Part shown: one piece after another, positions 1 to 64,000 of the stretch
How the letters are laid out: each line of letters begins with the position of its first letter
How positions within the stretch are numbered: position 1 is the stretch's first letter
Origin: Chitinophagales bacterium
GTDB taxonomy: Bacteria > Bacteroidota > Bacteroidia > Chitinophagales > CAVYQA01
Assembly (NCBI GenBank): GCA_963770495.1
Contig: CAVYQA010000015.1
Span: 43,914 to 107,913 of the forward strand
Direction of reading: 5' to 3'
Length of the DNA stretch: 64,000 bases
Made by a program: the position numbers and the translations under genes
Notes under the pieces: model-generated
Seen by the model: the letters and a program-made list of their open reading frames with translations, nothing else
Databases searched by the model: none
What the model was told of the DNA's origin: nothing

Positions 1-353
1 TCAGTAGGATGAACACCATAAATTAGTATTGGCTGGTAACCGGGTTTAGAAATGGTGTATTTATAAATACCAGGCGTAAAAGTAATGGCAAAGTGCCCCG
101 AATCATCATTCGTGAAATAGATAGCGCTGTCATTTGTTACTTCATTCCAGCTTTTTATTTCAACCTTGCCAATATGCGTTTTTAAAATTTTTGATGATGA
201 ATCTAAAATAATACAACCCCGAAACTGTCCTGCATGAGCACTATCATACAATACTTTAATAATGCGGCTTATATAAAAATAATGGCTATTGCGTTGAGAA
301 AAACAATGAGACGAAGCAAAAAATAATAAGATAAGGAGAATATATTTTTTCAT
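1..353 (-). CDS. Secreted hypothetical protein, runs off the window edge (possible carboxypeptidase-regulatory-like Ig fold)
   Basis: Manual translation from ATG at 353: MKKYILLILLFFASSHCFSQRN...DDSGHFAITFTPGIYKYTISKPGYQPILI, open to position 1. Signal-peptide-like N-terminus. Not in the ORF track. Confidence 0.6.
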   Translation of the reverse strand, partial: MKKYILLILLFFASSHCFSQRNSHYFYISRIIKVLYDSAHAGQFRGCIILDSSSKILKTHIGKVEIKSWNEVTNDSAIYFTNDDSGHFAITFTPGIYKYTISKPGYQPILIYGVHPT

Positions 354-363
354 TAAATAGTTG

Positions 364-1398
364 TTATTGATTTGTGTAAACAATTAACTTATCTCTTCCA
401 ATTTTATCAGTGCTAAATTTTTTATCAGCAATGACGGGCGCTTTAATTCCCGTTTGTAAATTACCGGCTGAAATAAATACACGTGCCTCGTCCCATAATC
501 CGTTGTCAATAAATAACTGCAATGTTTTAGCGCCGCCTTCCACAAGCACCGATTGAATGTTTCTGTTGTATAGTGAAGATAAAACATTTTTTGCTGTTTC
601 TGTTCCAAAGCCAATTTTGATGAGTTCGATATTTTCTTTTTTCTTATTAACCAGTTCATTATAAACAATAGTAGGAACGGTATTATCAAACAGATGAAGA
701 TGTTTAAGCAATTCAAGTTTTCGGTCAATAACAATGCGGATGGGGTTATTGCCTTTCCATTCACGTACTGTAAGCTGCGGGTTATCATTCAATGCTGTGT
801 TGTACCCTACCAAAATGCTTTGCTCTTCACTTCGCCATTTGTGAACGAGTTGTTGTGAAAGTTTACCGCTTATTTGCAAGCGTTTTCTATCATTAGGCGC
901 AATGAAACCATCAAACGTTTGCGCCCATTTTAATATAATGTATGGTCTTTTTTTCTTGTAGAAAGTTATGAAGCGTTTGTTTAATTCAGAACACTTCTCT
1001 TTTAAAAGACCAATGGTAACATGGACTCCTGCGGATTTTAACTTTTCAATTCCTTTACCGGATACAAGGGGGTTAGGGTCGCTGATGCCGATAACAACAC
1101 GTGGAATCTTTTTAGAAATAATTAAATCGGCACAGGGAGGAGTTTTACCAAAATGAGAACAGGGTTCAAGATTTACAAATAATACAGACTCATTTAGCAA
1201 ATGTTGTTTTTCAGACAGAATAGAATTTATGGCATTAACTTCGGCATGAGGCTCGCCAAACTTTTTGTGAAATCCTTCGCCGATTATTTCATTGTTATGT
1301 ACTATTACACACCCTACCATCGGATTGGGAGCTACGTTGCCCGCACCAAGTTTTGCAAGGTCGAGGCAGCGCCGCATATATTTTTCGTTAACAGTCAC
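364..1398 (-). CDS. ribD: Bifunctional riboflavin deaminase/reductase RibD
   Basis: PNPMVGCVIV, HAE and LEPCSH-GKTPPC zinc deaminase motifs; reductase motifs LVEGG and DEARVF. Confidence 0.97.
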   Translation of the reverse strand: MTVNEKYMRRCLDLAKLGAGNVAPNPMVGCVIVHNNEIIGEGFHKKFGEPHAEVNAINSILSEKQHLLNESVLFVNLEPCSHFGKTPPCADLIISKKIPRVVIGISDPNPLVSGKGIEKLKSAGVHVTIGLLKEKCSELNKRFITFYKKKRPYIILKWAQTFDGFIAPNDRKRLQISGKLSQQLVHKWRSEEQSILVGYNTALNDNPQLTVREWKGNNPIRIVIDRKLELLKHLHLFDNTVPTIVYNELVNKKKENIELIKIGFGTETAKNVLSSLYNRNIQSVLVEGGAKTLQLFIDNGLWDEARVFISAGNLQTGIKAPVIADKKFSTDKIGRDKLIVYTNQ

Positions 1399-1481
1399 AG
1401 GTATTTTATAAATTTCGCAGAAATTTCAACTAATAAATTCATTAACCGCAGTTAAGTTTTTCAGTTCAAAATTACGACCCA

Positions 1482-3383
1482 ATGATAAAGAAAATAAGTA
1501 ACATGGATGAATACAGGAAGGCGTATGAGGAAAGTATTGCCAATCCCGATAAATTTTGGGGTGAAATAGCTGATGAATTTATATGGAGAAAGAAGTGGGA
1601 TAAGGTAAGCAGTGGCGGCTATGAAAATGTAGATTATAAATGGTTTGAAGGTGGAGTGTTAAACATTACAGAAAATTGCCTTGATAGAAACGCTGAGAAA
1701 CATCCCGAAAAAGTGGCTTTTATTTGGGAGCCGAATGACCCCGAAGAGGAAGAATTGTATATAACTTATCGCGCATTACTTGAACAGGTTTGCCGCTTTG
1801 CCAATGTATTGAAGAAGCAAGGCGTGAAAAAAGGAGATACGGTTATCATTTATATGCCTATGATACCTGAATTGCCTGTTGCTATGTTGGGTTGCGCACG
1901 AATAGGGGCAATTCACTCCGTGGTGTTCGGAGGATTTTCTGCGCAATCATTGGCGGATAGAATTGAAGATACTGAAGCGAAAATTGTAATTACGGCTGAT
2001 GGCGTTATGCGCGGTGCACGGCAACTGCTGCTAAAAAATATTGTTGATGAGGCATTGGCAATGAGTTCATCCGTTAAAAAACTCATTATGGTGAACAGGC
2101 AGAATTTTCCTGTGAATTTTGAAAGCGGGAGAGATATGTGGTGGCATGAGTTGATGAAAGATGTCTCTACTGATTGTCTTGCAGAACCGGTTGATGCCGA
2201 ACACCCGTTGTATATTCTTTATACATCAGGCTCAACAGGTAAACCCAAAGGCGTGGTGCATACTACGGCGGGGTATATGGTATATGCGGCGTACTCATTT
2301 TTAAATGTATTTCAGTATTCTGAAAATGACATCTATTGGTGTACAGCAGATATTGGCTGGGTTACAGGACACACCTACATTGTGTATGGACCGCTATTGA
2401 GCGGAGCGACAACTGTACTTTATGAAGGAACGCCGCTATATCCCGACTGGGGGCGTTTTTGGGATGTTGTGCAAAAATATAAAGTTAATATTTTTTATAC
2501 CGCGCCGACAGCAATACGCTCACTGGAAGCACAAGGTACAAAATGGCTTGAGGGAAAAGATTTGAGCTCGTTGAAAGTTCTTGGCACGGTTGGTGAACCG
2601 ATAAATGATGTGGCATGGGAATGGTATCATAAAAATGTGGGCAACGGCAAATGCCCTATTGTAGATACGTGGTGGCAAACGGAAACAGGGGGAATACTTA
2701 TTTCGCCTCTGGCAGGTATAACTGAACTGAAACCGTGTTATGCTACGCTGCCATTGCCGGGAGTTCAGCCCGTAATTGTAGACACCCATGGGAATGAAAT
2801 TACCGAAACGGTAGCGCAGGGCAACCTGTGCATAAAGCAGCCGTGGCCGGGGCAGGCAAGAACGGTTTATAAAGACCATGAACGCTTTAAGCAAAATTAT
2901 TTCAGCACTTACAAGAATCTTTATTTTACAGGAGACGGCTGTCGCCGCGATTATGATGGCTATTACCGTATAACAGGGCGTGTGGATGACGTGATAAATG
3001 TGAGCGGGCACCGCATAGGAACGGCGGAAGTGGAAAATGCCATTAATGAGCACCCGCTTGTATTTGAAAGCGCTGTGGTTGGTTTTCCTCATCCCATAAA
3101 AGGAGAGGGGTTGTTTGCCTTTGTAACCTGCGCGCCGCTTACTATCCCTGAGGCGCAACTTGACAAAGAGATATTGGAATATGTTTCAAAATTCATCGGC
3201 TCATTTGCAAAGCCGGATAAAATAATGCTGGTTAGCGGCTTACCCAAGACACGCTCGGGCAAAATTATGAGGCGCATTCTCCGCAAAATCGCCTGCAATG
3301 AAGTTGACCAGATAGGGGATACCACTACCTTGCTAAACCCTGATGTGGTAGATGAAATGGTGGGGAAAATGAAAAAGGAATAA
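1482..3383 (+). CDS. acs: Acetyl-CoA synthetase
   Basis: YTSGSTGKPKG AMP-binding loop, DTWWQTETG, YFTGDG, GRVDDV, and the LPKTRSGKIMRR acetylation-site lysine; 633 aa. Confidence 0.97.
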   Translation: MIKKISNMDEYRKAYEESIANPDKFWGEIADEFIWRKKWDKVSSGGYENVDYKWFEGGVLNITENCLDRNAEKHPEKVAFIWEPNDPEEEELYITYRALLEQVCRFANVLKKQGVKKGDTVIIYMPMIPELPVAMLGCARIGAIHSVVFGGFSAQSLADRIEDTEAKIVITADGVMRGARQLLLKNIVDEALAMSSSVKKLIMVNRQNFPVNFESGRDMWWHELMKDVSTDCLAEPVDAEHPLYILYTSGSTGKPKGVVHTTAGYMVYAAYSFLNVFQYSENDIYWCTADIGWVTGHTYIVYGPLLSGATTVLYEGTPLYPDWGRFWDVVQKYKVNIFYTAPTAIRSLEAQGTKWLEGKDLSSLKVLGTVGEPINDVAWEWYHKNVGNGKCPIVDTWWQTETGGILISPLAGITELKPCYATLPLPGVQPVIVDTHGNEITETVAQGNLCIKQPWPGQARTVYKDHERFKQNYFSTYKNLYFTGDGCRRDYDGYYRITGRVDDVINVSGHRIGTAEVENAINEHPLVFESAVVGFPHPIKGEGLFAFVTCAPLTIPEAQLDKEILEYVSKFIGSFAKPDKIMLVSGLPKTRSGKIMRRILRKIACNEVDQIGDTTTLLNPDVVDEMVGKMKKE

Positions 3384-3428
3384 TTGAGATTAGATAAAAA
3401 AGAATTATTGAGCAACCGGTTTATAAAC

Positions 3429-3860
3429 CTAAAGCATCATTTTTCTTTCTAAGATAGCATTTGTAATTCTGCTGATACAGGTTAAGCGATTTTCTTCATC
3501 GTAAATTTTTATTTCCCATACCTGTGTTGAACGTCCAAGATGTATGGGGCTTGTAATACCATAAACATATCCGCTATTCACCGCACGAATGTGATTAGCA
3601 TTTATTTCAAGCCCAAGGCAGGTTTGCTTTTCCCTGTCGATGCACATGGCAGATGAAATGCTGCCTATTGTTTCAGCTAAAACAACACTGGCTCCGCCAT
3701 GCAATAATCCCAACGCCTGCTTGGTTTTTTCATTAACAGGCATACGGGCTTTTATATAATCGTCGCCTACTTCAAGAAATTCAATGCCAATAAATTCAGG
3801 CATTGTATTTTTATGCATGGCTTTTAATTCATCGAGGGTGAAAGCTTTTTTCCAGATCAT
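3429..3860 (-). CDS. Hotdog-fold thioesterase (PaaI/YdiI-MenI family)
   Basis: QALGLLHGGASVVLAET and GLEINANHIR motifs; 143 aa. Confidence 0.9.
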   Translation of the reverse strand: MIWKKAFTLDELKAMHKNTMPEFIGIEFLEVGDDYIKARMPVNEKTKQALGLLHGGASVVLAETIGSISSAMCIDREKQTCLGLEINANHIRAVNSGYVYGITSPIHLGRSTQVWEIKIYDEENRLTCISRITNAILERKMML

Positions 3861-5038
3861 ATGATTTGTAACAAAAATCCTTTTAAATAATTTGTTTCAT
3901 TTACCTCCCATAAAACAGGATGGTCTTTCGATTGTTGCAGGAACTGTATCTGCCGTATGGTACGCCGCGCATCTTTAGCGGAATCTTCTATCACATCAAA
4001 AAAAGTAGCAGTATCCAGAAAGTGGGAACAGGAAAATGTTTGCAGGAAACCCCCGCTTTTCAGCAATTTCATAGCCCGCAAATTTATTTCTTTATAGCCG
4101 GTTATGGCGCGGTCGAGGGTGCTGCGGCTTTTAGTAAATGCAGGCGGGTCGAGTATTACCACATCAAATTTTTTCTTTTCGCTATCCAGTTGTTTTAGCA
4201 CATCAAAACTATTAGCCGCATTAAAATTGCAAACACTATCTAATTCATTTAACACCGCATTTTCATTAGCAAGAATTACCGCTTCCTCCGAGGCATCAAA
4301 TGCTGTAACGCTTTTTGCACCGTAATGAGCGGCGTGAATGCCGAATGACCCTGAATAACAAAAGCAATCGAGCACATCGGCTTTTTTGCAAATATTTTCA
4401 AGAGCAAGACGATTATCTTTCTGGTCGAGAAAATAACCTGTCTTTTGCCCGTTATCTATATCTACAAAAAAGGTTAAACCATTTTCCGTGATTTTAATTT
4501 TCGTTTCGCTCTTTCCGTATAAAAATCCTTTTGATTGTGCCAATCCTTCCAATTCGCGCACAGGCACGTCATTACGCTCGTAAATACATTTTGGAGAAAG
4601 AATAATTTTCAATGCATCAACAATAGCGGTTTTCCATACTTCTATACCAAGAGCCATTATTTGCAGCACAATTACATCGTCAAATTTATCTACAACCAAA
4701 CCGGGTAAAAAATCCGCCTCGCTAAATACAATGCGGCAATTCTTGTCGAATCCAAGTTTTTTTCTGAGATTCCAAGCATCATTTATTTTGTTGTGGAAAA
4801 ACTCCGCATCAATTTGTTCTCTTTCATTTCTGGTTAAAATACGAACGGTAATTTGTGATTTGGGATTGAAATAACCTCGTCCTATAAAACGCATACGACT
4901 GTCGAAAACATCGCAGCAATCTCCCGGGTTTAATTCACTGTCTATGGTTTCCAATTCATTTTTAAACACCCAGGGATGTCCATTGTGCACACGGGGACTG
5001 ATAGTTCTTCTAAGAATAACTTTATGATAAGAAGGCAT
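3857..5038 (-). CDS. rlmI: Class I SAM-dependent rRNA methyltransferase (RlmI/YwbD family)
   Basis: N-terminal PUA-like GHPWVF, GQKTGYFLDQ, VLDCFCYSGSFG and LDPPAF motifs. Start placed at MPSYHK (5038) to avoid overlapping the upstream gene. Confidence 0.88.
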   Translation of the reverse strand: MPSYHKVILRRTISPRVHNGHPWVFKNELETIDSELNPGDCCDVFDSRMRFIGRGYFNPKSQITVRILTRNEREQIDAEFFHNKINDAWNLRKKLGFDKNCRIVFSEADFLPGLVVDKFDDVIVLQIMALGIEVWKTAIVDALKIILSPKCIYERNDVPVRELEGLAQSKGFLYGKSETKIKITENGLTFFVDIDNGQKTGYFLDQKDNRLALENICKKADVLDCFCYSGSFGIHAAHYGAKSVTAFDASEEAVILANENAVLNELDSVCNFNAANSFDVLKQLDSEKKKFDVVILDPPAFTKSRSTLDRAITGYKEINLRAMKLLKSGGFLQTFSCSHFLDTATFFDVIEDSAKDARRTIRQIQFLQQSKDHPVLWEVNETNYLKGFLLQII

Positions 5039-5042
5039 AAGT

Positions 5043-6839
5043 TTAGTTAACACTGTTTTGCACGTGGAGCATACGATGGCGAATGGCTTCGATACTGCCT
5101 TTGGGAATAGCTTGTATCAATCGTTTCGTATAATCTTTCTGCGGGTTATTGTAAATTTCATCGGAAGCTCCCATCTCTTCAATCTTTCCCTGGTTCATTA
5201 CCACCATACGGTCGCTCATAAATTTTACTACCGACAGGTCGTGTGAAATAAAAATGTAGGTAAACTTAAATTCATCGCGTAAATGAATAAGAAGATTCAA
5301 AACCTGCGCCTGAACCGAAACATCGAGCGCTGATACAGATTCATCGCAAATAATAAATTTAGGATTGAGCGCTAAAGCACGGGCAATACAAATGCGCTGA
5401 CGCTGTCCGCCACTGAACTCATGCGGGTAACGATTGAAATGTTCTGCCTTCATATTTACTTTCTCAAGTAATTCAATCACTTTGTCTTTTCGTTCTTTGT
5501 CAGATGACCAGATGTGATGCACCTTCATTGGCTCTATAATAGCACTGCCAACGGTAAGGCGCGGGTTGAGCGATGAATAAGGATCCTGGAAAATAATTTG
5601 CATGTGCTTGCGGAACGGCATCATTTCATTGTGCGATAATGAGGTCAGGTTTTTGTCTTCAAAAATTATTTCACCGTCTGTTGGCTCTATTAATCGCAAA
5701 ATAGTTCTTCCCAGCGTTGTTTTACCACAACCGGATTCACCAACTAATCCGAGTGTTTCACCGGGGTAAACATCAAACGTTACATCATCCACTGCTTTTA
5801 TATAACCGAGCGGTTTACCGAAAATATTTTTCTTAGAGGGAAAATGTGTGCTTATGTTTTTTAATTGTAAAAGCGGTGGTTGTTTTAGAAGACTTTCGCG
5901 TCGTGCATCTGTGGTGCTTTTACTTACTTCATTGGCATGAATTGATTGTTCAACCGTTGTTTTAAACTCTATCAACTGCCCGTTTTCTTCTTTCATAAAA
6001 TCTGCAATGACAGGCAAGCGTTTTAGACGTATATTTAACGGAGGGCGACAGGCTAAAAGCCCTTTCGTATAGGGATGCTGAGGGTTTTGAAAAATATCGA
6101 GAACAGAGCCCTGCTCCACAATTTTGCCTTTGTACATCACCAGCACACGGTCGGCTATTTCACCAACCACTCCAAGATCGTGGGTAATCAACAGCATTGA
6201 CATGCCTGTGTCATTTCGCAATTGGCGCATCAAATCTAAAATAGCAGACTGAACTGTAACATCCAATGCAGTGGTTGGCTCATCGGCAATAAGCACGGAT
6301 GGGTTGCAACTCATAGCCATTGCAATCATTACACGTTGTTTTTGACCGCCGGAAAGCTGGTGAGGATAAGCTTTCAGAACTCTTAACGGGTCAGGTAATT
6401 TTACCTGTTCAAATAAATTAAGAGTTATATCGCGGGCATCTTTTTTATTTTTCTTTTGATGTAATAAAATAGCTTCCATCACCTGGTCGCCGCAGGTAAA
6501 CACCGGGTTTAACGATGTCATCGGCTCCTGGAAAATCATGGCTATTTCATTGCCGCGATATTGGCGCATTTCATTTTCAGGCAATTTCAATAAATCAACC
6601 GGTGAAGTATTTTCTTTAGTAAAAACAATTTCACCGCTTGTAATTTTCCCCGGAGGATCGGGTACTAAGCGCATAATGGAAAGAGACGTGACTGATTTAC
6701 CTGAACCCGATTCGCCCACAATGCCGAGCGATTCACCTTTGTTCAGTGAAAAACTGATATGGTCGGCAGCCACAATATGACTGTCTTCCGTACGGAATTC
6801 GGTAGTTAAATTTTTAACTTCAAGAAGAGGTGTATTCAC
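5043..6839 (-). CDS. Fused two-domain peptide/nickel-type ABC ATP-binding protein
   Basis: Two Walker A motifs (GESGSGKS, GESGCGKT), two signatures (LSGGQKQR, FSGGQRQR), HPYT oligopeptide C-terminal motif. Confidence 0.93.
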   Translation of the reverse strand: MNTPLLEVKNLTTEFRTEDSHIVAADHISFSLNKGESLGIVGESGSGKSVTSLSIMRLVPDPPGKITSGEIVFTKENTSPVDLLKLPENEMRQYRGNEIAMIFQEPMTSLNPVFTCGDQVMEAILLHQKKNKKDARDITLNLFEQVKLPDPLRVLKAYPHQLSGGQKQRVMIAMAMSCNPSVLIADEPTTALDVTVQSAILDLMRQLRNDTGMSMLLITHDLGVVGEIADRVLVMYKGKIVEQGSVLDIFQNPQHPYTKGLLACRPPLNIRLKRLPVIADFMKEENGQLIEFKTTVEQSIHANEVSKSTTDARRESLLKQPPLLQLKNISTHFPSKKNIFGKPLGYIKAVDDVTFDVYPGETLGLVGESGCGKTTLGRTILRLIEPTDGEIIFEDKNLTSLSHNEMMPFRKHMQIIFQDPYSSLNPRLTVGSAIIEPMKVHHIWSSDKERKDKVIELLEKVNMKAEHFNRYPHEFSGGQRQRICIARALALNPKFIICDESVSALDVSVQAQVLNLLIHLRDEFKFTYIFISHDLSVVKFMSDRMVVMNQGKIEEMGASDEIYNNPQKDYTKRLIQAIPKGSIEAIRHRMLHVQNSVN

Positions 6840-6880
6840 AAATAAGCTTTATTACGATTGCAATTTACATTCTATTTTAG

Positions 6881-6888
6881 TATCTTTG
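6881..6888 (+). promoter_or_regulatory. Bacteroidota sigma70 -7 box of the TA operon
   Basis: TATCTTTG matches TAnnTTTG, 4 nt before ATG 6893. Confidence 0.7.
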
Positions 6889-6892
6889 AAAA

Positions 6893-7135
6893 ATGATTAA
6901 TGTAAAGAATTATATAAGCATTGATAAGGAGGTTCTTGGGGGACAACCGGTATTTAAAGGAACCCGTGTTCCTGTTGAATCGCTATTCTGGCATTTAGAG
7001 AAAGGAATTTCTATTGATAAATTTTTGGATGATTTTCCCAGTGTTACGAAAGAGCAAGTGGTAGCAATATTAGAGATTGCCGGTAAGATAATGACATCCA
7101 AGGATATAGAAAAACTATATGCGACTGCTGCTTGA
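6893..7135 (+). CDS. DUF433 family antitoxin (VapB45-like)
   Basis: VLGGQPVFKGTRVPVESLF...FLDDFPSVTKEQV is the DUF433 pattern; overlaps the next gene. Confidence 0.9.
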   Translation: MINVKNYISIDKEVLGGQPVFKGTRVPVESLFWHLEKGISIDKFLDDFPSVTKEQVVAILEIAGKIMTSKDIEKLYATAA

Positions 7136-7439
7136 TGAAAACCTGCCTAAGCGACTAAAACAGGATTTTCCGGAATTTGAAATTTACACATTGCAAGATA
7201 ATGGATGGATAGGGAAATCGAATGGGGAATTGTTGCAATTAATGATTGAAAATAAGTTTGATGTTTTACTAACATTTGATAAAAACTTACAGTATCAACA
7301 AAATTTCGCAAAATATTCGGTTACTGTGCTTGTTATAAATGCGCCCGATAACAGTTATGAGGTTTTAAAAACACTTATACCTAAAATAAAACAAGTACTA
7401 TCACAACAACTTAAATCCGGACACATTGAGATAAAATAA
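7119..7439 (+). CDS. DUF5615 PIN-like toxin (VapC45-like)
   Basis: MRLLLDENLP start and VLLTFDKNL motif; 17-nt overlap with the DUF433 gene. Confidence 0.9.
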   Translation: MRLLLDENLPKRLKQDFPEFEIYTLQDNGWIGKSNGELLQLMIENKFDVLLTFDKNLQYQQNFAKYSVTVLVINAPDNSYEVLKTLIPKIKQVLSQQLKSGHIEIK

Positions 7440-7443
7440 ATCC

Positions 7444-8601
7444 TTATCCCTTCAACATAATCCTAAATGTTGTTCCTTTTCCGGGCGTAGATTCTTTTAC
7501 AAATATCTTTCCGTGGTGATAATTTTCAATAATACGCTTACTAAGTGTTAATCCCAATCCCCACCCGCGTTTTTTAGTGCTGTAACCGGGTTTGAAAACG
7601 GCATTAATATTGGCACGTGAAATTCCTTTGCCGGTGTCTGTAACATCAATAAAAACACGTTTATTTACACGCCCTATCTTCACATCAATGCTGCCTTTTC
7701 CTTCCGTGGCATCGAGTGCATTCTTCAATAAATTTTCTAGCACCCAATTAAAAAGGGTGATGTTAATGTGTGCAGTGATATTATTATCCGGGATTTGCTC
7801 AATATGAAATTCAACATTCTTCGATGCCCTTTTACGGATATAATCAACAGTTTTACTCACTTCTTCACCAATGTTCTCAACGGTGAGAGACGGGGCTGAG
7901 CCGATTTTGCTGAAGCGCTCTGCCACCAGTTCAAGCCGTGTGACATCTTTTTCCATTTCTTCAATCATTGGAATTTCGCTTTGTTGCACATGTGTTTTTA
8001 AATGTTCCACCCATCCGCTCATAGAAGAGAGAGGCGTGCCCAACTGGTGAGCAGTTTCTTTTGCCATACCCACCCAAACCCGATTTTGCTCGCTCCTGCG
8101 GGAGGCACTGAATGAATAATATGCCAATCCTATAAAAAGCATTATCACAGCTAACTGAACATAAGGAAAGATTTTGAGCTGGCTTAGCAGATAGGAGTCG
8201 CGGTAATAAATATAATTTTTAATGGTAGAAGTAATATCTATTTGAATTGGGGCGTGTTGTGATGCCATAATATTCAATTGCCGCCTTACATAGGTTGTAT
8301 CTTTAGCTGCACGCACTGAATCTATATTGCGATAGGCAACAATGTGCCCCTTATCATCGGTTAAGATGGCAGGAACGGTTTCATTATTTTTTATGATATC
8401 GAACATAAAACCGATATCGGTATTTTCCGATGAATTATTAAGTCGTTTAAAAACGTCTGCCCATAATTCTACTTTTTTCTTTTCATCAACTTCCAACCCT
8501 TTTGCAATATGATTGGTATAAAGCATTGAAGCGGCAACTATAACGGCGCCCGCTACAAGAAGCAGAATTTTCCAAAGCGATTTATTTTCGTAGATATTCA
8601 T
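7444..8601 (-). CDS. Membrane sensor histidine kinase (orphan)
   Basis: Two TM helices, H-box ETAHQLGTPLS, N-box ENLLKNALDA, G boxes DTGKGI and GWGLGL. Confidence 0.93.
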   Translation of the reverse strand: MNIYENKSLWKILLLVAGAVIVAASMLYTNHIAKGLEVDEKKKVELWADVFKRLNNSSENTDIGFMFDIIKNNETVPAILTDDKGHIVAYRNIDSVRAAKDTTYVRRQLNIMASQHAPIQIDITSTIKNYIYYRDSYLLSQLKIFPYVQLAVIMLFIGLAYYSFSASRRSEQNRVWVGMAKETAHQLGTPLSSMSGWVEHLKTHVQQSEIPMIEEMEKDVTRLELVAERFSKIGSAPSLTVENIGEEVSKTVDYIRKRASKNVEFHIEQIPDNNITAHINITLFNWVLENLLKNALDATEGKGSIDVKIGRVNKRVFIDVTDTGKGISRANINAVFKPGYSTKKRGWGLGLTLSKRIIENYHHGKIFVKESTPGKGTTFRIMLKG

Positions 8602-8633
8602 TCATTAATTTCAGCTAAAGATAAGACAGAACA

Positions 8634-11308
8634 TCAATTCGGAGGTGGTTGATTTTTATGAAACAGTTTATTTTTAAAATCCCGGAAGGCTTTTTTCTGT
8701 TTGTACCGTGTGCTGGTCGTATCCTGTTGCTGTGGCTGGGTTGTTGTTGTTGCAGGCGCAGTTGATTCTTTGCCAATAGTGTCGCTGAAATCAATAAATT
8801 GTTGCTGGTTATCCGGGGCTAGTCTTTGGCTTTATTTTGTTCCTGTTTTTGCTTGCTGAATTCATTATTTAATGCTGCCTTTACTTCTTTTTGTTGTTCT
8901 TTCAATCCTTCTTTTATTTTCTTTTTTACTGCCGTTTTATCATATTTTATATCCGGATTTGATGCCGGACCGGTCATAACAAGATAAAGATTGAGGGCAC
9001 CATTGACATCCTTTTCACTATTGACGGTGTTATAATTCGTTTTATGAAATTTATTTCCCAATAGCTCAAGCAAGTTAAGTTTTATGTTATAATTTACAAT
9101 ATTATCAAATGTTTGAGTGCCGCTAACATCAAGGTTAAGCGCGTTAGTATGAATGGTCATGTAGGGAATGTTAACCACGCGGTCTTTTATTTCTATATTA
9201 TTTTGCAATTCCGAGAAGTGAATATCCTTTAGCTCAGATAATTTTACAAAAGATGAAAGTGCATTCATAGGAGCATAATTAACCAGTTCACCGTTTTTAA
9301 TATCAACATCACTTATTACGTACAATTTACTATCATCAAATTTATAATTTACCCAAACGGCATGAACAAATAATTGCTTAGTGGTTAACTGCCCATGCAG
9401 ATTTTTATCTGTTATTTCATTTTGGTCAAAATTATCAAAAACATAAAACAGCCTGTTAATGTCTATATTATTGAGTTGTGAAGTGGTTTCAAGTATTATA
9501 TTGTTCAAATCGGCAGTGTTAAGTGTGCCATTACCCTGCACGTTCCCGTTTATGGCATCAAATGAAAAGGTGTTGAAGAAAATTTTATCAGGATGTATGT
9601 CAACAGTGCCGGTGAGATTTTTTGCATCGAATTTTTCATAGGCGAAAGCATTTATCTTAGCTGAAATAGTTCCCTCAAATGTATTTAGAAAGGAAGACAA
9701 AAAATGAATGGTATCATTTTTTTGTGATGAGGGATTTACCTCTAGGTCATTCCAATTTATATTATTTGCAGTGCAGGACAGATTAATCTCAACCCGTTGA
9801 GGTTTAGAGTTTATCCGGAAGGCATTAAAAATAGCTGAAACCGCATTTTTAATTGTTCCGTTAAATAATATATCCGTATTACCGGAAATTATCTTAAGAT
9901 TATTTACAGCCGTTTCATTATTGACTATCTTAAAATTTCCATCAATGTGATGAAGATGGTTGCGGTCGAAGACGATGGTTACATTCTTTATAATAATGTT
10001 ACCACCTGCATTAATACTGCTGATATCTGCTTTTTTAGATAGTTTGTCTAAGGGACCTTTGTAGTAGACATTGTCAAATTCCACGTTGCCATACATGTCT
10101 TTTACGAGGTTGAGATTAAAAAGCGGGTAAATATTTTTCAGGTTAACCATTGCATTAACCTGGATATCAACGTAAGGGCGATGAAAATTTTCAAGAATAA
10201 GGCTGCCTGTAATTGGTTGACCGTCTATGACTGCGTGCAATCCTTTTATTGTAAGCCTTGACTTGTGGAAATCAAGTGAAGAGTCTGTTACTAATTCGCC
10301 GCTGAATGAAATGTTCTTAAATTTTTTCCCGATATTATTATTTTTAAGCTCGCCCTTATTCACAACAAAATTTATGGATACACAAGGGTTAGAGGTTGAT
10401 GAACTATTACCTGTTACTTTACCCGACATGGTGAAATCGCCGTTGCTGTGATAGGCATAAATATATTTTGATTGATTCAAAGGCAGGAGGGAAGCTACTG
10501 AAACAAGGTTAAGGTTTTTGCCTAAAAACGACAAGTCAAGCGCCGTGTACTTGTTGAATGACTGAACAGTTCCAACTATATTAAACGCATTACCTTCTAT
10601 AATTGCAAGAGCGCGATTAATAATTAATTTTTCCGAAGAAGAATTATAATCCAATGAGGATTCTAATTTAACAGCCTTGTTGTTAAGGTAAGTTTCATTT
10701 CCAACAGAAATGTGATTGCAAAGGACATCAACATCAGTCGTAAATTGAAATTGGCTGCCGGTAATTGTTCCGGCAAGTGAGCCTTCTTTAGTATTAAATG
10801 CAATATAAATATGATTTTGAAGGTCGTTATAAGTTGTTGTGACATTGAATAATGTCAGTTTTTTAATATGGAAAGTGGTGCTGGTTTTATTTATTGTATC
10901 TGTTTTAAATATATCGAAATTACTTTTTCCGGTTTTGTCATAGATAAAATTCAATTCGCCATTTTTTACCGTAATACGGTGTATGGTATAATTCTTTTCA
11001 AATAAATTATAAATACTGAATAACAAATAAACGTCGTGTGCTTTAAGCAAATGAACACTGTCGTTATTAACTGAACCAGCGATGTCAACATCTTTAAAAG
11101 AAACCGTTGCATAAGGGAAATGTGAAAAAAGTGAAAAATCAATATCTCCGTTCACTTTTATTGGAACCGTTACCAGGGAATTGATTTCTGAAACTACTAT
11201 CTTTTTAATATTGGCGCCAATGATAATGCTTACAATTTCGCAGATAATTATCAAAGCGATTAGTATCAACCCCGTGATTTTTAAGAATTTCTGCAAGCGC
11301 TCCTTCAT
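8634..11308 (-). CDS. AsmA-family / AsmA-like C-terminal region protein
   Basis: N-terminal TM anchor, beta-taco-like repeats, SGTQTFDNIVNYNIKL...LYLVMTGPASNPDIKYD C-terminus. The track ORF stops at 8819, but another frame continues APDNQQQFIDFSD...KAFRDFKNKLFHK to 8634, so a missing base near 8820 is likely. Confidence 0.82.
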
Positions 11309-11635
11309 AACAGATTAAACGTTTCCACCCTGGTTTATTGCGATAAAAATAGGAAATGCGCAAAGAGGAAGATAAAAACCTGCAGGAATCATATAAACAA
11401 GTTGCATGACCGATTACTGTATTTCTTTATTATGCAGAAATTATTGAGGGGGAGCTTTAAAAGAGTTTTTTGAACATCTTAAAAAAGAATTGATACTCTG
11501 TAAAAAATTACAAACACATTTTCCATAATTTTATAAAAGAATTTAACGTAAACCCCTGATAATTAATGATAAGCCAGGAGTAATTTATATTAAAAAATAG
11601 TTTGTTTTTTCATTTCTAATTGATACTTATTTCAT

Positions 11636-11643
11636 TATATTTG
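11636..11643 (+). promoter_or_regulatory. -7 box, probable promoter of giant fibre gene 1 (about 190-nt leader)
   Basis: TATATTTG matches TAnnTTTG in the AT-rich divergent intergenic region. Confidence 0.5.
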
Positions 11644-11836
11644 CTAAAATCTAAAAAAAAGCACATAATAATTGATATACATTATTGTAATACTTAACTA
11701 AATATATTTACTTTTTTAATTTTTCGCAATTGATTGCAGATTAGTTCGAAACTTTTTTATAATTAAACAATAATAAAACATCAATAGAGATCAACATTTT
11801 CAATAATAATTTAATAATATTAAAACCCTTAATGTT

Positions 11837-14800
11837 ATGTTAAAATCACTACGCTTTTTTGCTGTTAGTCTATTGTTACTTGCGGCAAATGCTTTGCAAG
11901 CCCAAAATGTAGGCATAGGAACAGCCGCACCTGCCCAGAAATTGGAAATAGCGGGAACCAATAATACAATACGTATTAATGGACTTAAAACAGGGGGCAA
12001 TTATAATGGAACAGCCGCAACATCCTCCAACATTTTGTACGTAAATAATACAACAGGAGATGTGTATGCATTGCCGTCAGGCGGAGTTGGAGCGATACTT
12101 ACTATAAACGCTTCGGGTATTCCCACCTGGTCAACCGGAGCTACTTCGGCAACTGCCTGGCAGTTAACGGGTAATACAGGAATTGCTACTCCTGCTGCTC
12201 CGGCAACTTATGGAACATCAACCATTACTTCAGGTAAAAACTGGCTGGGCACTACGGATGGAAATGATGTAGTGTTTGGCACCGATAACATTGAACGGAT
12301 GCGTATAGGCGGCGGAACAGTAGCAACTGCCGGCGATGTAGGTATAGGCACATCTGCACCCGCTACAACATTACACGTTGTACAAATTGGTAATCACACC
12401 AGTGATTTCGGTACCTATAATGTAGCGGTTCAGATTGAAAATAAATCAGGTACAGAGCCGATACTTTATATCAATGGTTCAACAGCCAATAATCCTTTAG
12501 CCGGTATTATAGAACGTGCAAGTTCAACAGCATTTTATTCAGGGTTGAATAATAGTGCAAATTATAGAATAGCAGGTATAGCATCCATCACTTCGGGTGC
12601 CGTAACCACTGCTAAAGACGGTACTGCCGGTATAACCGTATTAGAATCCAATGGCAATGTGGGTCTTAATTATACAACACCTGCAAATGCATTAGATATA
12701 AGCGGTGCAGAAGCTATAGGTAGTTATGCCGGAACAGCCGCTCCTTCTAACGGATTAATTGTTTCGGGCAATGTCGGTATAGGCACCTCTTCACTATCAT
12801 CGGGTAGCACATTAAACGTGGTTCAAAATGGTAATGTAGCCAGTGATTTTGGCGGCTATAATACAGCGGTTGAGATTCAAAATACAGCAGGTACAGAACC
12901 TGTCCTTTATATCAATGGTTCAACAGCTAATAATCCCTTAGCAGGTATTGTGCAACGTGGCAGCTCAACAGCGTTTTATGAAGGGTTGAATAATAATGCA
13001 AATTTTAGAATAGCAGGAATAACAGCAATCTCTCAAACTGGTTTCGGCAATGCTAAAGACGGCAGTGCAGGAATAACAGTATTAGAATCCAATGGCAATG
13101 TAGGTATTGGAATAATAGCACCTGCCCAGGCACTGCAGGTTGTAGGTAGTGTTCAGTTTTCACAGGCATTAATGCCTAATGGGGCTGCCGGTACAGCGGG
13201 CAATGTTCTGCTATCAGGTGGAGCCGGTACATTCCCAACATGGCTTGCTAATGGCAGCGCCAATCAAGTTCTTACCATTAGTGGCGGCGTTCCCACATGG
13301 GTGACACCAACTGCTACATCAGCCACTGCATGGCAGTTAACAGGTAATGCAATTGCCTATACTTTTAGCGCCTCGCCTACAAACTATTTGGGTACTACCG
13401 CTTCAAACGGTGCAGGTTTTCAATTTGGAGTTGGCGGTGCTAATGCCGGTCGTGTAGAATCCACAAACGGAAATACTGCTTTAGGTTATCAGACTTTAAA
13501 TGCTACCACCGGCACTTATAACGTTGCTATGGGTTATCAAACTTCAAATAGTACTATAACAGGACAGTATAACACAGCGTTAGGGTATCAATCATATTTG
13601 GGACCGGGAACTACTTCGGGATCGTATAATATAGCGATTGGTTACCAGGCGCTCAATACGACAGTGTGGGGTACAAATGTCAATACAGCGTCTAATAATA
13701 TTGCTATTGGAAACCAATCATTAACAAGTATAACTACGTCACATGATGAAATAGGTATAGGAAATAGTGCCGGCGCTGCTATTATAACCGGTACTCAGAA
13801 TATAGCAATTGGCTATGCCGCAATGTATAATACCGGTGGAGGTGATAATAACAATACTGCTATTGGGTATTTAGCCTTAGAAGGGTTCGGAGCAAATGTA
13901 AATGACAATACAGCCATTGGCACTAATGCCTTACAGAATGGAGCATCAAGCGACAACGTAGCTATAGGATATAATTCTATGGAAGAAAACTTTCTTACCA
14001 GTGTAGGTTTTAATGTCGCTGTTGGTTCCGGAACACTTCAAGTAGGAAACACTGTTTCTAACTCTACGGCTATCGGGTATTATTCATTACATACTGCTAC
14101 CGCAGGTAACAATACCGCTGTCGGATATTCTTCATTATCCTCTAACCTGAGCGGCTCCAGTAACGTAGCTATGGGGTATGATGTTCTTTTATCAAACACT
14201 TCTGGCAGTAATAATACGGCATTAGGTTACCAGGCGGGTTACACGGCAACACCTGCTAACGCAAATGTCACAGGCAGTAATAATACTTTTATTGGTTATA
14301 ATGCAGGTCCCGGAACAGCCACACAGTTATCCAATGCGACAGCTCTTGGTAACGGCGCATTAGCTCCTATTAGCAATTCAATAACTCTAGGTAACTCTGC
14401 GGCTACAAGTCTTTATATACCGGGTTATCAAACAGCAGGCGCATTATTATATACCACAGCTGCAACCGGGCTTGTTGGATCGACCGGTGTTGGTACAAGC
14501 GGGCAGGTATTAGAATCAACAGGCGGAGGCGCTCCGACATGGACAACCTTAACTACATCAGCAACTGCATGGCAGCTAACAGGTAACGAGCGGAGTAACT
14601 TATGCAGCTAATTTTATAGGTACGGTAAGCGGCACTGACCAGGCACTTAAGTTTGAAGTAAACGGTTCAACAGCAGGGCGAATTGAGGATATAAATACAG
14701 GTAATAATGCTTACGGCAATACTTCATTAGGTTACCTGGCATTAAGTGTGCCGTCTACAGGATTCTCAAATGTAGCAATAGGTAAAGAAGCTCTTCGTAA

Positions 14801-17800
14801 CAATGCGGCTGACTATAATGTGGCAGTTGGCGATAGTGCGTTGGTTAGTAATACTACAGGTACCTATAACATAGGAATAGGAAATAATGCATTAGCAACA
14901 AACATATCAGGTTTATTGAATACTGCTGTCGGATATTATGCATTAAATGCCAATAACAGCGGTAGTTACAATACAGCACTCGGAAATAGTGCATTATTGG
15001 GGAATACTTCAGGTGGCGACAATGTTGCAGTAGGGTCGTTTGCATTATATTCAAACCAAACAGGTACTGCCAATGTCGCCATTGGATATGAAGCTTTGGA
15101 AGCCAGCACATCAACCAACCCCAGTACTGCCGTCGGTTATTTTGCTTTAGGTCATAATACAACAGGTGGTCTCAATACAGCGGTAGGATACGATGCTTTA
15201 GGTGTAGGAAACACAACAGGTGTTGACGATGATGCTTTCGGTTATTTTACGGGGGCAAGGAATAATGGCAACTATAATGTGGCGCTTGGCGATGCGGCTC
15301 TCCGCACTCCTACAGGCACTTCAAGTAACAACGTTGCTGTTGGGTACAGTGCCTTAACCGCTTCAAATGCAAGTGTTGGTAATAACACAGCCATAGGATA
15401 CGAATCTAGTTACAGCACTACAACCGGTTCAAACAATACAGCATTAGGCTACCAGTCATTATATACTAATGCCGCTTCCGCCTCAAACGTTGCAATAGGA
15501 GCTAATGCATTATATAATAATACCGTCAGCAAGAATACAGCAGTGGGCGATAGTGCACTTGCTTACAATTCAACCGGCACACTTAACACAGCTTTAGGTT
15601 ATAATGCCACTGTATCGGCAAATAATTTATCCAATGCAACAGCAATCGGCGCGAATGCAATAGCTCCTGTAAGCAACTCAGTAACATTAGGTAATTCGGC
15701 AGTTGCAAGCCTTTATTTGCCGGGATATACTTCAGCGGGTGCATTATTATATACTTCCGCTGCAAGCGGGCTTGTTCAATCAACAGGTGTTGGTACAAGC
15801 GGGCAGGTATTACAGTCAAATGGTACAGGCGTTCCCACATGGGTAACACCTGCTGCGGCATCGGCTACAGCTTGGGCTTTAACAGGTAATACAGGAACAA
15901 CTTACGGTACTAACTATATTGGCACTAATGATCTTCAAGGTTTAATGTTTAAAGTTGACGGCACAATAGCCGGGCGTATTGAAGAGTTAAAAGCCAGTCA
16001 GAATCTCAATGCCAATACGGCAATTGGTGATTCAGCATTAATATCCAACACCACAGGTGGATGGAATACAGCAGTAGGTTACCAGGCTTTAGGTGACAAT
16101 ACCCAGGGATACTATAATACAGGAATAGGATGGGGAGCAAATGCTTTAAACACAACGGGTTCTTCCAATACTGCAGTTGGACTCGACGCTTTATATTCAA
16201 ACAACACAGGCGGATACAATACAGCCCTTGGGTATGCTAGTATGGGGTTAAATACCACTGGTAATAACAATATTGCTATTGGAGCTTGGGCATTGGATGA
16301 TAACACCACAGGTTCTGGCAACATTGCCATTGGGTATGAAGCTTTGGTGGCAAACACCACAACTAATCCCAGTACTGCCATTGGTTACTTTGCTATAGGG
16401 CACAACACTACTGGCGGTCCCAATACCGCATTAGGTTATGAAGCTTTAGATCTGAATGTTACAGGTACTAACGAGGATGCTTTTGGTTACCTGGCAGGTT
16501 TTAGGAATACCGGCAGCTTTAATGTTGCGCTTGGAGATATGACTCTACGCACTCCTTCAGGCACTTCAAGTAACAACGTTGCTGTTGGTTACAGTGCTTT
16601 AACCGCTTCAAATGCCAGTGTTGGTAACAACACAGCCATAGGTTACGAATCCGGTTATACCACTTCAACCGGTTCAAACAATACCGCCTTAGGCTACCTG
16701 TCGTTATATACTAATACTATTCACGCCTCAAATGTAGCAATAGGAGCAAATGCGCTTTTAGATAACAACGTCAGTCAAAATACAGCAGTGGGTGATAGCG
16801 CTTTAGCAACTAACGTTAGCGGCACTGGTAATACAGCGTTGGGTTATCAGGCAGGAGCTGTTACAACCGGTTCTTTTAACCAATTTGAAGGGTACCAGGC
16901 GGGAAGTAATAATTCAACCGGCGCTAACAATACTTTTATCGGGTATAGCACAGGCACTACAAATACTACAGGCTCCAATAATACACTTTTGGGCAGTGCC
17001 GCCAACATAAATGCAGCCGGGTTAACTAATGCAACAGCAATAGGAGCAGGTGCTACAGCTCTTGCAACCAACTCAATAACGTTGGGCAATTCGGCAGTTT
17101 CAAACCTTTATTTGCCCGGATATCCTACTGTTGGAGAAATGTTCTATACCTCCAATGGAAACGGGCTTGTTTCACCTCTTAATATAGGGACAACCGGACA
17201 AGTATTGACAGTATCAGGCGGTGTTCCCACATGGGTAACACCCACTGCAACATCAGCTACTGCATGGCAGCTAACAGGTAATGCTGTTGCCTATTCTTTT
17301 AGTGCTACACCTGCTACCTATTTGGGTACTACCTCCGGAAACGGTGCGGGTTTTCAATTTGGAGTTGGCGGCAATAACGCCGGGCGTGTTGAATCCACTA
17401 ACGCAAATGCTGCATTGGGTTATCAGACATTAAATGCAAATATTACAGGTACCGGTAATGCAGCAATCGGTTATCAGGCATTACTTGCCAATACGACAGG
17501 CACGAACAATGTTTCTATGGGTTACCAGGCATTAAAAACAAGCACAACAGCTGCGTCAAATGTGGCAGTAGGTAAATTTGCGTTAGAACTTTCAACAGTT
17601 AGTCAAAACGTGGCAATAGGCGATAGCGCATTATCACTTAATACGTCAGGAGTTCGCAATACCGCAGTAGGTTACCAGGCGGGAACAAATAATACAACAG
17701 GTACTGATAACGTATCAATAGGGTGGGAAGCAGGTTATTATCCTGGTTCAACCAGTAATAACACAGCAATAGATAATATTGGTATCGGAACTTATGCAAT

Positions 17801-20800
17801 GTCAGGTTATGGTGGTTCATTCATTGGCACACCCGGTTCTCATAATATAGGTATTGGTGAAGAAGCAACGGATGATCTCTCAACAGGTAGTAATAACATT
17901 GGTATTGGTTATGAGTCTTTATTACTTGAAGCCACCGGAAGTTATAATATTGCTCTTGGAATTGGAGTAATGCTTCAGGATCAATCTTCCAGCAATAATA
18001 TAGGTATAGGTTATAACGTATTAGAGCAGGGTGGCGGTGGAGGAAATAACATTGCCATTGGAAACAACAGCATGGCACTTAACCTTAGTGGTAGTAATAG
18101 CGTGGCGATTGGTACAAATGCAATACAAAATGGAAATGGCTCTCTGGCTAACACTGCAGTAGGTTATCAGGCTTTACAAAATAATGGCAGTAACTGGGCA
18201 CCGGGGGCTGATGGTGATTATAATGTAGCTGTAGGTTATGACGCATTATTGAATGCACATGGAGCAGCTCAAAACGTTGCTGTTGGTTATAACGCTGCTA
18301 TAAATACAAATAGCTTTACAGTTAATGGCAGTGCTGTGAATAACGTTGCAATTGGTTATAATGCTTTTAGCACTAATACTACTGGTAGCAATAACGTAGC
18401 AATTGGTTCCAATGCCAATGTAGCTTCTGCTGCGTTAACCAATGCAACAGTAATAGGCTACAATGCCACAGCGCCTGTAAGCAATTCAGTAACTTTGGGT
18501 AGTTCAGCAGCTACGAGTTTATATATACCAGGATATAATACGGCAGGTGCTTTATTATACACTTCAGCAGGAACCGGGTTGGTAGCATCAACGGGAGTTG
18601 GCACAAGCGGACAGGTATTAGAATCAACAGGTGGAGGCGCTCCAACATGGACAACCCTAACAACATCAGCTACTGCATGGCAATTAACAGGTAATTCAGG
18701 AACAACACCCGGTACTAATTTTATAGGCACTACCGATGCCAAAGCGCTTGAATTTAAAGTGGATGGAAAACAAGCAGGGTGGATTGACTATAACGGTAAC
18801 GAGAATACCTATTTTGGCTACCAGGCAGGTAATTTATCCGCCAGCGGCGGCAATGTCGCTATCGGATACGATGCGCTTCTCAGCTCCGGCGGAACTTCAA
18901 ATATCGGCATCGGAAATTCGACTCTTATTTTTAACACCAGCGGCAGCAACAATATCGCTATCGGCGGCGGTGTGCTTAATAACAACTCCTCCGGGTCTCA
19001 AAATGTGGGCGTCGGAGCAGGTACACTCTTTAATACCGGCAGCGGCTCTTACAATACCGCTGTTGGAGGTAATGCACTTAATGGCAGCGGCGGATCGTAC
19101 AACACCGCCCTTGGATTCAATGCCATGTCGCAGAACGGACCAAGTTTTAGCACTGCTATTGGAAATGAAGCAGGAGCCAATAACTCCGGTAACCAGAATG
19201 TGTTTGTAGGCGACAGTGCAGGGTATAATAATATTAATGCATCAGGAATAACCTTTGTGGGGTTTGCAGCAGGAACAAACAACTCGAGTGGAACAAATAA
19301 CACTGCCCTTGGGTATAATACTCTTAACACTAATTCAAGCGGAAGTAACATTACCGCTTTAGGTTATGGCGCCAACGTAAGTTCAGACGGCTTAACCAAT
19401 GCAACGATAATAGGCGCTAATGCAACAGCGATTGCAAGTAACTCAATAACATTAGGTAATTCTGCAGCTACAAGCCTTTATATACCCGGTTACCAAACAG
19501 CGGGTGCATTATTATATACTTCAGCTGCAACCGGACTGGTTGCATCGACTACAGCCGGTACAAGCGGGCAGGTATTAGAATCAACCGGCGGCGGTGCACC
19601 AACATGGACAACCCTAACCACATCAGCCACTGCATGGCAGCTCACCGGCAACGCGGTTGCCTATAGCCCTAGTGCTTCACCTACTAACTATTTGGGTACA
19701 ACTATTTCCGGTGGTACTGGTTTTCAATTTGGAGTTAGCGGCAGTAATGCTGGCCGAATTGAGGGTGGCGCTACTCTTAATACCGCACTGGGTTATTTGT
19801 CATTAAATCCCAGCACCACAGGCACTAAAAATTCGGCTTTAGGAGCCAGGTCCTTAAATGCTAATACCACCGGTTCTGAAAACTCGGCTGTTGGTAATGG
19901 TTCATTAACTTCCAACACTTCCGGCAGCAACAATTCGGCTTTAGGATTTGCCGCTTTGGCTGATAATACTTCGGGATCTTCTAATACAGGCATAGGTGTT
20001 GATGCGTTAAACAATAATACCTTGGGCGGTAACAATGCAGCTTTAGGATATGAGGCGTTAACCGCTAACACCACCGGCAATAATAATGTTGCAGTTGGTG
20101 TTCAGGCAATGTATAGCAATACCACCGGCGCCAGTAACGTAGCTGTTGGACAAAATGCCTTATATTCCGATATCGTTCCTTCTTCTAACGGCAGTCAAAA
20201 TACAGCCATTGGTACTTATTCATTATATGGTGCCATAAGCGGTGCTGCACGGAATACAGCTGTCGGAGATTCAGCTTTGGTCAGTAACACGACCGGCGCA
20301 CAAAATACGGCTTTAGGTTACAATGCCAATGTAAGTTCAGGCGCTTTAACCAATGCCACAGCTATAGGCGCAAATGCATCTGTTGCACAAAGCAACTCTT
20401 TAATTTTGGGTTCAATAAACGGAGTAAACGGTGCGACAGCCAATACCAGTGTCGGTATTGGTACAAATACACCTAACAGCACTCTGCATGTCAATGGCTC
20501 AATGTCTGTTGCTGTAACTAATATTACTCCCGCTCTATCTCCTTATTCAGCAGGTTCGGGTGATTATATTGTTGAAGGCGATTGCAGCACCGGCAATATT
20601 ACAATAAATCTTCCCGATGCCACTACTATGAAGGGCAGGATATATTATATCGTCCGTTACGATGCAACCTTTAATTCGGCTAATACACTTACTGTAGGTA
20701 CTACAAATAACACCTCCAGTCAGAATAATATTGGTCCCTATGGCGCGTCTATCTCACTTTCTGACGAATATGAACAGGAGTATATTGCAAGTGACGGAAA

Positions 20801-20837
20801 TAACTGGCTTATTCTTGGCAGCAGTAAAATGCAATAA
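11837..20837 (+). CDS. Giant (about 2,999 aa) secreted beta-roll / tail-fibre-like repeat protein 1
   Basis: Track ORFs 11837-14611 and 14748-20837 join into one frame when one base at 14588 is removed (TGN-SGVTYAANFIGT, as in the sister repeat TGNSGTTPGTNFIGT). Sec signal then QNVGIGT; dozens of about 14-aa NxAxGxxAL repeats; seven AW(Q/A)LTGN linkers; C-terminal TINLPDA...GRIYYI...SDGNNW domain. Confidence 0.85.
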
Positions 20838-20845
20838 TAATGGAG

Positions 20846-20885
20846 CAGTAACCCGGTTTGTTTAAAGAACCGGGCTACTGTTTTA
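20846..20885 (+). terminator. Intrinsic terminator after giant gene 1
   Basis: CAGTAACCCGGTT / AACCGGGCTACTG stem (one mismatch) followed by a T-run. Confidence 0.8.
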
Positions 20886-21129
20886 AAGCTTTATATACCA
20901 CTTCGACATTAGAATTTTAATATTTTGCATGCAATACCATGCCCTGTATTTAAAATTACTTAATTATCAGTTCTATTTTTTTAGCAAACTTTATTGGAGA
21001 TAAATTGTAAATAATTACCTGATTGTAACAAATTTTATCTGCTATAAGCTCATTCATTAGCTTGCAAGAATCATATAAAAAAATAGGTGCAAAATGACCA
21101 AAGTCATATTTTGGTTTATACAACACCTC

Positions 21130-21137
21130 TAATTTTG
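21130..21137 (+). promoter_or_regulatory. -7 box upstream of tnaA
   Basis: TAATTTTG, 80 nt upstream of the tnaA ATG. Confidence 0.55.
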
Positions 21138-21158
21138 CCGACAAAAATTTAGATAATT

Positions 21159-21227
21159 ATGGCGAAAGCAAGGAAAAGGTTATGGGCAGTTTTAAAAAAC
21201 GCAGATAGAATTATTTATGGAATTTAA
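21159..21227 (+). other. Possible Trp-containing leader peptide overlapping the tnaA start
   Basis: ATG 21159 gives [22 protein letters not shown], downstream of the -7 box and overlapping the tnaA ATG by 11 nt. Confidence 0.3.
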
Positions 21228-22597
21228 AACTATAATAGAGCCATTTCGCATTAAGTCTGTTGAGCCATTGCAGATGAGTACGGAGGAACAACGAATAAAG
21301 TTTTTATCAGATGCTCATTACAATCCGTTTCTTCTAAAAAGCGAAGAGGTGATTATTGATTTGCTTACCGACAGACGGCACATCAGCCATGAGTACTAAC
21401 CAGTGGGCTGCTATGATGCAAGGTGATGAATCTTATGCAGGCGCCAAAAGCTGGAAACGGTTTGAAAAGGCGGTTTATGAATTTACCGGTATGCCTTATA
21501 TATTACCTACCCACCAGGGACGTGCGGCAGAGCGCATTCTTTACAGTCACCTGGGCGGGAAAGGGAAATATTTTATAAGTAATACCCATTTCGATACAAC
21601 ACGGGCGAATATTGAATACAGCGGGGCAACAGCCATTGATATACCGGTAAGCGCTGCATACGATTTTTCATCCGATTACCCGTTTAAAGGCGACCTCGAT
21701 GTCATTCAACTCGAGCAACTTATTAAAAAATTGGATGCCAAAAATATTGCCGGTGTCATTCTCACGGTTACCAACAACAGTGGCGGGGGGCAACCTGCAA
21801 GTATGCGCAATGCCCGCGAAGTTGCCGCCATGTGCAAACTGCATGGTATTCGATTTATAATTGATGCGTGTCGTATTGCGGAGAATGGCTATTTTATTCA
21901 TTTGCGTGAAGAGGGCTATGTCGATAAAACCATTAAGCAAATTGTGTTTGAGATGTTTTCACTGGCTGATGCCTGTATTATGAGCGCCAAGAAAGATGCG
22001 TTGGTTAATATGGGTGGCTTTTTGGCGTTGCGCGATAAAAAAACAGCCGATGCCTGCATTCAACTCTTAATTATAACAGAAGGGTATACAACCTATGGAG
22101 GTCTTTCTGGTCGTGATATGGAAGCCATTGCTGTGGGATTAAGTGAAGGACAGGACATGGATTATTTACATTATCGTATAAAAAGTACACAATATCTTGG
22201 TGAAAATATAAGACGCAAAGGGATTCCCATTATTTACCCGGTGGGTGGTCACGCTGTTTATGTAGATGCCAAAGCTCTTTATCCGCACATACCTGTCGAG
22301 CAATATCCCGGGCAGGCTTTGGTTTGCGAATTATATCGCATTGGCGGAATACGATGTGTGGAGATTGGTTCGGTAATGTTCGGCAAATATGATGGTAATG
22401 GAAAACTCATTCCGGCGCCGATGGAATTGGTACGGCTGGCTATCCCCCGCCGCACCTACACCCAAAGCCATATAGATTACGTGGTCGAGGTTTTTGACGA
22501 GATAATTAAAACCAAACATAATACAACAGGGCTGCGGATTATCCGGGAACCTGAATTCCTTCGTCATTTTACAGCACATTTTGAGAAAAATGTTTAG
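21217..22597 (+). CDS. tnaA: Tryptophanase (one apparent +1 indel at 21375)
   Basis: EPFRIKSVE start; removing A21375 restores DLLTDSGTSAMS; THQGRAAE; PLP lysine in SAKKD. FDTT and LRHFTA residues match tryptophanase rather than tyrosine phenol-lyase (FTTT, LRFFTA). 459 aa when joined. Confidence 0.9.
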
Positions 22598-22614
22598 TAA
22601 AAAGATAGGACTAA

Positions 22615-24204
22615 TTAATTTTTAGAAATGGCAAAGAGACTATTCGTATTTCTTGGATAGTCAATATTATAATTAAGTCCGCGGCTTTCATGGCGTGAAA
22701 GGCTATCCTCAATGATAAGAATCGCTACCGTAATAAGATTACGGAGTTCACACAATTTTGAATAAATATCATTTTCTGTGTATAATTCTTCAACATCCTT
22801 TTCAATCAACTTCATTTTATCCAACGCGAGGTTCAATCGTTTATTACTTCTTACAATACCAATATAATCATTCATTATAGTTTGTACTTCCGATCTGTAT
22901 TGATCGAGTAATGTATCTTCTATCGGTGTTGAATCCCGTTTTGTTTTCCATTCCGGAAGATTTTTGCCAATACTATATGAATAAATATTGGCTGACGCGT
23001 GCTGAAAACTCCGATGGGCAAATACCATCGCTTCAAGTAATGAGTTTGAGGCAAGGCGATTCGCGCCATGAAGCCCTGTACAGGCACATTCGCCGCAACT
23101 ATAAAGTTGTTTAATTGAAGTTCTGCCATGTTCATCCGTAGCGATACCGCCGCACAAATAATGAGCCGCAGGTGCAATGGGTATCATATCAGTCATAATG
23201 TCTATACCAAGAGAAAGGCATTTATCATATATATGAGGAAAGTGTTCAATAAATTTTTTCTTATCAAGATGCCGGCAATCCAATAAAACAAAATTGTCTC
23301 CTCTTTTTTTCATTTCACTGTCAATTGCACGTGCAACAATATCGCGAGGGGCTAATGACAAGCGCGAATCATAATTATGCATGAATTCGTTCCCGTCAAT
23401 GGTTTTCAATATGGCTCCGAATCCGCGTACTGCTTCGGAAATCAGAAATGACGGGCTTTCGGGCGGGTTATAAAGCGCAGTAGGATGAAACTGGATAAAC
23501 GCCATATTATTTATTTTCGCTTGTGCCCGCCATGACATGGCAATACCATCACCTGTGGCAATAAGGGGATTGGTGGTAATTTTATAAACCTGCCCCACTC
23601 CACCGGTTGCAAGAAGGGTTGCCTTACCAAGAATTACCTCTACTTTATTAGTATTAATATTCAAAGCGTATACGCCAAAACAGGTAGTTTCATTTTTAGA
23701 TAATTTAGTATCATCCGAATGATGGTTTGTGATAAGATCAATCGCGAAATAATGAGTGAACAGTTCAATGTTGGGATGATTTTTTATTTGTTTCAGAAGC
23801 GCCCGTTCTATCTCTAACCCTGTAATATCTTTATGATGTAAAATTCTATGGGCGCTGTGCCCACCTTCGCGCGCGAGGTCGAATTCACCCGATGTAGTTT
23901 TATCGAAACTGGTTCCCCACTCAATCAGGTCAATAATCCGTCGCGGTCCCTCATTAACCACGATTTCAACGATTTTCTTATTGCATAAACCATCGCCCGC
24001 AATAATGGTATCCCTGATATGCTTTTCATACGAATCCTTTAATAAATCCGTCACGGCAGACACACCGCCTTGTGCGTATTTTGTGTTCGACTCATCCTTA
24101 TCGCCTTTAGTTAATATGATAACCTTTCCGCTTTCTGCGGCTTTAAGTGCGAAATAAAGTCCGCCAATACCACTTCCAATTACAAGATAATCGGCTCTTT
24201 TCAT
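22615..24204 (-). CDS. nadB: L-aspartate oxidase
   Basis: GSGIGG FAD motif, SNTKYAQGGV, REGGHS, QFHPT, LISEAVRG, GLHGANRLASNSLLE, HESRG; next to nadA. Confidence 0.96.
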   Translation of the reverse strand: MKRADYLVIGSGIGGLYFALKAAESGKVIILTKGDKDESNTKYAQGGVSAVTDLLKDSYEKHIRDTIIAGDGLCNKKIVEIVVNEGPRRIIDLIEWGTSFDKTTSGEFDLAREGGHSAHRILHHKDITGLEIERALLKQIKNHPNIELFTHYFAIDLITNHHSDDTKLSKNETTCFGVYALNINTNKVEVILGKATLLATGGVGQVYKITTNPLIATGDGIAMSWRAQAKINNMAFIQFHPTALYNPPESPSFLISEAVRGFGAILKTIDGNEFMHNYDSRLSLAPRDIVARAIDSEMKKRGDNFVLLDCRHLDKKKFIEHFPHIYDKCLSLGIDIMTDMIPIAPAAHYLCGGIATDEHGRTSIKQLYSCGECACTGLHGANRLASNSLLEAMVFAHRSFQHASANIYSYSIGKNLPEWKTKRDSTPIEDTLLDQYRSEVQTIMNDYIGIVRSNKRLNLALDKMKLIEKDVEELYTENDIYSKLCELRNLITVAILIIEDSLSRHESRGLNYNIDYPRNTNSLFAISKN

Positions 24205-24254
24205 TCGTATAAAAATTGAGTAAAATTAACTAATTAAGGAAAATACTTTTGTGT

Positions 24255-25256
24255 CTATAATCCATACCTGCTTGAAAGCTCTAACATTCTATCTATCGGC
24301 AATCGCGCCTTATCCATTATCTCATTAGACAGTATTATTTCAGGGGTTTCATTTTTTAGCGCCAGGTAAATATTTTCTAGGGTATTTTTTTTCATATAGG
24401 GGCATTCGTTGCAAGCCTCGCAAACGGTGTAAGAGGGTCCAGCAATAAATTTCTTTTGAGGGCTTGCTAATTGCATTTGATATAATATTCCTAATTCCGT
24501 TGCCACGATAAATTCATTTGCGGAGTTCAATTGGGTGTATTTTAGAAGCGCTGATGTTGAACCGATAAAATCGGCAAGCTCCAAAACTGTTTTTTCGCAT
24601 TCGGGATGAGCAATAACTTTTGCCCCAGGATTGCCGGCTTTAAGCGCTAAAATTTTTTCTCTTGAGAAAGATTCATGAACAATGCAAGATCCATCCCACA
24701 ATACCATCTCTCTCCCGGTTTTATTTATCAGGTAGTTGCCCAGGTTTTTATCAGGCGCAAAAATTATTTTTTTATTTTCAGGAATTGACTTAACAACCAT
24801 CTCGGCGTTTGAGGAGGTGCAAATAATATCACTCATCGCTTTAATTTCCGCCGAACAATTAACATAGCTTACAACAACATGCCCGGGGTGTTCATTTATA
24901 AATTCCCTGAATTTTTCAGGCAGACAACTATCAGCCAGTGAGCAACCGGCCTCCAAAGTGGGAATAAGAACTTTTTTTTGGGGAGAAAGAATTTTAGCGG
25001 TCTCCGCCATGAAATGAACGCCTGCAAAAAGAATAATATCGGCGCTTGTTTTAGCTGCCTGCTGTGATAAGCCTAAACTATCGCCCAGATAGTCAGCAAT
25101 GTTTTGAATATCCGGGGTTTGATAATAATGGGCGAGCAAAACAGCATTTTTTTCTTTTTTAATTCTTTTTATTCCCTCGACCAAATTGGCATCATGCTTA
25201 TCTGAATTAAGTAACCGGCTTCTTGTAGCTTTTGCAATTGGCTCAAATGTTGTCAT
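24255..25256 (-). CDS. nadA: Quinolinate synthase
   Basis: LLAHYYQ, GVHFMAET, AGCSLAD, YVNCSA, CIVHE, AHPEC and CPYMK Fe-S motifs. Confidence 0.97.
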   Translation of the reverse strand: MTTFEPIAKATRSRLLNSDKHDANLVEGIKRIKKEKNAVLLAHYYQTPDIQNIADYLGDSLGLSQQAAKTSADIILFAGVHFMAETAKILSPQKKVLIPTLEAGCSLADSCLPEKFREFINEHPGHVVVSYVNCSAEIKAMSDIICTSSNAEMVVKSIPENKKIIFAPDKNLGNYLINKTGREMVLWDGSCIVHESFSREKILALKAGNPGAKVIAHPECEKTVLELADFIGSTSALLKYTQLNSANEFIVATELGILYQMQLASPQKKFIAGPSYTVCEACNECPYMKKNTLENIYLALKNETPEIILSNEIMDKARLPIDRMLELSSRYGL

Positions 25257-25458
25257 AACAATTCTACTTTACCCCTTTTGGTAATTCATTTTTACAAAAT
25301 TAGGTGCTTGATAAGGTTAATTTTATGACGAAAATCATATTTTATAAACGACACTAAATATTTACTTTTGTAAAACTAATAATATACATATCCTGAAATA
25401 CCTATTAATTAACTTATTTAAGATAAAATTTGTTAATCAGGGTAATAATATATAAGCT

Positions 25459-26541
25459 ATGTCAAATAACGTAAGTTCAGTTATCACCGGTAGCGGTGTC
25501 TATATTCCTAATGATTCAGTTAAAAATATTGAATTTTCTAAAAATACCTTTTATGATTCTAATGGCGTTAAGCTGGCACTGCCCAATGAAGAAATAATTC
25601 AGAAATTCACGGATATTTCCGGGATTAAAGAACGAAGATTCATTGATGGAAATATGGTTTCCTCCGATATTGCCTTAATAGCCGCTCATGAAGCTCTTAT
25701 ATCAGCCGGTTGCGACTTTGAAAGTTTAGACTATATTATTTTTGCTCATAATTTCGGAGATATAGGAATTACTAACTACCGAAGTGAATGCGTGCCATCA
25801 CTGGCTGCGAGAATTAAGAACCATCTTAAAATAAAAAACCCTGACACAATTGCTTATGATATTATTTTCGGTTGCGCAGGATGGCTACAGGCACTTATTC
25901 AAGCCGACCAGCATATTCAGGGCGGTTATGCGAAAAAAATATTAGTGGTTGCGGCAGAAACTTTATCGAGAGTATCCGATCCTCATGATCGTGACAGTAT
26001 GCTTTATTCTGATGGCGCCGGAGCTGTTGTTCTTGAAGCAAAATCAAGTAGTGACAAGGAAGGGATTCTTTCTCATTATACTCAATCTTACAGCGATTAT
26101 GCTTTTCTTTTAGAAATGGGTAAATCCAACAATCCGGAGTACAAAGAAAATAATTTGTTTTTAAAAATGCGCGGACGAGCCCTCTATGAACATGCTTTGA
26201 AAATTGTTCCGAAAGTAATTAAAAAGAGTATCGAAAGAGCAAAATTGACTTTATCGGACATCAGCAAACTTCTGATTCACCAGGCGAATTCCAAAATGAT
26301 AACATCAATTTTGGAGCGTTTATTTAAAGAATATGAGGTGGAAACAATTCCGGAAAATTTTATGCCCACAATAATTTCAAAGATGGGTAATAGTTCGGTA
26401 GCCACTTTGCCGACATTGTATAATCTGATTATTAACGGGAAGGTGGAATCGTGCAAAATAAATAAAGGCGATACATTGGTTTTTGCTTCCGTGGGTGCGG
26501 GAATGAATGTTAATTCACTAGTATACAGGGTTCCCGTATAA
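25459..26541 (+). CDS. 3-oxoacyl-ACP synthase III family protein (FabH paralog)
   Basis: Catalytic triad Cys (FGCAGW), His (LIHQAN), Asn (MGNSSVAT); Bacteroidota-type long form. Confidence 0.9.
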   Translation: MSNNVSSVITGSGVYIPNDSVKNIEFSKNTFYDSNGVKLALPNEEIIQKFTDISGIKERRFIDGNMVSSDIALIAAHEALISAGCDFESLDYIIFAHNFGDIGITNYRSECVPSLAARIKNHLKIKNPDTIAYDIIFGCAGWLQALIQADQHIQGGYAKKILVVAAETLSRVSDPHDRDSMLYSDGAGAVVLEAKSSSDKEGILSHYTQSYSDYAFLLEMGKSNNPEYKENNLFLKMRGRALYEHALKIVPKVIKKSIERAKLTLSDISKLLIHQANSKMITSILERLFKEYEVETIPENFMPTIISKMGNSSVATLPTLYNLIINGKVESCKINKGDTLVFASVGAGMNVNSLVYRVPV

Positions 26542-26574
26542 TAGGATAATTTTTATTCTGTTAAAAATCATGAT

Positions 26575-27579
26575 TCATAACCAATTATTAGAAACATACC
26601 AATTAACGGTTTCTTTAATTCCATGTTCAAGATCATAAGAAGGCGAGAATTGCAATTCATCCCTTATTGAACTTATATCACAAAGCCAATTCAAACTGGT
26701 CATTTCATTTATTTTCCCGCTATTAAGAAACGGGAATCGCCCTCCTAGACGGCATATATTTTCAATTATATAAACTCCATTCTTCATCAGAAGAGTTGGA
26801 ACATGAAAAGCAATTGTTCTTTTATTCAATGTTTTTTTTATGTGGAAGCTGAGGTCTTTGTTTTGATAAGACTCCCCGTCCGATATTATGTAAGATTTGT
26901 TTATGGATGGTGATTCTAATATTCTTATTATAATCTTTGTAAGATCTTTAACGTAAATTAAAGAAAGGTGTTGTTTCTTCGGGCTGATATCGGGTTCTAA
27001 ACCTGTTTTCATCATTTTAAAATACGATAGAAAATCCTTGTCGCGGGGACCATACACGGCAGTAGGCTGTATAATGACATAAGGGAAATTATTTTGAGCG
27101 ATAATAAATTCTTCAGCCATCAGCTTGCTTTTGCCGTAAAGCGAAAGCGGGCGCTTCGTGTCATTGGATTTTATAGGTTTCATCGAGACCGGGTCACCGG
27201 GACCATAGGTTGCCAGTGTGCTGAGAAAGATGAATTTTTCCGGCTTGCAGTCGCTATTTTGTAAAGATTCAATGAAATTTTTTGTGTTAATGAAATTCAC
27301 TTTAGTAAAATCCGGTTTGTGCCTGGCTCTTGTGATTCCCGCTCCGTGTATAATGAAATCAAGTTTTCCATTGCTTTTAGTAAATGCAGTAAGCCTTTCT
27401 TCCAAATTATTTTTATTGGAAAAATCCAGTTCAAAAAAATGTAACCTTGGATCGTTTAAAAATTGCCTGTTGCTTGTGCTTCGCACGCCGGCATAAACTT
27501 CATACCCTTTATTAAGGGCTTCTTCAACTAAAAAACTTCCGATAAAGCCACTTGCACCCGTAATGAGAATTTTTTTCAT
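26575..27579 (-). CDS. NAD-dependent epimerase/dehydratase, probable ceramide reductase (CerR-like)
   Basis: TGASGFIG Rossmann motif and YGKSK catalytic motif; last gene of the spt operon. The specific role is inferred from context. Confidence 0.75.
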   Translation of the reverse strand: MKKILITGASGFIGSFLVEEALNKGYEVYAGVRSTSNRQFLNDPRLHFFELDFSNKNNLEERLTAFTKSNGKLDFIIHGAGITRARHKPDFTKVNFINTKNFIESLQNSDCKPEKFIFLSTLATYGPGDPVSMKPIKSNDTKRPLSLYGKSKLMAEEFIIAQNNFPYVIIQPTAVYGPRDKDFLSYFKMMKTGLEPDISPKKQHLSLIYVKDLTKIIIRILESPSINKSYIISDGESYQNKDLSFHIKKTLNKRTIAFHVPTLLMKNGVYIIENICRLGGRFPFLNSGKINEMTSLNWLCDISSIRDELQFSPSYDLEHGIKETVNWYVSNNWL

Positions 27580-28712
27580 GCCGGCTCACTTTCCAAATAT
27601 TTAATATAGCAACGCCGTCTTTTATGACATCTTGCATCATAATAATTCCAAATAGATTGTACTTTAAGGTTATCTTCCAATTCGGGATTTGATTCAGCAA
27701 TTTTTATATCATTTTTAATATAAGATTTCGTTATCTCGCGCATCAAAATGGCATTTACTCCTTTGTCCTGCATATCAGGTCTTATGGCTACCAAATACAT
27801 ATCTGCCATGTTATTCTTTTTTAAAGCTTTCAATATGTGAATAAATCCAAAAGGGAATAACCGTCCGTTGGATTTTTGCAGGGCACGGGATAGAGATGGC
27901 ATTGTGATTCCGAACCCTGCTAACTTCTCGTCCTTGTCCAGGATAATTACTACAAAATCAGTTCGGATAAATGAAAAATACTGCTTTACATAATAACGGA
28001 TTTGTCTTTCGGTTAACAGAACCACGCCATAAAGTTTTTCATAGGTGCTGTTAATAAGGTTAAATACTTCCGTAGTATAGGGTAAAATATCTTTTGCTTT
28101 TTTAGCCCTTACTACTTTTAACCCATATTTCTTTTCGACTATATCCGCTATGCGTTCAACTTTTTCGGGGACTGTCTTTGGGACTTTAATCTGATATTCC
28201 ACCCAATCGGTATCCTTCTTAAATCCACATTCTTCAATCAGTTCCGGGTAATACGGATAATTATAAATTGTGGCGAGTGTGCCCAATTCATTAAATCCTT
28301 CGACAAGCGTTCCTTCATGGTCTAAATCAGTAAAACCAAGAGGACCATGCACTGCCACCATACCGAGTTCTTTTGCCCAGTTCTCTACCTTTGCAAGTAA
28401 AGAGGATGCAACTTCCTTATCCTGAATAAAATCAAACCACCCGAATCGAAGATATTTTTTACCCCATTTTTCAATAAATGAATGATTTAATATAGCAGCA
28501 ATCCTTCCTGCGATTTTCCCGTTTTTATACGCCAGCCAATAATGGACTTCACAATAATCGAATGCCGGATTTTTGTCTGACCTTAATGTACCTAATTCAT
28601 CAAATCGCAACGGCGGCACATAAAAGGGATCGGTAGAATATAGCTTGTAGGGAAAACTGACAAATTTTTTCAATTGCCGCTTCGTTGTTACTTCTTTAAT
28701 TTCTATACTCAT
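27576..28712 (-). CDS. YghO-like GNAT N-acyltransferase, probable bacterial ceramide synthase (bCerS-like)
   Basis: GRIAAILN, RFGWFDF, GPLGFTDLD.EG, YNYPYYP and ELEDN.KV motifs; between spt and the reductase. Confidence 0.78.
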   Translation of the reverse strand: MSIEIKEVTTKRQLKKFVSFPYKLYSTDPFYVPPLRFDELGTLRSDKNPAFDYCEVHYWLAYKNGKIAGRIAAILNHSFIEKWGKKYLRFGWFDFIQDKEVASSLLAKVENWAKELGMVAVHGPLGFTDLDHEGTLVEGFNELGTLATIYNYPYYPELIEECGFKKDTDWVEYQIKVPKTVPEKVERIADIVEKKYGLKVVRAKKAKDILPYTTEVFNLINSTYEKLYGVVLLTERQIRYYVKQYFSFIRTDFVVIILDKDEKLAGFGITMPSLSRALQKSNGRLFPFGFIHILKALKKNNMADMYLVAIRPDMQDKGVNAILMREITKSYIKNDIKIAESNPELEDNLKVQSIWNYYDARCHKRRRCYIKYLESEPA

Positions 28713-28740
28713 AGTTTCAGGTTAAATGTTTTGTAATGAT

Positions 28741-30003
28741 TTATGAGAGAATCTGAAGTTTTTTGGAAATGGAATAAATTTTTTCAATAGCAAAATCAAT
28801 CTGTTGCTTGTCATGAGTTGCCATTAAGCTGAACCGGATGAGCGTTGCATCTTTTGCAACGGCAGGCGCGGTAATAGGGTTAACAAACACCCCTTCATCG
28901 AGCAACATTTTTGATAATTGAAATGTTTTAAGGTCATCACGGATGAGAATTGGAATGATGGGTGAGCGAGTGTTTCCGATATTGAACCCAAGTCGATTCA
29001 GTTCACTAATGGCATGGTGTGTATTATCCCACAATCTTTCTATTCGTTCGGGTTCATATTCAATTATTTTAAGGGCTGCCAGGGCGCTTGCTGCTGCAGA
29101 GGGCAATATACTTGCGCTGAATATCAGGCTGCGGGCATGATGTTTCAGATAATCTATCGTTGCCGTATCGCTTGCAATAAAACCACCAATGGATGCAAGG
29201 GACTTACTGAAAGTTCCCATGATGAGTTCTACTTTATCTGTAACGCCAAAATGCGATGCACTACCCCTGCCATTCACTCCAATTACGCCAAGAGCATGAG
29301 CATCATCCACCATGACCGATGCATTATATTTTTCAGCTAAACACACAATCTCGGGCAGTTTGGCAAAATCGCCATCCATGCTAAAAATACCGTCTACAAC
29401 TATTATTTTGATGCGCTCAGGTGCACATGCGCTTAGTTCTTTTTCCAATGACTCCATATCATTATGCCTGAACTTAAGGGTTTTTGAGAATGACAACCGG
29501 CTGCCTTCAATAATAGAGGCATGATCAAGTTCATCTAAAATGAGATAATCATGGCGTCCAAGAAGTGATGACAACACTCCCAGGTTTGTTTGATAGCCTG
29601 TGCTGAAAACCAGGGCTGCCTCTTTTCCTGTAAAGTCGGCTAATTTTTCTTCAAGTTTAATATGTATATCAAGGGTACCATTGAGGAACCTTGATCCTGC
29701 ACATCCTGTACCGTATTTATTAATTGCTCTCCTGGCTGCGCGTTTTATTTTCGGGTGGTTAGTAAGCCCTAAATAACTGTTCGACCCAAACATTAACACC
29801 GGCTGCCCGTTAATCCATACTGCAGTATCCTGGTCAGACTCTATTATACGGAAATACGGATATAACCCTAATTTTCTCACTTTCTCCGGCGCATCATATT
29901 GAATCATTTTTCTCCTTAACAGCGAATCTGTATTTGATAAATGGTGTTTATCACCCTTTTTTTTCCTTTTTCTCTTAATGAAATGAAATGAAGTTCCAAG
30001 CAT
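28741..30003 (-). CDS. spt: Serine palmitoyltransferase (alpha-oxoamine synthase family)
   Basis: GLYPYFR, MFGSNSYLGLT, YGTGCAGSRFLNGT, DHASIIEG and GTFSKSLASIGG match the Bacteroidota SPT pattern as I recall it. The true start may lie downstream of 30003. Confidence 0.85.
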   Translation of the reverse strand: MLGTSFHFIKRKRKKKGDKHHLSNTDSLLRRKMIQYDAPEKVRKLGLYPYFRIIESDQDTAVWINGQPVLMFGSNSYLGLTNHPKIKRAARRAINKYGTGCAGSRFLNGTLDIHIKLEEKLADFTGKEAALVFSTGYQTNLGVLSSLLGRHDYLILDELDHASIIEGSRLSFSKTLKFRHNDMESLEKELSACAPERIKIIVVDGIFSMDGDFAKLPEIVCLAEKYNASVMVDDAHALGVIGVNGRGSASHFGVTDKVELIMGTFSKSLASIGGFIASDTATIDYLKHHARSLIFSASILPSAAASALAALKIIEYEPERIERLWDNTHHAISELNRLGFNIGNTRSPIIPILIRDDLKTFQLSKMLLDEGVFVNPITAPAVAKDATLIRFSLMATHDKQQIDFAIEKIYSISKKLQILS

Positions 30004-30197
30004 AGTGGTATGATTTATTTATAATTCACTTACAAACGTTGAGTGCCGGTAAAAAAAGTATGACAATTGTCAGGTTATTTGGCAAGCGAAATCAAATTGC
30101 GACAAAAGTATCCACCTGAATTACCATACAACATGATTATGCTCATAAAAAAATATGATTTTAATCATATTGTGATACAAGTAAAAGTATAAATGCT

Positions 30198-30530
30198 ATG
30201 GCTGATAATACACCACAGGTTAAAATATATCCCAATCCATCCAGCGAGGCTACTACAATCAGTTATATACTTTCTGCTGAAGAAAAGGTGACCATAGAAG
30301 TATATAATCTTATAGGACAAAAAATAAGTACCATTATTGATGGAGAGGCGCAAAATGCAGGGGAACATATTTATCAATACCATTGTCCCGCCGCCGGTAT
30401 TTATATTCTGAAAATACAGCAAGGCGGGCAGATTTCTGAAAAGAAACTTGTGCAGATTAAACTAGGAGATATTGTTTCCCTTCAAGATCCCTACTCCTCT
30501 CAGCTTAGGCTATTTCATATTCAACCCTAG
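30198..30530 (+). pseudogene. Orphan T9SS C-terminal sorting domain (gene remnant)
   Basis: KIYPNPS...IEVYNLIGQKI...GIYILKIQQ...KKLVQIK, with no signal peptide or passenger domain and a non-CTD tail. Confidence 0.65.
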
Positions 30531-30699
30531 TGGGATTGCTCATTTTGCTGGAAGCACCTAATATCTCGATGCCAACAATAGAGCATTTGTTTTCTAAATA
30601 TCACTTAATCTATTAATGTTTTTTGCAGACGGGATAAACCAGAACTTTCTGTGTCAAGAGAAAATTGGTTGATTCTCTCCATAGTTATAATCTTTGATC

Positions 30700-30876
30700 T
30701 TACTTCTTTCCCTGCAATTGTCGACCATTTAAAGCATCAGCTTTTGCCGCTTTATGCTGACTGATTTTGCTTTCAGCAAATGAAGGGCTGAGCCAATAGT
30801 CAGCAACCGATGAATTCAATTCAATGGCTTTTAATTTTATGCAACCCAATAATTTTTCCTTATCATATCTTTCCCA
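30700..30876 (-). pseudogene. Degenerate TPR-protein fragment
   Basis: Manual translation KAIELNSSVADYWLSPSFAESKISQHKAAKADALNGRQLQGKK*, a TPR-like helix pair with no start codon. Confidence 0.45.
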
Positions 30877-31038
30877 AGGGATGTATATATTTTCTTTTAC
30901 ATAGAATTATTGTCCATTATTCAATTGTAAGTTCATTAAGCTGTGATTTAACATCCGCTTAACGTTAACTTCATTTTCCGCACCACTTATTTAATAATTA
31001 TTTCATTTGATATTAACTCCGCTGTAATAGTGTCTGTC

Positions 31039-31046
31039 TATTTTCG
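31039..31046 (+). promoter_or_regulatory. Possible -7 box variant for giant fibre gene 2
   Basis: TATTTTCG (one mismatch to TAnnTTTG), about 145 nt upstream of ATG 31192. Confidence 0.35.
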
Positions 31047-31191
31047 CCCCCGCGTTTTACCACCATTTGTCACAAAAAAGACCAATATTTTATACAATTT
31101 AATGATACATGCAGGTTCATATGTTAGTAAATACTATTGTGAATTTTGTGTGTATTTATAGACACATTTTTAAAAAATTAAAAACCAAAAT

Positions 31192-34100
31192 ATGAAAAAT
31201 TTCTATCGCTTACTTATCGTTGTAGCAACTATTACACTAACTTACCTTAGTGTTAATGCTCAAAACGTTGGTATTGGCACTGCTGCACCTGCCCAAAAAT
31301 TAGAAATAGCGGGAACCGCCAATACAATAAGAATAAACGGGCTTAAATCCGGAGGAAATTTTAATACGGCGGCAACATCAAACTCTAATATTCTATATGT
31401 AAATAATGCTACCGGCGATGTATATTCATTACCGTCAGGTGGCATAGGAGCAATTCTTTATATAAATGCTACCGGCGTACCCACCTGGGCAAATACCAAT
31501 ACCATAGCATGGACATTGACAGGCAACGACGGCACGACGGCAGGGACCAACTTTATAGGAACCACGGATGCTACAGATTTAGAATTTAAAACAGGGGTAG
31601 GCGGAGTACTTAGAATGACCATAGGGGGCACCGCACTTGATGGGGGCTATATGGCAATCAATACAGGAATCGTGAATGGTCAGCAATTAACGGTAGCCAC
31701 CCCAAGCTCTTTAGCCAGCAATACCGCAATAGGAATAGAAGGCATAAACACAATACCCACCACAGTGAACACCAGTGGCTACGGGGTAGCAGGCGAAAGC
31801 GGAAGCAATGCAGGCGTGCCGGTCAATGTATCCCTGACGGGCGGTCCGGTATTGAATTTAACAGCAGGCGTGTTTGGCAGTGCGGCAAGAGGACCAGCCG
31901 TACCCACCACCACAGGCTTAACCAGTAACGTAGGCTTTGGTGTGATAGGGATGTTAGGCAGCGCGATGCCCAGCAGTGCGCCGTTCCTGTCCGGAGCAGG
32001 CGTATTGGGAGCCACCAAGACAGGAGGCACAGCGCCCTTTGCAGCCGGCGTTGCAGCGTATTCCAGCGGTGGTGGTTATGGAGTATACTCCAGTGTAACG
32101 GGAGGCGGTATCGGATATTATACAGCAGTAACCGGAGGCAGTAATACCATAGTGCCGGGAGCAGGTAATTTCGGGGTTTATATACTGGGCAATCATAGCA
32201 CCACATCCGGTGTGTATTCGTATATGGGCAGTAAGGGGGTAGCCACCTTGCCCACGGTAGCCTCAGGCGTGTATGCCACCACCGACTCCACCTTAGGACA
32301 GGTATGGGCGCTGGCAGCTAACAATACAAAATCCACCACAGCGCCAACGGGCAACGGCTTATTGGTGTTCGGAACAACAGATGAAGTAGGCACAGTAACC
32401 TTAGGACAAAATACAACAACATATATGACAGGCGGCGTAGCCGCCAATGGTCAATTGGTGTTTGATAATGCCAGCAATGCCTTTACCGCAACCATCAATG
32501 CCAACCCGTCAGCGACGGCAAGCTATAGTTTGGTATTACCCCCGGCACAAGCCACATCAGCCGGACAAGTGTTAACCAATGACGGAGCAGGCAATTTATC
32601 GTGGGCGACAGCAGGCACAGGAGGAGGCGCGATATTATCCAATGGAACAGGCATCAGCGCCTTTAGTTATAATGGCTCAACAGCAACCACAGTAGGCATA
32701 GCTCCCACGGGAATAACACGGGCACGTACGGTTCAGATACGACCGTGCCTGTATATAATGTAAATGCAGAAGGACAGATCACCTCCGTAACAACAGTACG
32801 GATATCATCAGGAGCATTGACGGGCACAGCAGGGGGAGATTTAACAGGCTCGTACCCTGATCCGACCATAGCCAATCTCCAGGGAATACCGGTAACAGCC
32901 TCAGGAGTCAATGCACCGGCCAATGGACAGGTGCTGGAATACAACGGAACCGACTGGATACCCGGTAACCCGAGCGGCTCAGGCACAGTAACTAGCGTTG
33001 GTTTAGCTTTACCTGTAAGCGTATTTAATGTCACCGGCTCACCTGTAACCGGAGTGGGAACACTGACGGGAACCTTAGCCAACCAGAATGCGAACCTGGT
33101 ATTTCCGGGACCTACATCAGGGGCAGCAGGGAGCGCCGACCTTCAGGGCATTGGTAGCAGCGGATTTGCCGTCACTGGCGGGTAATTATATCCAGAACCA
33201 GGGCAGTGCAGCACAGACAGCCAATTTTTATATTACGGGCAATGCGAGCATAGGAACAGCGCCGGTAACCAACCAGCAATTAACAGTAGCTACTCCAAGT
33301 TCTACACTCACAAATTCGGCAATAGGAGTAGAGGGCATAAACAGTATCCCCACCACAATCAACACCAGCGGCTACGGTGTAGTAGGTGAAAGCGGAAGCA
33401 GTGCAGGAGCGCCGGTCAATGTATCTATCACCAACGGACCGCAGTTAAATGTAACAGCGGGCGTGTTGGGCAGTGCGGCAAGAGGCCCTGCAGTACCCAC
33501 CACCACAGGCTTTACCAGTAATGTCGGCTTTGGCGTAGTAGGATTATTAGGCAGCGCCTTACCCAGCAGCACACCGTTCATCTCGGGAGCGGGCGTATTA
33601 GGAGCCACCAAAACAGGCGGTACGGCGCCCTTCGCGGCAGCAGTGGCAGCGTATACCAGCGGCGGTGGTTATGGCTTGTTTACCAATGTAACAGGCGGGG
33701 GATATGGTTTATATGATAATACAACAGGGGGAGGTTATGGCATATACCAAAGCGGCACAGGCGGCGCCTTTGGGTTATATGCATCAGAAACAGGCTCAGC
33801 GGCATTAACAGCGGTAACCAACTCGGTACCACTTGGTACAGGAAATATTGGTGTATTCGTAAATGGTAACTCCAGTTCACTGGCGGGTGTGTATTCCTAT
33901 ATGGGAAGTAAAGGTTATGTAACCGCACCGACCACGGCATCAGCAGTCTATGCGGTGACCGACTCAACAACATCAAGAGTATGGGCGATGACCAGCGAAT
34001 AATACTAAGTCCACTACAGCCCCAACCGGCAACGGGTTATTGGTGTTCGGAACCACCGATGAAGTAGGCACAGTAACCTTAGGACAAAATACAACAACCT

Positions 34101-37100
34101 ATATGACAGGCGGCGTAACCGCCAACGGACAATTGGTATTTGACAATGCCAGCAATGCCTTTACAACAACTATTAATGCCAACCCTGCAGCCACGGCAAG
34201 TTACAATTTGGTACTACCGCCTGCACAGGCAACAGCAGGACAGGTATTGACCAATGACGGAGCGGGTAACTTATACTGGTCCTCAGCCGGAGGCGGAGGA
34301 GGAGCAGCCTTAACCAATGGGACAGGGATCAATACGTTAAATTATAATGGTTCAACAGCAGCCACGGTATCAATAGCCAATACAAGTGTAACACCGGGCA
34401 CGTACGGAGATGGTACAGACGTAGCGCAATTTACCGTTAATCAGCAGGGACAATTAACCTTTGCGGGCACCGTACCCATCACAGGAGGAGTATTAATAGG
34501 TACAGACGGGAGGCGATCTGATGGGGAGTTATCCCAACCCGACGATAGCCTCGATACAGGGATTTCCGGTAACAGCCTCAGGCGCCAATGCCCCCCTAAC
34601 AGGACAAGTATTGGAGTATAACGGAACCGACTGGGTACCGGGCAGTACAAGCGGAACAGGCACAGTAACGAGCGTGGGTCTGGCACTACCGGCAAGCGTG
34701 TTTAATGTAGCAGGCTCGCCTGTAACCGGGGTGGGAACACTGACAGGCTCATTTGCGAACCAGACTGCGAACACCGTGTTTGCAGGACCGGCATCAGGAG
34801 GAGCAGGAGCGCCGACCTTCAGAGCATTGGTAGCAGCCGATCTGCCATCGCTGGCGGGTAATTATATCCAGAATCAAAGCGCAGCATCACAAACAGCGAA
34901 TTTTTGGATAAGCGGCCCGGCAGGCATAGGAGTAGCCACAGCGCCGACGACCACACAGTTATCAGTATTGACCTCCACATCAGGTAATATAGGCATACTG
35001 GGGAACAACAACGTGCCCACCACCACGAGCACCAGCGGCTATGGCGTAGTAGGAGAAAGCGGAAGCAGTACGGGAGCACCAACCAATGTAACCATCACCA
35101 GCGGTCCGGTATTGAATATAACAGCGGGCGTGTTAGGCAGTGCGTCAAGAGGACCGGCAGTGCCCACCACCTCGGGCTTTACCAGTAACGTAGGCTTTGG
35201 CGTAGTAGGCTTATTAGGTAGCGCCTTACCCAGCAGTACACCGTTCATCTCAGGAGCCGGCGTGTTGGGTGCTACCAAGACAGCAGGCACAGCGCCATTC
35301 GCAGCAGGCGTGGCAGCGTATGCCAGCGGCGGCGGTTATGGCGTGTATTCCAGTTCAACGGGAGGCGGCATCGGCATTTATACGGCAGTGACGGGGAAAA
35401 CCAGTACAGTAATACCCGGAGCCGGCAACTTTGGAGTATATGTATTAGGCAATGAGAATACGAGTTCAGGTGTGTATTCACGCATGGGAACAACCTACGG
35501 AGTAGCGCCGCTACCCACGGTAGCCGCATCGATATATGCGACAACAGACTCCACGCTCAAAGTATGGGCACTGGCAGCTAACAATACCAGCAGCACCACG
35601 GCGCCAACCGGCAACGGGTTATTGGTGTTCGGAACCACCGATGAAGTAGGCACAGTAACCTTAGGACAAAATACAACGACGTATATGACAGGCGGCGTAA
35701 CGGCCAACGGTCAGTTGGTATTTGATAATGCAATAAATGCCTTTACGGCAACCATCAATGCCAACCCGTCAGCCACGGCAAGTTACAGTTTGGTACTGCC
35801 ACCTGCGCAAGGTGCAGCAAGCACTGTGTTAACCAATGACGGAGCAGGCAACCTGTCATGGGCAGCAGCAGGAAGTGGAGCATCACTAACCAATGGAACA
35901 GGAATAACTGCATTCACCTATAATGGCAGTGCAGCGGCAACAGTTTCACTAGCCAATACAGCAGTAGTAGCAGGCAGCTATGGTGATGCCAATGATTTTA
36001 CCACCTTTACCGTAAATGCACAGGGACAATTAACGTCAGCAGGCACATTCCCACTGCCAACCTCACTGCCACCCTCAGGAGCAGCAGGCGGGGATTTGAC
36101 AGGTGCCTATCCCAACCCGACAATAAATGACATTCAGGGCATCGGTGTATTAGCATCAGGAGCCAATGCGCCGGTTAGCGGGGATGTGTTGGAATATAAT
36201 GGTACCAATTGGGTACCGGCCACACCGGCAGCCACAGGAGTAACCTCAGTAAGTGCAACAGGACCATTGAGCGTGACCAATCCGACCACCACTCCCAATA
36301 TTTTATTAAGCGGAACAGCGGGCACTATATTATATGGAACAGGAGCTAGTTCAGCCTTTACGTCAGCAGGCACAGCAGGACAGTTATTACAATCCAACGG
36401 AGCGGGAGTTCCAACATGGTCAAGCCCCAATGCAATAGCATGGACATTAACAGGCAATAGCGGCACCACAGCGGGCACCAACTTTATAGGAACAACGGAT
36501 GCGACAGATTTAGAATTTAAAACAGGAGTAGGCGGAGTACTTAGAATGACAATAGGCGGCACCGCAACAGATGGGGGTCTTGTAGGAATAAATATATTGC
36601 CGCAGACGGGGCAGCAATTAACGGTAGCGACGCCAAATACGGCTAACACAGGTATAGCAGGCGTGAACAGCGTGACCACCAGCACGAGTACCAGCGGGTA
36701 TGGCGTAGTAGGCGAAAGCGGCACGGGAGCCGGAGCACCCTATACAGTATCCATCACCAGCGGGTCCGCAATTAAACGTAACCGCAGGCGTGTTAGGCAG
36801 TGCGTCAAGAGGCCTGCGGTGCCCACCACATCAGGCTTTACCAGTAACGTAGGCTTTGGTGTGATCGGGTTATTAGGCAGCGCTATGCCAAGCAGCGTGC
36901 CTTTTTTATCGGGAGCAGGCGTATTGGGCATCACCAAAACAGGCGGCACAGCGCCCTTTGCAGCCGGCGTTGCAGCCTATTCTAGCGGCGGCGGTTACGG
37001 GGTGTATTCAAGTACCACCGGAGGCGGCATCGGCTTTTATACAGCAGTAACCGGGGGCGGTAATACGATAGTACCCGGAGCAGGTAATTTCGGGGTGTAT

Positions 37101-40100
37101 GTATTAGGAAATCATAGCACCACATCCGGTGTGTATTCGTATATGGGCAGTAAAGGAGTAGCCACCTTACCCACGGTAGCCTCAGGCGTATATGCCACCA
37201 CGGACTCCACCTTAGGACAGGTTTGGGCGCTGGCGGCTAACAATACAAAATCCACCACGGCGCCAACTGGCAACGGTTTATTGGTGTTCGGAACCACCGA
37301 TGAAGTAGGCACAGTGACCTTAGGACAAAATACAACGACCTATATGACAGGCGGCGTAGCAGCCAATGGACAGTTGGTGTTTGATAATGCCAGCAACGCG
37401 TTCACGGCAACCATCAACGCCAACCCGGCAGCCACGGCAAGTTATAGTTTAGTATTACCTCCTGCACAAGCCACAGCTTCGGGACAGGTGTTAACCAATG
37501 ACGGCGCAGGGAATTTATCCTGGGCGACAGCAGGCACAGGAGGAGGCGCCATCTTATCTAATGGAACAGGCATCAGCGCCTTTAGTTATGATGGCTCAAC
37601 GGCAGCCACAGTAGGCATAGCCAGTACAGGAGTAACGGCAGGGACTTATGGATCAGATACGACAGTGCCTGTATATAATGTAAATGCACAGGGACAGATT
37701 ACTTCGGTGACGAATGTGAGAATATCATCAGGCGCGTTGACCGGCACAGCAGGAGGAGATTTGACCGGCAGTTACCCGGATCCGACCATAGCCAATCTCC
37801 AGGGTATACCGGTAACCGCTTCGGGAGCCAGTGCACCCCTGACAGGCCAGGTATTCCGGAATATGACGGAACCGAGTGGGTGCCCGGCAGCACAAGCGGA
37901 GCAGGCACGGTAACCAGTGTAGGACTGGCATTGCCGGCAAGTGTATTTAATGTCACGGGCTCACCTGTAACCGGTGTGGGAACACTGACAGGAGCGTTTG
38001 CGAACCAGAATGCGAACACCGTGTTTGCAGGACCATCTTCAGGAGCAGCAGGAGCACCAACCTTCAGGGCATTGGTAGCAGTGGATCTGCCATCCTTAGC
38101 GGGTAATTATATCCAGAATCAAAATGCAGCAGTCCAGACGGGGACATTCCTGATAAGCGGGACAGCAGGCATCGGGGTAGCCGCAGCGCCGGCGAGTTCG
38201 CAATTATCAGTATTGACCTTCACATCAGGATATTCAGGTATACTGGGAAACAACAACGTGGCAACAACAACGAGTACCAGCGGATATGGCGTAGTAGGAG
38301 AAAGCGGAACAGGAGCAGGAGCGCCGACCAATGTATCTATCACCAGCGGTCCGGTATTGAATATAACACGGGCGTGTTAGGCAGTGCCTCAAGAGGACCG
38401 GCAGTACCCACTACCTCAGGCTTTACCAGTAACGTAGGCTTTGGAGTAATAGGCTTATTAGGCAGCGCCTTACCCAGCAGCACACCATTTATCTCTGGAG
38501 CGGGCGTATTGGGAGCCACCAAGACAGGCGGCACAGCGCCATTTGCAGCCGGTGTGGCAGCATATTCCAGCGGCGGCGGCTATGGCGTATATACCAATGT
38601 AACAGGCGGCGGGTATGGAATCTATGATAATACGACTGGCGGTGGTTATGGCATATACCAAAGCGCCACAGGTGGCGCCTTTGGGTTATATGCAGCAGAA
38701 ACAGGTTCAGCAGCGCTGACATCGGTAACCAATTCGGTACCACTTGGCACCGGCAACATCGGCGTATTCGTAAATGGTAATTCCAGTTCATTGGCGGGTG
38801 TGTATTCGTATATGGGAAGTAAAGGCTATGTAACAGCGCCGACCACGGCATCAGCAGTCTATGCGGTGACCGACTCAACAACATCAAGAGTATGGGCGAT
38901 AACAGCGAATAATACTAAGTCCACTACAGCCCCAACCGGCAACGGGTTATTGGTGTTCGGAACCACCGATGAAGTAGGCACAGTAACCTTAGGACAAAAT
39001 ACAACGACGTATATGACAGGCGGCGTAACGGCCAACGGTCAGTTGGTATTTGATAATGCAATAAATGCCTTTACGGCAACCATCAATGCCAACCCTGCAG
39101 CCACGGCAAGTTACAGTTTGGTACTGCCACCTGCGCAAGGCGCAGCAAGCACTGTGTTAACCAATGACGGAGCAGGCAACCTGTCATGGGCATCAGCAGG
39201 AAGTGGAGCATCACTAACCAATGGAACAGGAATAACTGCATTCACCTATAATGGCAGCGCGGCGGCAACAGTTTCACTAGCCAATACAGCAGTAGTAGCA
39301 GGCAGCTATGGTGATGCCAATGATTTTACCACCTTTACCGTAAATGCGCAGGGACAATTAACGTCAGCAGGCACATTCCCATTGCCAACCTCACTGCCAC
39401 CCTCAGGAGCAGCAGGCGGGGATTTGACAGGTACTTATCCCAACCCGACGCTAAATGAGATACAGGGCATCGGGGTATTAGCATCAGGAGCCAATGCGCC
39501 GACAACAGGGCAGGTATTGGAATACAATGGTACCAATTGGGTACCAACTACACTTGCAGCCACAGGAGTAACCTCAGTAAGTGCAACAGGACCATTGAGT
39601 GTGACCAATCCGACCACCACTCCCAATATTTTATTAAGTGGTGCTAATGGAGGTGTTCTTTACGGCACAGGCACAGGTGTAGGATCGGCATTCTCAGCTA
39701 CAGGCACTTCAGGGCAGTTATTACAGTCAAATGGAGCAGCTGCCCCCACATGGGTGGATGCATCTTCAGTGATAGCTACTGCTTGGAATATAAATGGTAA
39801 TTCAGGTACAAACTCTTCTATTAATTTTATTGGTACAACAGATGCACAGGATTTAGTGTTTAAAGCTGATGGTTATGAAGACATGAGAATAGCCAACAGT
39901 ACCGGTTATGTGGGTATTGGAACGAGTGCAGTAAACCCGCCGACACAACCGTTATTTGTTACAGAAACAGCCAATAATAATAAATACGTAATAACGGGAA
40001 ATGCTATACAGACGTCATTAGCAATAGATTATCAGAATACGGCTATTTACGGTTTTGCTGCAGGCGGTGATGATAATTTCGGATATGCAATCGGTGTAAT

Positions 40101-41542
40101 GGGAATAATTCATCCGACATCACACGGAGGTACAGCTTTATATGGTGGAATTAATACAAGTGCTCCCACCTTCACCCCGGCTAGTAACACATATTATGGT
40201 ATCTATACAGATGCCAGCAACACCAATATTGGCGTTGGTTATGCAGCTGCATTTATGAATGGGAATGTAGGTATAGGAACAGCTACGCCTGCTCAAACAT
40301 TGGAAATAGGAGGAACAGCCGCAACAATTAGAGTGGACGGAATGATAAGCGGTAATTCATTTAATGCTTCTTCGGAGTCATCCAACTCAAATGTTGTATT
40401 TGCTAATAACAGCACAGGTGATTTGTCTGCGTTACAAAATGGAACCAATGGACAAGTATTAACTATTACAGGCGGTGTTCCAACATGGACTGCACCGGCT
40501 ACCAATGGTACAGTAACTTCAGTTGGATTAAGCGTACCGGCTTCAAGTATTTTTGGAGTTAACGGTAGCCCTGTTACCGGTTCGGGCACGATTGGAATAA
40601 CCACCACGGGAACTTCAGGAGGTATTCCTTATTTCAGTTCAGCTTCTGCTATATCTTCTTCAGGAGCTTTAACTCAATATGGTATTGTACTTGGCGGTGG
40701 TGCAGGTGGAGCACCTACCACAACAGCAGCACTTACAGACGGACAGGTATTAGTAGGCTCAACAGGTGGATCGCCCGTTGCCGATACTATAGGCCCTGAA
40801 TCTAATTCAGGAATAACTGTAATAAACGGTTCTGGAAGCATTACAATTGGAACGAATGGCGTGTTAAATGACATAGTTACATTTACAACTGCAGGGTCAG
40901 GATCTTATTTACCTTCAGCCGGTACTAAAGCAATACAGGTTGAATTGATTGGCGGCGGTGGTGGTGGAGGTTCATGTTCAGAACCTGCAAGCAATGGTTC
41001 TGCCGGTGGTGGTGGTGGTTCTGGTGGTTATGTTAAGGTATACTTCACTAGTCCGTTATCCGGAAGTTATAATCTCTTTGTAGGTTCAGGTGGAGCCGGA
41101 GCAGCAGGTAGCAATTCAGGTAATGGTAGTTCCAGCCCCGGTAGCAGCGGCACAAGTACTTGGTTTGGTACCAGCTCTACATATGTTGCAGGCGGCGGTA
41201 GTGGAGGTAATTATGGCAGCGCTAATTTACCAAGCGCTGGTGGAGGTGGTGGTACAGCTTCAGGTGGTACAGTAAATATGCAGGGTAGTCCCGGTAGTTT
41301 AGGTTTCGGAGGTTCAAGCGGTTCATCCTCTGGTGGAGGTGGTTCTTCGGTACTTGGTGGAGGTGGAACGCCTGCTTATAATACAACAGCTGCATCTACA
41401 ATTGCCGGTAATAATGGAGGCACTAACAGCTGGTGCAGGTGGTAGTGGTGCTGCTAACTTGGGTAGTCCTTCAGGAACGCCAAAAGTAGGAGCTGGTGGC
41501 AATGGAGCTAATGGAATAATAATTATTACAGAGTATAAGTAG
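31192..41542 (+). CDS. Giant (about 3,450 aa) secreted Gly/Thr/Ser-rich tail-fibre-like repeat protein 2
   Basis: Eight track ORFs join into one frame using sister repeats as templates (indels near 32718, 33128, 33993, 34506, 37853, 38369 and 41426, plus a compensated pair at 36764/36812). Signal peptide + QNVGIGT; phage-fibre-type motifs GGDLTGxYPxP, TSVGLALP and APTFRALVAADLP; Gly-rich C-terminal domain ending GANGIIIITEYK. Confidence 0.82.
31500..39640 (+). repeat. Five intragenic tandem units of about 1.6-1.7 kb
   Basis: The VFGTTDEVGTVTLGQNTTTYMTGGV...VLTNDGAGNL core starts at 32365, 34043, 35625, 37284 and 38953, with long near-identical DNA stretches. Confidence 0.95.
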
Positions 41543-41561
41543 AATTAAAAGCAGTAGCCCT

Positions 41562-41605
41562 TTAATATAAAAAGCCCCCGAATTTTCGGGGGCTTTTTAT
41601 ATTAA
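41562..41605. terminator. Bidirectional intrinsic terminator after giant gene 2
   Basis: Perfect inverted repeat TTAATATAAAAAGCCCCCGAA-TT-TTCGGGGGCTTTTTATATTAA. Confidence 0.9.
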
Positions 41606-41663
41606 CGAAGGTGAGTTTTTGCACTATATTGAAGGTGAATTTTAAACTTTATTAGTAAACAAT

Positions 41664-41794
41664 ATGAAAAAACTATTAATCTTAATGCCCTAATTGATAT
41701 AGTTATAACACTTTTTTCTTGTAATGGAGGTATCGGTTCAAAAGATGCTCACCTTTCCCATAGGAACTCAGAGCGTGGGTTTTCAGGGATATGA
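41664..41794 (+). pseudogene. Broken lipoprotein gene remnant
   Basis: MKKLLILM, then a frameshift into ...IVITLFSCNGGIG (lipobox-like LFSC), then an early stop. Confidence 0.4.
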
Positions 41795-42101
41795 ATTTAA
41801 AGATTATATTAAAACGACATGGAGCCCGACGTTACCAATAATCTTGTGTAATAAGCCCTTTATATTGCTTGTAAACGGTTTAAACGGATTGGTAAGAATA
41901 ATATATTACCTGATGCCGGTTCTTCTTAAATTAAAGGTTTTCTAAAATCCGCCCAAAACAGGTAGGTTTATAAGATCGGACATGGTTATATTTACTTCAT
42001 TTACTTTAATATAGTTAACGGTGGATAACCGGTTAAGAGTTTCCAATTTGTCTTAAAAAACGAAAAGGTCACATTTTCATGTAACCATTTGATTTTCAAA
42101 G

Positions 42102-42176
42102 TGGGAGCTACTGGGATCGAACCAGTGACCCTCTGCTTGTAAGGCAGATGCTCTAAACCAGCTGAGCTAAGCTCCC
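42102..42176 (-). tRNA. tRNA-Val(TAC)
   Basis: Reverse complement GGGAGCT-TA-GCTC(AGCTGGTTTA)GAGC-A-TCTGC-CTTACAA-GCAGA-GGGTC-ACTGG-TTCGATC-CCAGT-AGCTCCC-A folds as a cloverleaf; CCA not encoded. Confidence 0.98.
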
Positions 42177-42187
42177 AAAGCGGAGCG

Positions 42188-42219
42188 CAAAGGTAAAATA
42201 GTAGATTCAGTTATTCAAA
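42188..42219 (-). promoter_or_regulatory. Canonical -33/-7 promoter of tRNA-Val
   Basis: TTTG (42216-42219), 20 nt, TACCTTTG (42188-42195). Confidence 0.8.
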
Positions 42220-42287
42220 TGTAAAAAGCAAAATTTAATTTTATATCCTGCTCTAATCTATATAAGTCTTCAAGACTTTTGAAGATT

Positions 42288-42951
42288 TTACATTTCATCA
42301 GGATTAAAATAATTAAATACAACACCAGCCAGTGCACCGCCAATAACAGGAACCTACCAAATATATCCAAAGGTGTTCCAATGTGCCGCCACCCCATAGT
42401 GCATTGGTAAAAGTAATTCCTACGCCAACAGCCGGATTAAAGGCGCCGCCACTTGAAATAGGGGCTCCGGGAATAGAGCTTCCAACCATAGAGACTCCGG
42501 CGAACGCTGCTGCTAATAGGGTAAAACCAATAGCAAGTCCGTAATAACTGTTTCCCTGCGTTTTTGAATTGGTGGTTACATTAAGCACCACGTAAGCAAG
42601 GGCAAAAGTAAAAATTACTTCTGATAGAGTTGCCTGAAAGCTGGTACGTCCAGCTGGTGTAATAGCCGGGGCGCTGCCTGAAAGATGATAAGCCACAAAA
42701 CCTGCTACACAACCGGCAACTATTTGCACTATCCAGTAAATAACTGCTTGCTTTAATTCGATTTTGCGACGGTACAATACAGCCAATGTAACAGCAGGAT
42801 TAAAATGTGCACCGGAAACAGAGCTGCCCGCATATACCATCACCATAAGTATACTGCCAATAGCTATTGGACCCAACGGATTTCCCGCAGTTAAAGACAC
42901 AACAAACACCCAGAAAAAAGTGCCGGTAAACTCTGTATAGTATTTTTTCAT
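42288..42951 (-). CDS. MIP-family aquaporin (one +1 indel near 42351)
   Basis: EFTGTF, SGAHFNPAVT, AFNPAV, WIYLVG. Removing one base restores GPVIGGALAGVVFNY...EM*. Start taken as MKKYYTEF. Confidence 0.9.
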
Positions 42952-43062
42952 AACCAATTTTTTTTTAAAGATAGAACATTTTTTTAAAAATAATTTTTTA
43001 CATGACTTTGTAAACACAGGAATGTTATTTTTGTACGTTTTTTAATTTAAAAAATACCGTTT

Positions 43063-43533
43063 ATGCCCTTAGTTATCGGACAGCAGGCACCTTTGTTTGC
43101 GCTTTATGATACCACAAAACATAAAGTGTCTTTGCCCGATTTTAAAGGGCGGCATTTAGTTGTTCTATTTTTCCCACTTGCCTTTTCAAGTGTGTGCACT
43201 AGGGAATTATGCGAAATGAGGGATAACTATGCTGAATTCACCAAATTGAATACGGAGGTGGTGGGTATTTCTGTGGACTCCTTATATGCCAATAGAAAAT
43301 TTAAAGAACTCTATAAAATCCCGTTCCCGCTTTTGGCTGACTTTAATAAAGAAGCCTCTATAGCTTATGACGTCCTTATTAAAGATTTTGATTATGAAAT
43401 GAAGGGCGTATCTACCCGTGCCACATTTGTAATTGATAAGAACGGCATTCTCAGGTATGCCGAGGTTTTGCCTTTACCCGGTGATTATCCTAACATGGCG
43501 GCTTTGCAAAAAGCAGTTGCCGCATTAAATTGA
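43063..43533 (+). CDS. Peroxiredoxin (AhpE/BCP-like)
   Basis: FPLAFSSVCTRELC (PxxxSxxC peroxidatic motif), VVGISVDS, FPLLADF, RATFVIDK. Confidence 0.9.
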   Translation: MPLVIGQQAPLFALYDTTKHKVSLPDFKGRHLVVLFFPLAFSSVCTRELCEMRDNYAEFTKLNTEVVGISVDSLYANRKFKELYKIPFPLLADFNKEASIAYDVLIKDFDYEMKGVSTRATFVIDKNGILRYAEVLPLPGDYPNMAALQKAVAALN

Positions 43534-43601
43534 AAAGAATTAAAAAAATCAGTTACTTTACGGCACAATATTTGACGAACTTAACTTAAACTTTTACACT
43601 T

Positions 43602-44513
43602 ATGAAAAAATATTTTACTTTTTTAGTGCTGGCACTATTTTCAATTAATGCATTTGCACAGGATACTGTGCCAAATCAAGGTTTTGAACGCTGGACCTCA
43701 GGTAGTGGTTATATGAACCCTACAGGATGGACAACTCCTAATTCTATTACCACTGGTGAAGGAGGAGAGGCTGAAGTCACCCGAACAGATACAGCATATA
43801 GTGGTAGTTATGCAGCGCGTTTGGAGACTGATACACTTGCAATTGCCGGGGTTAACATTCCCGGATTTGTTCTTTTAGGAAATATTAATATCGTTGAGAA
43901 AGCGATATCGGGTGGAGTACCATTTACGGGGAGACCGGATACTCTTTACGGTTGGTTTCGGTATATACCAAAAGATACCGATAAGGCTTTAGTTTATGTT
44001 TTGCTTGGTGATTCTATCAACGGCTCAACAGATACTGTGGCATTTGGTGGCTTTTTAATTGGCGGAACCGATACACCCTGGTATAAGTTTAGCATACCTA
44101 TAACGTACTTCAATACTACGCAAGTACCTAACTACATTCAATTGGTTATTGCATCAACAGATAATTTTTATGATAATCCTCCACGAGGAAGTACATTTTT
44201 TATAGATAGCATCGCTTTTAGCGCCGATACTTCCAAGCTTACCGGCATTAATACTGTAACTGATAAAGGCTTTAGCGCTACATGTTATCCTAATCCCGCT
44301 AATAAAAATTTAAATATTTTAATTAGTGAACCACGACCGGGAATGAGCATTAAGGTGTATGATGTGTTGGGTAGAAACTTATTCGTGGCAAATAACCGGG
44401 GGTTAATAACTCCCATTAATGTAAGCAACTTAGCTACCGGCTCATATTTCTATGAAGTGCTTGATGCGAATGGCAATTTATTAAAAACGCAAAAGTTTGA
44501 TGTGGTGAGATAA
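43602..44513 (+). CDS. T9SS-secreted protein, carbohydrate-binding-like jelly-roll domain + CTD
   Basis: Signal peptide, PNQGFERW start, YSGSYAARLET, and YPNP...YDVLGR...GSYFYEV CTD. Confidence 0.8.
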   Translation: MKKYFTFLVLALFSINAFAQDTVPNQGFERWTSGSGYMNPTGWTTPNSITTGEGGEAEVTRTDTAYSGSYAARLETDTLAIAGVNIPGFVLLGNINIVEKAISGGVPFTGRPDTLYGWFRYIPKDTDKALVYVLLGDSINGSTDTVAFGGFLIGGTDTPWYKFSIPITYFNTTQVPNYIQLVIASTDNFYDNPPRGSTFFIDSIAFSADTSKLTGINTVTDKGFSATCYPNPANKNLNILISEPRPGMSIKVYDVLGRNLFVANNRGLITPINVSNLATGSYFYEVLDANGNLLKTQKFDVVR

Positions 44514-44533
44514 AAATTAATACCAAAAAACAT

Positions 44534-44563
44534 AAAATGCTCTCAAAATTTTGGGGGCATTTT
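44534..44563 (+). terminator. Intrinsic terminator between the two T9SS paralogs
   Basis: AAAATGCTCTCAAAA-TTTTGGGGGCATTTT stem (G:U pairs) followed by a T-run. Confidence 0.65.
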
Positions 44564-44635
44564 TATTTTTATTACAACAGAAGTAATTAAAAAAATCGTT
44601 TACTTTGTTGTTCAGTAGTTAAAATTTTATTTTTT

Positions 44636-45580
44636 ATGCCGGTTAAAAAATATACTGCCTTTCTTATTATCGTTTTCATGTCATTGAAAGCCGGAGCCCA
44701 ATACTCTATTCCCGATTCCGGTTTCGAAAATTGGACCAATTCAATCAGCAATAGTCAATCATTTCAATATCCTACGGGCTGGTTAACACCCGATTCAATT
44801 ACCCTGACAAATGGAGGTATTGCGGAAGTCACCCTGTCCACTGATGCTTACTCGGGTAGTTATGCGGCACAGTTGGAAACGCAGTCGTTATATGGAAATG
44901 CTATTCCGGGTTTTCTTCTTCTTGGACAGTTTAATTTAGTTCAAAAAAACATCACCGGTGGAGTTCCATTTATGATTTCTGATTATACCCGCCCCGATAG
45001 TTTAACCGGCTATTATAAATATACACCACCTTCGGGGAAAAGTGATAGTTGTTTAATTTATATAGTGCTTATGCATTATAATGACACACTTAAAAAGCGC
45101 GATACGGTGGGCATCGGTTCATTTGGTGATAGCGTCACAACAAAAGGGTATACCAGGTTTGCTTTTGGTATAAATTATAACCTTACTTATCATTCTGAAC
45201 AAATTGATACTATTCAGTTAGGTATTTTTTCTTCAGGTAATTTTCTTACAGCACAGTTTGGAAGTACTATGCTTGTTGATGATCTTTCTTTTGATACTAC
45301 AGTGGTGACGGGTATTAGAAGTGTTGTATATAAAAGCTATAGTATATCCTGTTATCCTAATCCGGCAAATAGCTATCTTAATATTCTCATAAGTGAACCA
45401 CACACGGGAATGATTATTAAGGTGTATGATGTGCCAGGCAGAAATTTATTATCGGCAAATAACCGGGGGCTTATTACGCCTGTTGATGTCAGCAATCTGT
45501 CCAACGGCACTTATTTCTTTGAAGTGATTGACAGGTATGGAAACTTACTCAAGACGGAAAAGTTCTCTATTTTGAGATAG
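44636..45580 (+). CDS. T9SS-secreted protein, tandem paralog of 43602-44513
   Basis: Same layout (PDSGFENW, AYSGSYAAQLET, GGVPF...RPDSL.GYYKY) and a closely similar CTD. Confidence 0.8.
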   Translation: MPVKKYTAFLIIVFMSLKAGAQYSIPDSGFENWTNSISNSQSFQYPTGWLTPDSITLTNGGIAEVTLSTDAYSGSYAAQLETQSLYGNAIPGFLLLGQFNLVQKNITGGVPFMISDYTRPDSLTGYYKYTPPSGKSDSCLIYIVLMHYNDTLKKRDTVGIGSFGDSVTTKGYTRFAFGINYNLTYHSEQIDTIQLGIFSSGNFLTAQFGSTMLVDDLSFDTTVVTGIRSVVYKSYSISCYPNPANSYLNILISEPHTGMIIKVYDVPGRNLLSANNRGLITPVDVSNLSNGTYFFEVIDRYGNLLKTEKFSILR

Positions 45581-48500
45581 GTTTTTGTTTTTTCTTATTA
45601 GCGCGATGGAATATTTCGCCGAATCTGTTAAATTCCTTTCTGAATGAAATGCCTACGCCGTTAACATTTATATTCTCCTGGGCAATATCGTCGTATTGAT
45701 TTTTACGGAATGCTTTCAGGGTATACCTTCCATCGGGGGTAAGAAGATAATCAAGGTCAAAATCCCCGGCAATGTTGGTGGAAGAATTTTGTGATGTTGG
45801 TGCTGAATTAACGTCAACATTACCGCCCACCGTCACCGTTAAACGATTATTTAAAAGCCGTCTGTTTTACTTCTGCCATAAACTCTTTTCCGTTTGTAGC
45901 ATTGACCTGATTATTAGCTCCGGGAACACTGGATAAGGTATAATAATTAATATTCACGTTTGTCGTATTATTGATGGATGAAATAATACTGCTAAGCTGG
46001 CTGGTAAAAAACTCGCTCAGGCTTGTTGTGATAGCAGAAGTGCCGATTGATGTTAAAGAAGAGCTTTGTTCGGGTATAAAAGCGTTTATTAAAAGAAGAG
46101 AAACTACCTGTTTATTCAGTTCGTTTTGATCTTCTCTTATTTGTTGCAGGCGGCTTAATGCCAGGTCGGAGAATGTGGACGACTGGTTAGGTACCGTAAT
46201 GTCAAAATTAATAGCCGGCGTAAGCAGAGAGCCTGTGAGATTCATAACAACATTAACAGGAACAGTTTGGTTTGTGGTTTGCTGTTCAGTGCTTTGCCCC
46301 GTTGAAGTCAAACTGGATAAACTTGCTTGTACTGTATAAATAGCACTGATGTTAATACGCGCTTTGTAAGGATCACCGCTCCAACTGATAGTGCCGCCCT
46401 TGTCAAGCGTAAAAGGTTTATGGACGATATTCTGATACGTGAATAGATAAGACCCGCTTTCAATAGTGTACGTGCCATACATGTTAAATGAACCTGCCGT
46501 ATTTATTTTTATTTGCAGGTTACCATTGCCATTGCCTTTAATTATATCGCCTGTCGTTTGATCAAGAATGATGTTGATTAATGCATCAGGTGTAACGTCA
46601 AGGTCAAAATTAAATTTCAAACTACCGTTATTAAGCAACGCTTCTCCGGCGTTTTTAGATGATGTATCGGCAGTAATGAATTTGATAAAACTTCTGTCGG
46701 TTATATTTTGCCCGCCGCTTATGGGTATTGAGATGACTGTATTTTTTTCACTCTTTACTTCCGCATCAATTTCAAGATCATTTAAAGGTCCCCGGAACAG
46801 AACAGTGCCCGAGCCAAATGCTTTTCCGTAAAACAAATCGTTATCCCTTTGTGTGGTATTTAGTACAAGAAAATTCTTCGTATTCAAATATAAGTTGAGG
46901 CGGAATTCCGTAAGATGGTCATGAATTATTTCTCCCCCAAGCGTTGCCGTGTTTTTATACGTATCATAAAGGGTCACATCATGAAAGCTGATAAGGTTAT
47001 TTGTAAAGTCTACAGTTTCATTATAGAATTTATAATGTGTTTTAAGATAATCAATAGTTGCTTCCGCTGCCGGGATAGCAACCTTGCCGGTGAGTTGAGG
47101 TTTACTAATAGTGCCTGTGAGTTTTAGTATTCCATTACAATCCCCTTTTATACCCGATGCCAATCCAACGAGGAATGGTGATGCAAATGCCAGTTTCACT
47201 TTGTTTAAATTGATAGTGGCATTTAACCCGCTATCGGCATATAAATTATAGTCCCCCACCATCTCCGCGTCGCTGCTGTCTCTTTTAAGGCTAAAATTAA
47301 AATCCACCTGTTGTTGTGTAGTATCTAAATTCATATCGGCAACAAGCTCCCCCAAACTATCGGTATTCAGCCGCGCATCATTAATAGTAAGATTAGACGT
47401 TACGTGCGTCCGTTGTAATGGATTAATAACTGCCAGTTTCCCGTTTAGAGTTCCATAAACAGAATAATCATGAATTTTAAGTAAGTTATAGAAGTCTTCA
47501 ATTTTTACGTTAGTGAATGTTGCCGTTATTGTATTAGCCGTACTTGTTTTAACTCCCGAAAATGCTATCTGCCCGTTCTGTCCATTCAATAGTAAATTGT
47601 TAACGAGAATATGATTTTGAATATAAGTGATGCAGTTGTTGTCAGGTATCACCCATGCCGTGTTATTCAAGTGAAAATTGGATTTAAAAAATGAGAATTT
47701 CATTGAATCCAGGTTTCCTATCAGCCAACCGTTAAGGTTAAGCCGGTTGGCGGAAGTGCTGTCTGCAGCTTCCAGGTAGCAAAGAGCGCTGTCATTGCGA
47801 ACAGCAAAACTCGCAGCAACATCCTGTATACCTGTACTATCGCTCAACTGGATATTTTTTGTATCGACTGTCACTTTTAAACGATTATGATTAGCAACAG
47901 AAACACCTAAATCAACAGATTGAAACTTAAAGTTTTTGTAATCAATTTGGGGAAATGAGCCTGTCAGGGTAATAGAATTATCAGAAGTATTCAAAGAGCC
48001 CGACGCATATGAACCGGTTAGCCCTGTAAAATCGGGGAAGAAGAAATTGGTGAATGGAATAACATTTTTTGCTGTAAAAGTGAATTTCATATCCTGTTTT
48101 GCAGGTTGCCCTTCGGCAGTAAACGGCAGTGAAGGAAAATAATACTTCATCATATCCACAAATGAATCGTAAAAACCATCCAAATAAAAATTGCCTGCCA
48201 GCGTTGCATCCAAAACATCTGACTTTACAGTAACAGTTTTTTCCCCAACGAATGTCGATGAATTTACATGAATAGAATCTATCTCATAATTTTTATCGGC
48301 TAATGTAAATTTGGTATGCTCTATGTTTATATTACCAATCATATTGTCTAGATCATTGCCCGAAAGATTCAGATTCATCGTAGAATTAAGCACAAAATCC
48401 TTATTAGCAAAATGGATGTTTTGTAAATGCGCATCCGTAACGTCGGCAATAAAATTTAATTTGGGTGTCGTATCATTAAAATCAACATTGCCCGAAAAAT

Positions 48501-50260
48501 CAAGATTTAGATTTTTATCATTGACATAAAGTTTGCCATCGAATTTTTTCCGGTCAAAGTGACCAAAAACAATCATGTCATGGTAGTTGTAATGATTAAA
48601 AACAAATTGTGAAATGCCAGAATTCATCTGTGCACTTACATTATCGGCGCGCAGCCCGTCTGCCGTTAATATCCGCATTTAATGTAATGGTGCCAAGCAG
48701 AGAATCATTGCCAAAAAATTTTCCCAGGTTAAAATTATCTGCAGAAAAATTGCCCGAATAGAAGGCATGATTTTGTTTGTTAACTTTAAAATTTATATCA
48801 GTAGTAATGCTCCCTATAGCGGTATTGAACGTACCATAAGCTACAAAGTCGTTGATAAAGCCCGTATAATTGCCGGTGAAATTTACCTGTCCCAGTGTGT
48901 TAATATTGTCAGGAATTTTAATGCGGGGCATTAATATTTTCAGGTCGTTGGAAGTGGCGGCAAGCTGCCTTATATCAATGGTAGCAAAAGTCTCGTCTAT
49001 ATCAGGCAATCCCCTTAATTCCACATCACCGTAAAAGATGCCATTTGTGCCAAATTGCAGCTTCAAATCTTTGCCATGAAGGTCATTTACCGGTCCGGTT
49101 ATTTCCCCATCGGCTAACAGGGTTTTACTGATAGCATCTTTTACATCGGGTGCAAAACAGGCGATATCCTCAAATGAGATTTTACAATTTTTCAAATTGC
49201 CTTTCATGCGGACTTCTGCGGGGTATTCTGTAAATGCACGGAAATCGTGAAAATTCATTTGAAAATAATCTTTTATTTCACTGTTAGTCGTTTCTATGAG
49301 AAGATGATTAAGCGTGATTTGTTTAGGAGTAATCTTCGTATCTGCTACAAGATGCTTAACTGCAAACCCGCTGCGTTCCATGGCAGAAAAATCTTTGAAT
49401 TGTCCTTTAATAGTGTCCTTAATGAATGTACCATTTTCAATGTCCATATTCAATGAAGAAACAACTATGTGAGATGGATCGAACTTACCTTTTGCCGGCT
49501 TAAACGTATCCGTGTTCATGGTAAAAGAGCAATTTGTCAGCATGAATTTTTTGCAGATGAGTTTAAACGCTTTTGTGTTTAAATGTACAATGCTTGTATC
49601 GTGAGTTGCAGGGGTGGAAGGATATAGATAGGAGTAATCTGTAAATGCCACATCCGCTTTATCTATCGTAGCATTTTTCAGGTCAAATAACGGAACAGAT
49701 AAATCCACTTTTCTGAAATTGAAAATACCATGTTTCAAATTCACTTTTACTTCGTTGGCAGAATTTTCATCGCGCAATACAAATTTTATATTATTCATTT
49801 CAAAATCATCAATAGAAAATTGATACTTAGAACCGCCCTTTTCGGTAGTGGTATCTTTTGAGGCAAAGGCATTAATAATGAATTGAAAATTGAAATCGGA
49901 ATCAGTATGCGCTCTGTAAAGCTTAACGGTTGCATCATCCAATTCGGTAAATTTTAGCTGCAAGTGTTTGCCAAAAAAAGAGAATAAACTGATATTGGCT
50001 TGCAAACGACCTAATGATAACAGCGTATCATGCCGCTGGTCTTCAACGTAAATGTTTTTTATATCGGCGGTTTTGAAAAATTTTATATCCACTGAACCGA
50101 CGTCCACCTTTGTATGCAGTTTATTCGATAAAACCCCCGCCACTCTTTGAACGATATAAGTTTGGACACTGGGAATCCGTACCAGCACTGTAACGAGAAA
50201 AGACAGTGCAAGTAAAATGGCAATGGTTATCAGCGAAATTTTAATTATTTTTTTTACCAT
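45567..50260 (-). CDS. tamB: Translocation/assembly module TamB-like protein (about 1,563 aa, two +1 indels)
   Basis: N-terminal anchor VRIPSVQT; C-terminal DUF490-type GTISWSGDPYKA, GDFDLDYLLTPDGRYTLKAF and GVGISFRKEFN. Three track ORFs join by removing T48659 and T45861. Confidence 0.85.
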
Positions 50261-50374
50261 TACAGAAGCAAATTCCCTAAAACAATCCTATTATATAATA
50301 CGCTATACAGCCTTGATTGTTGCTATATTCAATAACTTTGCCAAGAACGAAAAAAGGGAGTAAAATAAACCGGT

Positions 50375-51658
50375 TCAGGATAGTTTTTTCAGCGCTTTTT
50401 TCAAGTTGTCAAGGGCAAAATCAATTTCTTCCATCGAACAAGTGCCCACAGACAGGCGATACCAGGTGGAGTTTGGGGAAGTGCCAAAGGCATAAAACGG
50501 CACTAAGGCTATTTTGGCTTCATTCAGGATATAAGAGGTTGTGTCTTCCGTTGATTGTAATATAACGCCATCTGCTCTCTTTTTGCCTTGCAGGTTGATT
50601 TGTACAGTAAGATAAATTGCCGCCTGCGGGGCAATGGCATAAACCGGGTATCCCGCTTTATTCAGCTTCATAATGCCCTTGTAAAATGCCACAAGACGCT
50701 GGTTTACCTTATCTTTATATTTATCAAGGTAAGCATCAACGTTTTTCTTTTGCCGCAAATATTTTGCAGTGGCCACCTGTTCGGCTTTAGGCGCCCACGC
50801 GCCTACGTGGGTGAGTATGGCTTTCATTTTATCAATAATGTGGCGGGGACCAAATGCCCAGCCAACACGCACTCCCGTGGCGGCAAATGCCTTTGATATG
50901 CCATCAATAAAAATGGTGTAGTTACGCATACCGGGGCGCAGAGATACCGGGTTGTAATGTTTTATCGTTCCAAAAGTAAGTATCCAGTATATCTGGTCAT
51001 ATAACAGGTAAAGAGGTTTTTCAGTATCGGAACGGCGGGCGTTTTCTTCGAGCACTAAATCGCATATTTCTTCAAGCGCTTGTTTTGTAAAAGTTGTTCC
51101 TGTGGGGTTTAACGGTGAACATAGGGCTATAAGGGTTGCTTCTTTAATAAAGGGGCGCAATTCATCTGCCGTAGGCATAAAATTATTTTCCGGCTTTGTT
51201 TCCACGAAAACGGCATTGGCATTTGTAAGATGGCAATAGTGGTTATTGTTCCACGACGGAACGGGAAAAATCACCGTATCTTGCGGGTCAATAAGTGTGC
51301 GATAGGTGGCATATATCAAAGGGCGTGCACCTGCCGCAATAAGAATTTCCTCACTGTCGTAGAGCAATGATTCACGGTCAATGAGAAATTCTTTCACTGC
51401 ATTTCTCAAATCAGCAATGCCGTTTGCAGCAGGATAGTTGGTTTGGTTATCCCTGTAAGCAGCAACAATAGCGTCATTAAGTTCTGCCGGGATAGGAAAT
51501 TTTTTCGGGTCGAAATCGCCTATGGTAAGGTTATATACCTTTTCTCCGCGCTTTATCATCTCATTTACCTCAGCGGCAAGTTTAATGATTTCAGAGCCGA
51601 TGAGATTTTCAGCCATTTCAGAGACCATGAGTACGGGTTGTAAAGCGATTTCCGGCAT
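50375..51658 (-). CDS. PLP-dependent aminotransferase class I/II (aspartate aminotransferase-like)
   Basis: NLTIGDF, CSPLNPTG, YDQIY, and DGISKAFAATGVRVGW with the PLP lysine. Confidence 0.92.
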   Translation of the reverse strand: MPEIALQPVLMVSEMAENLIGSEIIKLAAEVNEMIKRGEKVYNLTIGDFDPKKFPIPAELNDAIVAAYRDNQTNYPAANGIADLRNAVKEFLIDRESLLYDSEEILIAAGARPLIYATYRTLIDPQDTVIFPVPSWNNNHYCHLTNANAVFVETKPENNFMPTADELRPFIKEATLIALCSPLNPTGTTFTKQALEEICDLVLEENARRSDTEKPLYLLYDQIYWILTFGTIKHYNPVSLRPGMRNYTIFIDGISKAFAATGVRVGWAFGPRHIIDKMKAILTHVGAWAPKAEQVATAKYLRQKKNVDAYLDKYKDKVNQRLVAFYKGIMKLNKAGYPVYAIAPQAAIYLTVQINLQGKKRADGVILQSTEDTTSYILNEAKIALVPFYAFGTSPNSTWYRLSVGTCSMEEIDFALDNLKKALKKLS

Positions 51659-51899
51659 ATGCAGAGTAAGTTAAAAGTACAATTAAATATTTTACAAAAT
51701 TAAAAATACCCCTGCTAAAAACAAATTGATTTGGCATAATATTTTCATTATTTAATAGAACAATATGAATTTTATTTTAAACTAAATGAGGTTTATTATT
51801 GTTCTTAAAGAGGATGATTAGTATCAGTATATTAAATGATGGTTGTCATTGATTTCAGAAAGTGCAGTTTATATTTTTGAACTATTAAAATTAAAAATT

Positions 51900-52313
51900 A
51901 TGAAACTGAAAATTACAAGAACGTTGAGACAATTTATTTTAGTTGTACTTATAACAAATGTGTTAACTATCGCCAAAGTTAATGCTCAAAACAATTTTAT
52001 AACGGGTACAGCAGGACCAAATACAGACCAATCGTCAACCTATTCCAAACCGGTTGACAATATTATTAATATGGTAATTTACCCTCGTCCTGCTCATGAT
52101 ATTGTAAATGTGCAGGCACAGGTCAACATAGCATCTAATGTAAATATGACGGTAATGGATATTCTGGGAAGAGTAATAATTGAAAGAACAGAATTACTTC
52201 CTGTTGGACCTTTTAATTATAAGTTAGATTTATCGCACTTACCGAATGGTATGTATATCTTAGAAATCAGGTGCGGCGACCAGGTACTGTCAACCAAACT
52301 TATAAAATATTAG
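51900..52313 (+). CDS. Small T9SS protein: signal peptide + short linker + CTD only
   Basis: Signal ending KVNA/Q; IYPRPAHD...MDILGRVI...LPNGMYILEI...TKLIKY. Confidence 0.75.
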   Translation: MKLKITRTLRQFILVVLITNVLTIAKVNAQNNFITGTAGPNTDQSSTYSKPVDNIINMVIYPRPAHDIVNVQAQVNIASNVNMTVMDILGRVIIERTELLPVGPFNYKLDLSHLPNGMYILEIRCGDQVLSTKLIKY

Positions 52314-52399
52314 AGAGTGAACCTTGGTTACAACTTTTAGTTGACTTTTTATTAATTATTGCCTTAAGAAGAAAGGATATATTAGTTCAATACTAATAC

Positions 52400-52897
52400 T
52401 TACTTAGCCATCATTGATGTATTGCCATCCATGTCTACAAATTCTTTATCCTTCATTTTAACAAATGAGCCGTTCGTCTGTCGTATAGTTCCATCCGGAG
52501 TGGCATAGGTATTGTTTTTCAACAATAAGGGTTTACTTAAGACGCTCCAAACCCACATAATGCCGTTTTGTTTTGTCACTATACCATCTACAGTCGTCAG
52601 TTTTTGATTTAAGCCCACCATTTCGCCCTTGAAATTGACACAATCGCTTTCACTGAGTGTAAATGTTTTACCTCCAGCGAGTTTTACAGTACCATCAGTA
52701 CTGGCTTTTACGCCGTTATCCAGATTCATATCTCCGGTCATTTTTCTTATATACCATATTTTGCCGTCTTTTTTCAATACCCCCTCTTTCATGTCAACAT
52801 GCTTAGATGCTTTTGCTGAAGTTTGCTTGCCTGATTTTTGGGCAAATGCCACTGTTGTTATCATAATGGCACATAAGAAAATAGTAAGCTTTTTCAT
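52400..52897 (-). CDS. Secreted protein with two DUF6799-like repeats
   Basis: Signal peptide; repeated DG...K.DG..W....M...L.NG....DGT...G....L.....V...G units. Confidence 0.7.
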   Translation of the reverse strand: MKKLTIFLCAIMITTVAFAQKSGKQTSAKASKHVDMKEGVLKKDGKIWYIRKMTGDMNLDNGVKASTDGTVKLAGGKTFTLSESDCVNFKGEMVGLNQKLTTVDGIVTKQNGIMWVWSVLSKPLLLKNNTYATPDGTIRQTNGSFVKMKDKEFVDMDGNTSMMAK

Positions 52898-53044
52898 AAC
52901 CTTGAATTTTAGATTAGTTGGTTTCGCGTTTGATACGTCAAATATCATTAATTTGTTTCAAATAGCAATTAAAAATTATTAACCATATAAGGTTACTAAT
53001 CCTTTAATAAACAAGTAAGTTTGCAAGCATACATCATTTTTAGT

Positions 53045-53933
53045 ATGACTTATGGCGAATTGCACCGGTTTATGATTAAGCAACTCTGCAAAATTTATTC
53101 TGTCGGGGAAGCGAAAAGCATTGCCCGCCTTGTGTTTGAAGACGTTTTGAAGCTTAATTCAATAGATTTTTTCCTGGAAGCGAAGAAAGAAGTTACTCCT
53201 GCAAACCAAGCCCGGCTTGAACAAATTGTAAAGCGCCTTTTACAACATGAACCGGTTCAATATATAACCGGCACTGCCGGTTTTTATGGATTGAAATTTA
53301 AAGTTAATCCCCATGTTTTAATTCCGCGTCCTGAAACGGAAGAATTAGTGAAATGGATACTTTCAGATATAAAAAATAATCCCTATACCAAAAAGCCAGC
53401 CATTCTTGACATTGGCACTGGCAGCGGCGGTATAGCCATTGTATTAAAGAAAAATTGTGCTGATGCAGCTCGTTTTTGCCATGGATATAAGCGAAGAGGC
53501 ATTAACAGTTGCGCGCCAAAATGCGGTAATGAACAGGGCGGAAGTGAATTTTTTTGCGGGAGATATTCTTACTTATAAACCTGCGCCAAACCTGCGTTGC
53601 GATATAATTGTCAGCAATCCGCCCTATATCAAAAAAAGTGAACAACACGAAATGCCGCTTAATGTAGTGAATTATGAACCCCATTCAGCGCTGTTTGTGG
53701 AAGATAATGATGCGCTGGTATTTTATAAAGCTATCTGTGGTTTTGCCGCCGCTACGCTCACTGACGCAGGGCTTCTTTATTTTGAGATTAATGAATCACT
53801 TGGCGCAGAAGTAAAGCAATTACTCACGGAATCGGCTTTCGGGGATATTATTATCCGGAAAGATATAAATGGCAAAGAGCGAATGGTACGTTGTTCCGCT
53901 CCGGTCACTCCTGCTCCTTCTGGAAATCAATAG
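53045..53933 (+). CDS. prmC: Release factor glutamine methyltransferase (one +1 indel at 53471)
   Basis: EPVQYITG, VLIPRPETEELV, LDIGTGSGGI, IIVSNPPY. Removing C53471 joins the two track ORFs (DAAVFAMDIS). Confidence 0.93.
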
Positions 53934-54738
53934 GTAACATCATTTCCACAGGTACAACATGACCGTTAGTGCTGCCCGGTGTCCATAAAGGCATATTTTT
54001 TATTGCCTCCATTGCATTTTGCGCGCAACCATATCCCATTTTATCTTTTAAAAGTTTTACATCATGCACAGTCCCGTCAGCATCTATAACAAAACTGATA
54101 TACACTTTTCCTTCCGCATCTAATGCGATGGGGGGAACTTGTATATGCTTTTTTAAATAATTATCTAACGCCCCCTCACCTCCGGGAAACCGGGGCATAA
54201 CATCAGGATTAAATACAGGTTTAGTAGGTGCGGCGGTTGGTGTTCCGTCCGAACCGGGTGGTAGCGATGGTGTAGCAGGTATTAATCCGGGTATACTGGG
54301 TCCATCTGCCGCAGGTGTATTTATTTTTGGCTGGTCTGTTTTATTGCTGTCGGGTTTTAAAACAGGAGGTGGCAATTGTTTAACGAGTTTAAAATTATTT
54401 TTATCCGGTGCAGGTTTAGGCGCTGTCGTTTTAGGCAGCAGGGTATTTGTTTTTTTCTGCGTTGTATTAGCCGGGGGCAGCTTAAGCTTTTTTCCGAAGT
54501 TAACTACCGGTCCGGGAACTTTTGGTAAAGCTAAATTCGGCACTTGATGTGAAGTAAAAATCATTGCTAAGAGAAAAAACAGTAAAAAAATACTCATAGT
54601 AATGAGCATTGATTTGTTCACCCGCTCATCATAATGTTTGCGAAGGATATAGGCGCCGTAAGCTTTGTTGCGGTGCTCAAATAAAATGTCGGTGAGGTCA
54701 GTCCTTACATCGGCTTTGAAGATTTTCTGAGCAGTCAT
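53905..54738 (-). CDS. TonB-family energy transducer
   Basis: DILFEHRNKAYGAYILRK start, single TM helix, Pro-rich linker, MPRFPGGE...VYISFVIDADG...WTPG C-terminal domain. Confidence 0.9.
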   Translation of the reverse strand: MTAQKIFKADVRTDLTDILFEHRNKAYGAYILRKHYDERVNKSMLITMSIFLLFFLLAMIFTSHQVPNLALPKVPGPVVNFGKKLKLPPANTTQKKTNTLLPKTTAPKPAPDKNNFKLVKQLPPPVLKPDSNKTDQPKINTPAADGPSIPGLIPATPSLPPGSDGTPTAAPTKPVFNPDVMPRFPGGEGALDNYLKKHIQVPPIALDAEGKVYISFVIDADGTVHDVKLLKDKMGYGCAQNAMEAIKNMPLWTPGSTNGHVVPVEMMLPIDFQKEQE

Positions 54739-54846
54739 GGGAAAATAGTTTATTACTTAAACGGCAGGGTATAATAAAATAGTATGTATAAACTATTTTA
54801 TAATAGTTTTCATTCTGAATTAAATAAGTAAAAATGAGAAAATGAA

Positions 54847-55125
54847 TCAGTGAATGACCTCTGTTTTCAGGGCTATATCTTCAAGAATGGCGCTCACGCT
54901 AAGGCAATCTTCAAGAATGCCGTTAAACACCCGCGACTTGCCGGTTGTGTGCACTTCGTTGGCGAGTTGTTGGGCTTTTTTTTCTGTACATTCAATGGCA
55001 AGCATAAGCTGGAAGATGACCTCATCAAAGGTGTGCCAGTCGTCATTATAGAGTATAACACAACCCAATCCCTCGGTGGTGGTGTCAATGGATTCTTCCA
55101 GTTCTTTTAATTCTACGTCAAACAT
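54847..55125 (-). CDS. clpS: ATP-dependent Clp protease adaptor ClpS
   Basis: VILYNDDWHTFDEVI...QLANEVHTTGKS motif; start taken at MFDVEL. Confidence 0.88.
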   Translation of the reverse strand: MFDVELKELEESIDTTTEGLGCVILYNDDWHTFDEVIFQLMLAIECTEKKAQQLANEVHTTGKSRVFNGILEDCLSVSAILEDIALKTEVIH

Positions 55126-55198
55126 AGTATCTTTATAAACACCAAAACAATTCAAGCTTGGATTTATTCCTATCAAAGTTAAAAAATATTTTCTATTT

Positions 55199-55783
55199 AT
55201 GAAAGAAAAAATCAGGTGCAGCTGGTGTTTGAAAGGCGATGAACAATTGTACATTGATTACCACGACAAAGAATGGGGCGTGCCGCAACATGATGATACC
55301 AAATTGTTCGAAGCCATCATACTTGATGCATTCCAGGCGGGACTTAGCTGGCTCACTATCTTAAAAAGGCGCGAAACGTTTCGCAAGGCATTCGACAATT
55401 TTGATGCGCGCAAAATTGCAAAGTATAATGAAAGGAAAATACAAAAGTTGTTGAAAGATGAAGGCATCATCCGCAACCGGTTGAAGGTGCGTGCTGCAGT
55501 CACCAATGCACAGGCTTTTCTTGCTGTGCAGGAAGAATTCGGAACCTTTAATGATTATATCTGGCAGTTTACCGACGGGAAAACAATTGTTAATACCCAT
55601 CGTGAAATGAAAACCATTTTACCCAAGACACCTGAATCGGATGCCATGAGCAAGGCACTACAGGCAAGAGGATTCAGGTTTGTGGGCAGCACAATATGCT
55701 ATGCTTTTATGCAAGCCGTTGGTATGGTTAACGACCATGTCACCGATTGTTTCAGATATAATGAAGTATCAAAACTCCGTTAA
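55199..55783 (+). CDS. tag: DNA-3-methyladenine glycosylase I
   Basis: RCSW, YHDKEWG, FQAGLSWLTIL, IIRNRLK, FVGSTICYAFMQAVGMVNDH..C. Confidence 0.96.
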   Translation: MKEKIRCSWCLKGDEQLYIDYHDKEWGVPQHDDTKLFEAIILDAFQAGLSWLTILKRRETFRKAFDNFDARKIAKYNERKIQKLLKDEGIIRNRLKVRAAVTNAQAFLAVQEEFGTFNDYIWQFTDGKTIVNTHREMKTILPKTPESDAMSKALQARGFRFVGSTICYAFMQAVGMVNDHVTDCFRYNEVSKLR

Positions 55784-57213
55784 ACTCTAAACCTCAGGAA
55801 AAAGAAAGAGCCTCCCAGCACCACTGTGTTTGTTCTGAAAAAATTAAGCATATCAGCATAACTTATTCCCCATTGCCACAACGCTTTCGTGCCTGTTCCT
55901 ACTACTATTCCTAAAGGAACAGTGATGGGTGCATAGGCGCTATTCTGAACGCCTATAGTAACTCTGAAACCGGGTCCGGGGCAATAGCCGCCTGACAGTG
56001 TGGTAACGGGCTGTTCTAAATTGCCGCCGGCTGAATTAAGCGGCACATCAATATCAGCCGCCACAACAAATTTTTGAATAAGAAAGATGCTGCCGCCTAA
56101 ATGCAATTGGGTGGGCAGTGGCGCCGTAAATGATGTGGGGTGAGTGAAAACTATTGTGGTCTTGTTACCTTTTTTATCCAATGTGCCTACACCGCTGTAA
56201 TTTTTAAAACTATCTACTTTTGTATTCAATACCTGGTCAGTTGTGTCGCCCCAGGTCATGTCACCAAATCCAACATCGGTTATTGACGCGCTAACGCGTA
56301 TATTTTTATTGATAACCAATGTGCCGCCCAAATCAAAGCCCTCTCCATGCGCTGCTGCCGCCGGACCTGAGATGGCTATGCTGGTGTAATTAGGTTTTTT
56401 ACTGCTGTCGCCTAAAGATGAGAAGGTACTGGAGTAAGATAAAAGTGCAGATTCGCTTGCGTTTGCGCCTGTGCCTGTAGTATAGCCATCAGCATATGCA
56501 AATCCTGAAACGTATTCTAAAGTTGCTCCTGCGTATAAAGCAATATTGTCGTTAATGTTAAGAATTTCCCTCCCGTAGCTTAAGGAATAAGAGCGTGTAT
56601 AGGAACCTTTAACGTAAGCGCCGTTGAAAGCGTTTGAAACGTTTTGAGGGTTATTGGTAACTCCGATGTGGTCTCCATTTGGTGTATCAATAGCAGTAAA
56701 ATAATTTGAATTATAGCCGTTAAACCCAATGTTTGCCCCCGTGGGGTTCATAAAAATATTTAATAAAATGCGGTCTTGCACGGTAAATGCAAAGCCGCCT
56801 ATTTTAGGTATTTGCACTGAAGCGCCGAAATCCATGATATTAAGAGACAACGTCACACCGTGATTGGCAAATCCTGCCGCAAGGGCTTGCTGGTAAGTAA
56901 CAGAGTCGCTAAAAAAATTTTTAATGGTTGAAAACCCAACGGCATTAGAAGCCAATCTGCCATCGAGACCGACAAATCCGAACGTTATAACAGGAGCGCC
57001 TTTGCCAACCAAGCCAAGGTTGGCGGGGTTTAAGTCGGCACAATTATAGTCCTGGTTTAAGGTGGTGCCGATTCCCGGAAGCCCGCCGGTTTGTAATAAC
57101 ACGGGTAATTGTGGCGGAGGCGGAGGTGGTGTCGGGGGCAGCGGTTGCACTTGTGAATAGGCAAACTGTATGGAAAACAGTGTACAAAAAGCGAAAGTGT
57201 AAAGGACTTTCAT
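55780..57213 (-). CDS. Outer-membrane beta-barrel protein (DUF5723-like)
   Basis: Signal peptide, NPANLG motif, GEGFDLGGT, C-terminal FRV. Confidence 0.6.
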   Translation of the reverse strand: MKVLYTFAFCTLFSIQFAYSQVQPLPPTPPPPPPQLPVLLQTGGLPGIGTTLNQDYNCADLNPANLGLVGKGAPVITFGFVGLDGRLASNAVGFSTIKNFFSDSVTYQQALAAGFANHGVTLSLNIMDFGASVQIPKIGGFAFTVQDRILLNIFMNPTGANIGFNGYNSNYFTAIDTPNGDHIGVTNNPQNVSNAFNGAYVKGSYTRSYSLSYGREILNINDNIALYAGATLEYVSGFAYADGYTTGTGANASESALLSYSSTFSSLGDSSKKPNYTSIAISGPAAAAHGEGFDLGGTLVINKNIRVSASITDVGFGDMTWGDTTDQVLNTKVDSFKNYSGVGTLDKKGNKTTIVFTHPTSFTAPLPTQLHLGGSIFLIQKFVVAADIDVPLNSAGGNLEQPVTTLSGGYCPGPGFRVTIGVQNSAYAPITVPLGIVVGTGTKALWQWGISYADMLNFFRTNTVVLGGSFFFLRFRV

Positions 57214-57370
57214 AGGTTTAAAAGATTTAACTGATTAAATACCAAAAAAAATTCTCAGCGCATATTAGATTTAAAGGTACAGTAAAAAATTATATGTTGT
57301 ATAGATTAAAGTTATGACACGTATAAATTTTTTCCACTTTCAATTGTCTACGGTTCATAATCAATTACTT

Positions 57371-57399
57371 CCACCCCTAAATCCCCTAAAGGGGACTTT
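57371..57399. repeat. REP-like hairpin
   Basis: CCCCTAAATCCCCTAAAGGGGACT with a TCCCC/GGGGA stem. Confidence 0.55.
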
Positions 57400-57526
57400 T
57401 AGTTCAGTAATTAAATCGGGACAATTTCGTTTTATTATTCTCTTGTATTTTTTTTCATTTTCAGATTTTCAAATTAATTTTCATCAACTCTGTTTTGGAA
57501 TAACTTCCCTTTTGCCTCACCCTTAT

Positions 57527-57554
57527 TCCCTCTCCATCCAAAAATGGAGAGGGA
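57527..57554. repeat. REP-like hairpin / possible terminator downstream of terL
   Basis: Perfect 11-bp stem TCCCTCTCCAT-CCAAAA-ATGGAGAGGGA. Confidence 0.7.
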
Positions 57555-57628
57555 CACTCTCTTATCTTGATTTATATGGGTATCTGATTTTAATTTTCTC
57601 ATTTTTTTCATTTTCAAATTGTTTTTAC

Positions 57629-59026
57629 TCACCAGCTTTGTTTCGGCAATATTTTCCCCCCTCCTATAAATTTAAACGGTCTGTCGCCACGGCGGAAATT
57701 CTCAAATTCCGAGTTAAAAATTCTTGTGATGGCATAATCGAGGCAATCGCTTAAATGCCCCCATTCCTGGTAGGAGATTCCCGTTTTGGTGTCTTTTATA
57801 GTTACTTTCAATTTGGTATCATCTTCGGCCTGTTTTACATTTTGCAAATCGAGGATGGTGTTTTTGCAATTTTCGCCAATGACAATTTCAATGCCACCGG
57901 TTTGGTTACAAAATATATTATTGATGAATTGTCCGCGCATGAACACCGGAGGGTTGGATGGCGGCACTCTCAACTGTGGTTTGTAATTGCTTAAGCCGGT
58001 TTGAATCAAACGGTAAAGGTCGTAGCCGCTTTCTGTTCTCACAGTTTGTTTCTGGCTGGTGGCATCGCCGGTAATTAATAACCCGCTTTGGTGGTATGGA
58101 TACCTCCTGGAAAATTCGCTTATCATATCTCTTATGGTATTTTTAGGCGGTTTCATACATAACTCATCAAACTGCACGGCTTTTTTGCCATATACCTGCC
58201 ACAGCGATGCGGCAAAATAAGGATGCACATTTTCATCAAAGCTTAACCAGATGGGTAACTTCGGATTGTAAACAATGGGCTTAACATGTTTTTCAATATT
58301 GAATTCTTTATAAAACTCCACGCCGGTTTTTAATAGTAAATCCCAATCGCCTTCAACAAATACCTGGTATTCATAGCGGGGCATGTTCTTTAAATTCTGT
58401 TTGTATTTTTCGGGTATGTAAGGATTATCGGTAATTTTTGCGGGAATATATGACCACCGTTTATTCAATTCCTTCTTTTTCCAGAGGTCATAAAATTTTT
58501 CTTTCACCCAGTTTTGCGAAGGGTTGCAGGTGCAGATGACCAGCGGCGGCGGGTCGGAATCTATAATATGCGACCCCGCGCGCTCAATGGCTTTGTAAAA
58601 CGATTTTTCCTGCAGCTCATTTACTTCCTCCAGCAAAAAACCGTTCACTTCCAGTCCGCGCCAGCGGTTCAACTCTTTATCGCGGGCATAATTTTCTCCG
58701 AAGAAAATAAGTTGTGAGCCGTTCTTAAATGTAACCGTATTGGTATTCCGGTTAAACGACACCATAAAACTCTTAGGGCAGATTTTAAAAAACGAAGGTA
58801 TGGTGGTTTGTTTTAATTTCTGCAAATCCGTTCGCACCACTGCCCATTTGCTCTGTTTATACACTTTGCACAAAAAAAGTAGCACACCCAGTGCGCCAAA
58901 TGTTTTTCCGCCGCGTATGGCTCCCCCGTATAAAATAATATCTTTTTCTCCGCTCGTTGCCTGCCTCAGCAGTTCCCTTTGCGGCGGAAAGGGTTTATAA
59001 AGTGGCTTATTTTCTACTGATTCCAA
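57629..59026 (-). CDS. terL: Phage terminase large subunit, intact and orphan
   Basis: Walker A GGAIRGGKT, Walker B FLLEE, coupling motif CTCNP, TDNPY, VEGDW; nuclease acidic residues in SFDEN, TGDA and HLSDCLDY; 465 aa, TTG start. Confidence 0.9.
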   Translation of the reverse strand: MESVENKPLYKPFPPQRELLRQATSGEKDIILYGGAIRGGKTFGALGVLLFLCKVYKQSKWAVVRTDLQKLKQTTIPSFFKICPKSFMVSFNRNTNTVTFKNGSQLIFFGENYARDKELNRWRGLEVNGFLLEEVNELQEKSFYKAIERAGSHIIDSDPPPLVICTCNPSQNWVKEKFYDLWKKKELNKRWSYIPAKITDNPYIPEKYKQNLKNMPRYEYQVFVEGDWDLLLKTGVEFYKEFNIEKHVKPIVYNPKLPIWLSFDENVHPYFAASLWQVYGKKAVQFDELCMKPPKNTIRDMISEFSRRYPYHQSGLLITGDATSQKQTVRTESGYDLYRLIQTGLSNYKPQLRVPPSNPPVFMRGQFINNIFCNQTGGIEIVIGENCKNTILDLQNVKQAEDDTKLKVTIKDTKTGISYQEWGHLSDCLDYAITRIFNSEFENFRRGDRPFKFIGGGKILPKQSW

Positions 59027-59051
59027 AATTTTAACGTTAGCTATCCGGCGT

Positions 59052-59105
59052 CAAAATTATTGGAGGAATAAACGCCTTATCACAAGTTGGGACAAGAAGT
59101 TTTTG
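59052..59105 (-). promoter_or_regulatory. terL promoter: 22-bp box + N24 + -7 box
   Basis: Minus strand CAAAAACTTCTTGTCCCAACTT (59105-59084), 24 nt, TAATTTTG (59059-59052). Confidence 0.75.
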
Positions 59106-59199
59106 GGCGCGGGTGTAGGTAATGGTTTCAAGGTGTGAATGAATATTCAAGAGGAGTAGGCTATTTCTATGGCAAAAATGTACCAATCAAAGCGCAAAA

Positions 59200-59247
59200 A
59201 TGCTAACTATAGTATGTAGCACATGTTGCATACTATAAATAGCTTTG
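59200..59247 (+). promoter_or_regulatory. C-protein double operator and -7 box of the C-R operon
   Basis: ATGCTA-ACTA-TAGTAT (59200-59215) and ATACTA-TAAA-TAGCTT (59230-59245); the second overlaps the -7 box TAGCTTTG (59240-59247). Confidence 0.75.
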
Positions 59248-59260
59248 TTGTTACTAATTT

Positions 59261-59482
59261 ATGATGAACAAAAAGAATATATTAATTGCATTTGGTGAAA
59301 AGGTTCGTGAACTGCGAAAGCAAAAAGGCTTATCGCAAGAGGAACTCTCATTCAAGGCCGACTTACATAGAACTTATATTGGGATGATTGAACGAGCTGA
59401 AAAAAATATTACTCTAACGAACATAGAAAAAATTGCTAATGCATTAGATGTTCACGTTTCAGAACTTCTAAAAAGTAAATGA
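59261..59482 (+). CDS. R-M controller (C) protein, XRE-type HTH
   Basis: FGEKVRELRKQKGLSQEELSFKADLHRTYIGMIERAEKNITL; ATGA overlap with the endonuclease gene; palindromic operators upstream. Confidence 0.88.
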   Translation: MMNKKNILIAFGEKVRELRKQKGLSQEELSFKADLHRTYIGMIERAEKNITLTNIEKIANALDVHVSELLKSK

Positions 59483-60468
59483 CTATGTTACAGACACAAA
59501 GAATGCCATCACTTCCAAAACTTTTAGAGCGAAAAATATATAAGACTGGACAAACAAGAGGAGCTGATGATGATGTGATTTTTCAGAACAGGGTTGCAAG
59601 AAACAGTACAGTACTAATTCCCTACCCCCAGTTTGAAGTTTGGAAACAGGCTCCTGATAATAACGGTATTTATGAAAACAATTTTTTAGTTCTTATTAAG
59701 CCGGAAGATTATTTTAATAACAAAAATATTAAGGAAGAGTTAGTTGAGAAAGGGTTAAGGATTGGAAAGAATGTCTTGTTGTTTTATGAAACGCGTGAGC
59801 AATGGAACGATTTCAACCCAAATAATAAGAGGCTCAAATATGCTGTTTCAAGAACTTCACCACTAAAAGGACATTATGTTGCCCGAGTACCTTCGACTAC
59901 AGCAGAAGGGGATAGAAAAATTCTAAGAGGTTTTACAACGAGCGGAATGAAAGGAGCCGGAATACGAGTTTATGAATACGCAAGCCAGAGTATTAACGAT
60001 CAATGCCGAATACAACTTGAATACGTCTTTTGGTGCTGTGTTGATGCAAAAGAAGTTGTTGAACAACAGGGAATGACAAAAGAAAATATTGAAATAAGAA
60101 AAAAAACTAATATAGAAAAAGCAAAAGAACTAAAACTCGATGATGAAAAAATTCTAAAACATGTTCGGATTTTAAGCGAATTTGGCCATGCAATTTGCCC
60201 GCTTTGCTTAAAACCTTTGTCAGCAAATGGTTTTTTCAATCGCTTAGAACAAGCTGAAGGAAGGGATGTACCTGACCTGACAGTAACCCAATTGAATTTA
60301 TTTCACATCCAGGAATTAAGAATGGGGGAGTTCAATCATCGTCCATATAATTTGGGTTGGGGACACCATCATTGTAATACTGTTACTAAGGATTCAGGAA
60401 TAATTGAAACCTTAAAATGGATGGACGAAATAATTCAGACTAACAAAAAAATGGGTTACAAGTTTTAA
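59479..60468 (+). CDS. Type II restriction endonuclease, HNH-type (BstXI-like by recollection)
   Basis: RKIYKTGQTRG...QNRVARNSTVLIPY N-terminus; CPLC and LFHIQEL...HRPYNLGWGHHHCN beta-beta-alpha-metal motif; between a C gene and a methyltransferase. The family name is unverified. Confidence 0.75.
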   Translation: MTMLQTQRMPSLPKLLERKIYKTGQTRGADDDVIFQNRVARNSTVLIPYPQFEVWKQAPDNNGIYENNFLVLIKPEDYFNNKNIKEELVEKGLRIGKNVLLFYETREQWNDFNPNNKRLKYAVSRTSPLKGHYVARVPSTTAEGDRKILRGFTTSGMKGAGIRVYEYASQSINDQCRIQLEYVFWCCVDAKEVVEQQGMTKENIEIRKKTNIEKAKELKLDDEKILKHVRILSEFGHAICPLCLKPLSANGFFNRLEQAEGRDVPDLTVTQLNLFHIQELRMGEFNHRPYNLGWGHHHCNTVTKDSGIIETLKWMDEIIQTNKKMGYKF

Positions 60469-61583
60469 CCCAGATCAAAGAGTGTATTTGATAGAGAAGT
60501 CATTTGTTTTTTTGTCACTTTCATTATATCGTGCTTTTTCTTTAGTGTTGTAAAGTTTTTAGCAGAATAGTTTTCCAATCTTGTTTTTATTGACTTTACC
60601 CATTTTTCGTCCAATTCAATAGAAATTGTTTTTCTGCCAGTATTCAAAGCAGCAATTGCTGTACTTCCAGAACCAGCAAAACAATCAAGAATGATATCGC
60701 CTTCATAAGTTGCGCTTATAATTGAGTGCTCCAACATATCTATAGGCTTTTCAGCAGGATGTTTTCCATCATAAGGTCTTACGGAACAGAAATTCCAAAC
60801 ATCAGTAAACTCAACAGATGAATTAACATCAAACGGCCTTATTACATCTTCATAAGACGGCATTTGTTTTACTAAGCCTATCGACAAAATCGCTTTACAA
60901 ATTTTTTTGTATTGATCACGACTCGGTATATTTCTACCTGCCTCCCAATTATGGACAGAACCACCATGATTCACTTTTCCGAAAGCACCTACCATTTCAG
61001 TAAGTTGATGACCGGCCAAACCAGAAGCCAATCTAACAGACTTTAAAAAATTACCAAATGATGAATTATTTAAGTTCCCTTTATATGCTGGTTCAGCAAA
61101 AATGATTCTTTCAGAATGGTCATACCATTGTCGTAATGATTCTTTTTTCATTTTTTGTTTCCATCCATCAAAACCAGGATCATTTGGTTTTGTCCAAACA
61201 ATATGGGACAGAATATTAAATTGCTTCATAAGCAACACTTCAATTCTCGCCGCCATTGCCGAGGAACAATAAACATAAATTGACCCATTTGGCTGTAGGA
61301 TACGATACCATTCTTTTGTAAAGTCTTCCATCCACATTAAAAAATCATCATCACTTTCAAAAGCTGTATCGTTCTTAATGTTTTTCTTTTTAGTTGTGTG
61401 GTAAGGAGGATCTGTAAGAATAAGAGAAATACTATGATCTGGAATGTATTTTAGTAATTCCAAAGAATCTCCAGAAATGAGTAATGAATCTGAACTTTCA
61501 AACTCTAACTCACCATTGAATTTTGACCTAATTTTTTTGAATGAAGCTTCTCTATTTTTCAAATATTCATCTAAAGTTGTCAT
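60465..61583 (-). CDS. Beta-class N6-A/N4-C DNA methyltransferase with internal HTH-like insert
   Basis: Motif IV TDPPY precedes HPAEKP and motif I DCFAGSGST; convergent with the endonuclease (4-nt overlap). Confidence 0.92.
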   Translation of the reverse strand: MTTLDEYLKNREASFKKIRSKFNGELEFESSDSLLISGDSLELLKYIPDHSISLILTDPPYHTTKKKNIKNDTAFESDDDFLMWMEDFTKEWYRILQPNGSIYVYCSSAMAARIEVLLMKQFNILSHIVWTKPNDPGFDGWKQKMKKESLRQWYDHSERIIFAEPAYKGNLNNSSFGNFLKSVRLASGLAGHQLTEMVGAFGKVNHGGSVHNWEAGRNIPSRDQYKKICKAILSIGLVKQMPSYEDVIRPFDVNSSVEFTDVWNFCSVRPYDGKHPAEKPIDMLEHSIISATYEGDIILDCFAGSGSTAIAALNTGRKTISIELDEKWVKSIKTRLENYSAKNFTTLKKKHDIMKVTKKQMTSLSNTLFDLG

Positions 61584-61590
61584 TTTTCAC

Positions 61591-61615
61591 TTGCTAATTA
61601 TAGTATGCAAATCTA
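61591..61615 (-). promoter_or_regulatory. C-box over the methyltransferase transcription start, plus -7 box
   Basis: TTGCTA-ATTA-TAGTAT (61591-61606) matches the C-R operators; TAGATTTG -7 box on the minus strand at 61615-61608. Confidence 0.72.
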
Positions 61616-61689
61616 TAAACTCATTTAATATTAAACAACACTTTTGCTAAAAAATTATTCACCTTATATTCATTATAATATAACCCGCC

Positions 61690-61710
61690 GTGCGGAGCCA
61701 CACTCCGCAC
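61690..61710. repeat. GC-rich hairpin in the M-terS intergenic region
   Basis: GTGCGGAG-CCACA-CTCCGCAC, perfect 8-bp stem. Confidence 0.6.
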
Positions 61711-61853
61711 TCATATAGCAGCATGCACCCCAAATAAACCTAAAATAATAATATATAATAAATTAATTATCAACCTCACTTTTTCATTCTTGACAAGAAC
61801 TGACAAGAAAAAAATGGGGTAAAAAAACCACAAGGTTTAGTAAGCACGTAGCT

Positions 61854-61964
61854 CTCCTCCTGTTTTTAGGAGGAGGCTGCGCAATGAGCGGAGGTGAGGA
61901 GGTAAATAATAAAAACCTCCCGGCAACCCGCAAAGCTCTGTCCCCTCCTAAAAACAGGAGGGGA
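61854..61964. repeat. Inverted REP doublet (REPIN-like)
   Basis: CTCCTCCT-GTTTTT-AGGAGGAG (61854-61875) and its inverted partner TCCCCTCCT-AAAAAC-AGGAGGGGA (61941-61964). Confidence 0.75.
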
Positions 61965-61978
61965 GTTAAAAGGCGCAG

Positions 61979-62032
61979 CAAAAACTTCCTGTCCCAACTT
62001 CTTAAACCGCTCTCACTCCCGCTCTAATTTTG
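61979..62032 (+). promoter_or_regulatory. terS promoter: 22-bp box + N24 + -7 box
   Basis: CAAAAACTTCCTGTCCCAACTT (61979-62000), 24 nt, TAATTTTG (62025-62032); 21/22 identical to the terL box with the same spacing. Confidence 0.75.
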
Positions 62033-62053
62033 TTTCATAAAAAATATAAACGT

Positions 62054-62437
62054 ATGAATCAAAATGACAATCAAACGCACAAGCTCACTGATGAGCAATT
62101 TGTAGCCATCTACACAGAAAACGGCGGACTGCCTTCTAAAACCGCCAAAGCCATAGAGGCAAAGTATAAAATAAAATTTTCGCGCCAGGCGGTGCGCGAG
62201 CGCGCCAAAAAATTTCCCGATATAGTATTTGAATGCCGCGATGAATTAGTTGAAATGGCAGAAGACAATTTAAGGCATTTGCTTAACTGTGACGACCTGG
62301 AAGTAAAGCGCAAAACCACTATTTATGTATTAAACACACTCGGCAGGGCAAGCGGCTATGGCAAAACCACCGTTACCCATGAACCCGCCAAACCCGAAGA
62401 GTATTTTGAAATTGACGGTAAAAAATTTATTTTTTAA
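62054..62437 (+). CDS. Probable terminase small subunit-like protein
   Basis: 127 aa; N-terminal HTH-like segment (KFSRQAVRERAKK), helical middle (ELVEMAEDNLRHLL...TIYVLNTLGRASGY), beta-strand tail (YFEIDGKKFIF); shares its promoter with terL. The TerS identity is an inference. Confidence 0.55.
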   Translation: MNQNDNQTHKLTDEQFVAIYTENGGLPSKTAKAIEAKYKIKFSRQAVRERAKKFPDIVFECRDELVEMAEDNLRHLLNCDDLEVKRKTTIYVLNTLGRASGYGKTTVTHEPAKPEEYFEIDGKKFIF

Positions 62438-62474
62438 TTATTGTCTTATATCGTTCTTTGAAATTTATTTATTT

Positions 62475-62595
62475 ATTCCCTTCTTCACCAAAAGTGGAGT
62501 GGGGCAGGTGCTGGTGGCGAGATAGATTTTCGGCTAAAGCCGTTTCTTTTATTATTTGTATCCACGACCTGAAGGTCGTGGCAATTCCCTGAAGG
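62475..62595. repeat. Cluster of REP-like hairpins
   Basis: Degenerate copy of the 57527 hairpin, CGGCTAAAGCCG (62531-62542) and CCACGACC-TGAA-GGTCGTGG (62562-62581). Confidence 0.6.
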
Positions 62596-62604
62596 GTTTA
62601 ATTT

Positions 62605-63084
62605 CTAAAAAGTATACCTTACCCCCAAGCCGCCCCATCCCCCATAAAATATATCGCCGGTATTGAGAAAACTAAATGACGGTTGCCAATCAATACTGAT
62701 GTCTATGGGAGCGCCGGTAAATTTATAATCTAATCCCAGCACGCCGTCAATTCCAACATCGGTATAGTTATCGCCAGGCACGTCGCCGGGATGGTGGTTT
62801 GCTACGCCGATATGGGCGCCCGGTCCAATATAAAATTTTAATCCCGGTGCTCCCGGTATGTCAAAATTAAATTCGTAAAGACCGGTAAAACGAAAACCAT
62901 TATTCCAAAAATATCCAATCCCCTCCAGCGAGGTATTGGGAGCTATAAAATGTTTTACAGTAATGCCGAGCGGGAAAAACTTCAAACCAAGAGCTGTGCT
63001 GTACGTACTGCCCAAGCTTTGGGCTTTACTTTGAAAGCTTATAACAGAGAACACGATACATAAATAACAGACCAGTTTTTTCAT
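62605..63084 (-). CDS. Small outer-membrane beta-barrel protein
   Basis: Signal peptide, YSTALGLK, GIDGVLGLDYKF, PIDISIDWQP, GLGVRYTF with terminal Phe. Confidence 0.8.
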   Translation of the reverse strand: MKKLVCYLCIVFSVISFQSKAQSLGSTYSTALGLKFFPLGITVKHFIAPNTSLEGIGYFWNNGFRFTGLYEFNFDIPGAPGLKFYIGPGAHIGVANHHPGDVPGDNYTDVGIDGVLGLDYKFTGAPIDISIDWQPSFSFLNTGDIFYGGWGGLGVRYTF

Positions 63085-63238
63085 ACAATAAGATTTGGTT
63101 AAAAATAACATTACAAAGAGCAAGCCAAACCGCGTTTTTTACTTTAAAAAAATGCGTAAAATCATTATTTTTCATGATGATAATCATATTTTATTCCACG
63201 TATCAATTTCAATTTTACGCCCATAAACTTTAAACACT

Positions 63239-63469
63239 ATGAAAATAAATATTGGGAAATTCGACAGGATGTTAAGACTTGCAGTTGCAATTGAAATTGT
63301 AGTCTTATTTTTTTACGGTTTTATAGGCGGTGTTGCTGCCGATATTTTATTGGTAATGGCAGCTTTTTTAGCTGTTACCGCTTTTTTGGGTGCAAGCCCG
63401 GTTTACACACTGCTTAAAATTACTACAAGACCGAAAAACGAAGACGGGTATAAAAAACAGGCACGATAA
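63239..63469 (+). CDS. DUF2892 (YgaP-like) membrane protein
   Basis: MKINIGKFDRMLRL start, two TM segments, SPVYTLLKITT (usually CPLY). Confidence 0.8.
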   Translation: MKINIGKFDRMLRLAVAIEIVVLFFYGFIGGVAADILLVMAAFLAVTAFLGASPVYTLLKITTRPKNEDGYKKQAR

Positions 63470-63517
63470 AAAATTTTAGCCGAATTTTCGACAAGTTCTG
63501 ACAAGTTTCACCGGAGG

Positions 63518-64000
63518 TCAGGGTATAACAATTGTTTTAGATGTCACACCGTAAGCGCTAAAATAACCTAAAGCGCCGTTGCTGATATTAGAAGTGGGAT
63601 TTGCGGGCGCAGTATTAAATCCTTCACCATTTGCATTGATGAGTGTGCTATAATAATTGAACATGTTCTCATCAATGTTTTCCAATAGAATAGTAACAGA
63701 GTCTCCTGCTTTAAGGCTGTCACGCGAGATTCTTAAGGGGAAAATGATTGTTTGCCCGTCCTGTAATTCATCATTGGTTACAAAAATCCGGGATTGTTGA
63801 ATGTGATTTATAAGCTCAACAAAATGATAATAATTAGCAATGCCTGCGGGGTCTTTAAATTGTACATTTATCACGGTATCTCTTCCAAAAGGTCCCTTTC
63901 CCAAGAGTAAGTGTATCAATATTAACAGGAGATGACATGGTAGAAGTTGCCGAATAGTTTTTTCCGTTGGCTGTAATTGAGAGTGTATATGTTCTGCCCG
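63518..64000 (-). CDS. DUF4249-like protein, N-terminus beyond the window (one +1 indel near 63896)
   Basis: GRTYTLSITANGKNYSA upstream joins FKDPAGIANYY...PANPTSNISNGALGYFSAY after removing one base. Confidence 0.8.
   Translation of the reverse strand, partial: RAEHIHSQLQPTEKTIRQLLPCHLLLILIHLLLGKGPFGRDTVINVQFKDPAGIANYYHFVELINHIQQSRIFVTNDELQDGQTIIFPLRISRDSLKAGDSVTILLENIDENMFNYYSTLINANGEGFNTAPANPTSNISNGALGYFSAYGVTSKTIVIP

Follow-up and report, generated by a model that had tools for sequence, protein, structure and literature searches.

One-base insertions at CAGCKG and GGWCC split genes in the assembly of an uncultured Chitinophagales-like bacterium, most likely through base modification

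The window analyzed here, a 64,000-nucleotide stretch of DNA, contains many genes whose reading frames are broken by one or two bases. Are these genes decayed, or is the assembled sequence wrong? The initial annotation listed 17 indels, noted that most of them cluster on two short motifs, and ascribed them to modified cytosines. The source assembly (32 contigs, approximately 4 Mb; 4.05-Mb genome tested) represents a 97%-complete, uncultured Chitinophagales-like bacterium and was presumably built from native-DNA long reads. The lineage is a family-level novel member of the Bacteroidota and is without close sequenced relatives. Twenty relatives were compared; all belong to the same order at best, and none was usable as a DNA-level reference.

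Frame breaks in the window

Sixteen of the 17 indels were found within a few bases of their proposed positions, while at about 8820 the removal of a base adds only 5 residues. The overlapping ORF pairs at 367-383, 3860-3896 and 5046-5116 were also considered as frameshifts but were rejected, as they are genuine neighbouring genes.

Four events have the identical form CAG[A]CGG (affected base in brackets), as initially described. The extra A 21375 (21372-21378, plus strand) is located in a gene for a tryptophanase-like beta-eliminating lyase. Upon its removal, the sequence LLTDSGTSAM was regained and the Pfam Beta_elim_lyase match reached profile position 1, with an increase from 238 to 246 bits. 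The extra A 34506 (34503-34509, plus strand) is among the genome-wide fix sites described below; here the frame switches between 34480 and 34509, and the sister alignment reads CAG-CAGG. The remaining two, 45861 (45858-45864) and 48659 (48656-48662), have the motif on the gene strand (minus) and share a TamB/AsmA-like gene. Both edits together gave a single ORF of 1563-1572 codons, in which the TamB domain covers 8-381/381 (232 bits) instead of 8-325 (196 bits).

Another recurrent class, C[G]AGCKG, is represented by events 14588 and 53471. The extra base 14588 in C[G]AGCGG (14587-14593, plus strand) cuts a giant ORF of approximately 3008 codons into 11837-14611 and 14748-20837. The junction interval spans just 14580-14608, and paralogue HSPs switch frame at 14587-14610. 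Event 53471 (53466-53472, plus strand) is CAGCT[C]G, equivalent to C[G]AGCTG on the opposite strand, and is located in prmC; a neighbouring T5 run is an alternative indel site. After the edit, the merged protein contains ...GTGSGGIAIVLKKNCADAAVFAMDISEEAL...NPPY and its MTS domain is continuous at 106-200.

Most breaks on the plus strand fall in the giant gene 31192-41542, which contains sister repeats. Alignment of these repeats at the DNA level fixed four events to the exact base, namely 33993, 36764, 36812 and 38369. At 33993 (33990-33995), a 97%-identical sister copy (38814-38993) shows a single gap at the extra C, which precedes CAGCGA; this confirmed the earlier description of the site as a near miss of the motif. 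At 36764 (36758-36767), an extra G lies in CAGCGG[G]TCC, where CAGCGG and GGTCC overlap, and four sisters read CAGCGG-TCC. The resulting +1 shift is offset 48 bp downstream by a compensating -1 event at 36812 (36809-36813), where the A of GG[A]CC is missing: three sisters have GAGGACC, and the window has GAGG-CC. At 38369 (38366-38371), the G of CA[G]CGG is missing, according to sisters at 91% and 84% identity (AACAGCGGGCG).

The other breaks in this gene were placed as follows. A -1 break with one base missing was located at 32715-32721, since the tblastn HSPs switch frame at 32715/32721; the DNA sisters read AACGGCAGG or AACACCGGG, and thus the site is ambiguous between CA[G]CGG and CA[C]CGG. 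The +1 break in 33103-33152 is due to a surplus G (CAGCAGG[G]AGC). Two sister copies align as GCAGCAGG-AGC and GCAGCA-GGAGC, and since sister copies read CAGCAGG-AGC, the extra base at 33128 belongs to a G-run and not to a CAGCGG site. At 37853-37859, two extra bases in TATT[CC]GGA break the frame; there is no motif, and the event is unexplained, as previously stated. Finally, a +1 break adjoining CAGCTG (41427-41432) deprives the giant protein of its Gly-rich C-terminus. The frame switch must fall within 41418-41432, between the open frames ...AGNNGGTNSWCRW* and ...TAGAGGSGAANLG...IIIITEYK*.

Two further events on the minus strand had been assigned to GGWCC along with 36812. One of them affects GG[A]ACC (gene strand, GG[T]TCC; 42349-42354) in the part of a MIP aquaporin gene that encodes the C-terminus. 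Deletion of one base from this site (42351) restored the conserved MIP sequence YLVGPVIGG (YLVGPVIGGALAG), and the Pfam MIP match was extended from position 210 to 222/222 (87 to 99.8 bits). The other is a +1 break within GGGAAAGGGACCTTTTGG (63880-63905) in a DUF4249 gene. Merging yielded a domain at 4-268/269 with 118 bits, compared to 49 bits before. In this sequence, GGACC at 63896 is just one among several candidate sites. The assignment to GGWCC is borne out by sister copies at 36812 and by the restored MIP sequence at 42351. Of the 11 events attributed to CAGCGG or CAGCTG, 33128 has to be removed, while 32718 is ambiguous and 53471 has the T5 run as an alternative. Three of 16 window events (33128, 33993 and 37853) are off both motifs.

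Motif enrichment at frame junctions across the genome

Under a loose match rule, a junction interval of 30-100 bp in the motif-rich giant gene matches a motif by chance in 36-94% of cases, so that such matches in this gene alone prove little. Outside the giant gene, the chance match is 10-28% for +1 events. The question of clustering was settled by genome-wide tests. In a de novo k-mer test, 587 +1 junction intervals were compared with their local flanks, and a GC filter was applied. This background replaced the whole genome because the latter was swamped by a chimeric tail of contig C1 with 66-78% GC. The top k-mer was CAGACGG, which occurred 36 times in the junctions and 28 times in the flanks, although the latter are 12.7-fold larger (16-fold enrichment, p=1.6e-24). 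Furthermore, CGAGCGG (17 versus 22 in flanks, 9.6-fold) and CAGACTG (16 versus 26, 7.7-fold) were enriched in +1 junctions. Once CAGCKG-type k-mers were masked, the top hexamer was GGAACC (25 versus 117, 2.9-fold, p=1e-5). The proposed clustering of indels on CAGCKG and GGWCC is therefore far above chance.

In a second test, the named base was deleted, the fusions of two long ORFs were counted, and the resulting fix rate was compared with that of control motifs. CAG[A]CGG was fixed at 36/230 sites (15.7%), compared to 45/3862 (1.2%) for single-substitution controls (p=1e-24). For CAG[A]CTG, the rate was 16/156 (10.3%) versus 1.4%, and for C[G]AGCGG it was 16/200 (8%) versus 0.8%. For GG[A]ACC, we counted 29/1102 versus 208/21667 (0.96%) in the controls. 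Three independent positional scans revealed the same requirement for six positions, of which only position 5 is degenerate (G or T, i.e., K). In line with the de novo enrichment, the errors thus recur genome-wide at a short specific sequence motif.

Wider or different motifs were rejected. CCGCGG gave no error signal genome-wide, and the fix rate of CCG[A]CGG was 1.4%; CMGCKG, with which the first motif had initially been called compatible, is thus not supported as the true motif. A general AGCT motif is incompatible with the fix rates of CAG[A]CTH (0-1.8%) and DAG[A]CTG (0-4%). RGGWCCY (PpuMI/EcoO109I-like) was discarded in favor of GGWCC, as the flanks of the error sites have no R...Y preference. 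Only insertion (+1) classes recur: the deletion forms CACGG and GGCC were not enriched genome-wide, and CCCGGG in -1 intervals (3.4-fold) was not significant after multiple testing. Homopolymers were not enriched genome-wide, or 1.2-1.4-fold only for A-runs. Intact CAGCTG was 2.9-fold enriched in +1 intervals, and among the palindromic hexamers of the genome only three are more strongly depleted (observed/expected for CAGCTG, 0.45). The high-GC tail of C1 was also analyzed by GC3 phase shifts as an other-organism control, but random positions there already shift often and motif sites are too few.

Origin of the errors

We consider it most likely, with a probability of roughly 80%, that the one-base consensus errors at CAGCKG and GGWCC arise from base modification that disturbs the long-read signal. 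In this bacterium, both motifs probably carry a chemical modification, and modification is the likely cause of the errors. Methylation by restriction-modification enzymes would disturb the signal, and the basecaller or polisher would then write an extra base. The dominant error is a base inserted inside CAGCKG, stereotyped as CAG[A]CKG or as C[G]AGCKG; the weaker one is a doubling of the central base of GGWCC to GG[A]ACC, with rare deletions at both motifs. The errors affect about 3-6% of the CAGCKG and about 1% of the GGWCC sites, and false splits concern on the order of 100 genes genome-wide, with at least 13 events within the motif-rich window. Listed as candidate error sites were roughly 107 CAGCKG variants and 29 GGAACC sites. 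Counting against modification, only a few percent of the motif sites are affected, and 130 of 231 CAGACGG sites are clearly native.

The low proportion of affected CAGCKG sites (3-6%) would also suit a context-specific basecaller or polisher error without base modification, in which the signal of CAGCKG and GGWCC is mis-resolved in some wider contexts, and so would the preference of affected CAGCGG sites for R before and S after the motif. Nevertheless, we regard this explanation as unlikely. The two insertion forms depend on the same six positions, only one of which is degenerate; such a determinant resembles an enzyme recognition site and not pore k-mer confusion. AGCT in general is spared, and the literature links motif-bound consensus errors to methylation (PMC6591954).

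It is very improbable that the insertions are real mutations, be it true pseudogenes or one-base scars left by self-restriction at blunt CMG^CKG/CAG^CTG sites and imprecise rejoining. PvuII and NspBII/MspA1I-type enzymes cut CAG^CKG, and the commonest inserted base coincides with this cut position, but neither the C[G]AGCKG class nor GG[A]ACC coincides with a blunt cut position. Moreover, this reading would require that secA, prmC, tamB, the RND pump gene and some 100 further genes are all inactivated in one 97%-complete genome. One-base edits restored the genes for SecA, AcrB, TamB, PrmC, tryptophanase, aquaporin and the DUF4249 protein. After the edit, SecA_SW was continuous across the junction (1-198/200), and ACR_tran covered 5-1020/1021. 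Indeed, the closest SecA relative, a short-read-style ENA contig (k141_...) with 82% DNA identity, lacks the extra base: the sole gap in 297 bp is exactly the extra A in secA.

Programmed recoding at the CGG of CAGACGG, be it four-base decoding or a +1 shift of the ribosome, has a negligible chance and was rejected. CGG does follow the extra base at several sites. However, the motif is on the template strand at 8/36 CAGACGG and 8/16 CAGACTG sites, and coding-strand CAGACGG is spread over the three codon phases (4/12/12). In addition, CAG[A]CTG lacks a CGG, and four-base decoding in the tryptophanase gene would put R at the conserved S of TDSGT.

Since the motif is bound neither to one strand nor to one codon phase, we take the artefact to be one of the DNA level and the genes to be intact, as judged from their sequence. 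This agrees with the initial proposal, as do the continuous Pfam domains after one-base edits and the contig of the relative. We conclude that the broken genes of the window are almost certainly sequencing-consensus errors. A motif-bound consensus error is a known long-read artefact and nothing biologically new, but it has consequences for the use of this assembly. The falsely split genes include secA, prmC, tamB, an RND pump gene, those of many giant surface proteins and one methyltransferase gene. Claims of pseudogenes, gene decay, programmed frameshifts or novel short ORFs must first exclude CAGCKG and GGWCC sites. At the same time, the assembly predicts, at little cost and in testable form, that two motifs are modified in an uncultured lineage, and other metagenome-assembled genomes from long reads can be screened for such artefacts by the reference-free combination of frame-junction k-mer enrichment and positional scan.

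Candidate enzymes and comparison with known systems

The genome harbors at least 15 DNA methyltransferase genes, several of them paired with nucleases. The initial annotation suggested the beta-class enzyme of the window as the CAGCTG methylase, by analogy with M.PvuII. This N6_N4 DNA methyltransferase (60465-61583, minus strand; Pfam N6_N4_Mtase, E=1.6e-40) shows the beta-class order with motif IV before motif I (DPPY at residue 59, FAGSG at residue 303). It has DPPY in place of the N4-cytosine-type SPP[YF] motif IV, and DPPY is typical of N6-adenine enzymes. Its best PDB matches are 9c3u/8urk and CcrM, whereas M.PvuII matches only partially (99 residues, E=1e-14). Its partner, encoded by the convergent neighbouring gene (59479-60468, plus strand), is a type II restriction endonuclease of the BstXI family (Pfam RE_BstXI, E=1.1e-86; PADLOC REase_II, E=2.4e-125), not of the PvuII family. 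Because of the DPPY motif and the BstXI-type nuclease alongside, the enzyme is a poor candidate for CAGCTG and is likely not the CAGCKG enzyme, so that the suggestion is not upheld. A search of the genome for a PvuII-family nuclease (PF09225) gave no match, with the control for the search likewise silent.

The genome's best M.PvuII-like enzyme is an SPPY methylase on contig C20 (10763-11653; PDB 1boo, E=1.2e-31), the gene of which adjoins that of an EcoO109I-family endonuclease (RE_EcoO109I, E=3.7e-89). This nuclease is distant from EcoO109I itself (PDB, E=7e-5) and does not match AvaII. The EcoO109I family has GGNCC-core targets. Based on this family-level association and on the error motif, the N4-cytosine-type SPPY methylase is the best candidate for GGWCC modification. 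GGWCC need therefore not carry m5C, initially described as the usual modification of this motif, while the call for a separate enzyme is matched by a plausible candidate pair.

No methyltransferase of the genome could be linked to CAGCKG. The enzyme might be an SPPY methylase encoded on C30 (289619-290827), a DruM-like m5C methylase on C2 (261867-263066), or one of four or five type IIG-like enzymes, with genes on C1, C2 and C30; PDB searches with the nuclease-like neighbours on C2 and C30 gave no matches. That the error shadow reflects a truly unusual modification, either a CAGCKG specificity sparing CCGCGG or a bulkier non-methyl group, we consider doubtful. Known enzymes recognize the palindromic CMGCKG, from which such a specificity would depart, and a bulkier modification would account for insertions rather than mismatches. 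The enzyme would then come from one of the unassigned systems, be it the SPPY methylase on C30 and the 812-aa orphan next to it, the DruM/DruK cluster of Druantia-like type, or a type IIG protein.

PvuII recognizes CAGCTG and its methylase forms m4C, and NspBII/MspA1I recognize CMGCKG. The error motif resembles these targets in that CAGCTG and CAGCGG/CCGCTG make up three of the four CMGCKG sequences and in that CAGCTG is strongly avoided in this genome. It differs in that CCGCGG has no error signal and in that the M.PvuII-like methylase is paired with an EcoO109I-family nuclease. AvaII/SinI recognize GGWCC, and EcoO109I recognizes RGGNCCY. The combination on C20 of an EcoO109I-family nuclease and an SPPY methylase, together with the error motif GGWCC, is reminiscent of both systems. 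Unlike for EcoO109I, the error-site flanks have no R...Y preference, and GGWCC recognition by the distant C20 nuclease is only predicted. AvaII is related to EcoO109I (PMC7337904).

In Oxford Nanopore (ONT) consensus sequences, about 70% of the errors were located in Dcm motifs (CCWGG) (PMC6591954). The errors described here are likewise systematic, persist in the consensus, gather on a short, putatively methylated motif and make up the larger part of all errors, as in that work by Wick et al. (2019). In contrast to that work, CAGCKG and GGWCC are affected, one-base insertions that break genes predominate, and methylation is inferred. Lineage-specific modified motifs lower ONT genome quality, and published modification-mediated errors are mostly mismatches, not insertions (PMC10687267). 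The Listeria errors at GCWGC/GCTGG reported by Chiou et al. (2023; PMC10687267) are mismatches, verified by whole-genome amplification and Illumina sequencing, whereas the indels described here were checked only against conserved proteins, against sister repeats and against the contig of one relative. In both cases, the errors fall on a conserved motif that can be read from the error positions.

Frame breaks and the genes they split

Frame breaks were located with an ORF map and a stop-to-stop junction scan of the window, and split genes were named via Pfam. Both scans recovered the breaks listed in the initial annotation, but the one at about 8820 was not confirmed. By Pfam, a TamB/AsmA-like gene on the minus strand (45567-50260) is broken into three parts and prmC (53021-53933) into two. 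A tryptophanase-like lyase (21356-22597) has lost its N-terminus, a MIP aquaporin (42313-43017) ends in an incorrect C-terminus, and a DUF4249 gene (from 63518 onward) is split. Two giant ORF systems had no Pfam match: with frames joined, they span about 3000 codons (11837-20837) and about 3400 codons (31192-41542; here giant gene 2). Giant gene 2 has 52% GC versus 40% for the genome, carries internal repeats that are 55-97% identical, and encodes a protein with a Gly-rich C-terminus ending ...GANGIIIITEYK.

The paralogous repeats of giant gene 2 switch frame at 32715-32721, 33103-33152, 33990-33995, 34480-34509, 37853-37859 and 38350-38371. DNA alignment with sister copies placed a missing G at 38369 (CA[G]CGG; brackets mark the missing or extra base), an extra G at 36764 (CAGCGG[G]TCC), a missing A at 36812 (GG[A]CC) and an extra C at 33993, just before CAGCGA. 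The break at 33128, previously assigned to CAGCGG, aligned instead as CAGCAGG[G]AGC, where one G is extra, and 37853-37859 holds two extra bases within the palindrome TTCCGGAA, on neither CAGCKG nor GGWCC. The event at 32718 was ambiguous in these alignments, and the break near 41426 was confined to 41418-41432, beside CAGCTG.

One-base removal restored SecA (...EYDDVMNAQRDVIY..., with a continuous SecA_SW domain), an AcrB-type pump (ACR_tran 5-1020/1021), TamB (8-381/381), DUF4249 (4-268/269), PrmC as a recognisable protein, the tryptophanase motif LLTDSGTSAM and the aquaporin sequence YLVGPVIGG. The nearest SecA relative, on an ENA metagenome contig named k141_..., is 82% identical in DNA and 88% identical in protein over the region searched; in the 297-bp alignment, the sole gap falls precisely on the extra A. 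The proteins recognisable after single-base removal and the relative's contig lacking the extra A support the proposal that the genes are intact. Since a cell could not live with secA broken, we conclude that the frame breaks are almost certainly errors in the sequence record.

Motif association across the genome

On the window alone, the case for a motif association is weaker than its appearance suggests, because loose-rule chance matches are frequent in the motif-rich giant gene 2. There, CAGCGG occurs once per ~430 bp, and a 30-100 bp junction interval matches by chance in 36-94% of cases if a motif in or beside it after restoring is counted; outside giant gene 2, the same rule gives 10-28% (+1, or extra-base, events). 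Because of this high chance matching, the whole genome was tested without using the motif hypothesis.

The assembly (4.05 Mb, 32 contigs, ~40% GC; window at C15:43914-107913) is the sole member of its family among the genomes compared, and its SecA neighbours point to a Chitinophagales-like Bacteroidota bacterium. Genome-wide, 1497 same-strand ORF pairs overlapping in different frames were collected, of which 1181 were left after removal of ≥58% GC regions and intervals >300 bp. The k-mers in junction intervals were compared with those in 400-bp local flanks. One block of ~66 kb at 66-78% GC (C1:337000-402990) abuts 33-40% GC DNA directly at ~C1:336-337 kb; it is almost certainly an assembly chimera or contamination, and it had swamped a first k-mer test.

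In the 587 +1 intervals, CAGACGG/CCGTCTG was the top 7-mer of all (36 versus 28 in flanks, 16-fold, p=1.6e-24), with CGAGCGG (17 versus 22, 9.6-fold) and CAGACTG (16 versus 26, 7.7-fold) next. Once the 75 variant-holding +1 intervals were masked, GGAACC/GGTTCC became the top hexamer (25 versus 117, 2.9-fold, p=1e-5 over 1981 tests). The signal in the -1 (missing-base) intervals came down to real gene overlaps of the ATGA type and a slight surplus of A-runs; CACGG and GGCC were not enriched there, and CCCGGG (8 versus 40, 3.4-fold, p=0.0045) was not significant after correction.

In an ORF-fusion test, the suspect base was removed from each occurrence of a k-mer in the genome, and fusion of two long ORFs was scored against pooled single-substitution k-mers. 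Fusion occurred at 36/230 copies of CAG[A]CGG (15.7%; control, 1.2%), 16/156 of CAG[A]CTG (10.3%; 1.4%), 16/200 of C[G]AGCGG (8.0%; 0.8%), 5/125 of C[G]AGCTG (4.0%, without its own control scan) and 29/1102 of GG[A]ACC (2.6%; 0.96%), the last corresponding to ~18 events above background. The 231 CAGACGG sites comprised 36 strict fusions, 16 weaker fusions and 130 clearly native sites; the four CAGCKG variants summed to 74 strict and 33 weak events. Three separate positional scans agreed that all six CAGCGG positions are needed and that only position 5 takes T, perhaps weakly C (4.6%). CCGCGG and general AGCT were unaffected in these scans, and GGWCC error sites showed no R...Y flank preference. 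Thus, both tests confirmed the clustering of indels on the motifs and extended it genome-wide.

Candidate methyltransferases

The initial annotation named the window's beta-class methylase (60465-61583, minus strand) as a candidate for CAGCKG. Its class agrees, but its motif IV is DPPY, M.PvuII is a partial, weaker PDB match, and the gene facing it at 59479-60468 encodes an endonuclease of the BstXI family (Pfam E=1e-86). Given DPPY and this partner, the assignment is unsupported; most simply, the enzyme would be the methylase of a BstXI-like system. Together, the genes form a complete convergent restriction-modification pair (59479-61583), in which the methylase carries an HTH-like insert. 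No CCAN6TGG depletion was found (712 genome sites, like other spacings).

None of the at least 15 methyltransferase genes in the genome can be linked to CAGCKG, and a PvuII-family nuclease was not detected in a genome search whose control was silent. For GGWCC, an SPPY methylase on C20 (10763-11653; top PDB match M.PvuII, E=1e-31) adjoins an EcoO109I-family nuclease (E=4e-89). Nucleases of this family target GGNCC cores, and AvaII (GGWCC) is related to the family (PMC7337904), which makes the pair a good candidate. A separate enzyme for GGWCC had been anticipated, but as an m5C methylase; with an SPPY motif, the modification would probably be N4-methylcytosine.

Further SPPY methylases lie on C25, beside an XcyI-family (CCCGGG-type) nuclease, and on C30, with an uncharacterised 812-aa neighbour. 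C6 carries a CcrM-like enzyme, and C12 an N6_N4 DNA methyltransferase with a DPPF motif (137856-138777), split by GG[A]ACC at C12:138195 and adjoining a PLD-family nuclease gene. The m5C methylases on C2 and C24 are both within defence-like clusters: a DruM-like enzyme with a DruK-like PD-(D/E)XK nuclease (C2:257949-263066; PADLOC E=6.5e-156 and 7.7e-24), and a DrmMII-like enzyme (C24:14917-19591) whose 733-aa GHKL-ATPase neighbour is weakly similar to BbrUII/HgiDII restriction enzymes, with phage-like genes alongside. Two enzymes of type I and another four or five resembling type IIG are also present.

Origin of the errors

In nanopore sequencing of native DNA, motif-bound errors that survive consensus are the hallmark of base modification. 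The specificity resembles that of a recognition site (six positions, one degenerate, common to two insertion forms), which fits this picture. CAGCTG fits it too, being strongly avoided (O/E 0.45, the fourth lowest among palindromic hexamers). Avoidance was also very strong genome-wide for GGCC (O/E 0.11), CTAG (0.15), GCATGC (0.23) and GATC (0.32). We consider an artefact caused by base modification to have a probability of roughly 0.8. The previously proposed methylome shadow is the best explanation of the cluster, but the modification itself we infer, short of proof, because only a few percent of sites are affected and published modification-linked errors are mostly mismatches (PMC10687267).

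An artefact arising without base modification is unlikely, set against the recognition-site-like specificity. Real mutation or recoding, taken together, is at most a few percent likely; the motif occupies each of the three codon phases and lies on coding as well as template strands, which rules out a translational signal.

The artefact is valuable as a warning to anyone annotating the genome and because it yields a methylome prediction that can be tested. This kind of technical artefact is already known: Wick et al. found ~70% of consensus errors within Dcm motifs (PMC6591954), and Chiou et al. described lineage-specific modified motifs in Listeria (PMC10687267).

Follow-up and report, generated by a model that had tools for sequence, protein, structure and literature searches.

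The two giant fibre genes described here probably belong to a lineage-specific, strongly expanded family of paralogs that encode Sec-exported fibres resembling phage tail fibres. In this 4.05 Mb soil Bacteroidota genome the family takes up roughly 4% of the DNA, with at least 14 loci, 51 open reading frame (ORF) pieces, and ~58,000 codons (~174 kb), and one intact paralog reaches 4,266 aa. Among known systems the mosaic adhesive trimer (MAT) fibres of Bdellovibrio bacteriovorus come closest, with 21 members in HD100 (Caulton et al. 2024, PMC10769870); the fibres described here are thus not a new category, and the preliminary description of this DNA had been made without that published precedent. 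Its proposal of a modular fibre family with swappable shafts and tips holds at the level of the genome, where the 14 loci carry at least three unrelated C-terminal tip types and paralog similarity is mosaic. The paralogs C12 and C30 are 91% identical in DNA right after the N-terminal module but not before it; C2 and C30 have the upstream region and signal peptide in common.

Organization of the Two Fibre Genes

Both genes lie in the window, by which we mean the whole stretch of 64,000 nucleotides that was analyzed. The features of fibre gene 1 are as follows.

11837-20837, forward strand: fibre gene 1, from ORFs; ~3,000 codons if one frame break is read through
11837-11902, forward strand: signal peptide MLKSLRFFAVSLLLLAANALQA, cleavage before Q, by direct reading of the sequence
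11903-12130, forward strand: N-terminal module, 76 aa, NVGIGT...PTW, from BLASTP and a structure model
12122, 13292, 14534, 15834, 17226, 18642, and 19599, forward strand: PTW...AWQLTGN joints
14586-14592, forward strand: frame break, a 1-base indel in a CAGCGG-like context right after joint 3 (...AWQLTGN)
20430-20834, forward strand: tip A, a C-terminal beta-sandwich, from an AF2 model and Foldseek
20852-20884, forward strand: terminator-like hairpin 3' of the gene, from a hairpin scan

Those of fibre gene 2 are listed next.

31192-41542, forward strand: fibre gene 2; ~3,450 codons if the breaks are read through
31192-31260, forward strand: signal peptide MKNFYRLLIVVATITLTYLSVNA, cleavage before Q, by direct reading of the sequence
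31261-31488, forward strand: N-terminal module, from BLASTP and alignment
32716-32720, forward strand: break 1, frame 0 to 2; 1 base short relative to the paralogous repeat; outside the metagenome contigs
33128-33133, forward strand: break 2, frame 2 to 0; 1 surplus G relative to the paralogous repeat
33985-33999, forward strand: break 3, frame 0 to 1
34506, forward strand: break 4, frame 1 to 2; base missing in a metagenome contig (run X5), which restores the frame
36762-36813, forward strand: compensated out-of-frame patch, AIKRNRRRVRQCVKR, out of frame over 36768-36813; metagenome contigs (runs X5 and X6) lack the base at 36762 and have a surplus C after 36812
37840-37865, forward strand: break, frame 2 to 1; falls between metagenome contigs
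38368-38369, forward strand: break, frame 1 to 0; a surplus G in a contig of run X10, from a different study, restores the frame
40264-40491, forward strand: internal module copy, which opens the tip cassette
40900-41539, forward strand: tip C, a Gly-rich C-terminal domain ending in ...GIIIITEYK, with the last frame break inside it (~41400-41425)
41574-41598, forward strand: GC-rich hairpin followed by a T run 3' of the gene, read from the sequence; a pattern scan gave no call there

Neither gene is the single giant ORF that had been reported. Gene 1 consists of an ORF at 11837-14611 (924 aa) and another, in a different frame, at 14580-20837; gene 2 passes through eight frames (0>2>0>1>2>1>0>1) and contains the compensated out-of-frame patch in addition. 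The end coordinate given for gene 2, 41542, is a true stop, with the hairpin beyond it.

The bodies of the two genes differ, as had been noted. The shaft of gene 1 is built of seven YadA-head-like repeat segments with the PTW...AWQLTGN joints between them, and it matches PHROG tail-spike and virion-structural families with E-values down to 1e-162. The body of gene 2, made of Gly/Thr/Ala-rich repeat units that are 77-94% identical in DNA, has no match in PHROG. Neither gene shows an enrichment of the Bacteroidota O-glycosylation motif D(S/T)(A/I/L/V/M/T), which occurs 7 times per ~3,000 aa in each.

Frame Breaks

Ten frame-disrupting indels fall within 19 kb, one in gene 1 and nine in gene 2, and the preliminary description had read both genes straight through them without mention. 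We read these breaks as context-specific consensus errors of the assembly, and not as decay, because independent contigs restore the frame, the breaks share a CAGCGG context, and the housekeeping genes TamB and PrmC are split in the assembly too. Soil-metagenome contigs (runs X5, X6, and X10, from the two studies P1 and P3) differ from gene 2 by 1 base exactly at 34506, 36762, 36812, and 38368 and nowhere else, the frame being restored each time. These contigs cover 4 of the 10 breaks, all in gene 2; no run covers the stretch with the gene 1 break, and across that point paralogs read TGNSGVTYAANFIGT. The breaks cluster on the CAGCGG context; the window has 36 CAGCGG sites, 30 of them inside the two fibre genes.

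Ten such indels in 19 kb of assembly, in a family of which many other paralogs are split as well, could also mean that the genes, gene 2 above all, are decaying pseudogenes of a once-functional family. This we judge very improbable, given that all 4 covered breaks are absent from independent metagenome contigs whose remainder is identical, that one sequence context is common to the breaks, that the housekeeping genes TamB and PrmC are broken too, and that the frames on both sides of every break are open and consistent with the repeats. Programmed or phase-variable breaks were considered and rejected: the breaks are single events in non-repetitive contexts, they are missing from the environmental contigs, and TamB is broken in the same context. 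The low-depth metagenome contigs are not free of errors themselves, since at one indel difference in a control region, at 51266, it is the metagenome contig that loses the frame and the assembly that keeps it.

Because the breaks are context-specific consensus errors on this reading, the organism itself most likely has both fibre genes intact. A practical warning follows for users of this assembly, in which context-specific 1-base errors break repeat-rich genes and, in the window, at least two housekeeping genes.

The N-Terminal Module

Behind unrelated signal peptides (11837-11902 and 31192-31260), the two proteins share a module with 62 of 76 residues identical (11903-12130 and 31261-31488; BLASTP over the N-termini, E = 8e-52), in agreement with the preliminary description. 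At the DNA level the genes are 76% identical within the module and ~50% identical in the signal peptide, upstream, and downstream, the latter being the level of unrelated sequences; the codon differences within the module are 30 synonymous and 14 non-synonymous. Among five paralogs the N-terminal copies share 82-92% identity, compared with 35-60% for internal copies. Because the module is conserved between unalignable flanks and synonymous changes are in excess, the N-terminal copies are a separate class under purifying selection. A signal peptide followed by the module (76-91 aa) opens at least 12 genes of the family, and the same pair begins short homologs in other Bacteroidota, which carry other tips. 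The C-terminus of one homolog, P0162, resembles by eye an S74 chaperone.

A third copy of the module had been noticed inside gene 2, and it is indeed present at 40264-40491 (38 of 76 residues identical, E = 8e-17); it is 69-72% identical to internal copies of other paralogs versus 54-57% to the N-terminal copy of its own gene. The module had been described from these two genes, with a genome-wide count suggested, and it is not limited to them: tblastn finds 37 copies in the genome and a profile gives 74 matches, most of them internal. Inside genes the module recurs ~20 times or more and opens internal fibre units. Elsewhere the profile matches 2,023 representative protein clusters, often internally and with 10-30 partial stretches per protein. 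There are 0-1 copies in each of 30 genomes of the same order and 0 in 250 genomes sampled across the phylum at E <= 1e-10. The structure model of the module shows two beta-hairpins (pLDDT 72), and a fold search with this model of modest confidence returned no significant match.

The preliminary description had itself cautioned that the module may be a structural joint, and its recurrence at the start of internal fibre units gives weight to that caution. The module could be a mere start-of-unit element of a trimeric shaft, with no dedicated role in assembly, retention, or export: most of the 74 matches in the genome are internal, the same holds for many of the 2,023 clusters with their repeated partial stretches, and a VGIGT...L.V motif is likewise found ahead of tip A and, among homologs, ahead of the S74 domain. 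We nevertheless consider this somewhat unlikely, as the N-terminal copies are far closer to one another than internal copies are, form an island of conservation with a synonymous excess, and take a place after the signal peptide that is seen again in distant short homologs and parallels the MAT design. The original notion of a common N-terminal assembly or export module therefore survives in part. What stands is a distinct N-terminal class, under purifying selection, in at least 12 genes; what does not is an exclusively N-terminal element, given ~20 or more internal recurrences. The placement of the N-terminal copies would fit a cell-proximal role.

C-Terminal Tips

The tips were originally described as being of phage type, and both lines of evidence agree with this. 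The AF2 model of tip A (pLDDT 84, pTM 0.73) has a viral fold: Foldseek against the PDB places a tailspike first (1.7e-7), then CBA120 TSP4, T4 gp9, and gp10, and there are 327 matches among viral models (BFVD). The predicted fold thus resembles the XD domains of T4 gp10 and tailspikes. For gene 2, a PHROG 863 match spans residues 532-1015 of the ORF piece with the third module copy, and homologs of the tip carry the Gly-rich family PF21722, many of them on phage-sized contigs. An end like tip C also occurs in the paralog at C16:9625-17037, and the variable tips of the family comprise types A, B, and C plus one S74 paralog. Homologs of the region before the gene 1 tip are named "tail fiber domain-containing protein," and most have a terminal Peptidase_S74.

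The PHROG tail-spike and tail-fibre matches, the viral fold of tip A, and the phage-sized contigs raise the question of whether the fibres are tail fibres of a prophage, a tailocin, or a contractile injection system, and not cell-surface proteins at all. We regard this as extremely improbable. Both proteins have a Sec signal peptide, housekeeping genes flank both loci, no phage structural genes were found nearby, and the proteins, at 3,000-4,266 aa, belong to a family of 14 loci. What is more, a tblastn search with the N-terminus and the gene 2 tip against 50,697 phage records gave no match.

The preliminary description had suggested looking for co-occurring outer-membrane partners; no conserved partner gene was found at the 14 loci or around three foreign homologs. 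Next to the 14 loci lie housekeeping genes or other type IX secretion system (T9SS) cargo, the latter sharing only C-terminal modules with one another, and the neighbours of the foreign homologs are unrelated. Two candidates, an AsmA-like gene beside gene 1 and TamB close to gene 2, were rejected as partners because they do not recur at other family loci.

Export and Anchoring

By inspection only, both Sec signal peptides show n-, h-, and c-regions, with cleavage after ALQA and VNA, respectively, and before Q. That of gene 1 belongs to the SPase I type and has Gln at +1; Gln at +1 after SPase I cleavage is the Bacteroidetes Q-rule (PMC5837995). There is no lipobox in either gene, as stated earlier, because neither signal peptide contains Cys. 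Likewise confirmed was the lack of a C-terminal sorting domain (CTD), a YadA anchor, or an S74 domain, as Pfam (E <= 0.01) and NCBIfam (E <= 1) searches with six large ORF pieces returned no match. Pfam assigns 0 families to the two fibre genes, a YadA-like membrane anchor barrel included, and a PDB sequence search with the ORF pieces gave nothing useful.

The organism itself relies heavily on T9SS. Its genome holds at least 150 type A CTDs (150 of 303 candidates listed) and ~25 of type B, and several other giant ORFs have a type B CTD. Among the six-frame CTD matches listed (type A, PF18962/TIGR04183; type B, TIGR04131), none is inside either fibre gene. Five genes with CTDs had been reported in the window; among ORFs of at least 150 aa we confirm three.

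43602-44510: CTD-bearing gene
44636-45577: CTD-bearing gene
51843-52310: CTD-bearing gene

Genome-wide, the S74 domain (PF13884) is matched once, at C30:219139-219366; the window contains no match.

With so many CTDs in the genome, the fibres might be T9SS cargo whose non-canonical signal, in the tips or elsewhere, is missed by current HMMs. A weak type-B-like match (20 bits, below the cut-off) lies at the extreme end of the sole S74 paralog (C30:215848-219936), the foreign homolog P0228 has both S74 and Por_Secre_tail domains on record, and ChiA of Flavobacterium johnsoniae depends on T9SS with an atypical C-terminal region. We find this distinctly unlikely, however. No piece has a CTD match at the above thresholds, and the best 50 PDB fold matches of tip A are viral and gp10/XD-like or else non-significant and unrelated, with no T9SS cargo or CTD (fold as defined in PMC11285876) among them. 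Furthermore, the tips at the C-termini of the paralogs are of at least three unrelated types, which leaves no C-terminal signal in common.

We also put forward, as a proposal that we ourselves rate as rather unlikely, that the N-terminal module class is the recognition or docking element of a CTD-independent route that moves very long trimeric fibres through the Bacteroidota outer membrane or fixes them to it. Such a route would represent the same step as in Bdellovibrio MAT fibres, here operating beside giant surface proteins with T9SS CTDs. More speculatively, and by analogy with phages, the gp10/XD-like tip A may be a platform on which other fibres dock by their N-terminal module, which would give branched assemblies.

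Proposed Architecture

The sequences of this fibre family show the following design. A signal peptide of the SPase I type, cut before Gln, comes first, and the 76-91-residue beta-hairpin module (NVGIGT...PTW) follows it directly. The shaft then consists of concatenated fibre units, YadA-head-like in gene 1 and Gly/Thr-rich in gene 2, with internal units often opened by a module, and the C-terminus is one of several unrelated tips, a gp10/XD-like beta-sandwich in gene 1 and a Gly-rich tail-fibre domain in gene 2. By analogy with their phage and MAT relatives the fibres may trimerise; the PHROG tail-spike matches and a motif match to Bdellovibrio Bd3182 hint at an intertwined trimeric shaft of beta-prism or beta-helix type (structure prediction was of monomers only). 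The conserved N-terminal copy would lie nearest the cell and keep the fibre attached to a surface partner common to the family, and the variable C-terminal tips would be distal binding ends displayed at the cell surface. Recombination may exchange tips and shaft cassettes between paralogs. Since its members keep one end constant and have tips that can be exchanged, the family is a natural set of paralogs useful for tip-swapping studies.

Comparison with Known Systems

Several known kinds of protein share parts of this design. The "tail fiber domain-containing proteins" of Bacteroidota and Acidobacteriota (Peptidase_S74/PF13884; PF26696, "PTL_trimer") have a signal peptide, YadA-head-like repeats, and an NVGIGT..P...LHV motif upstream of the C-terminal domain, as here, and are 50-75% identical to gene 1 over its pre-tip region; PF26696 is on record for the homologs P0003 and P0009-P0012, among others. 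The genes in the window differ in having no S74 chaperone, other tips, and a much greater length. With the YadA-family trimeric autotransporter adhesins, a label that sources give to some homologs, there are NTAxGxxAL head-like repeats in common, but the window genes have neither a YadA_anchor barrel nor a YadA_head match in Pfam, and their conserved end is N-terminal, not C-terminal. The SprB-like giant T9SS adhesins, repetitive surface proteins of great size, come from the same phylum, and this genome encodes several that carry a type B CTD, whereas the fibre family has no CTD of either type and its repeat types are unrelated. The XD domains of T4 gp10 and CBA120 TSP4 and related terminal domains of viral fibres have the same fold as predicted for tip A; in those phages, however, they are N-terminal or internal platforms on which other spikes dock, while tip A lies at the very C-terminal end of a bacterial protein that is secreted.

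The likeness to MAT fibres is the most extensive. MAT fibres have a Sec signal, a conserved ~130-aa beta-rich N-terminal domain, a long shaft, and variable tips, and their N-terminal partner and export route were left open (PMC10769870). Here, too, multiple paralogs encode Sec-exported, phage-tail-fibre-like proteins with a conserved domain, beta-rich by prediction, straight after the signal peptide (76-91 aa, in at least 12 genes), long shafts, variable tips in S74 and non-S74 subgroups, and tips probably swapped between paralogs. By sequence the link is weak: the best match of the module profile among PDB sequences is Bd3182 (E = 0.007), through the shaft motif VGxGTxxPxxxLxV and not the MAT N-terminal domain. 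The module itself had no match in 11 genomes of one order, reached via a locus labelled Bdellovibrionales; these genomes have 0-6 S74 domains each and are probably not B. bacteriovorus. The fibres described here differ from MAT fibres in belonging to another phylum, one rich in T9SS, in being 3-4 times longer with several concatenated fibre units, in re-using their shorter N-terminal element internally, and in having only one S74 member in the genome. If our reading is correct, the question sharpened here is the one shared with the MAT work, namely what holds the conserved N-terminus and by which path the fibres reach the surface. MAT-type mosaic fibres would then not be peculiar to Bdellovibrio, and a soil Bacteroidota lineage without a close sequenced relative would have expanded them far more, to ~174 kb and up to 4,266 residues, alongside a very large set of T9SS cargo and with no T9SS sorting domain on the fibres themselves.

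Reading frames of the two fibre genes

In the given DNA, neither of the two giant fibre genes is a single ORF. Their layout, by ORF reading, is as follows.

Fibre genes and their frame segments
11837-14611 (924 aa), then 14580-20837 in a different frame, + strand: gene 1
31192-41542, + strand: gene 2, in eight frame segments (0>2>0>1>2>1>0>1)

Gene 2 also contains a compensated out-of-frame patch at 36768-36813. A tRNA-Val gene (anticodon TAC; 42101-42176, - strand) lies about 560 bases 3' of gene 2.

We compared the assembly with read-length contigs from low-abundance soil metagenomes. Contigs from three runs (X5, X6 and X10; studies P1 and P3) showed zero substitutions relative to gene 2 over most pieces. 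One-base differences from the assembly occur exactly at 34506 (a frame junction), at 36762 and 36812 (the ends of the out-of-frame patch) and at 38368 (another junction), and each of them restores the frame. That all 4 contig differences fall on frame breaks of gene 2 cannot be chance. Where the environmental sequence has ...CAGCGG(G)..., the assembly shows CAGACGGG, ACACGGG or one additional G, and this context is common to the breaks. Similar context surrounds the breaks at 14590 and 32718 and the split in TamB (~48660). The + strand of the window has 36 CAGCGG sites, and the fibre genes are worst affected because 30 of these fall within them.

In a control stretch of 19.9 kb, the assembly and the metagenome contigs differ by two one-base indels (51266 and 42351). 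At 51266, which lies within an aminotransferase gene at a run of five A (A5), the frame is intact in the assembly and broken in the metagenome contig; low-depth contigs are therefore not error-free, and indel differences go both ways. The frame breaks in the fibre genes, 4 of 10 of which were checked against contigs, are most likely assembly errors. Contigs from runs X4 and X8 touch gene 2 only at 36983-37000 and 40951-40970 before continuing into unlike sequence; these are probably Gly-rich genes from other organisms rather than a rearrangement.

Split reading frames were also seen at two other genes. TamB (- strand, 45847-50260) is divided into an N-terminal AsmA/DUF748 ORF (48641-50260) and a TamB C-terminal ORF (45847-48678), which share 38 bases and have CAGACGGG at their junction, the context of a contig-checked fibre frame break. 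The PrmC (HemK) methyltransferase (53021-53933, + strand) is present as two overlapping ORFs, 53021-53578 and 53457-53933, a split that is probably another single-base assembly error.

The shared module

Both fibre genes begin, by sequence inspection, with SPase I-type signal peptides, which end in ...ALQA and ...VNA, each followed by Q. The Gln exposed by both cleavage sites is the Bacteroidetes Q-rule pattern (PMC5837995). Neither inspected signal peptide contains Cys, and hence neither has a lipobox. Over the 76 residues that follow, 62 of 76 are identical between the two genes, and a third copy within gene 2 (40264-40491) retains 38/76 (E = 8e-17). The shared N-terminal module put forward in the preliminary description is thus correct, and the likeness is far beyond chance.

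Genome-wide, tblastn found 37 copies of the module, and a profile built from 24 copies gave 74 matches. Among 1.84 billion representative proteins scanned, 2,023 clusters contain the module, which sometimes occupies residues ~20-105 and often lies deep within long proteins; many of the scanned proteins hold 10-30 partial stretches. A module so frequently internal is not in itself a signal of the N-terminus; it opens internal "fibre units". Short stand-alone homologs elsewhere (P0002, P0116, P0117 and P0162) each comprise a signal peptide, the module, a shaft and a tip, and the giant fibres look like such units concatenated end to end. The earlier idea of an export module finds no support.

The N-terminal copies of gene 1, gene 2 and the paralogs at C12, C2 and C30 are 82-92% identical; internal copies are 35-60% identical. 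Between genes 1 and 2, DNA identity is 76% in the module; in the signal-peptide stretch, in the DNA before it and over the 670 bases that follow the module, it falls to ~50%, as between unrelated sequences. The codon differences within the module comprise 30 synonymous versus 14 non-synonymous changes. This comparison of coding sequences indicates that purifying selection, rather than a recent gene conversion, maintains the N-terminal copy. With 69-72% identity, gene 2's internal copy is closer to internal copies of other paralogs than to its own N-terminal copy, so the module classes are not simply grouped by gene.

A lineage-specific family with exchangeable tips

The fibre family comprises 51 ORF pieces at 14 loci in this genome, ~58,000 codons in all, including one uninterrupted gene of 4,266 aa. 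At least three unrelated C-terminal tip types occur among its members.

Tip types among family members
Type A: gene 1, C2, C12 (twice), C30, a C25-like form
Type B: C21, C30, C17
Type C, Gly-rich: gene 2, C16

With these tips, and with the mosaic similarity from paralog to paralog, the proposed modular picture of swappable shafts and tips holds. The genome's only Peptidase_S74 gene, a fibre-family relative of 1,363 aa, lies at C30:215848-219936. A paralogous family of polytopic membrane proteins of ~520-560 aa, 55-66% mutually identical (C2:354726-359917, C2:375052-376690 and C30:222407-224092), adjoins the fibre locus on C2 and the locus of the S74 fibre on C30.

In 30 genomes of this order, module matches number 0-1 per genome, and 0/250 genomes sampled across the phylum have one at E <= 1e-10. 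For NadA, identity to the best named relatives (Chitinophagaceae) reaches only 64-67%. The family expansion is thus specific to a lineage without a close sequenced relative.

Shaft and tip domains

The shaft of gene 1 has hits to PHROG families of tail-spike and virion-structural proteins, the strongest at E = 1e-162. Homologs of its pre-tip region are named "tail fiber domain-containing protein", "endosialidase-like" or "trimeric autotransporter adhesin". Most of them end in Peptidase_S74, at the place where gene 1 carries tip A. A newer Pfam family, PF26696 "PTL_trimer", is annotated on several homologs of the fibres. As modelled by AlphaFold (pLDDT 84, pTM 0.73), tip A resembles in fold a phage tailspike (1.7e-7), CBA120 TSP4 (its XD domains), and T4 gp9 and gp10, as well as 327 viral models; no T9SS cargo was among its top 50 PDB fold matches. 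For the tip region of gene 2 there is a PHROG 863 match, and its homologs carry the Gly-rich family PF21722, often on contigs of 33-45 kb. The module model is of modest confidence (pLDDT 72), with two beta-hairpins, and had no match in the fold search.

Export, anchoring and neighbours

No piece of gene 1 or gene 2 matched a CTD of either type (A or B), the YadA anchor or S74, in agreement with the earlier statement that known export and anchor domains are lacking. The T9SS cargo set of this 4.05-Mb genome is very large: at least 150 CTDs are of type A and ~25 of type B pass the cut-off, several of the latter on other giant ORFs (2,200-3,150 aa). The window itself has three CTD genes. The S74 paralog at C30 has, downstream of its chaperone domain, a sub-threshold type-B-CTD-like match (20 bits), and one foreign homolog has both S74 and a CTD on record, so that a cryptic link of the fibres to the T9SS is conceivable, although a common T9SS signal at the C-terminus is hard to square with the unrelated tips. 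The N-terminal module copy is best read as serving cell-proximal retention.

No conserved neighbour gene was found at the fibre loci in the genome or around three homologs elsewhere. A lone terminase large-subunit-like gene (57629-59026) adjoins a BstXI-type restriction endonuclease (59479-60468) and an N6/N4 DNA methylase (60465-61583), and no other phage genes were seen near it (57629-61583).

Comparison with Bdellovibrio MAT fibres

Our literature search found no papers on such fibres in Bacteroidota. The mosaic adhesive trimer (MAT) fibres of Bdellovibrio bacteriovorus comprise 21 paralogs, of which 13 carry S74 and 8 have different tips, and are displayed on the surface; their N-terminal domain is without structural homologue and "would presumably tightly bind a surface element" (PMC10769870). 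The design of the present family appears to match that of the MAT fibres (PMC10769870). Among PDB sequences, the module profile matches best the MAT fibre Bd3182 (E = 0.007), by way of a VGxGTxxPxxxLxV motif. The fibres described here are a real, ordinary-looking, strikingly expanded family of MAT-like fibres.

Follow-up and report, generated by a model that had tools for sequence, protein, structure and literature searches.

Bacteroidota are known for invertible regions, among them the Bacteroides invertible promoters and shufflons on which Mpi- or Tsr-type recombinases act. In these systems, short inverted repeats that are specific to one locus bracket a segment, a recombinase gene usually lies nearby, and a promoter or coding end changes partners upon inversion. 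Short elements can also be held at fixed positions upstream of promoters: the UP element of Escherichia coli rrnB P1 lies at -40 to -60, and the MotA box of T4 replaces the -35 element. For Bacteroidota, sigma-A promoters are described as having a -33 TTTG and a -7 TAnnTTTG (Bayley 2000, Vingadassalom 2005 and Chen 2007, as cited in PMC9723704), and in flavobacteria the -7 box spans -12 to -5 (PMC9723704).

The window, a 64,000-nt stretch of DNA from a soil Bacteroidota with a 4.05-Mb genome, contains an inverted repeat whose two arms bracket a restriction-modification (R-M) cassette and lie next to a terminase large-subunit gene (terL) and a terS-like gene. We suggest that this repeat very probably arises from two unremarkable copies of a 52-bp promoter module that face outward across the inserted cassette.

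The inverted repeat and the genes around it

The features of the locus are as follows, in window positions.

57629 to 59026, minus strand: terL, 465 aa, TTG start (Pfam Terminase_3, 2.1e-9; PHROG 2, 6.4e-30)
59052 to 59059, minus strand: left -7 box, TAATTTTG; its TA is exactly 26 nt past TGTCCCAAC
59084 to 59105, minus strand: left box, CAAAAACTTCTTGTCCCAACTT; putative upstream element of the terL promoter, predicted to lie at about -58 to -37
59195 to 59250: C-box palindrome ahead of the C gene; regulatory inverted repeat that belongs to the cassette itself, conserved in locus L133
59196 to 61625: AT-rich C-R-M cassette, GC 0.29-0.38 versus 0.41-0.47 in the flanks
59261 to 59482, plus strand: C gene (HTH_3, 8e-18)
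59479 to 60468, plus strand: BstXI-family R gene (RE_BstXI, 1.1e-86)
60465 to 61583, minus strand: N6/N4 methyltransferase gene, M (N6_N4_Mtase, 1.6e-40)
61593 to 61610: related C-box copy just upstream of M
61849 to 61968: two REP-like hairpins, CTCCTCCTGTTTTTAGGAGGAG and CCCCTCCTAAAAACAGGAGGGG, immediately before the right box
61979 to 62000, plus strand: right box, CAAAAACTTCCTGTCCCAACTT; putative upstream promoter element of the terS-like gene
62025 to 62032, plus strand: right -7 box, TAATTTTG; the ATG of the terS-like gene is at 62054
62054 to 62437, plus strand: terS-like gene p127, 127 aa; at least 18 paralogues make up its family, with a box promoter in front of nearly all

The 22-bp arms lie where the earlier note placed them, at 59084-59105 (minus strand) and 61979-62000 (plus strand), and are identical at 21 of 22 positions. 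The longer arms found by repeat search span 54 nt (59052-59105 and 61979-62032), are 74% complementary and 2873 nt apart, and both terminate in TAATTTTG. The window has two matches to the repeat versus an expectation of 0.01, a count reached in 0 of 100 shuffles. Because the C, R and methyltransferase genes all lie between the arms, gene coordinates bear out that the repeat brackets the whole cassette.

The cassette has the composition of a C-controlled type II R-M system, with C, R and M genes and palindromic C-boxes. A homologous C-R-M cassette in another organism (L133) has 73.6% nucleotide identity over window positions 59196-61500, shares the C-boxes, and is located in a Gabija-like/HigBA defence island. 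The cassette in the window is a foreign, self-contained insert of low GC, and the boxes are not part of it; the homologous L133 cassette has none. The REP-like hairpin of the window is also present ahead of another box, on contig C25, and Logan contigs break within this hairpin at 61945.

In addition to the copy in the window, terL has five full-length paralogues and one partial copy in the genome. A p127-type gene is directly upstream of terL in C17, C30, C21, L067 and L132. In its structural model, p127 begins with a helix-turn-helix, continues with two long helices and ends in a beta-hairpin. Searches of p127 against Pfam, PHROG and PDB profiles returned nothing significant, and neither the best Foldseek match (E of ~0.1) nor the match to G20c terS (E = 2.1) is significant. 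Its identity as terS is putative.

The syntenic locus of a relative (L067/L068) has, on one strand, DUF4249, a box promoter, a p127 ortholog (131 aa, 41% identity), terL (76% identity) and DUF5723, with a single box and no R-M genes. The box is already at the same 21-nt distance from the ATG of the p127 ortholog. In this relative the locus is thus a single one-strand operon of box, terS-like gene and terL. In the chromosome studied here, the terS-like unit would have been turned around, terL would have its own box promoter, and the portable AT-rich cassette would have landed in the gap between divergent promoters. Of the two promoters, one would transcribe terL to the left and the other the terS-like gene to the right. 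The order of these events (inversion of the terS-like unit, promoter gain by terL, R-M insertion) is inferred from the locus of one relative, whose presumed p127 ortholog is only 41% identical. On this reading, the boxes form an inverted repeat only because terL and the terS-like gene are divergent here.

A probable promoter module across the genome

In the organism's own genome, TGTCCCAAC has 121 copies, and 108 of these are associated with a TAnnTTTG-type box, located 26 nt downstream in 106 copies and 25 nt downstream in the other two. Searches with a 21-mer, allowing up to three mismatches, yielded 105 genome matches compared with two for a reversed control. The module is 52 nt in length and consists of AAAACTTYYTGTCCCAACTT, then 24 nt, then TAATTTTG. 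All information content lies within -9 to +43, counted from TGTCCCAAC; outside these positions it is close to zero.

Conservation follows the same layout. In DNA, paralogous units share only 72-86% identity, and their homology begins exactly at the box. Across species, identity is 26% upstream, 90% in the box, 47% in the spacer and 96% in the -7 box; the value for the box is partly guaranteed by the pattern used to find relatives, and is 81% at positions that the search left free, a figure that is only a rough correction for the bias. The box is therefore an upstream element at a fixed distance from the core promoter, with conservation that exceeds that of its flanks.

Both boxes in the window are followed by the -7 element TAnnTTTG of sigma-A promoters. 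A sigma-A promoter would also have a -33 TTG or TTTG about 19-21 nt upstream of the -7 element, but none of 98 box promoters has a TTG at spacings of 16-21 nt; when all TAnnTTTG sites of the genome are taken together, any -33 signal is too diluted to be of use. From the geometry of the sigma-A -7 box, transcription is predicted to start near 59047 for terL and near 62037 for the terS-like gene, and 5' UTRs from these predicted starts are short (~17-21 nt).

The genes downstream of the module are diverse. They include gyrA, sufB, dut and the genes for H+-pyrophosphatase (H+-PPase) and pyruvate kinase, as well as MeaB/B12 mutase, Hsp20, MacB permease, SpoU, desaturase and PcrB genes. The module is also ahead of genes for an IS110 transposase and T9SS cargo, and of prophage structural genes (head protease and head-tail adaptor). 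Two multi-copy families also lie behind it, namely the terS-like family (p127 and its paralogues, at least 18 in number) and an unknown family with 13 members. Some 5' remnants of p127 are joined to unrelated sequence. Some of the housekeeping operons behind a box carry leaders with a boxA plus a hairpin; Rfam matched no family in 20 leader loci or in the whole window, except for one tRNA in the latter. We also considered the box as a strong promoter of the rRNA/tRNA type and rejected this, as no box is within 1.5 kb upstream of any of 47 tRNA/tmRNA genes or on the contig with the sole assembled 16S gene.

Outside of this lineage, the module is absent from 40 genomes of the same order and, apart from one chance match, from 185,579 GTDB species representatives; relatives with the module were found only via metagenome contigs. 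Literature searches with TGTCCCAAC or GTTGGGACA returned only p53-site and primer papers, and searches with GTTCTTTGA together with boxA returned nothing relevant. The module seems to represent a control element that is specific to this lineage and has not been described before. Its promoter activity is inferred from sequence patterns, and ~108 transcription units appear to be under its control in this bacterium.

These results both support and widen an earlier suggestion that the repeat is a "terminase box", a shared site of positive control in the place of the -33 element. The suggestion holds in kind, given the fixed distance between box and -7 element, the absence of a canonical -33 TTG from all 98 promoters, and the conservation of the box but not of its flanks across species. 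It was too narrow in scope, since the units behind the module extend well beyond terminase genes to housekeeping genes such as gyrA, sufB, dut and pyruvate kinase.

A mechanism can be proposed. The -7 box would be a normal Bacteroidota sigma-A element from which the canonical -33 TTG is missing. The 20-bp box, at approximately -56 to -37 and in rigid register, most likely replaces -33 as a docking site for a protein that recruits RNA polymerase. This protein may be a dedicated activator, or one of three sigma-A-like paralogues may dock there through its region 4. Three sigma genes that bear sigma-70 region 3 are present in the genome. The three sigma-A-like paralogues and the helix-turn-helix-bearing p127 family are only candidates as readers of the box.

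Alternative explanations

The module could primarily be a selfish, mobile repeat that carries a promoter, similar to MITEs or Correia elements, with its presence at terL and p127 being incidental rather than reflecting a regulon with a dedicated reader. Its high copy number in one lineage only, its ties to multi-copy gene families in which homology begins exactly at the box, and the p127 5' remnants joined to unrelated sequence are consistent with mobility. In the alignment of module copies, however, there are neither terminal inverted repeats nor conserved sequences outside the 52 nt, unlike in a MITE or other mobile dispersed repeat, which would have terminal inverted repeats, target-site duplications and a conserved body. 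The strict 26-nt register, together with high conservation of the box and -7 element and low conservation of the spacer, is the pattern of a functional promoter rather than of a recent copy, and homologous genes in different species have retained their copies. We consider mobility as the primary nature of the module unlikely, while recognizing that it is compatible with promoter function and that the two are not exclusive.

A further reading, which we regard as improbable, makes the box an operator for a regulator of phage origin that took over much of the transcription in this lineage. Members of the expanded terS-like helix-turn-helix family would themselves bind the box; as relatives of terminase small subunits, they would have been exapted as transcription activators and would join ~108 units in one regulon, from the structural genes of prophages and dispersed orphan terS/terL pairs to housekeeping operons whose leaders carry boxA and a hairpin.

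It is very doubtful that the repeat is the functionless relic of a local inverted duplication, caused by a rearrangement or by insertion of the cassette, with arms of recent common origin. The locus is indeed rearranged relative to L067 and similarity between the arms spans 54 nt. But the similarity between the arms is that of any two family members taken at random: they are identical at 40 of 54 positions compared with a family mean of 36, rank 23rd and 17th of 105 family members as each other's match, and agree at 11 of 24 spacer positions compared with a mean of 10.5. Approximately 20 other copies are as close to the copies in the window as those two are to each other, and the nearest relatives of the right arm are promoters of other p127 paralogues. 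The box that already precedes the p127 ortholog in L067, and the conservation across species of the box but not of its flanks, also conflict with a recent local origin. Each of the two arms groups instead with module copies elsewhere.

The earlier note also raised the possibility that the arms are the ends of an invertible segment, that is, crossover sites of a site-specific recombinase that flips the 2.9-kb C-R-M segment. Inverted repeats that flank a segment, identical at 21 of 22 positions, are what such a system would have in a phylum known for inversions, and the genome encodes two serine recombinases and has six tyrosine-recombinase matches. These are all away from the contig of the window (PF00239 only on C2 and C19; PF00589 only on C7, C21, C1, C2 and C19); the lack of an invertase noted for the window extends to the whole 164-kb contig C15, which has no serine or tyrosine recombinase gene. 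The repeats are also not locus-specific, because the box sequence has ~105 copies in register with a -7 box, which define no specific segment, and the arms are not mutual nearest relatives. The homologous cassette of L133 is without boxes, and 22 bp is short for RecA-dependent inversion. At both junctions the reference orientation is the only one seen, in the genome itself as well as in two independent metagenome assemblies (Logan contigs of two runs), with window positions 58529-61411 colinear on the left side and 34 nt of reference interior on the right-hand contigs; assemblies drop minor variants and a rare inverted subpopulation is possible. Contig C7 has what looked like a further inverted pair of boxes (10264-11495), but these are within a 10.8-kb fold-back at the start of the contig that is probably an assembly artefact, and they lend no support to inversions.

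A flip was further proposed to swap the context of the two promoters. With promoters of its own under C-box control, the cassette is predicted to be functionally unaffected by a flip: both -7 boxes and the C-box promoters would be unaltered and no phenotype would switch. Together, these data make inversion of the segment extremely improbable.

Last, pac phages often have their pac site in or near terS, and the box adjoins nearly every terS-like paralogue, whose model has an N-terminal helix-turn-helix, but it is hardly credible that the box is a pac-like site for terS-like proteins that marks packaging starts of a dispersed terminase or GTA-like system, rather than a transcription element, because its invariant 26-nt coupling to the -7 box and orientation toward the downstream gene are properties of promoters, most copies are ahead of genes unrelated to packaging, and the identity of p127 as terS is itself putative.

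Implications and comparison with known systems

For the original question the outcome is deflationary, as there is no evidence of phase-variable R-M or of a regulator specific to terminases, and the inverted repeat itself needs no special explanation. Instead, ~108 genes in an uncultured clade of soil and peat Bacteroidota appear to share a promoter architecture of 52 bp with rigid spacing. If confirmed, the module would provide a signature of strong promoters and of a regulon for annotating metagenome-assembled genomes of this clade, and a starting point in the search for a new activator or sigma specificity, in a phylum with transcription signals that are as yet poorly charted. It would also be a marker for the spread of multi-copy terS-like/terL pairs in chromosomes without prophages.

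Relative to known systems, the locus resembles the Bacteroides invertible promoters and shufflons in that short inverted repeats bracket a segment. In those systems the repeats belong to one locus and a partner is exchanged, whereas here the repeats are two of ~108 promoter copies, on a contig without a recombinase gene, and a flip would be functionally neutral. The insert is similar to C-protein-controlled type II R-M systems of the PvuII, AhdI and Esp1396I type in its C (HTH_3), R and M genes, the palindromic C-boxes upstream of C and the related site upstream of M. This likeness concerns the cargo, not the repeats, and R is here of the BstXI family. Promoter-bearing dispersed repeats, such as Neisseria Correia elements, REP/BIME and MITEs, are similarly present in ~100 copies per genome and are able to supply promoter activity, but the module differs in having no terminal inverted repeats or wider body and in a conservation that is promoter-shaped.

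Other parallels are in promoter architecture. As in rrnB P1 with its UP element, class II CRP promoters and T4 MotA promoters, an element at a fixed distance is upstream of, or replaces, a -35-type contact and is common to many promoters, including those of prophage structural genes. The module differs in its unrelated sequence, with a box that contains GC where the UP element is A/T-rich, and in targets that mix housekeeping with mobile and phage genes. With the sigma-A promoters of Bacteroidota, it shares a perfect TAATTTTG -7 box and, at terL and p127, short predicted 5' UTRs; it departs from them in having, instead of a -33 TTG at canonical spacing, an invariant 20-bp box.

The inverted repeat and the genes around it

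The two boxes, copies of a 22-nt conserved upstream element, face away from the C-R-M cassette, the left toward terL and the right toward the gene for p127, a terS-like protein. They are identical at 21 of 22 positions, and in a repeat search the arms extend to 54 nt (59052-59105 and 61979-62032; 74% complementary), with TAATTTTG at the end of both. By chance, 0.01 matches to the box pair are expected within the window, and two were reached in 0 of 100 shuffles. The repeat and the genes around it are as the earlier note described them.

Features of the locus (coordinates, strand, description)
57629-59026, minus, terL (Terminase_3, PHROG 2)
59084-59105, minus, left box, CAAAAACTTCTTGTCCCAACTT
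59261-59482, plus, C protein gene (HTH_3)
59479-60468, plus, BstXI-family endonuclease gene
60465-61583, minus, N6/N4 methyltransferase gene
61979-62000, plus, right box, CAAAAACTTCCTGTCCCAACTT
62054-62437, plus, p127 gene (127 aa, no family match)

The two window copies are not specially related to each other. Their arms share 40 of 54 positions versus a family mean of 36 of 54, and their spacers match at 11 of 24 versus a mean of 10.5. Each arm has ∼20 closer relatives elsewhere (the partner ranks 23 and 17 of 105), and the nearest relatives of the right arm are promoters of other p127 paralogues. The family consensus fully explains the 54-nt, 74% repeat.

A probable promoter module found across the genome

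Across the organism's own 4.05-Mb assembly, in which the window is C15:43914-107913, the 21-mer has 105 matches when up to 3 mismatches are allowed, and its reversed control has 2. There are 121 copies of the core TGTCCCAAC, and a TAnnTTTG-type box, most commonly TAATTTTG, lies downstream at exactly 26 nt in 106 and exactly 25 nt in 2 of these copies. In an information-content profile of 102 distinct copies, conservation is limited to 52 nt (5' to 3': AAAACTTYYTGTCCCAACTT, a weaker tTctCAcCGCaTT, ∼11 variable nt, and TAATTTTG), with essentially none on either side and no terminal inverted repeats, which is the shape of a promoter and not of a transposable repeat. Judged from sequence, this 52-bp module is probably a promoter type that the cell uses generally. 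The proposal of a shared upstream control site was thus right in kind and wrong in scope, as the module is genome-wide, with ∼108 copies; the name "terminase box" is a misnomer because the module precedes many genes other than terminase genes.

Targets were taken as the first substantial ORFs 3' of module copies. They include at least 18 full-length members of the p127 family, several T9SS-tailed secreted proteins, and many single genes with Pfam matches (gyrA, sufB, H+-pyrophosphatase, dut, MeaB/B12-binding mutase, Hsp20, pyruvate kinase, MacB-type permease, SpoU methylase, fatty-acid desaturase, PcrB, IS110 transposase, and large serine recombinase). TAGTTTTA is the -7 box of the box-like promoter ahead of a 526-aa large serine recombinase gene (C2:331788-333365). 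A further family of 11-13 copies, 640-880 nt each, starts exactly at the box promoter (e.g., C15:17548-19547, on the window's contig but outside the window, C7:127901-128536, and C30:286269-286909). It encodes 140-290-aa proteins (MLLIHLLKILF...VSYH..NKKARVFHGNCRMPFDVEFA...; family pattern MLLxxLLKI...VSYH..NKKARVFHGNCRMP...), and Pfam and PHROG matched none of its 13 members. Contig C24, prophage-like and 69.6 kb long, encodes terL, two terS-like proteins, a head maturation protease, and a head-tail adaptor-like protein; the module or close variants precede the genes for the last four of these and others, and the contig's 7-8 box or box-like promoters amount to ∼4 times the genome-wide density. 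No box lies within 1.5 kb upstream of a tRNA gene in this genome or on contig C4, which bears the one assembled 16S gene.

The box is likely functional and not merely copied. Copies of the 13-member family are only 72-86% identical in DNA, with homology beginning exactly at the near-invariant box, and p127 paralogues with protein identities of 22-38% have essentially identical boxes. The module was not found in 40 genomes of the same order, nor, except for one chance match, among 185,579 species representatives. Metagenome contigs that carry it number 61, mostly of one JGI sample series (Ga0302xxx) and with the same downstream classes, and it also occurs in relatives reached via flanking genes (loci L067 and L132). 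When 22 homologous units are compared between species, the upstream sequence is 26% identical, the box 90% (partly set by the search pattern; ∼81% at the 11 positions the pattern leaves free), the spacer 47%, and the -7 box 96%. The module, seemingly rigid and lineage-specific in its ∼108 copies, is a by-product of moderate interest.

The sigma-A TAnnTTTG box of flavobacteria extends from -12 to -5 (PMC9723704). By this rule, transcription would start near 59047 (minus) and 62037 (plus), and the box would span ∼-56 to -37. At spacings of 16-21 from the -7 box, the canonical place of the -33 element, TTG is present in 0 of 98 box promoters. By its predicted span and the missing TTG, the box takes the place of the -33 and upstream region, in agreement with the earlier note. 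Most economically, a protein on the box, held in rigid register, would replace the -33 contact; candidates are a dedicated activator or a sigma-A paralogue. Three sigma genes with region 3 are present in this genome and one to four in relatives. One of the three, sigma-A-like, is at C15:36015-36227, ∼8 kb beyond the window's left end.

The cassette, inversion, and history of the locus

The cassette is best read as a foreign, self-contained, portable, and self-regulated unit. Its GC content is 0.29-0.38 versus 0.41-0.47 in the flanks, and its endonuclease family is widespread across Bacteroidota. The closest endonuclease homolog (86% identical; locus L133) belongs to a cassette (L133:5716-8130) that has the same C(+) R(+) M(-) arrangement and lies inside a Gabija-like (OLD/UvrD) and HigBA defence island. 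DNA homology, at 73.6% identity, runs from 59196 to 61500 and begins at the C-box palindrome upstream of C (ACTATAGTATG ... CATACTATAAAT, 59195-59250). This palindrome and the related site ahead of M (61593-61610) are nearly identical in L133 and are probably the real regulatory repeats of the cassette. There is no box in L133, which, with homology starting at the C-box, makes the boxes a property of the host genes and not of the mobile unit. A second, unrelated R-M-like cluster (C6:73579-77630; a 296-aa N4/N6 methyltransferase, then 112-aa and 251-aa ORFs) lies a short way upstream of a different p127 paralogue that also has a box promoter, in window-like relative orientation; chance may explain this, or such sites may be favoured for insertion.

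Relatives found through the flanking DUF5723 gene bear on how the arrangement arose. In L067/L068 (DUF5723 60% and terL 76% identical), the order on one strand is TonB-dependent receptor, DUF4249, box promoter, p127 ortholog (131 aa, 41% identity, common C-terminal motif ...PE.YFEI.GK.F.F), an 80-nt spacer containing a hairpin, terL, and DUF5723; this stretch has one box and lacks R-M genes. The order of box, terS-like gene, and terL recurs in paralogous pairs on C17, C30, and C21 and in L132, making the window locus the exception. Relative to L067/L068, its p127 unit is reversed, terL has its own module, C-R-M is between the now-divergent promoters, and two small genes (an OMP gene and a YgaP-like gene) are extra.

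The earlier note's alternative, that the boxes end an invertible segment, fares poorly. Inversion between boxes never alters the relative orientation of terL and p127 and so cannot explain the arrangement; a flip would change neither the -7 boxes nor the cassette's own promoters. Neither PF00239 nor PF00589 is matched on the 164-kb contig C15. Exact-protein look-up led to Logan contigs of two independent metagenome runs. Two of these contigs are colinear with 58569-61411 (L044, 99.96% identity) and 58529-60472 (L045, 100%), and both run across the left box as it stands in the reference. Two more (L042 and L043) begin at position 61945, which is 34 nt from the right box on its cassette side and within a REP-like hairpin with further copies in the genome, and run on through p127. 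The absence of a recombinase on the contig and the presence of only reference junctions in two assemblies, which could miss a rare variant, speak against inversion. Apparent inverted box-promoter pairs at C7:10264-11495 are due to a 10.8-kb inverted duplication (1-10845 versus 10914-21764; 97.9% identical, 67 gaps, 68-nt spacer), and C7:1-21764 looks like a fold-back assembly artefact. The repeat itself is probably ordinary: an R-M cassette has been inserted between two promoters that point away from it.

Five full-length terL paralogues (58-92% identity), one partial copy, and at least 18 p127 copies are scattered among ordinary chromosomal genes, usually as box promoter, p127, and terL.

Loci for terL and terS-like paralogues
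Own genome: C17:221350-223550, C30:68670-70770, C21:43950-45900, C24, C20
Relatives: L067:7873-9816, L132:1092-3061, L131:7696-9419

The window pair is syntenic (DUF4249 ... DUF5723) with a pair in a relative, where terL identity is only 76%; this points to orphan terminase pairs being kept over long times without prophages. In an AlphaFold model of p127 (11 paralogues, pLDDT 76), two long helices lie between a three-helix domain at the N-terminus and a beta-hairpin at the C-terminus, a predicted layout that is terS-like. Foldseek with this model gave nothing significant (best BFVD E ∼0.1; G20c small terminase E = 2.1), and the identity of p127 as terS rests on gene position.

Hairpins and leaders at box promoters

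Stable REP-like hairpins lie just upstream of the right box (61849-61968) and of many box promoters genome-wide; recurrent types are GTCCCCTTTAGGGGA (54 strand-counts) and CCTCCTAAAAACAGGAGG (15). In the preceding 60 nt, a folding energy of at most -12 kcal/mol is reached at 45% of box promoters versus 18% of other TAnnTTTG sites. These hairpins may be insulating terminators.

At 34 box promoters in this genome, a boxA-like (T)GTTCTTTGAA(A) follows downstream within ∼10 nt of the predicted start (e.g., L026:21-300, which is G000:C5:21823-22542, L036, L037, and L039). After it are found REP-like hairpins, the motif GACAACAAAACGACAAGAA, and a ∼65-nt conserved hairpin (AAAGTTCCTGACA ... loop ATTGATTAACAACAAACTAAATAT ... 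TGTCAGGAACTTT) with covarying stem pairs, such as UA to CG. Such composite leaders precede genes for sufB, H+-pyrophosphatase, pyruvate kinase, and MacB permease, among others. No Rfam family matches them, and they may represent a Nus-dependent leader class. The GTTCTTTGAA-type element, also present in this organism's own 16S leader, agrees at 10 of 11 positions with boxA (GYTCTTTAANA), a gamma-proteobacterial consensus.
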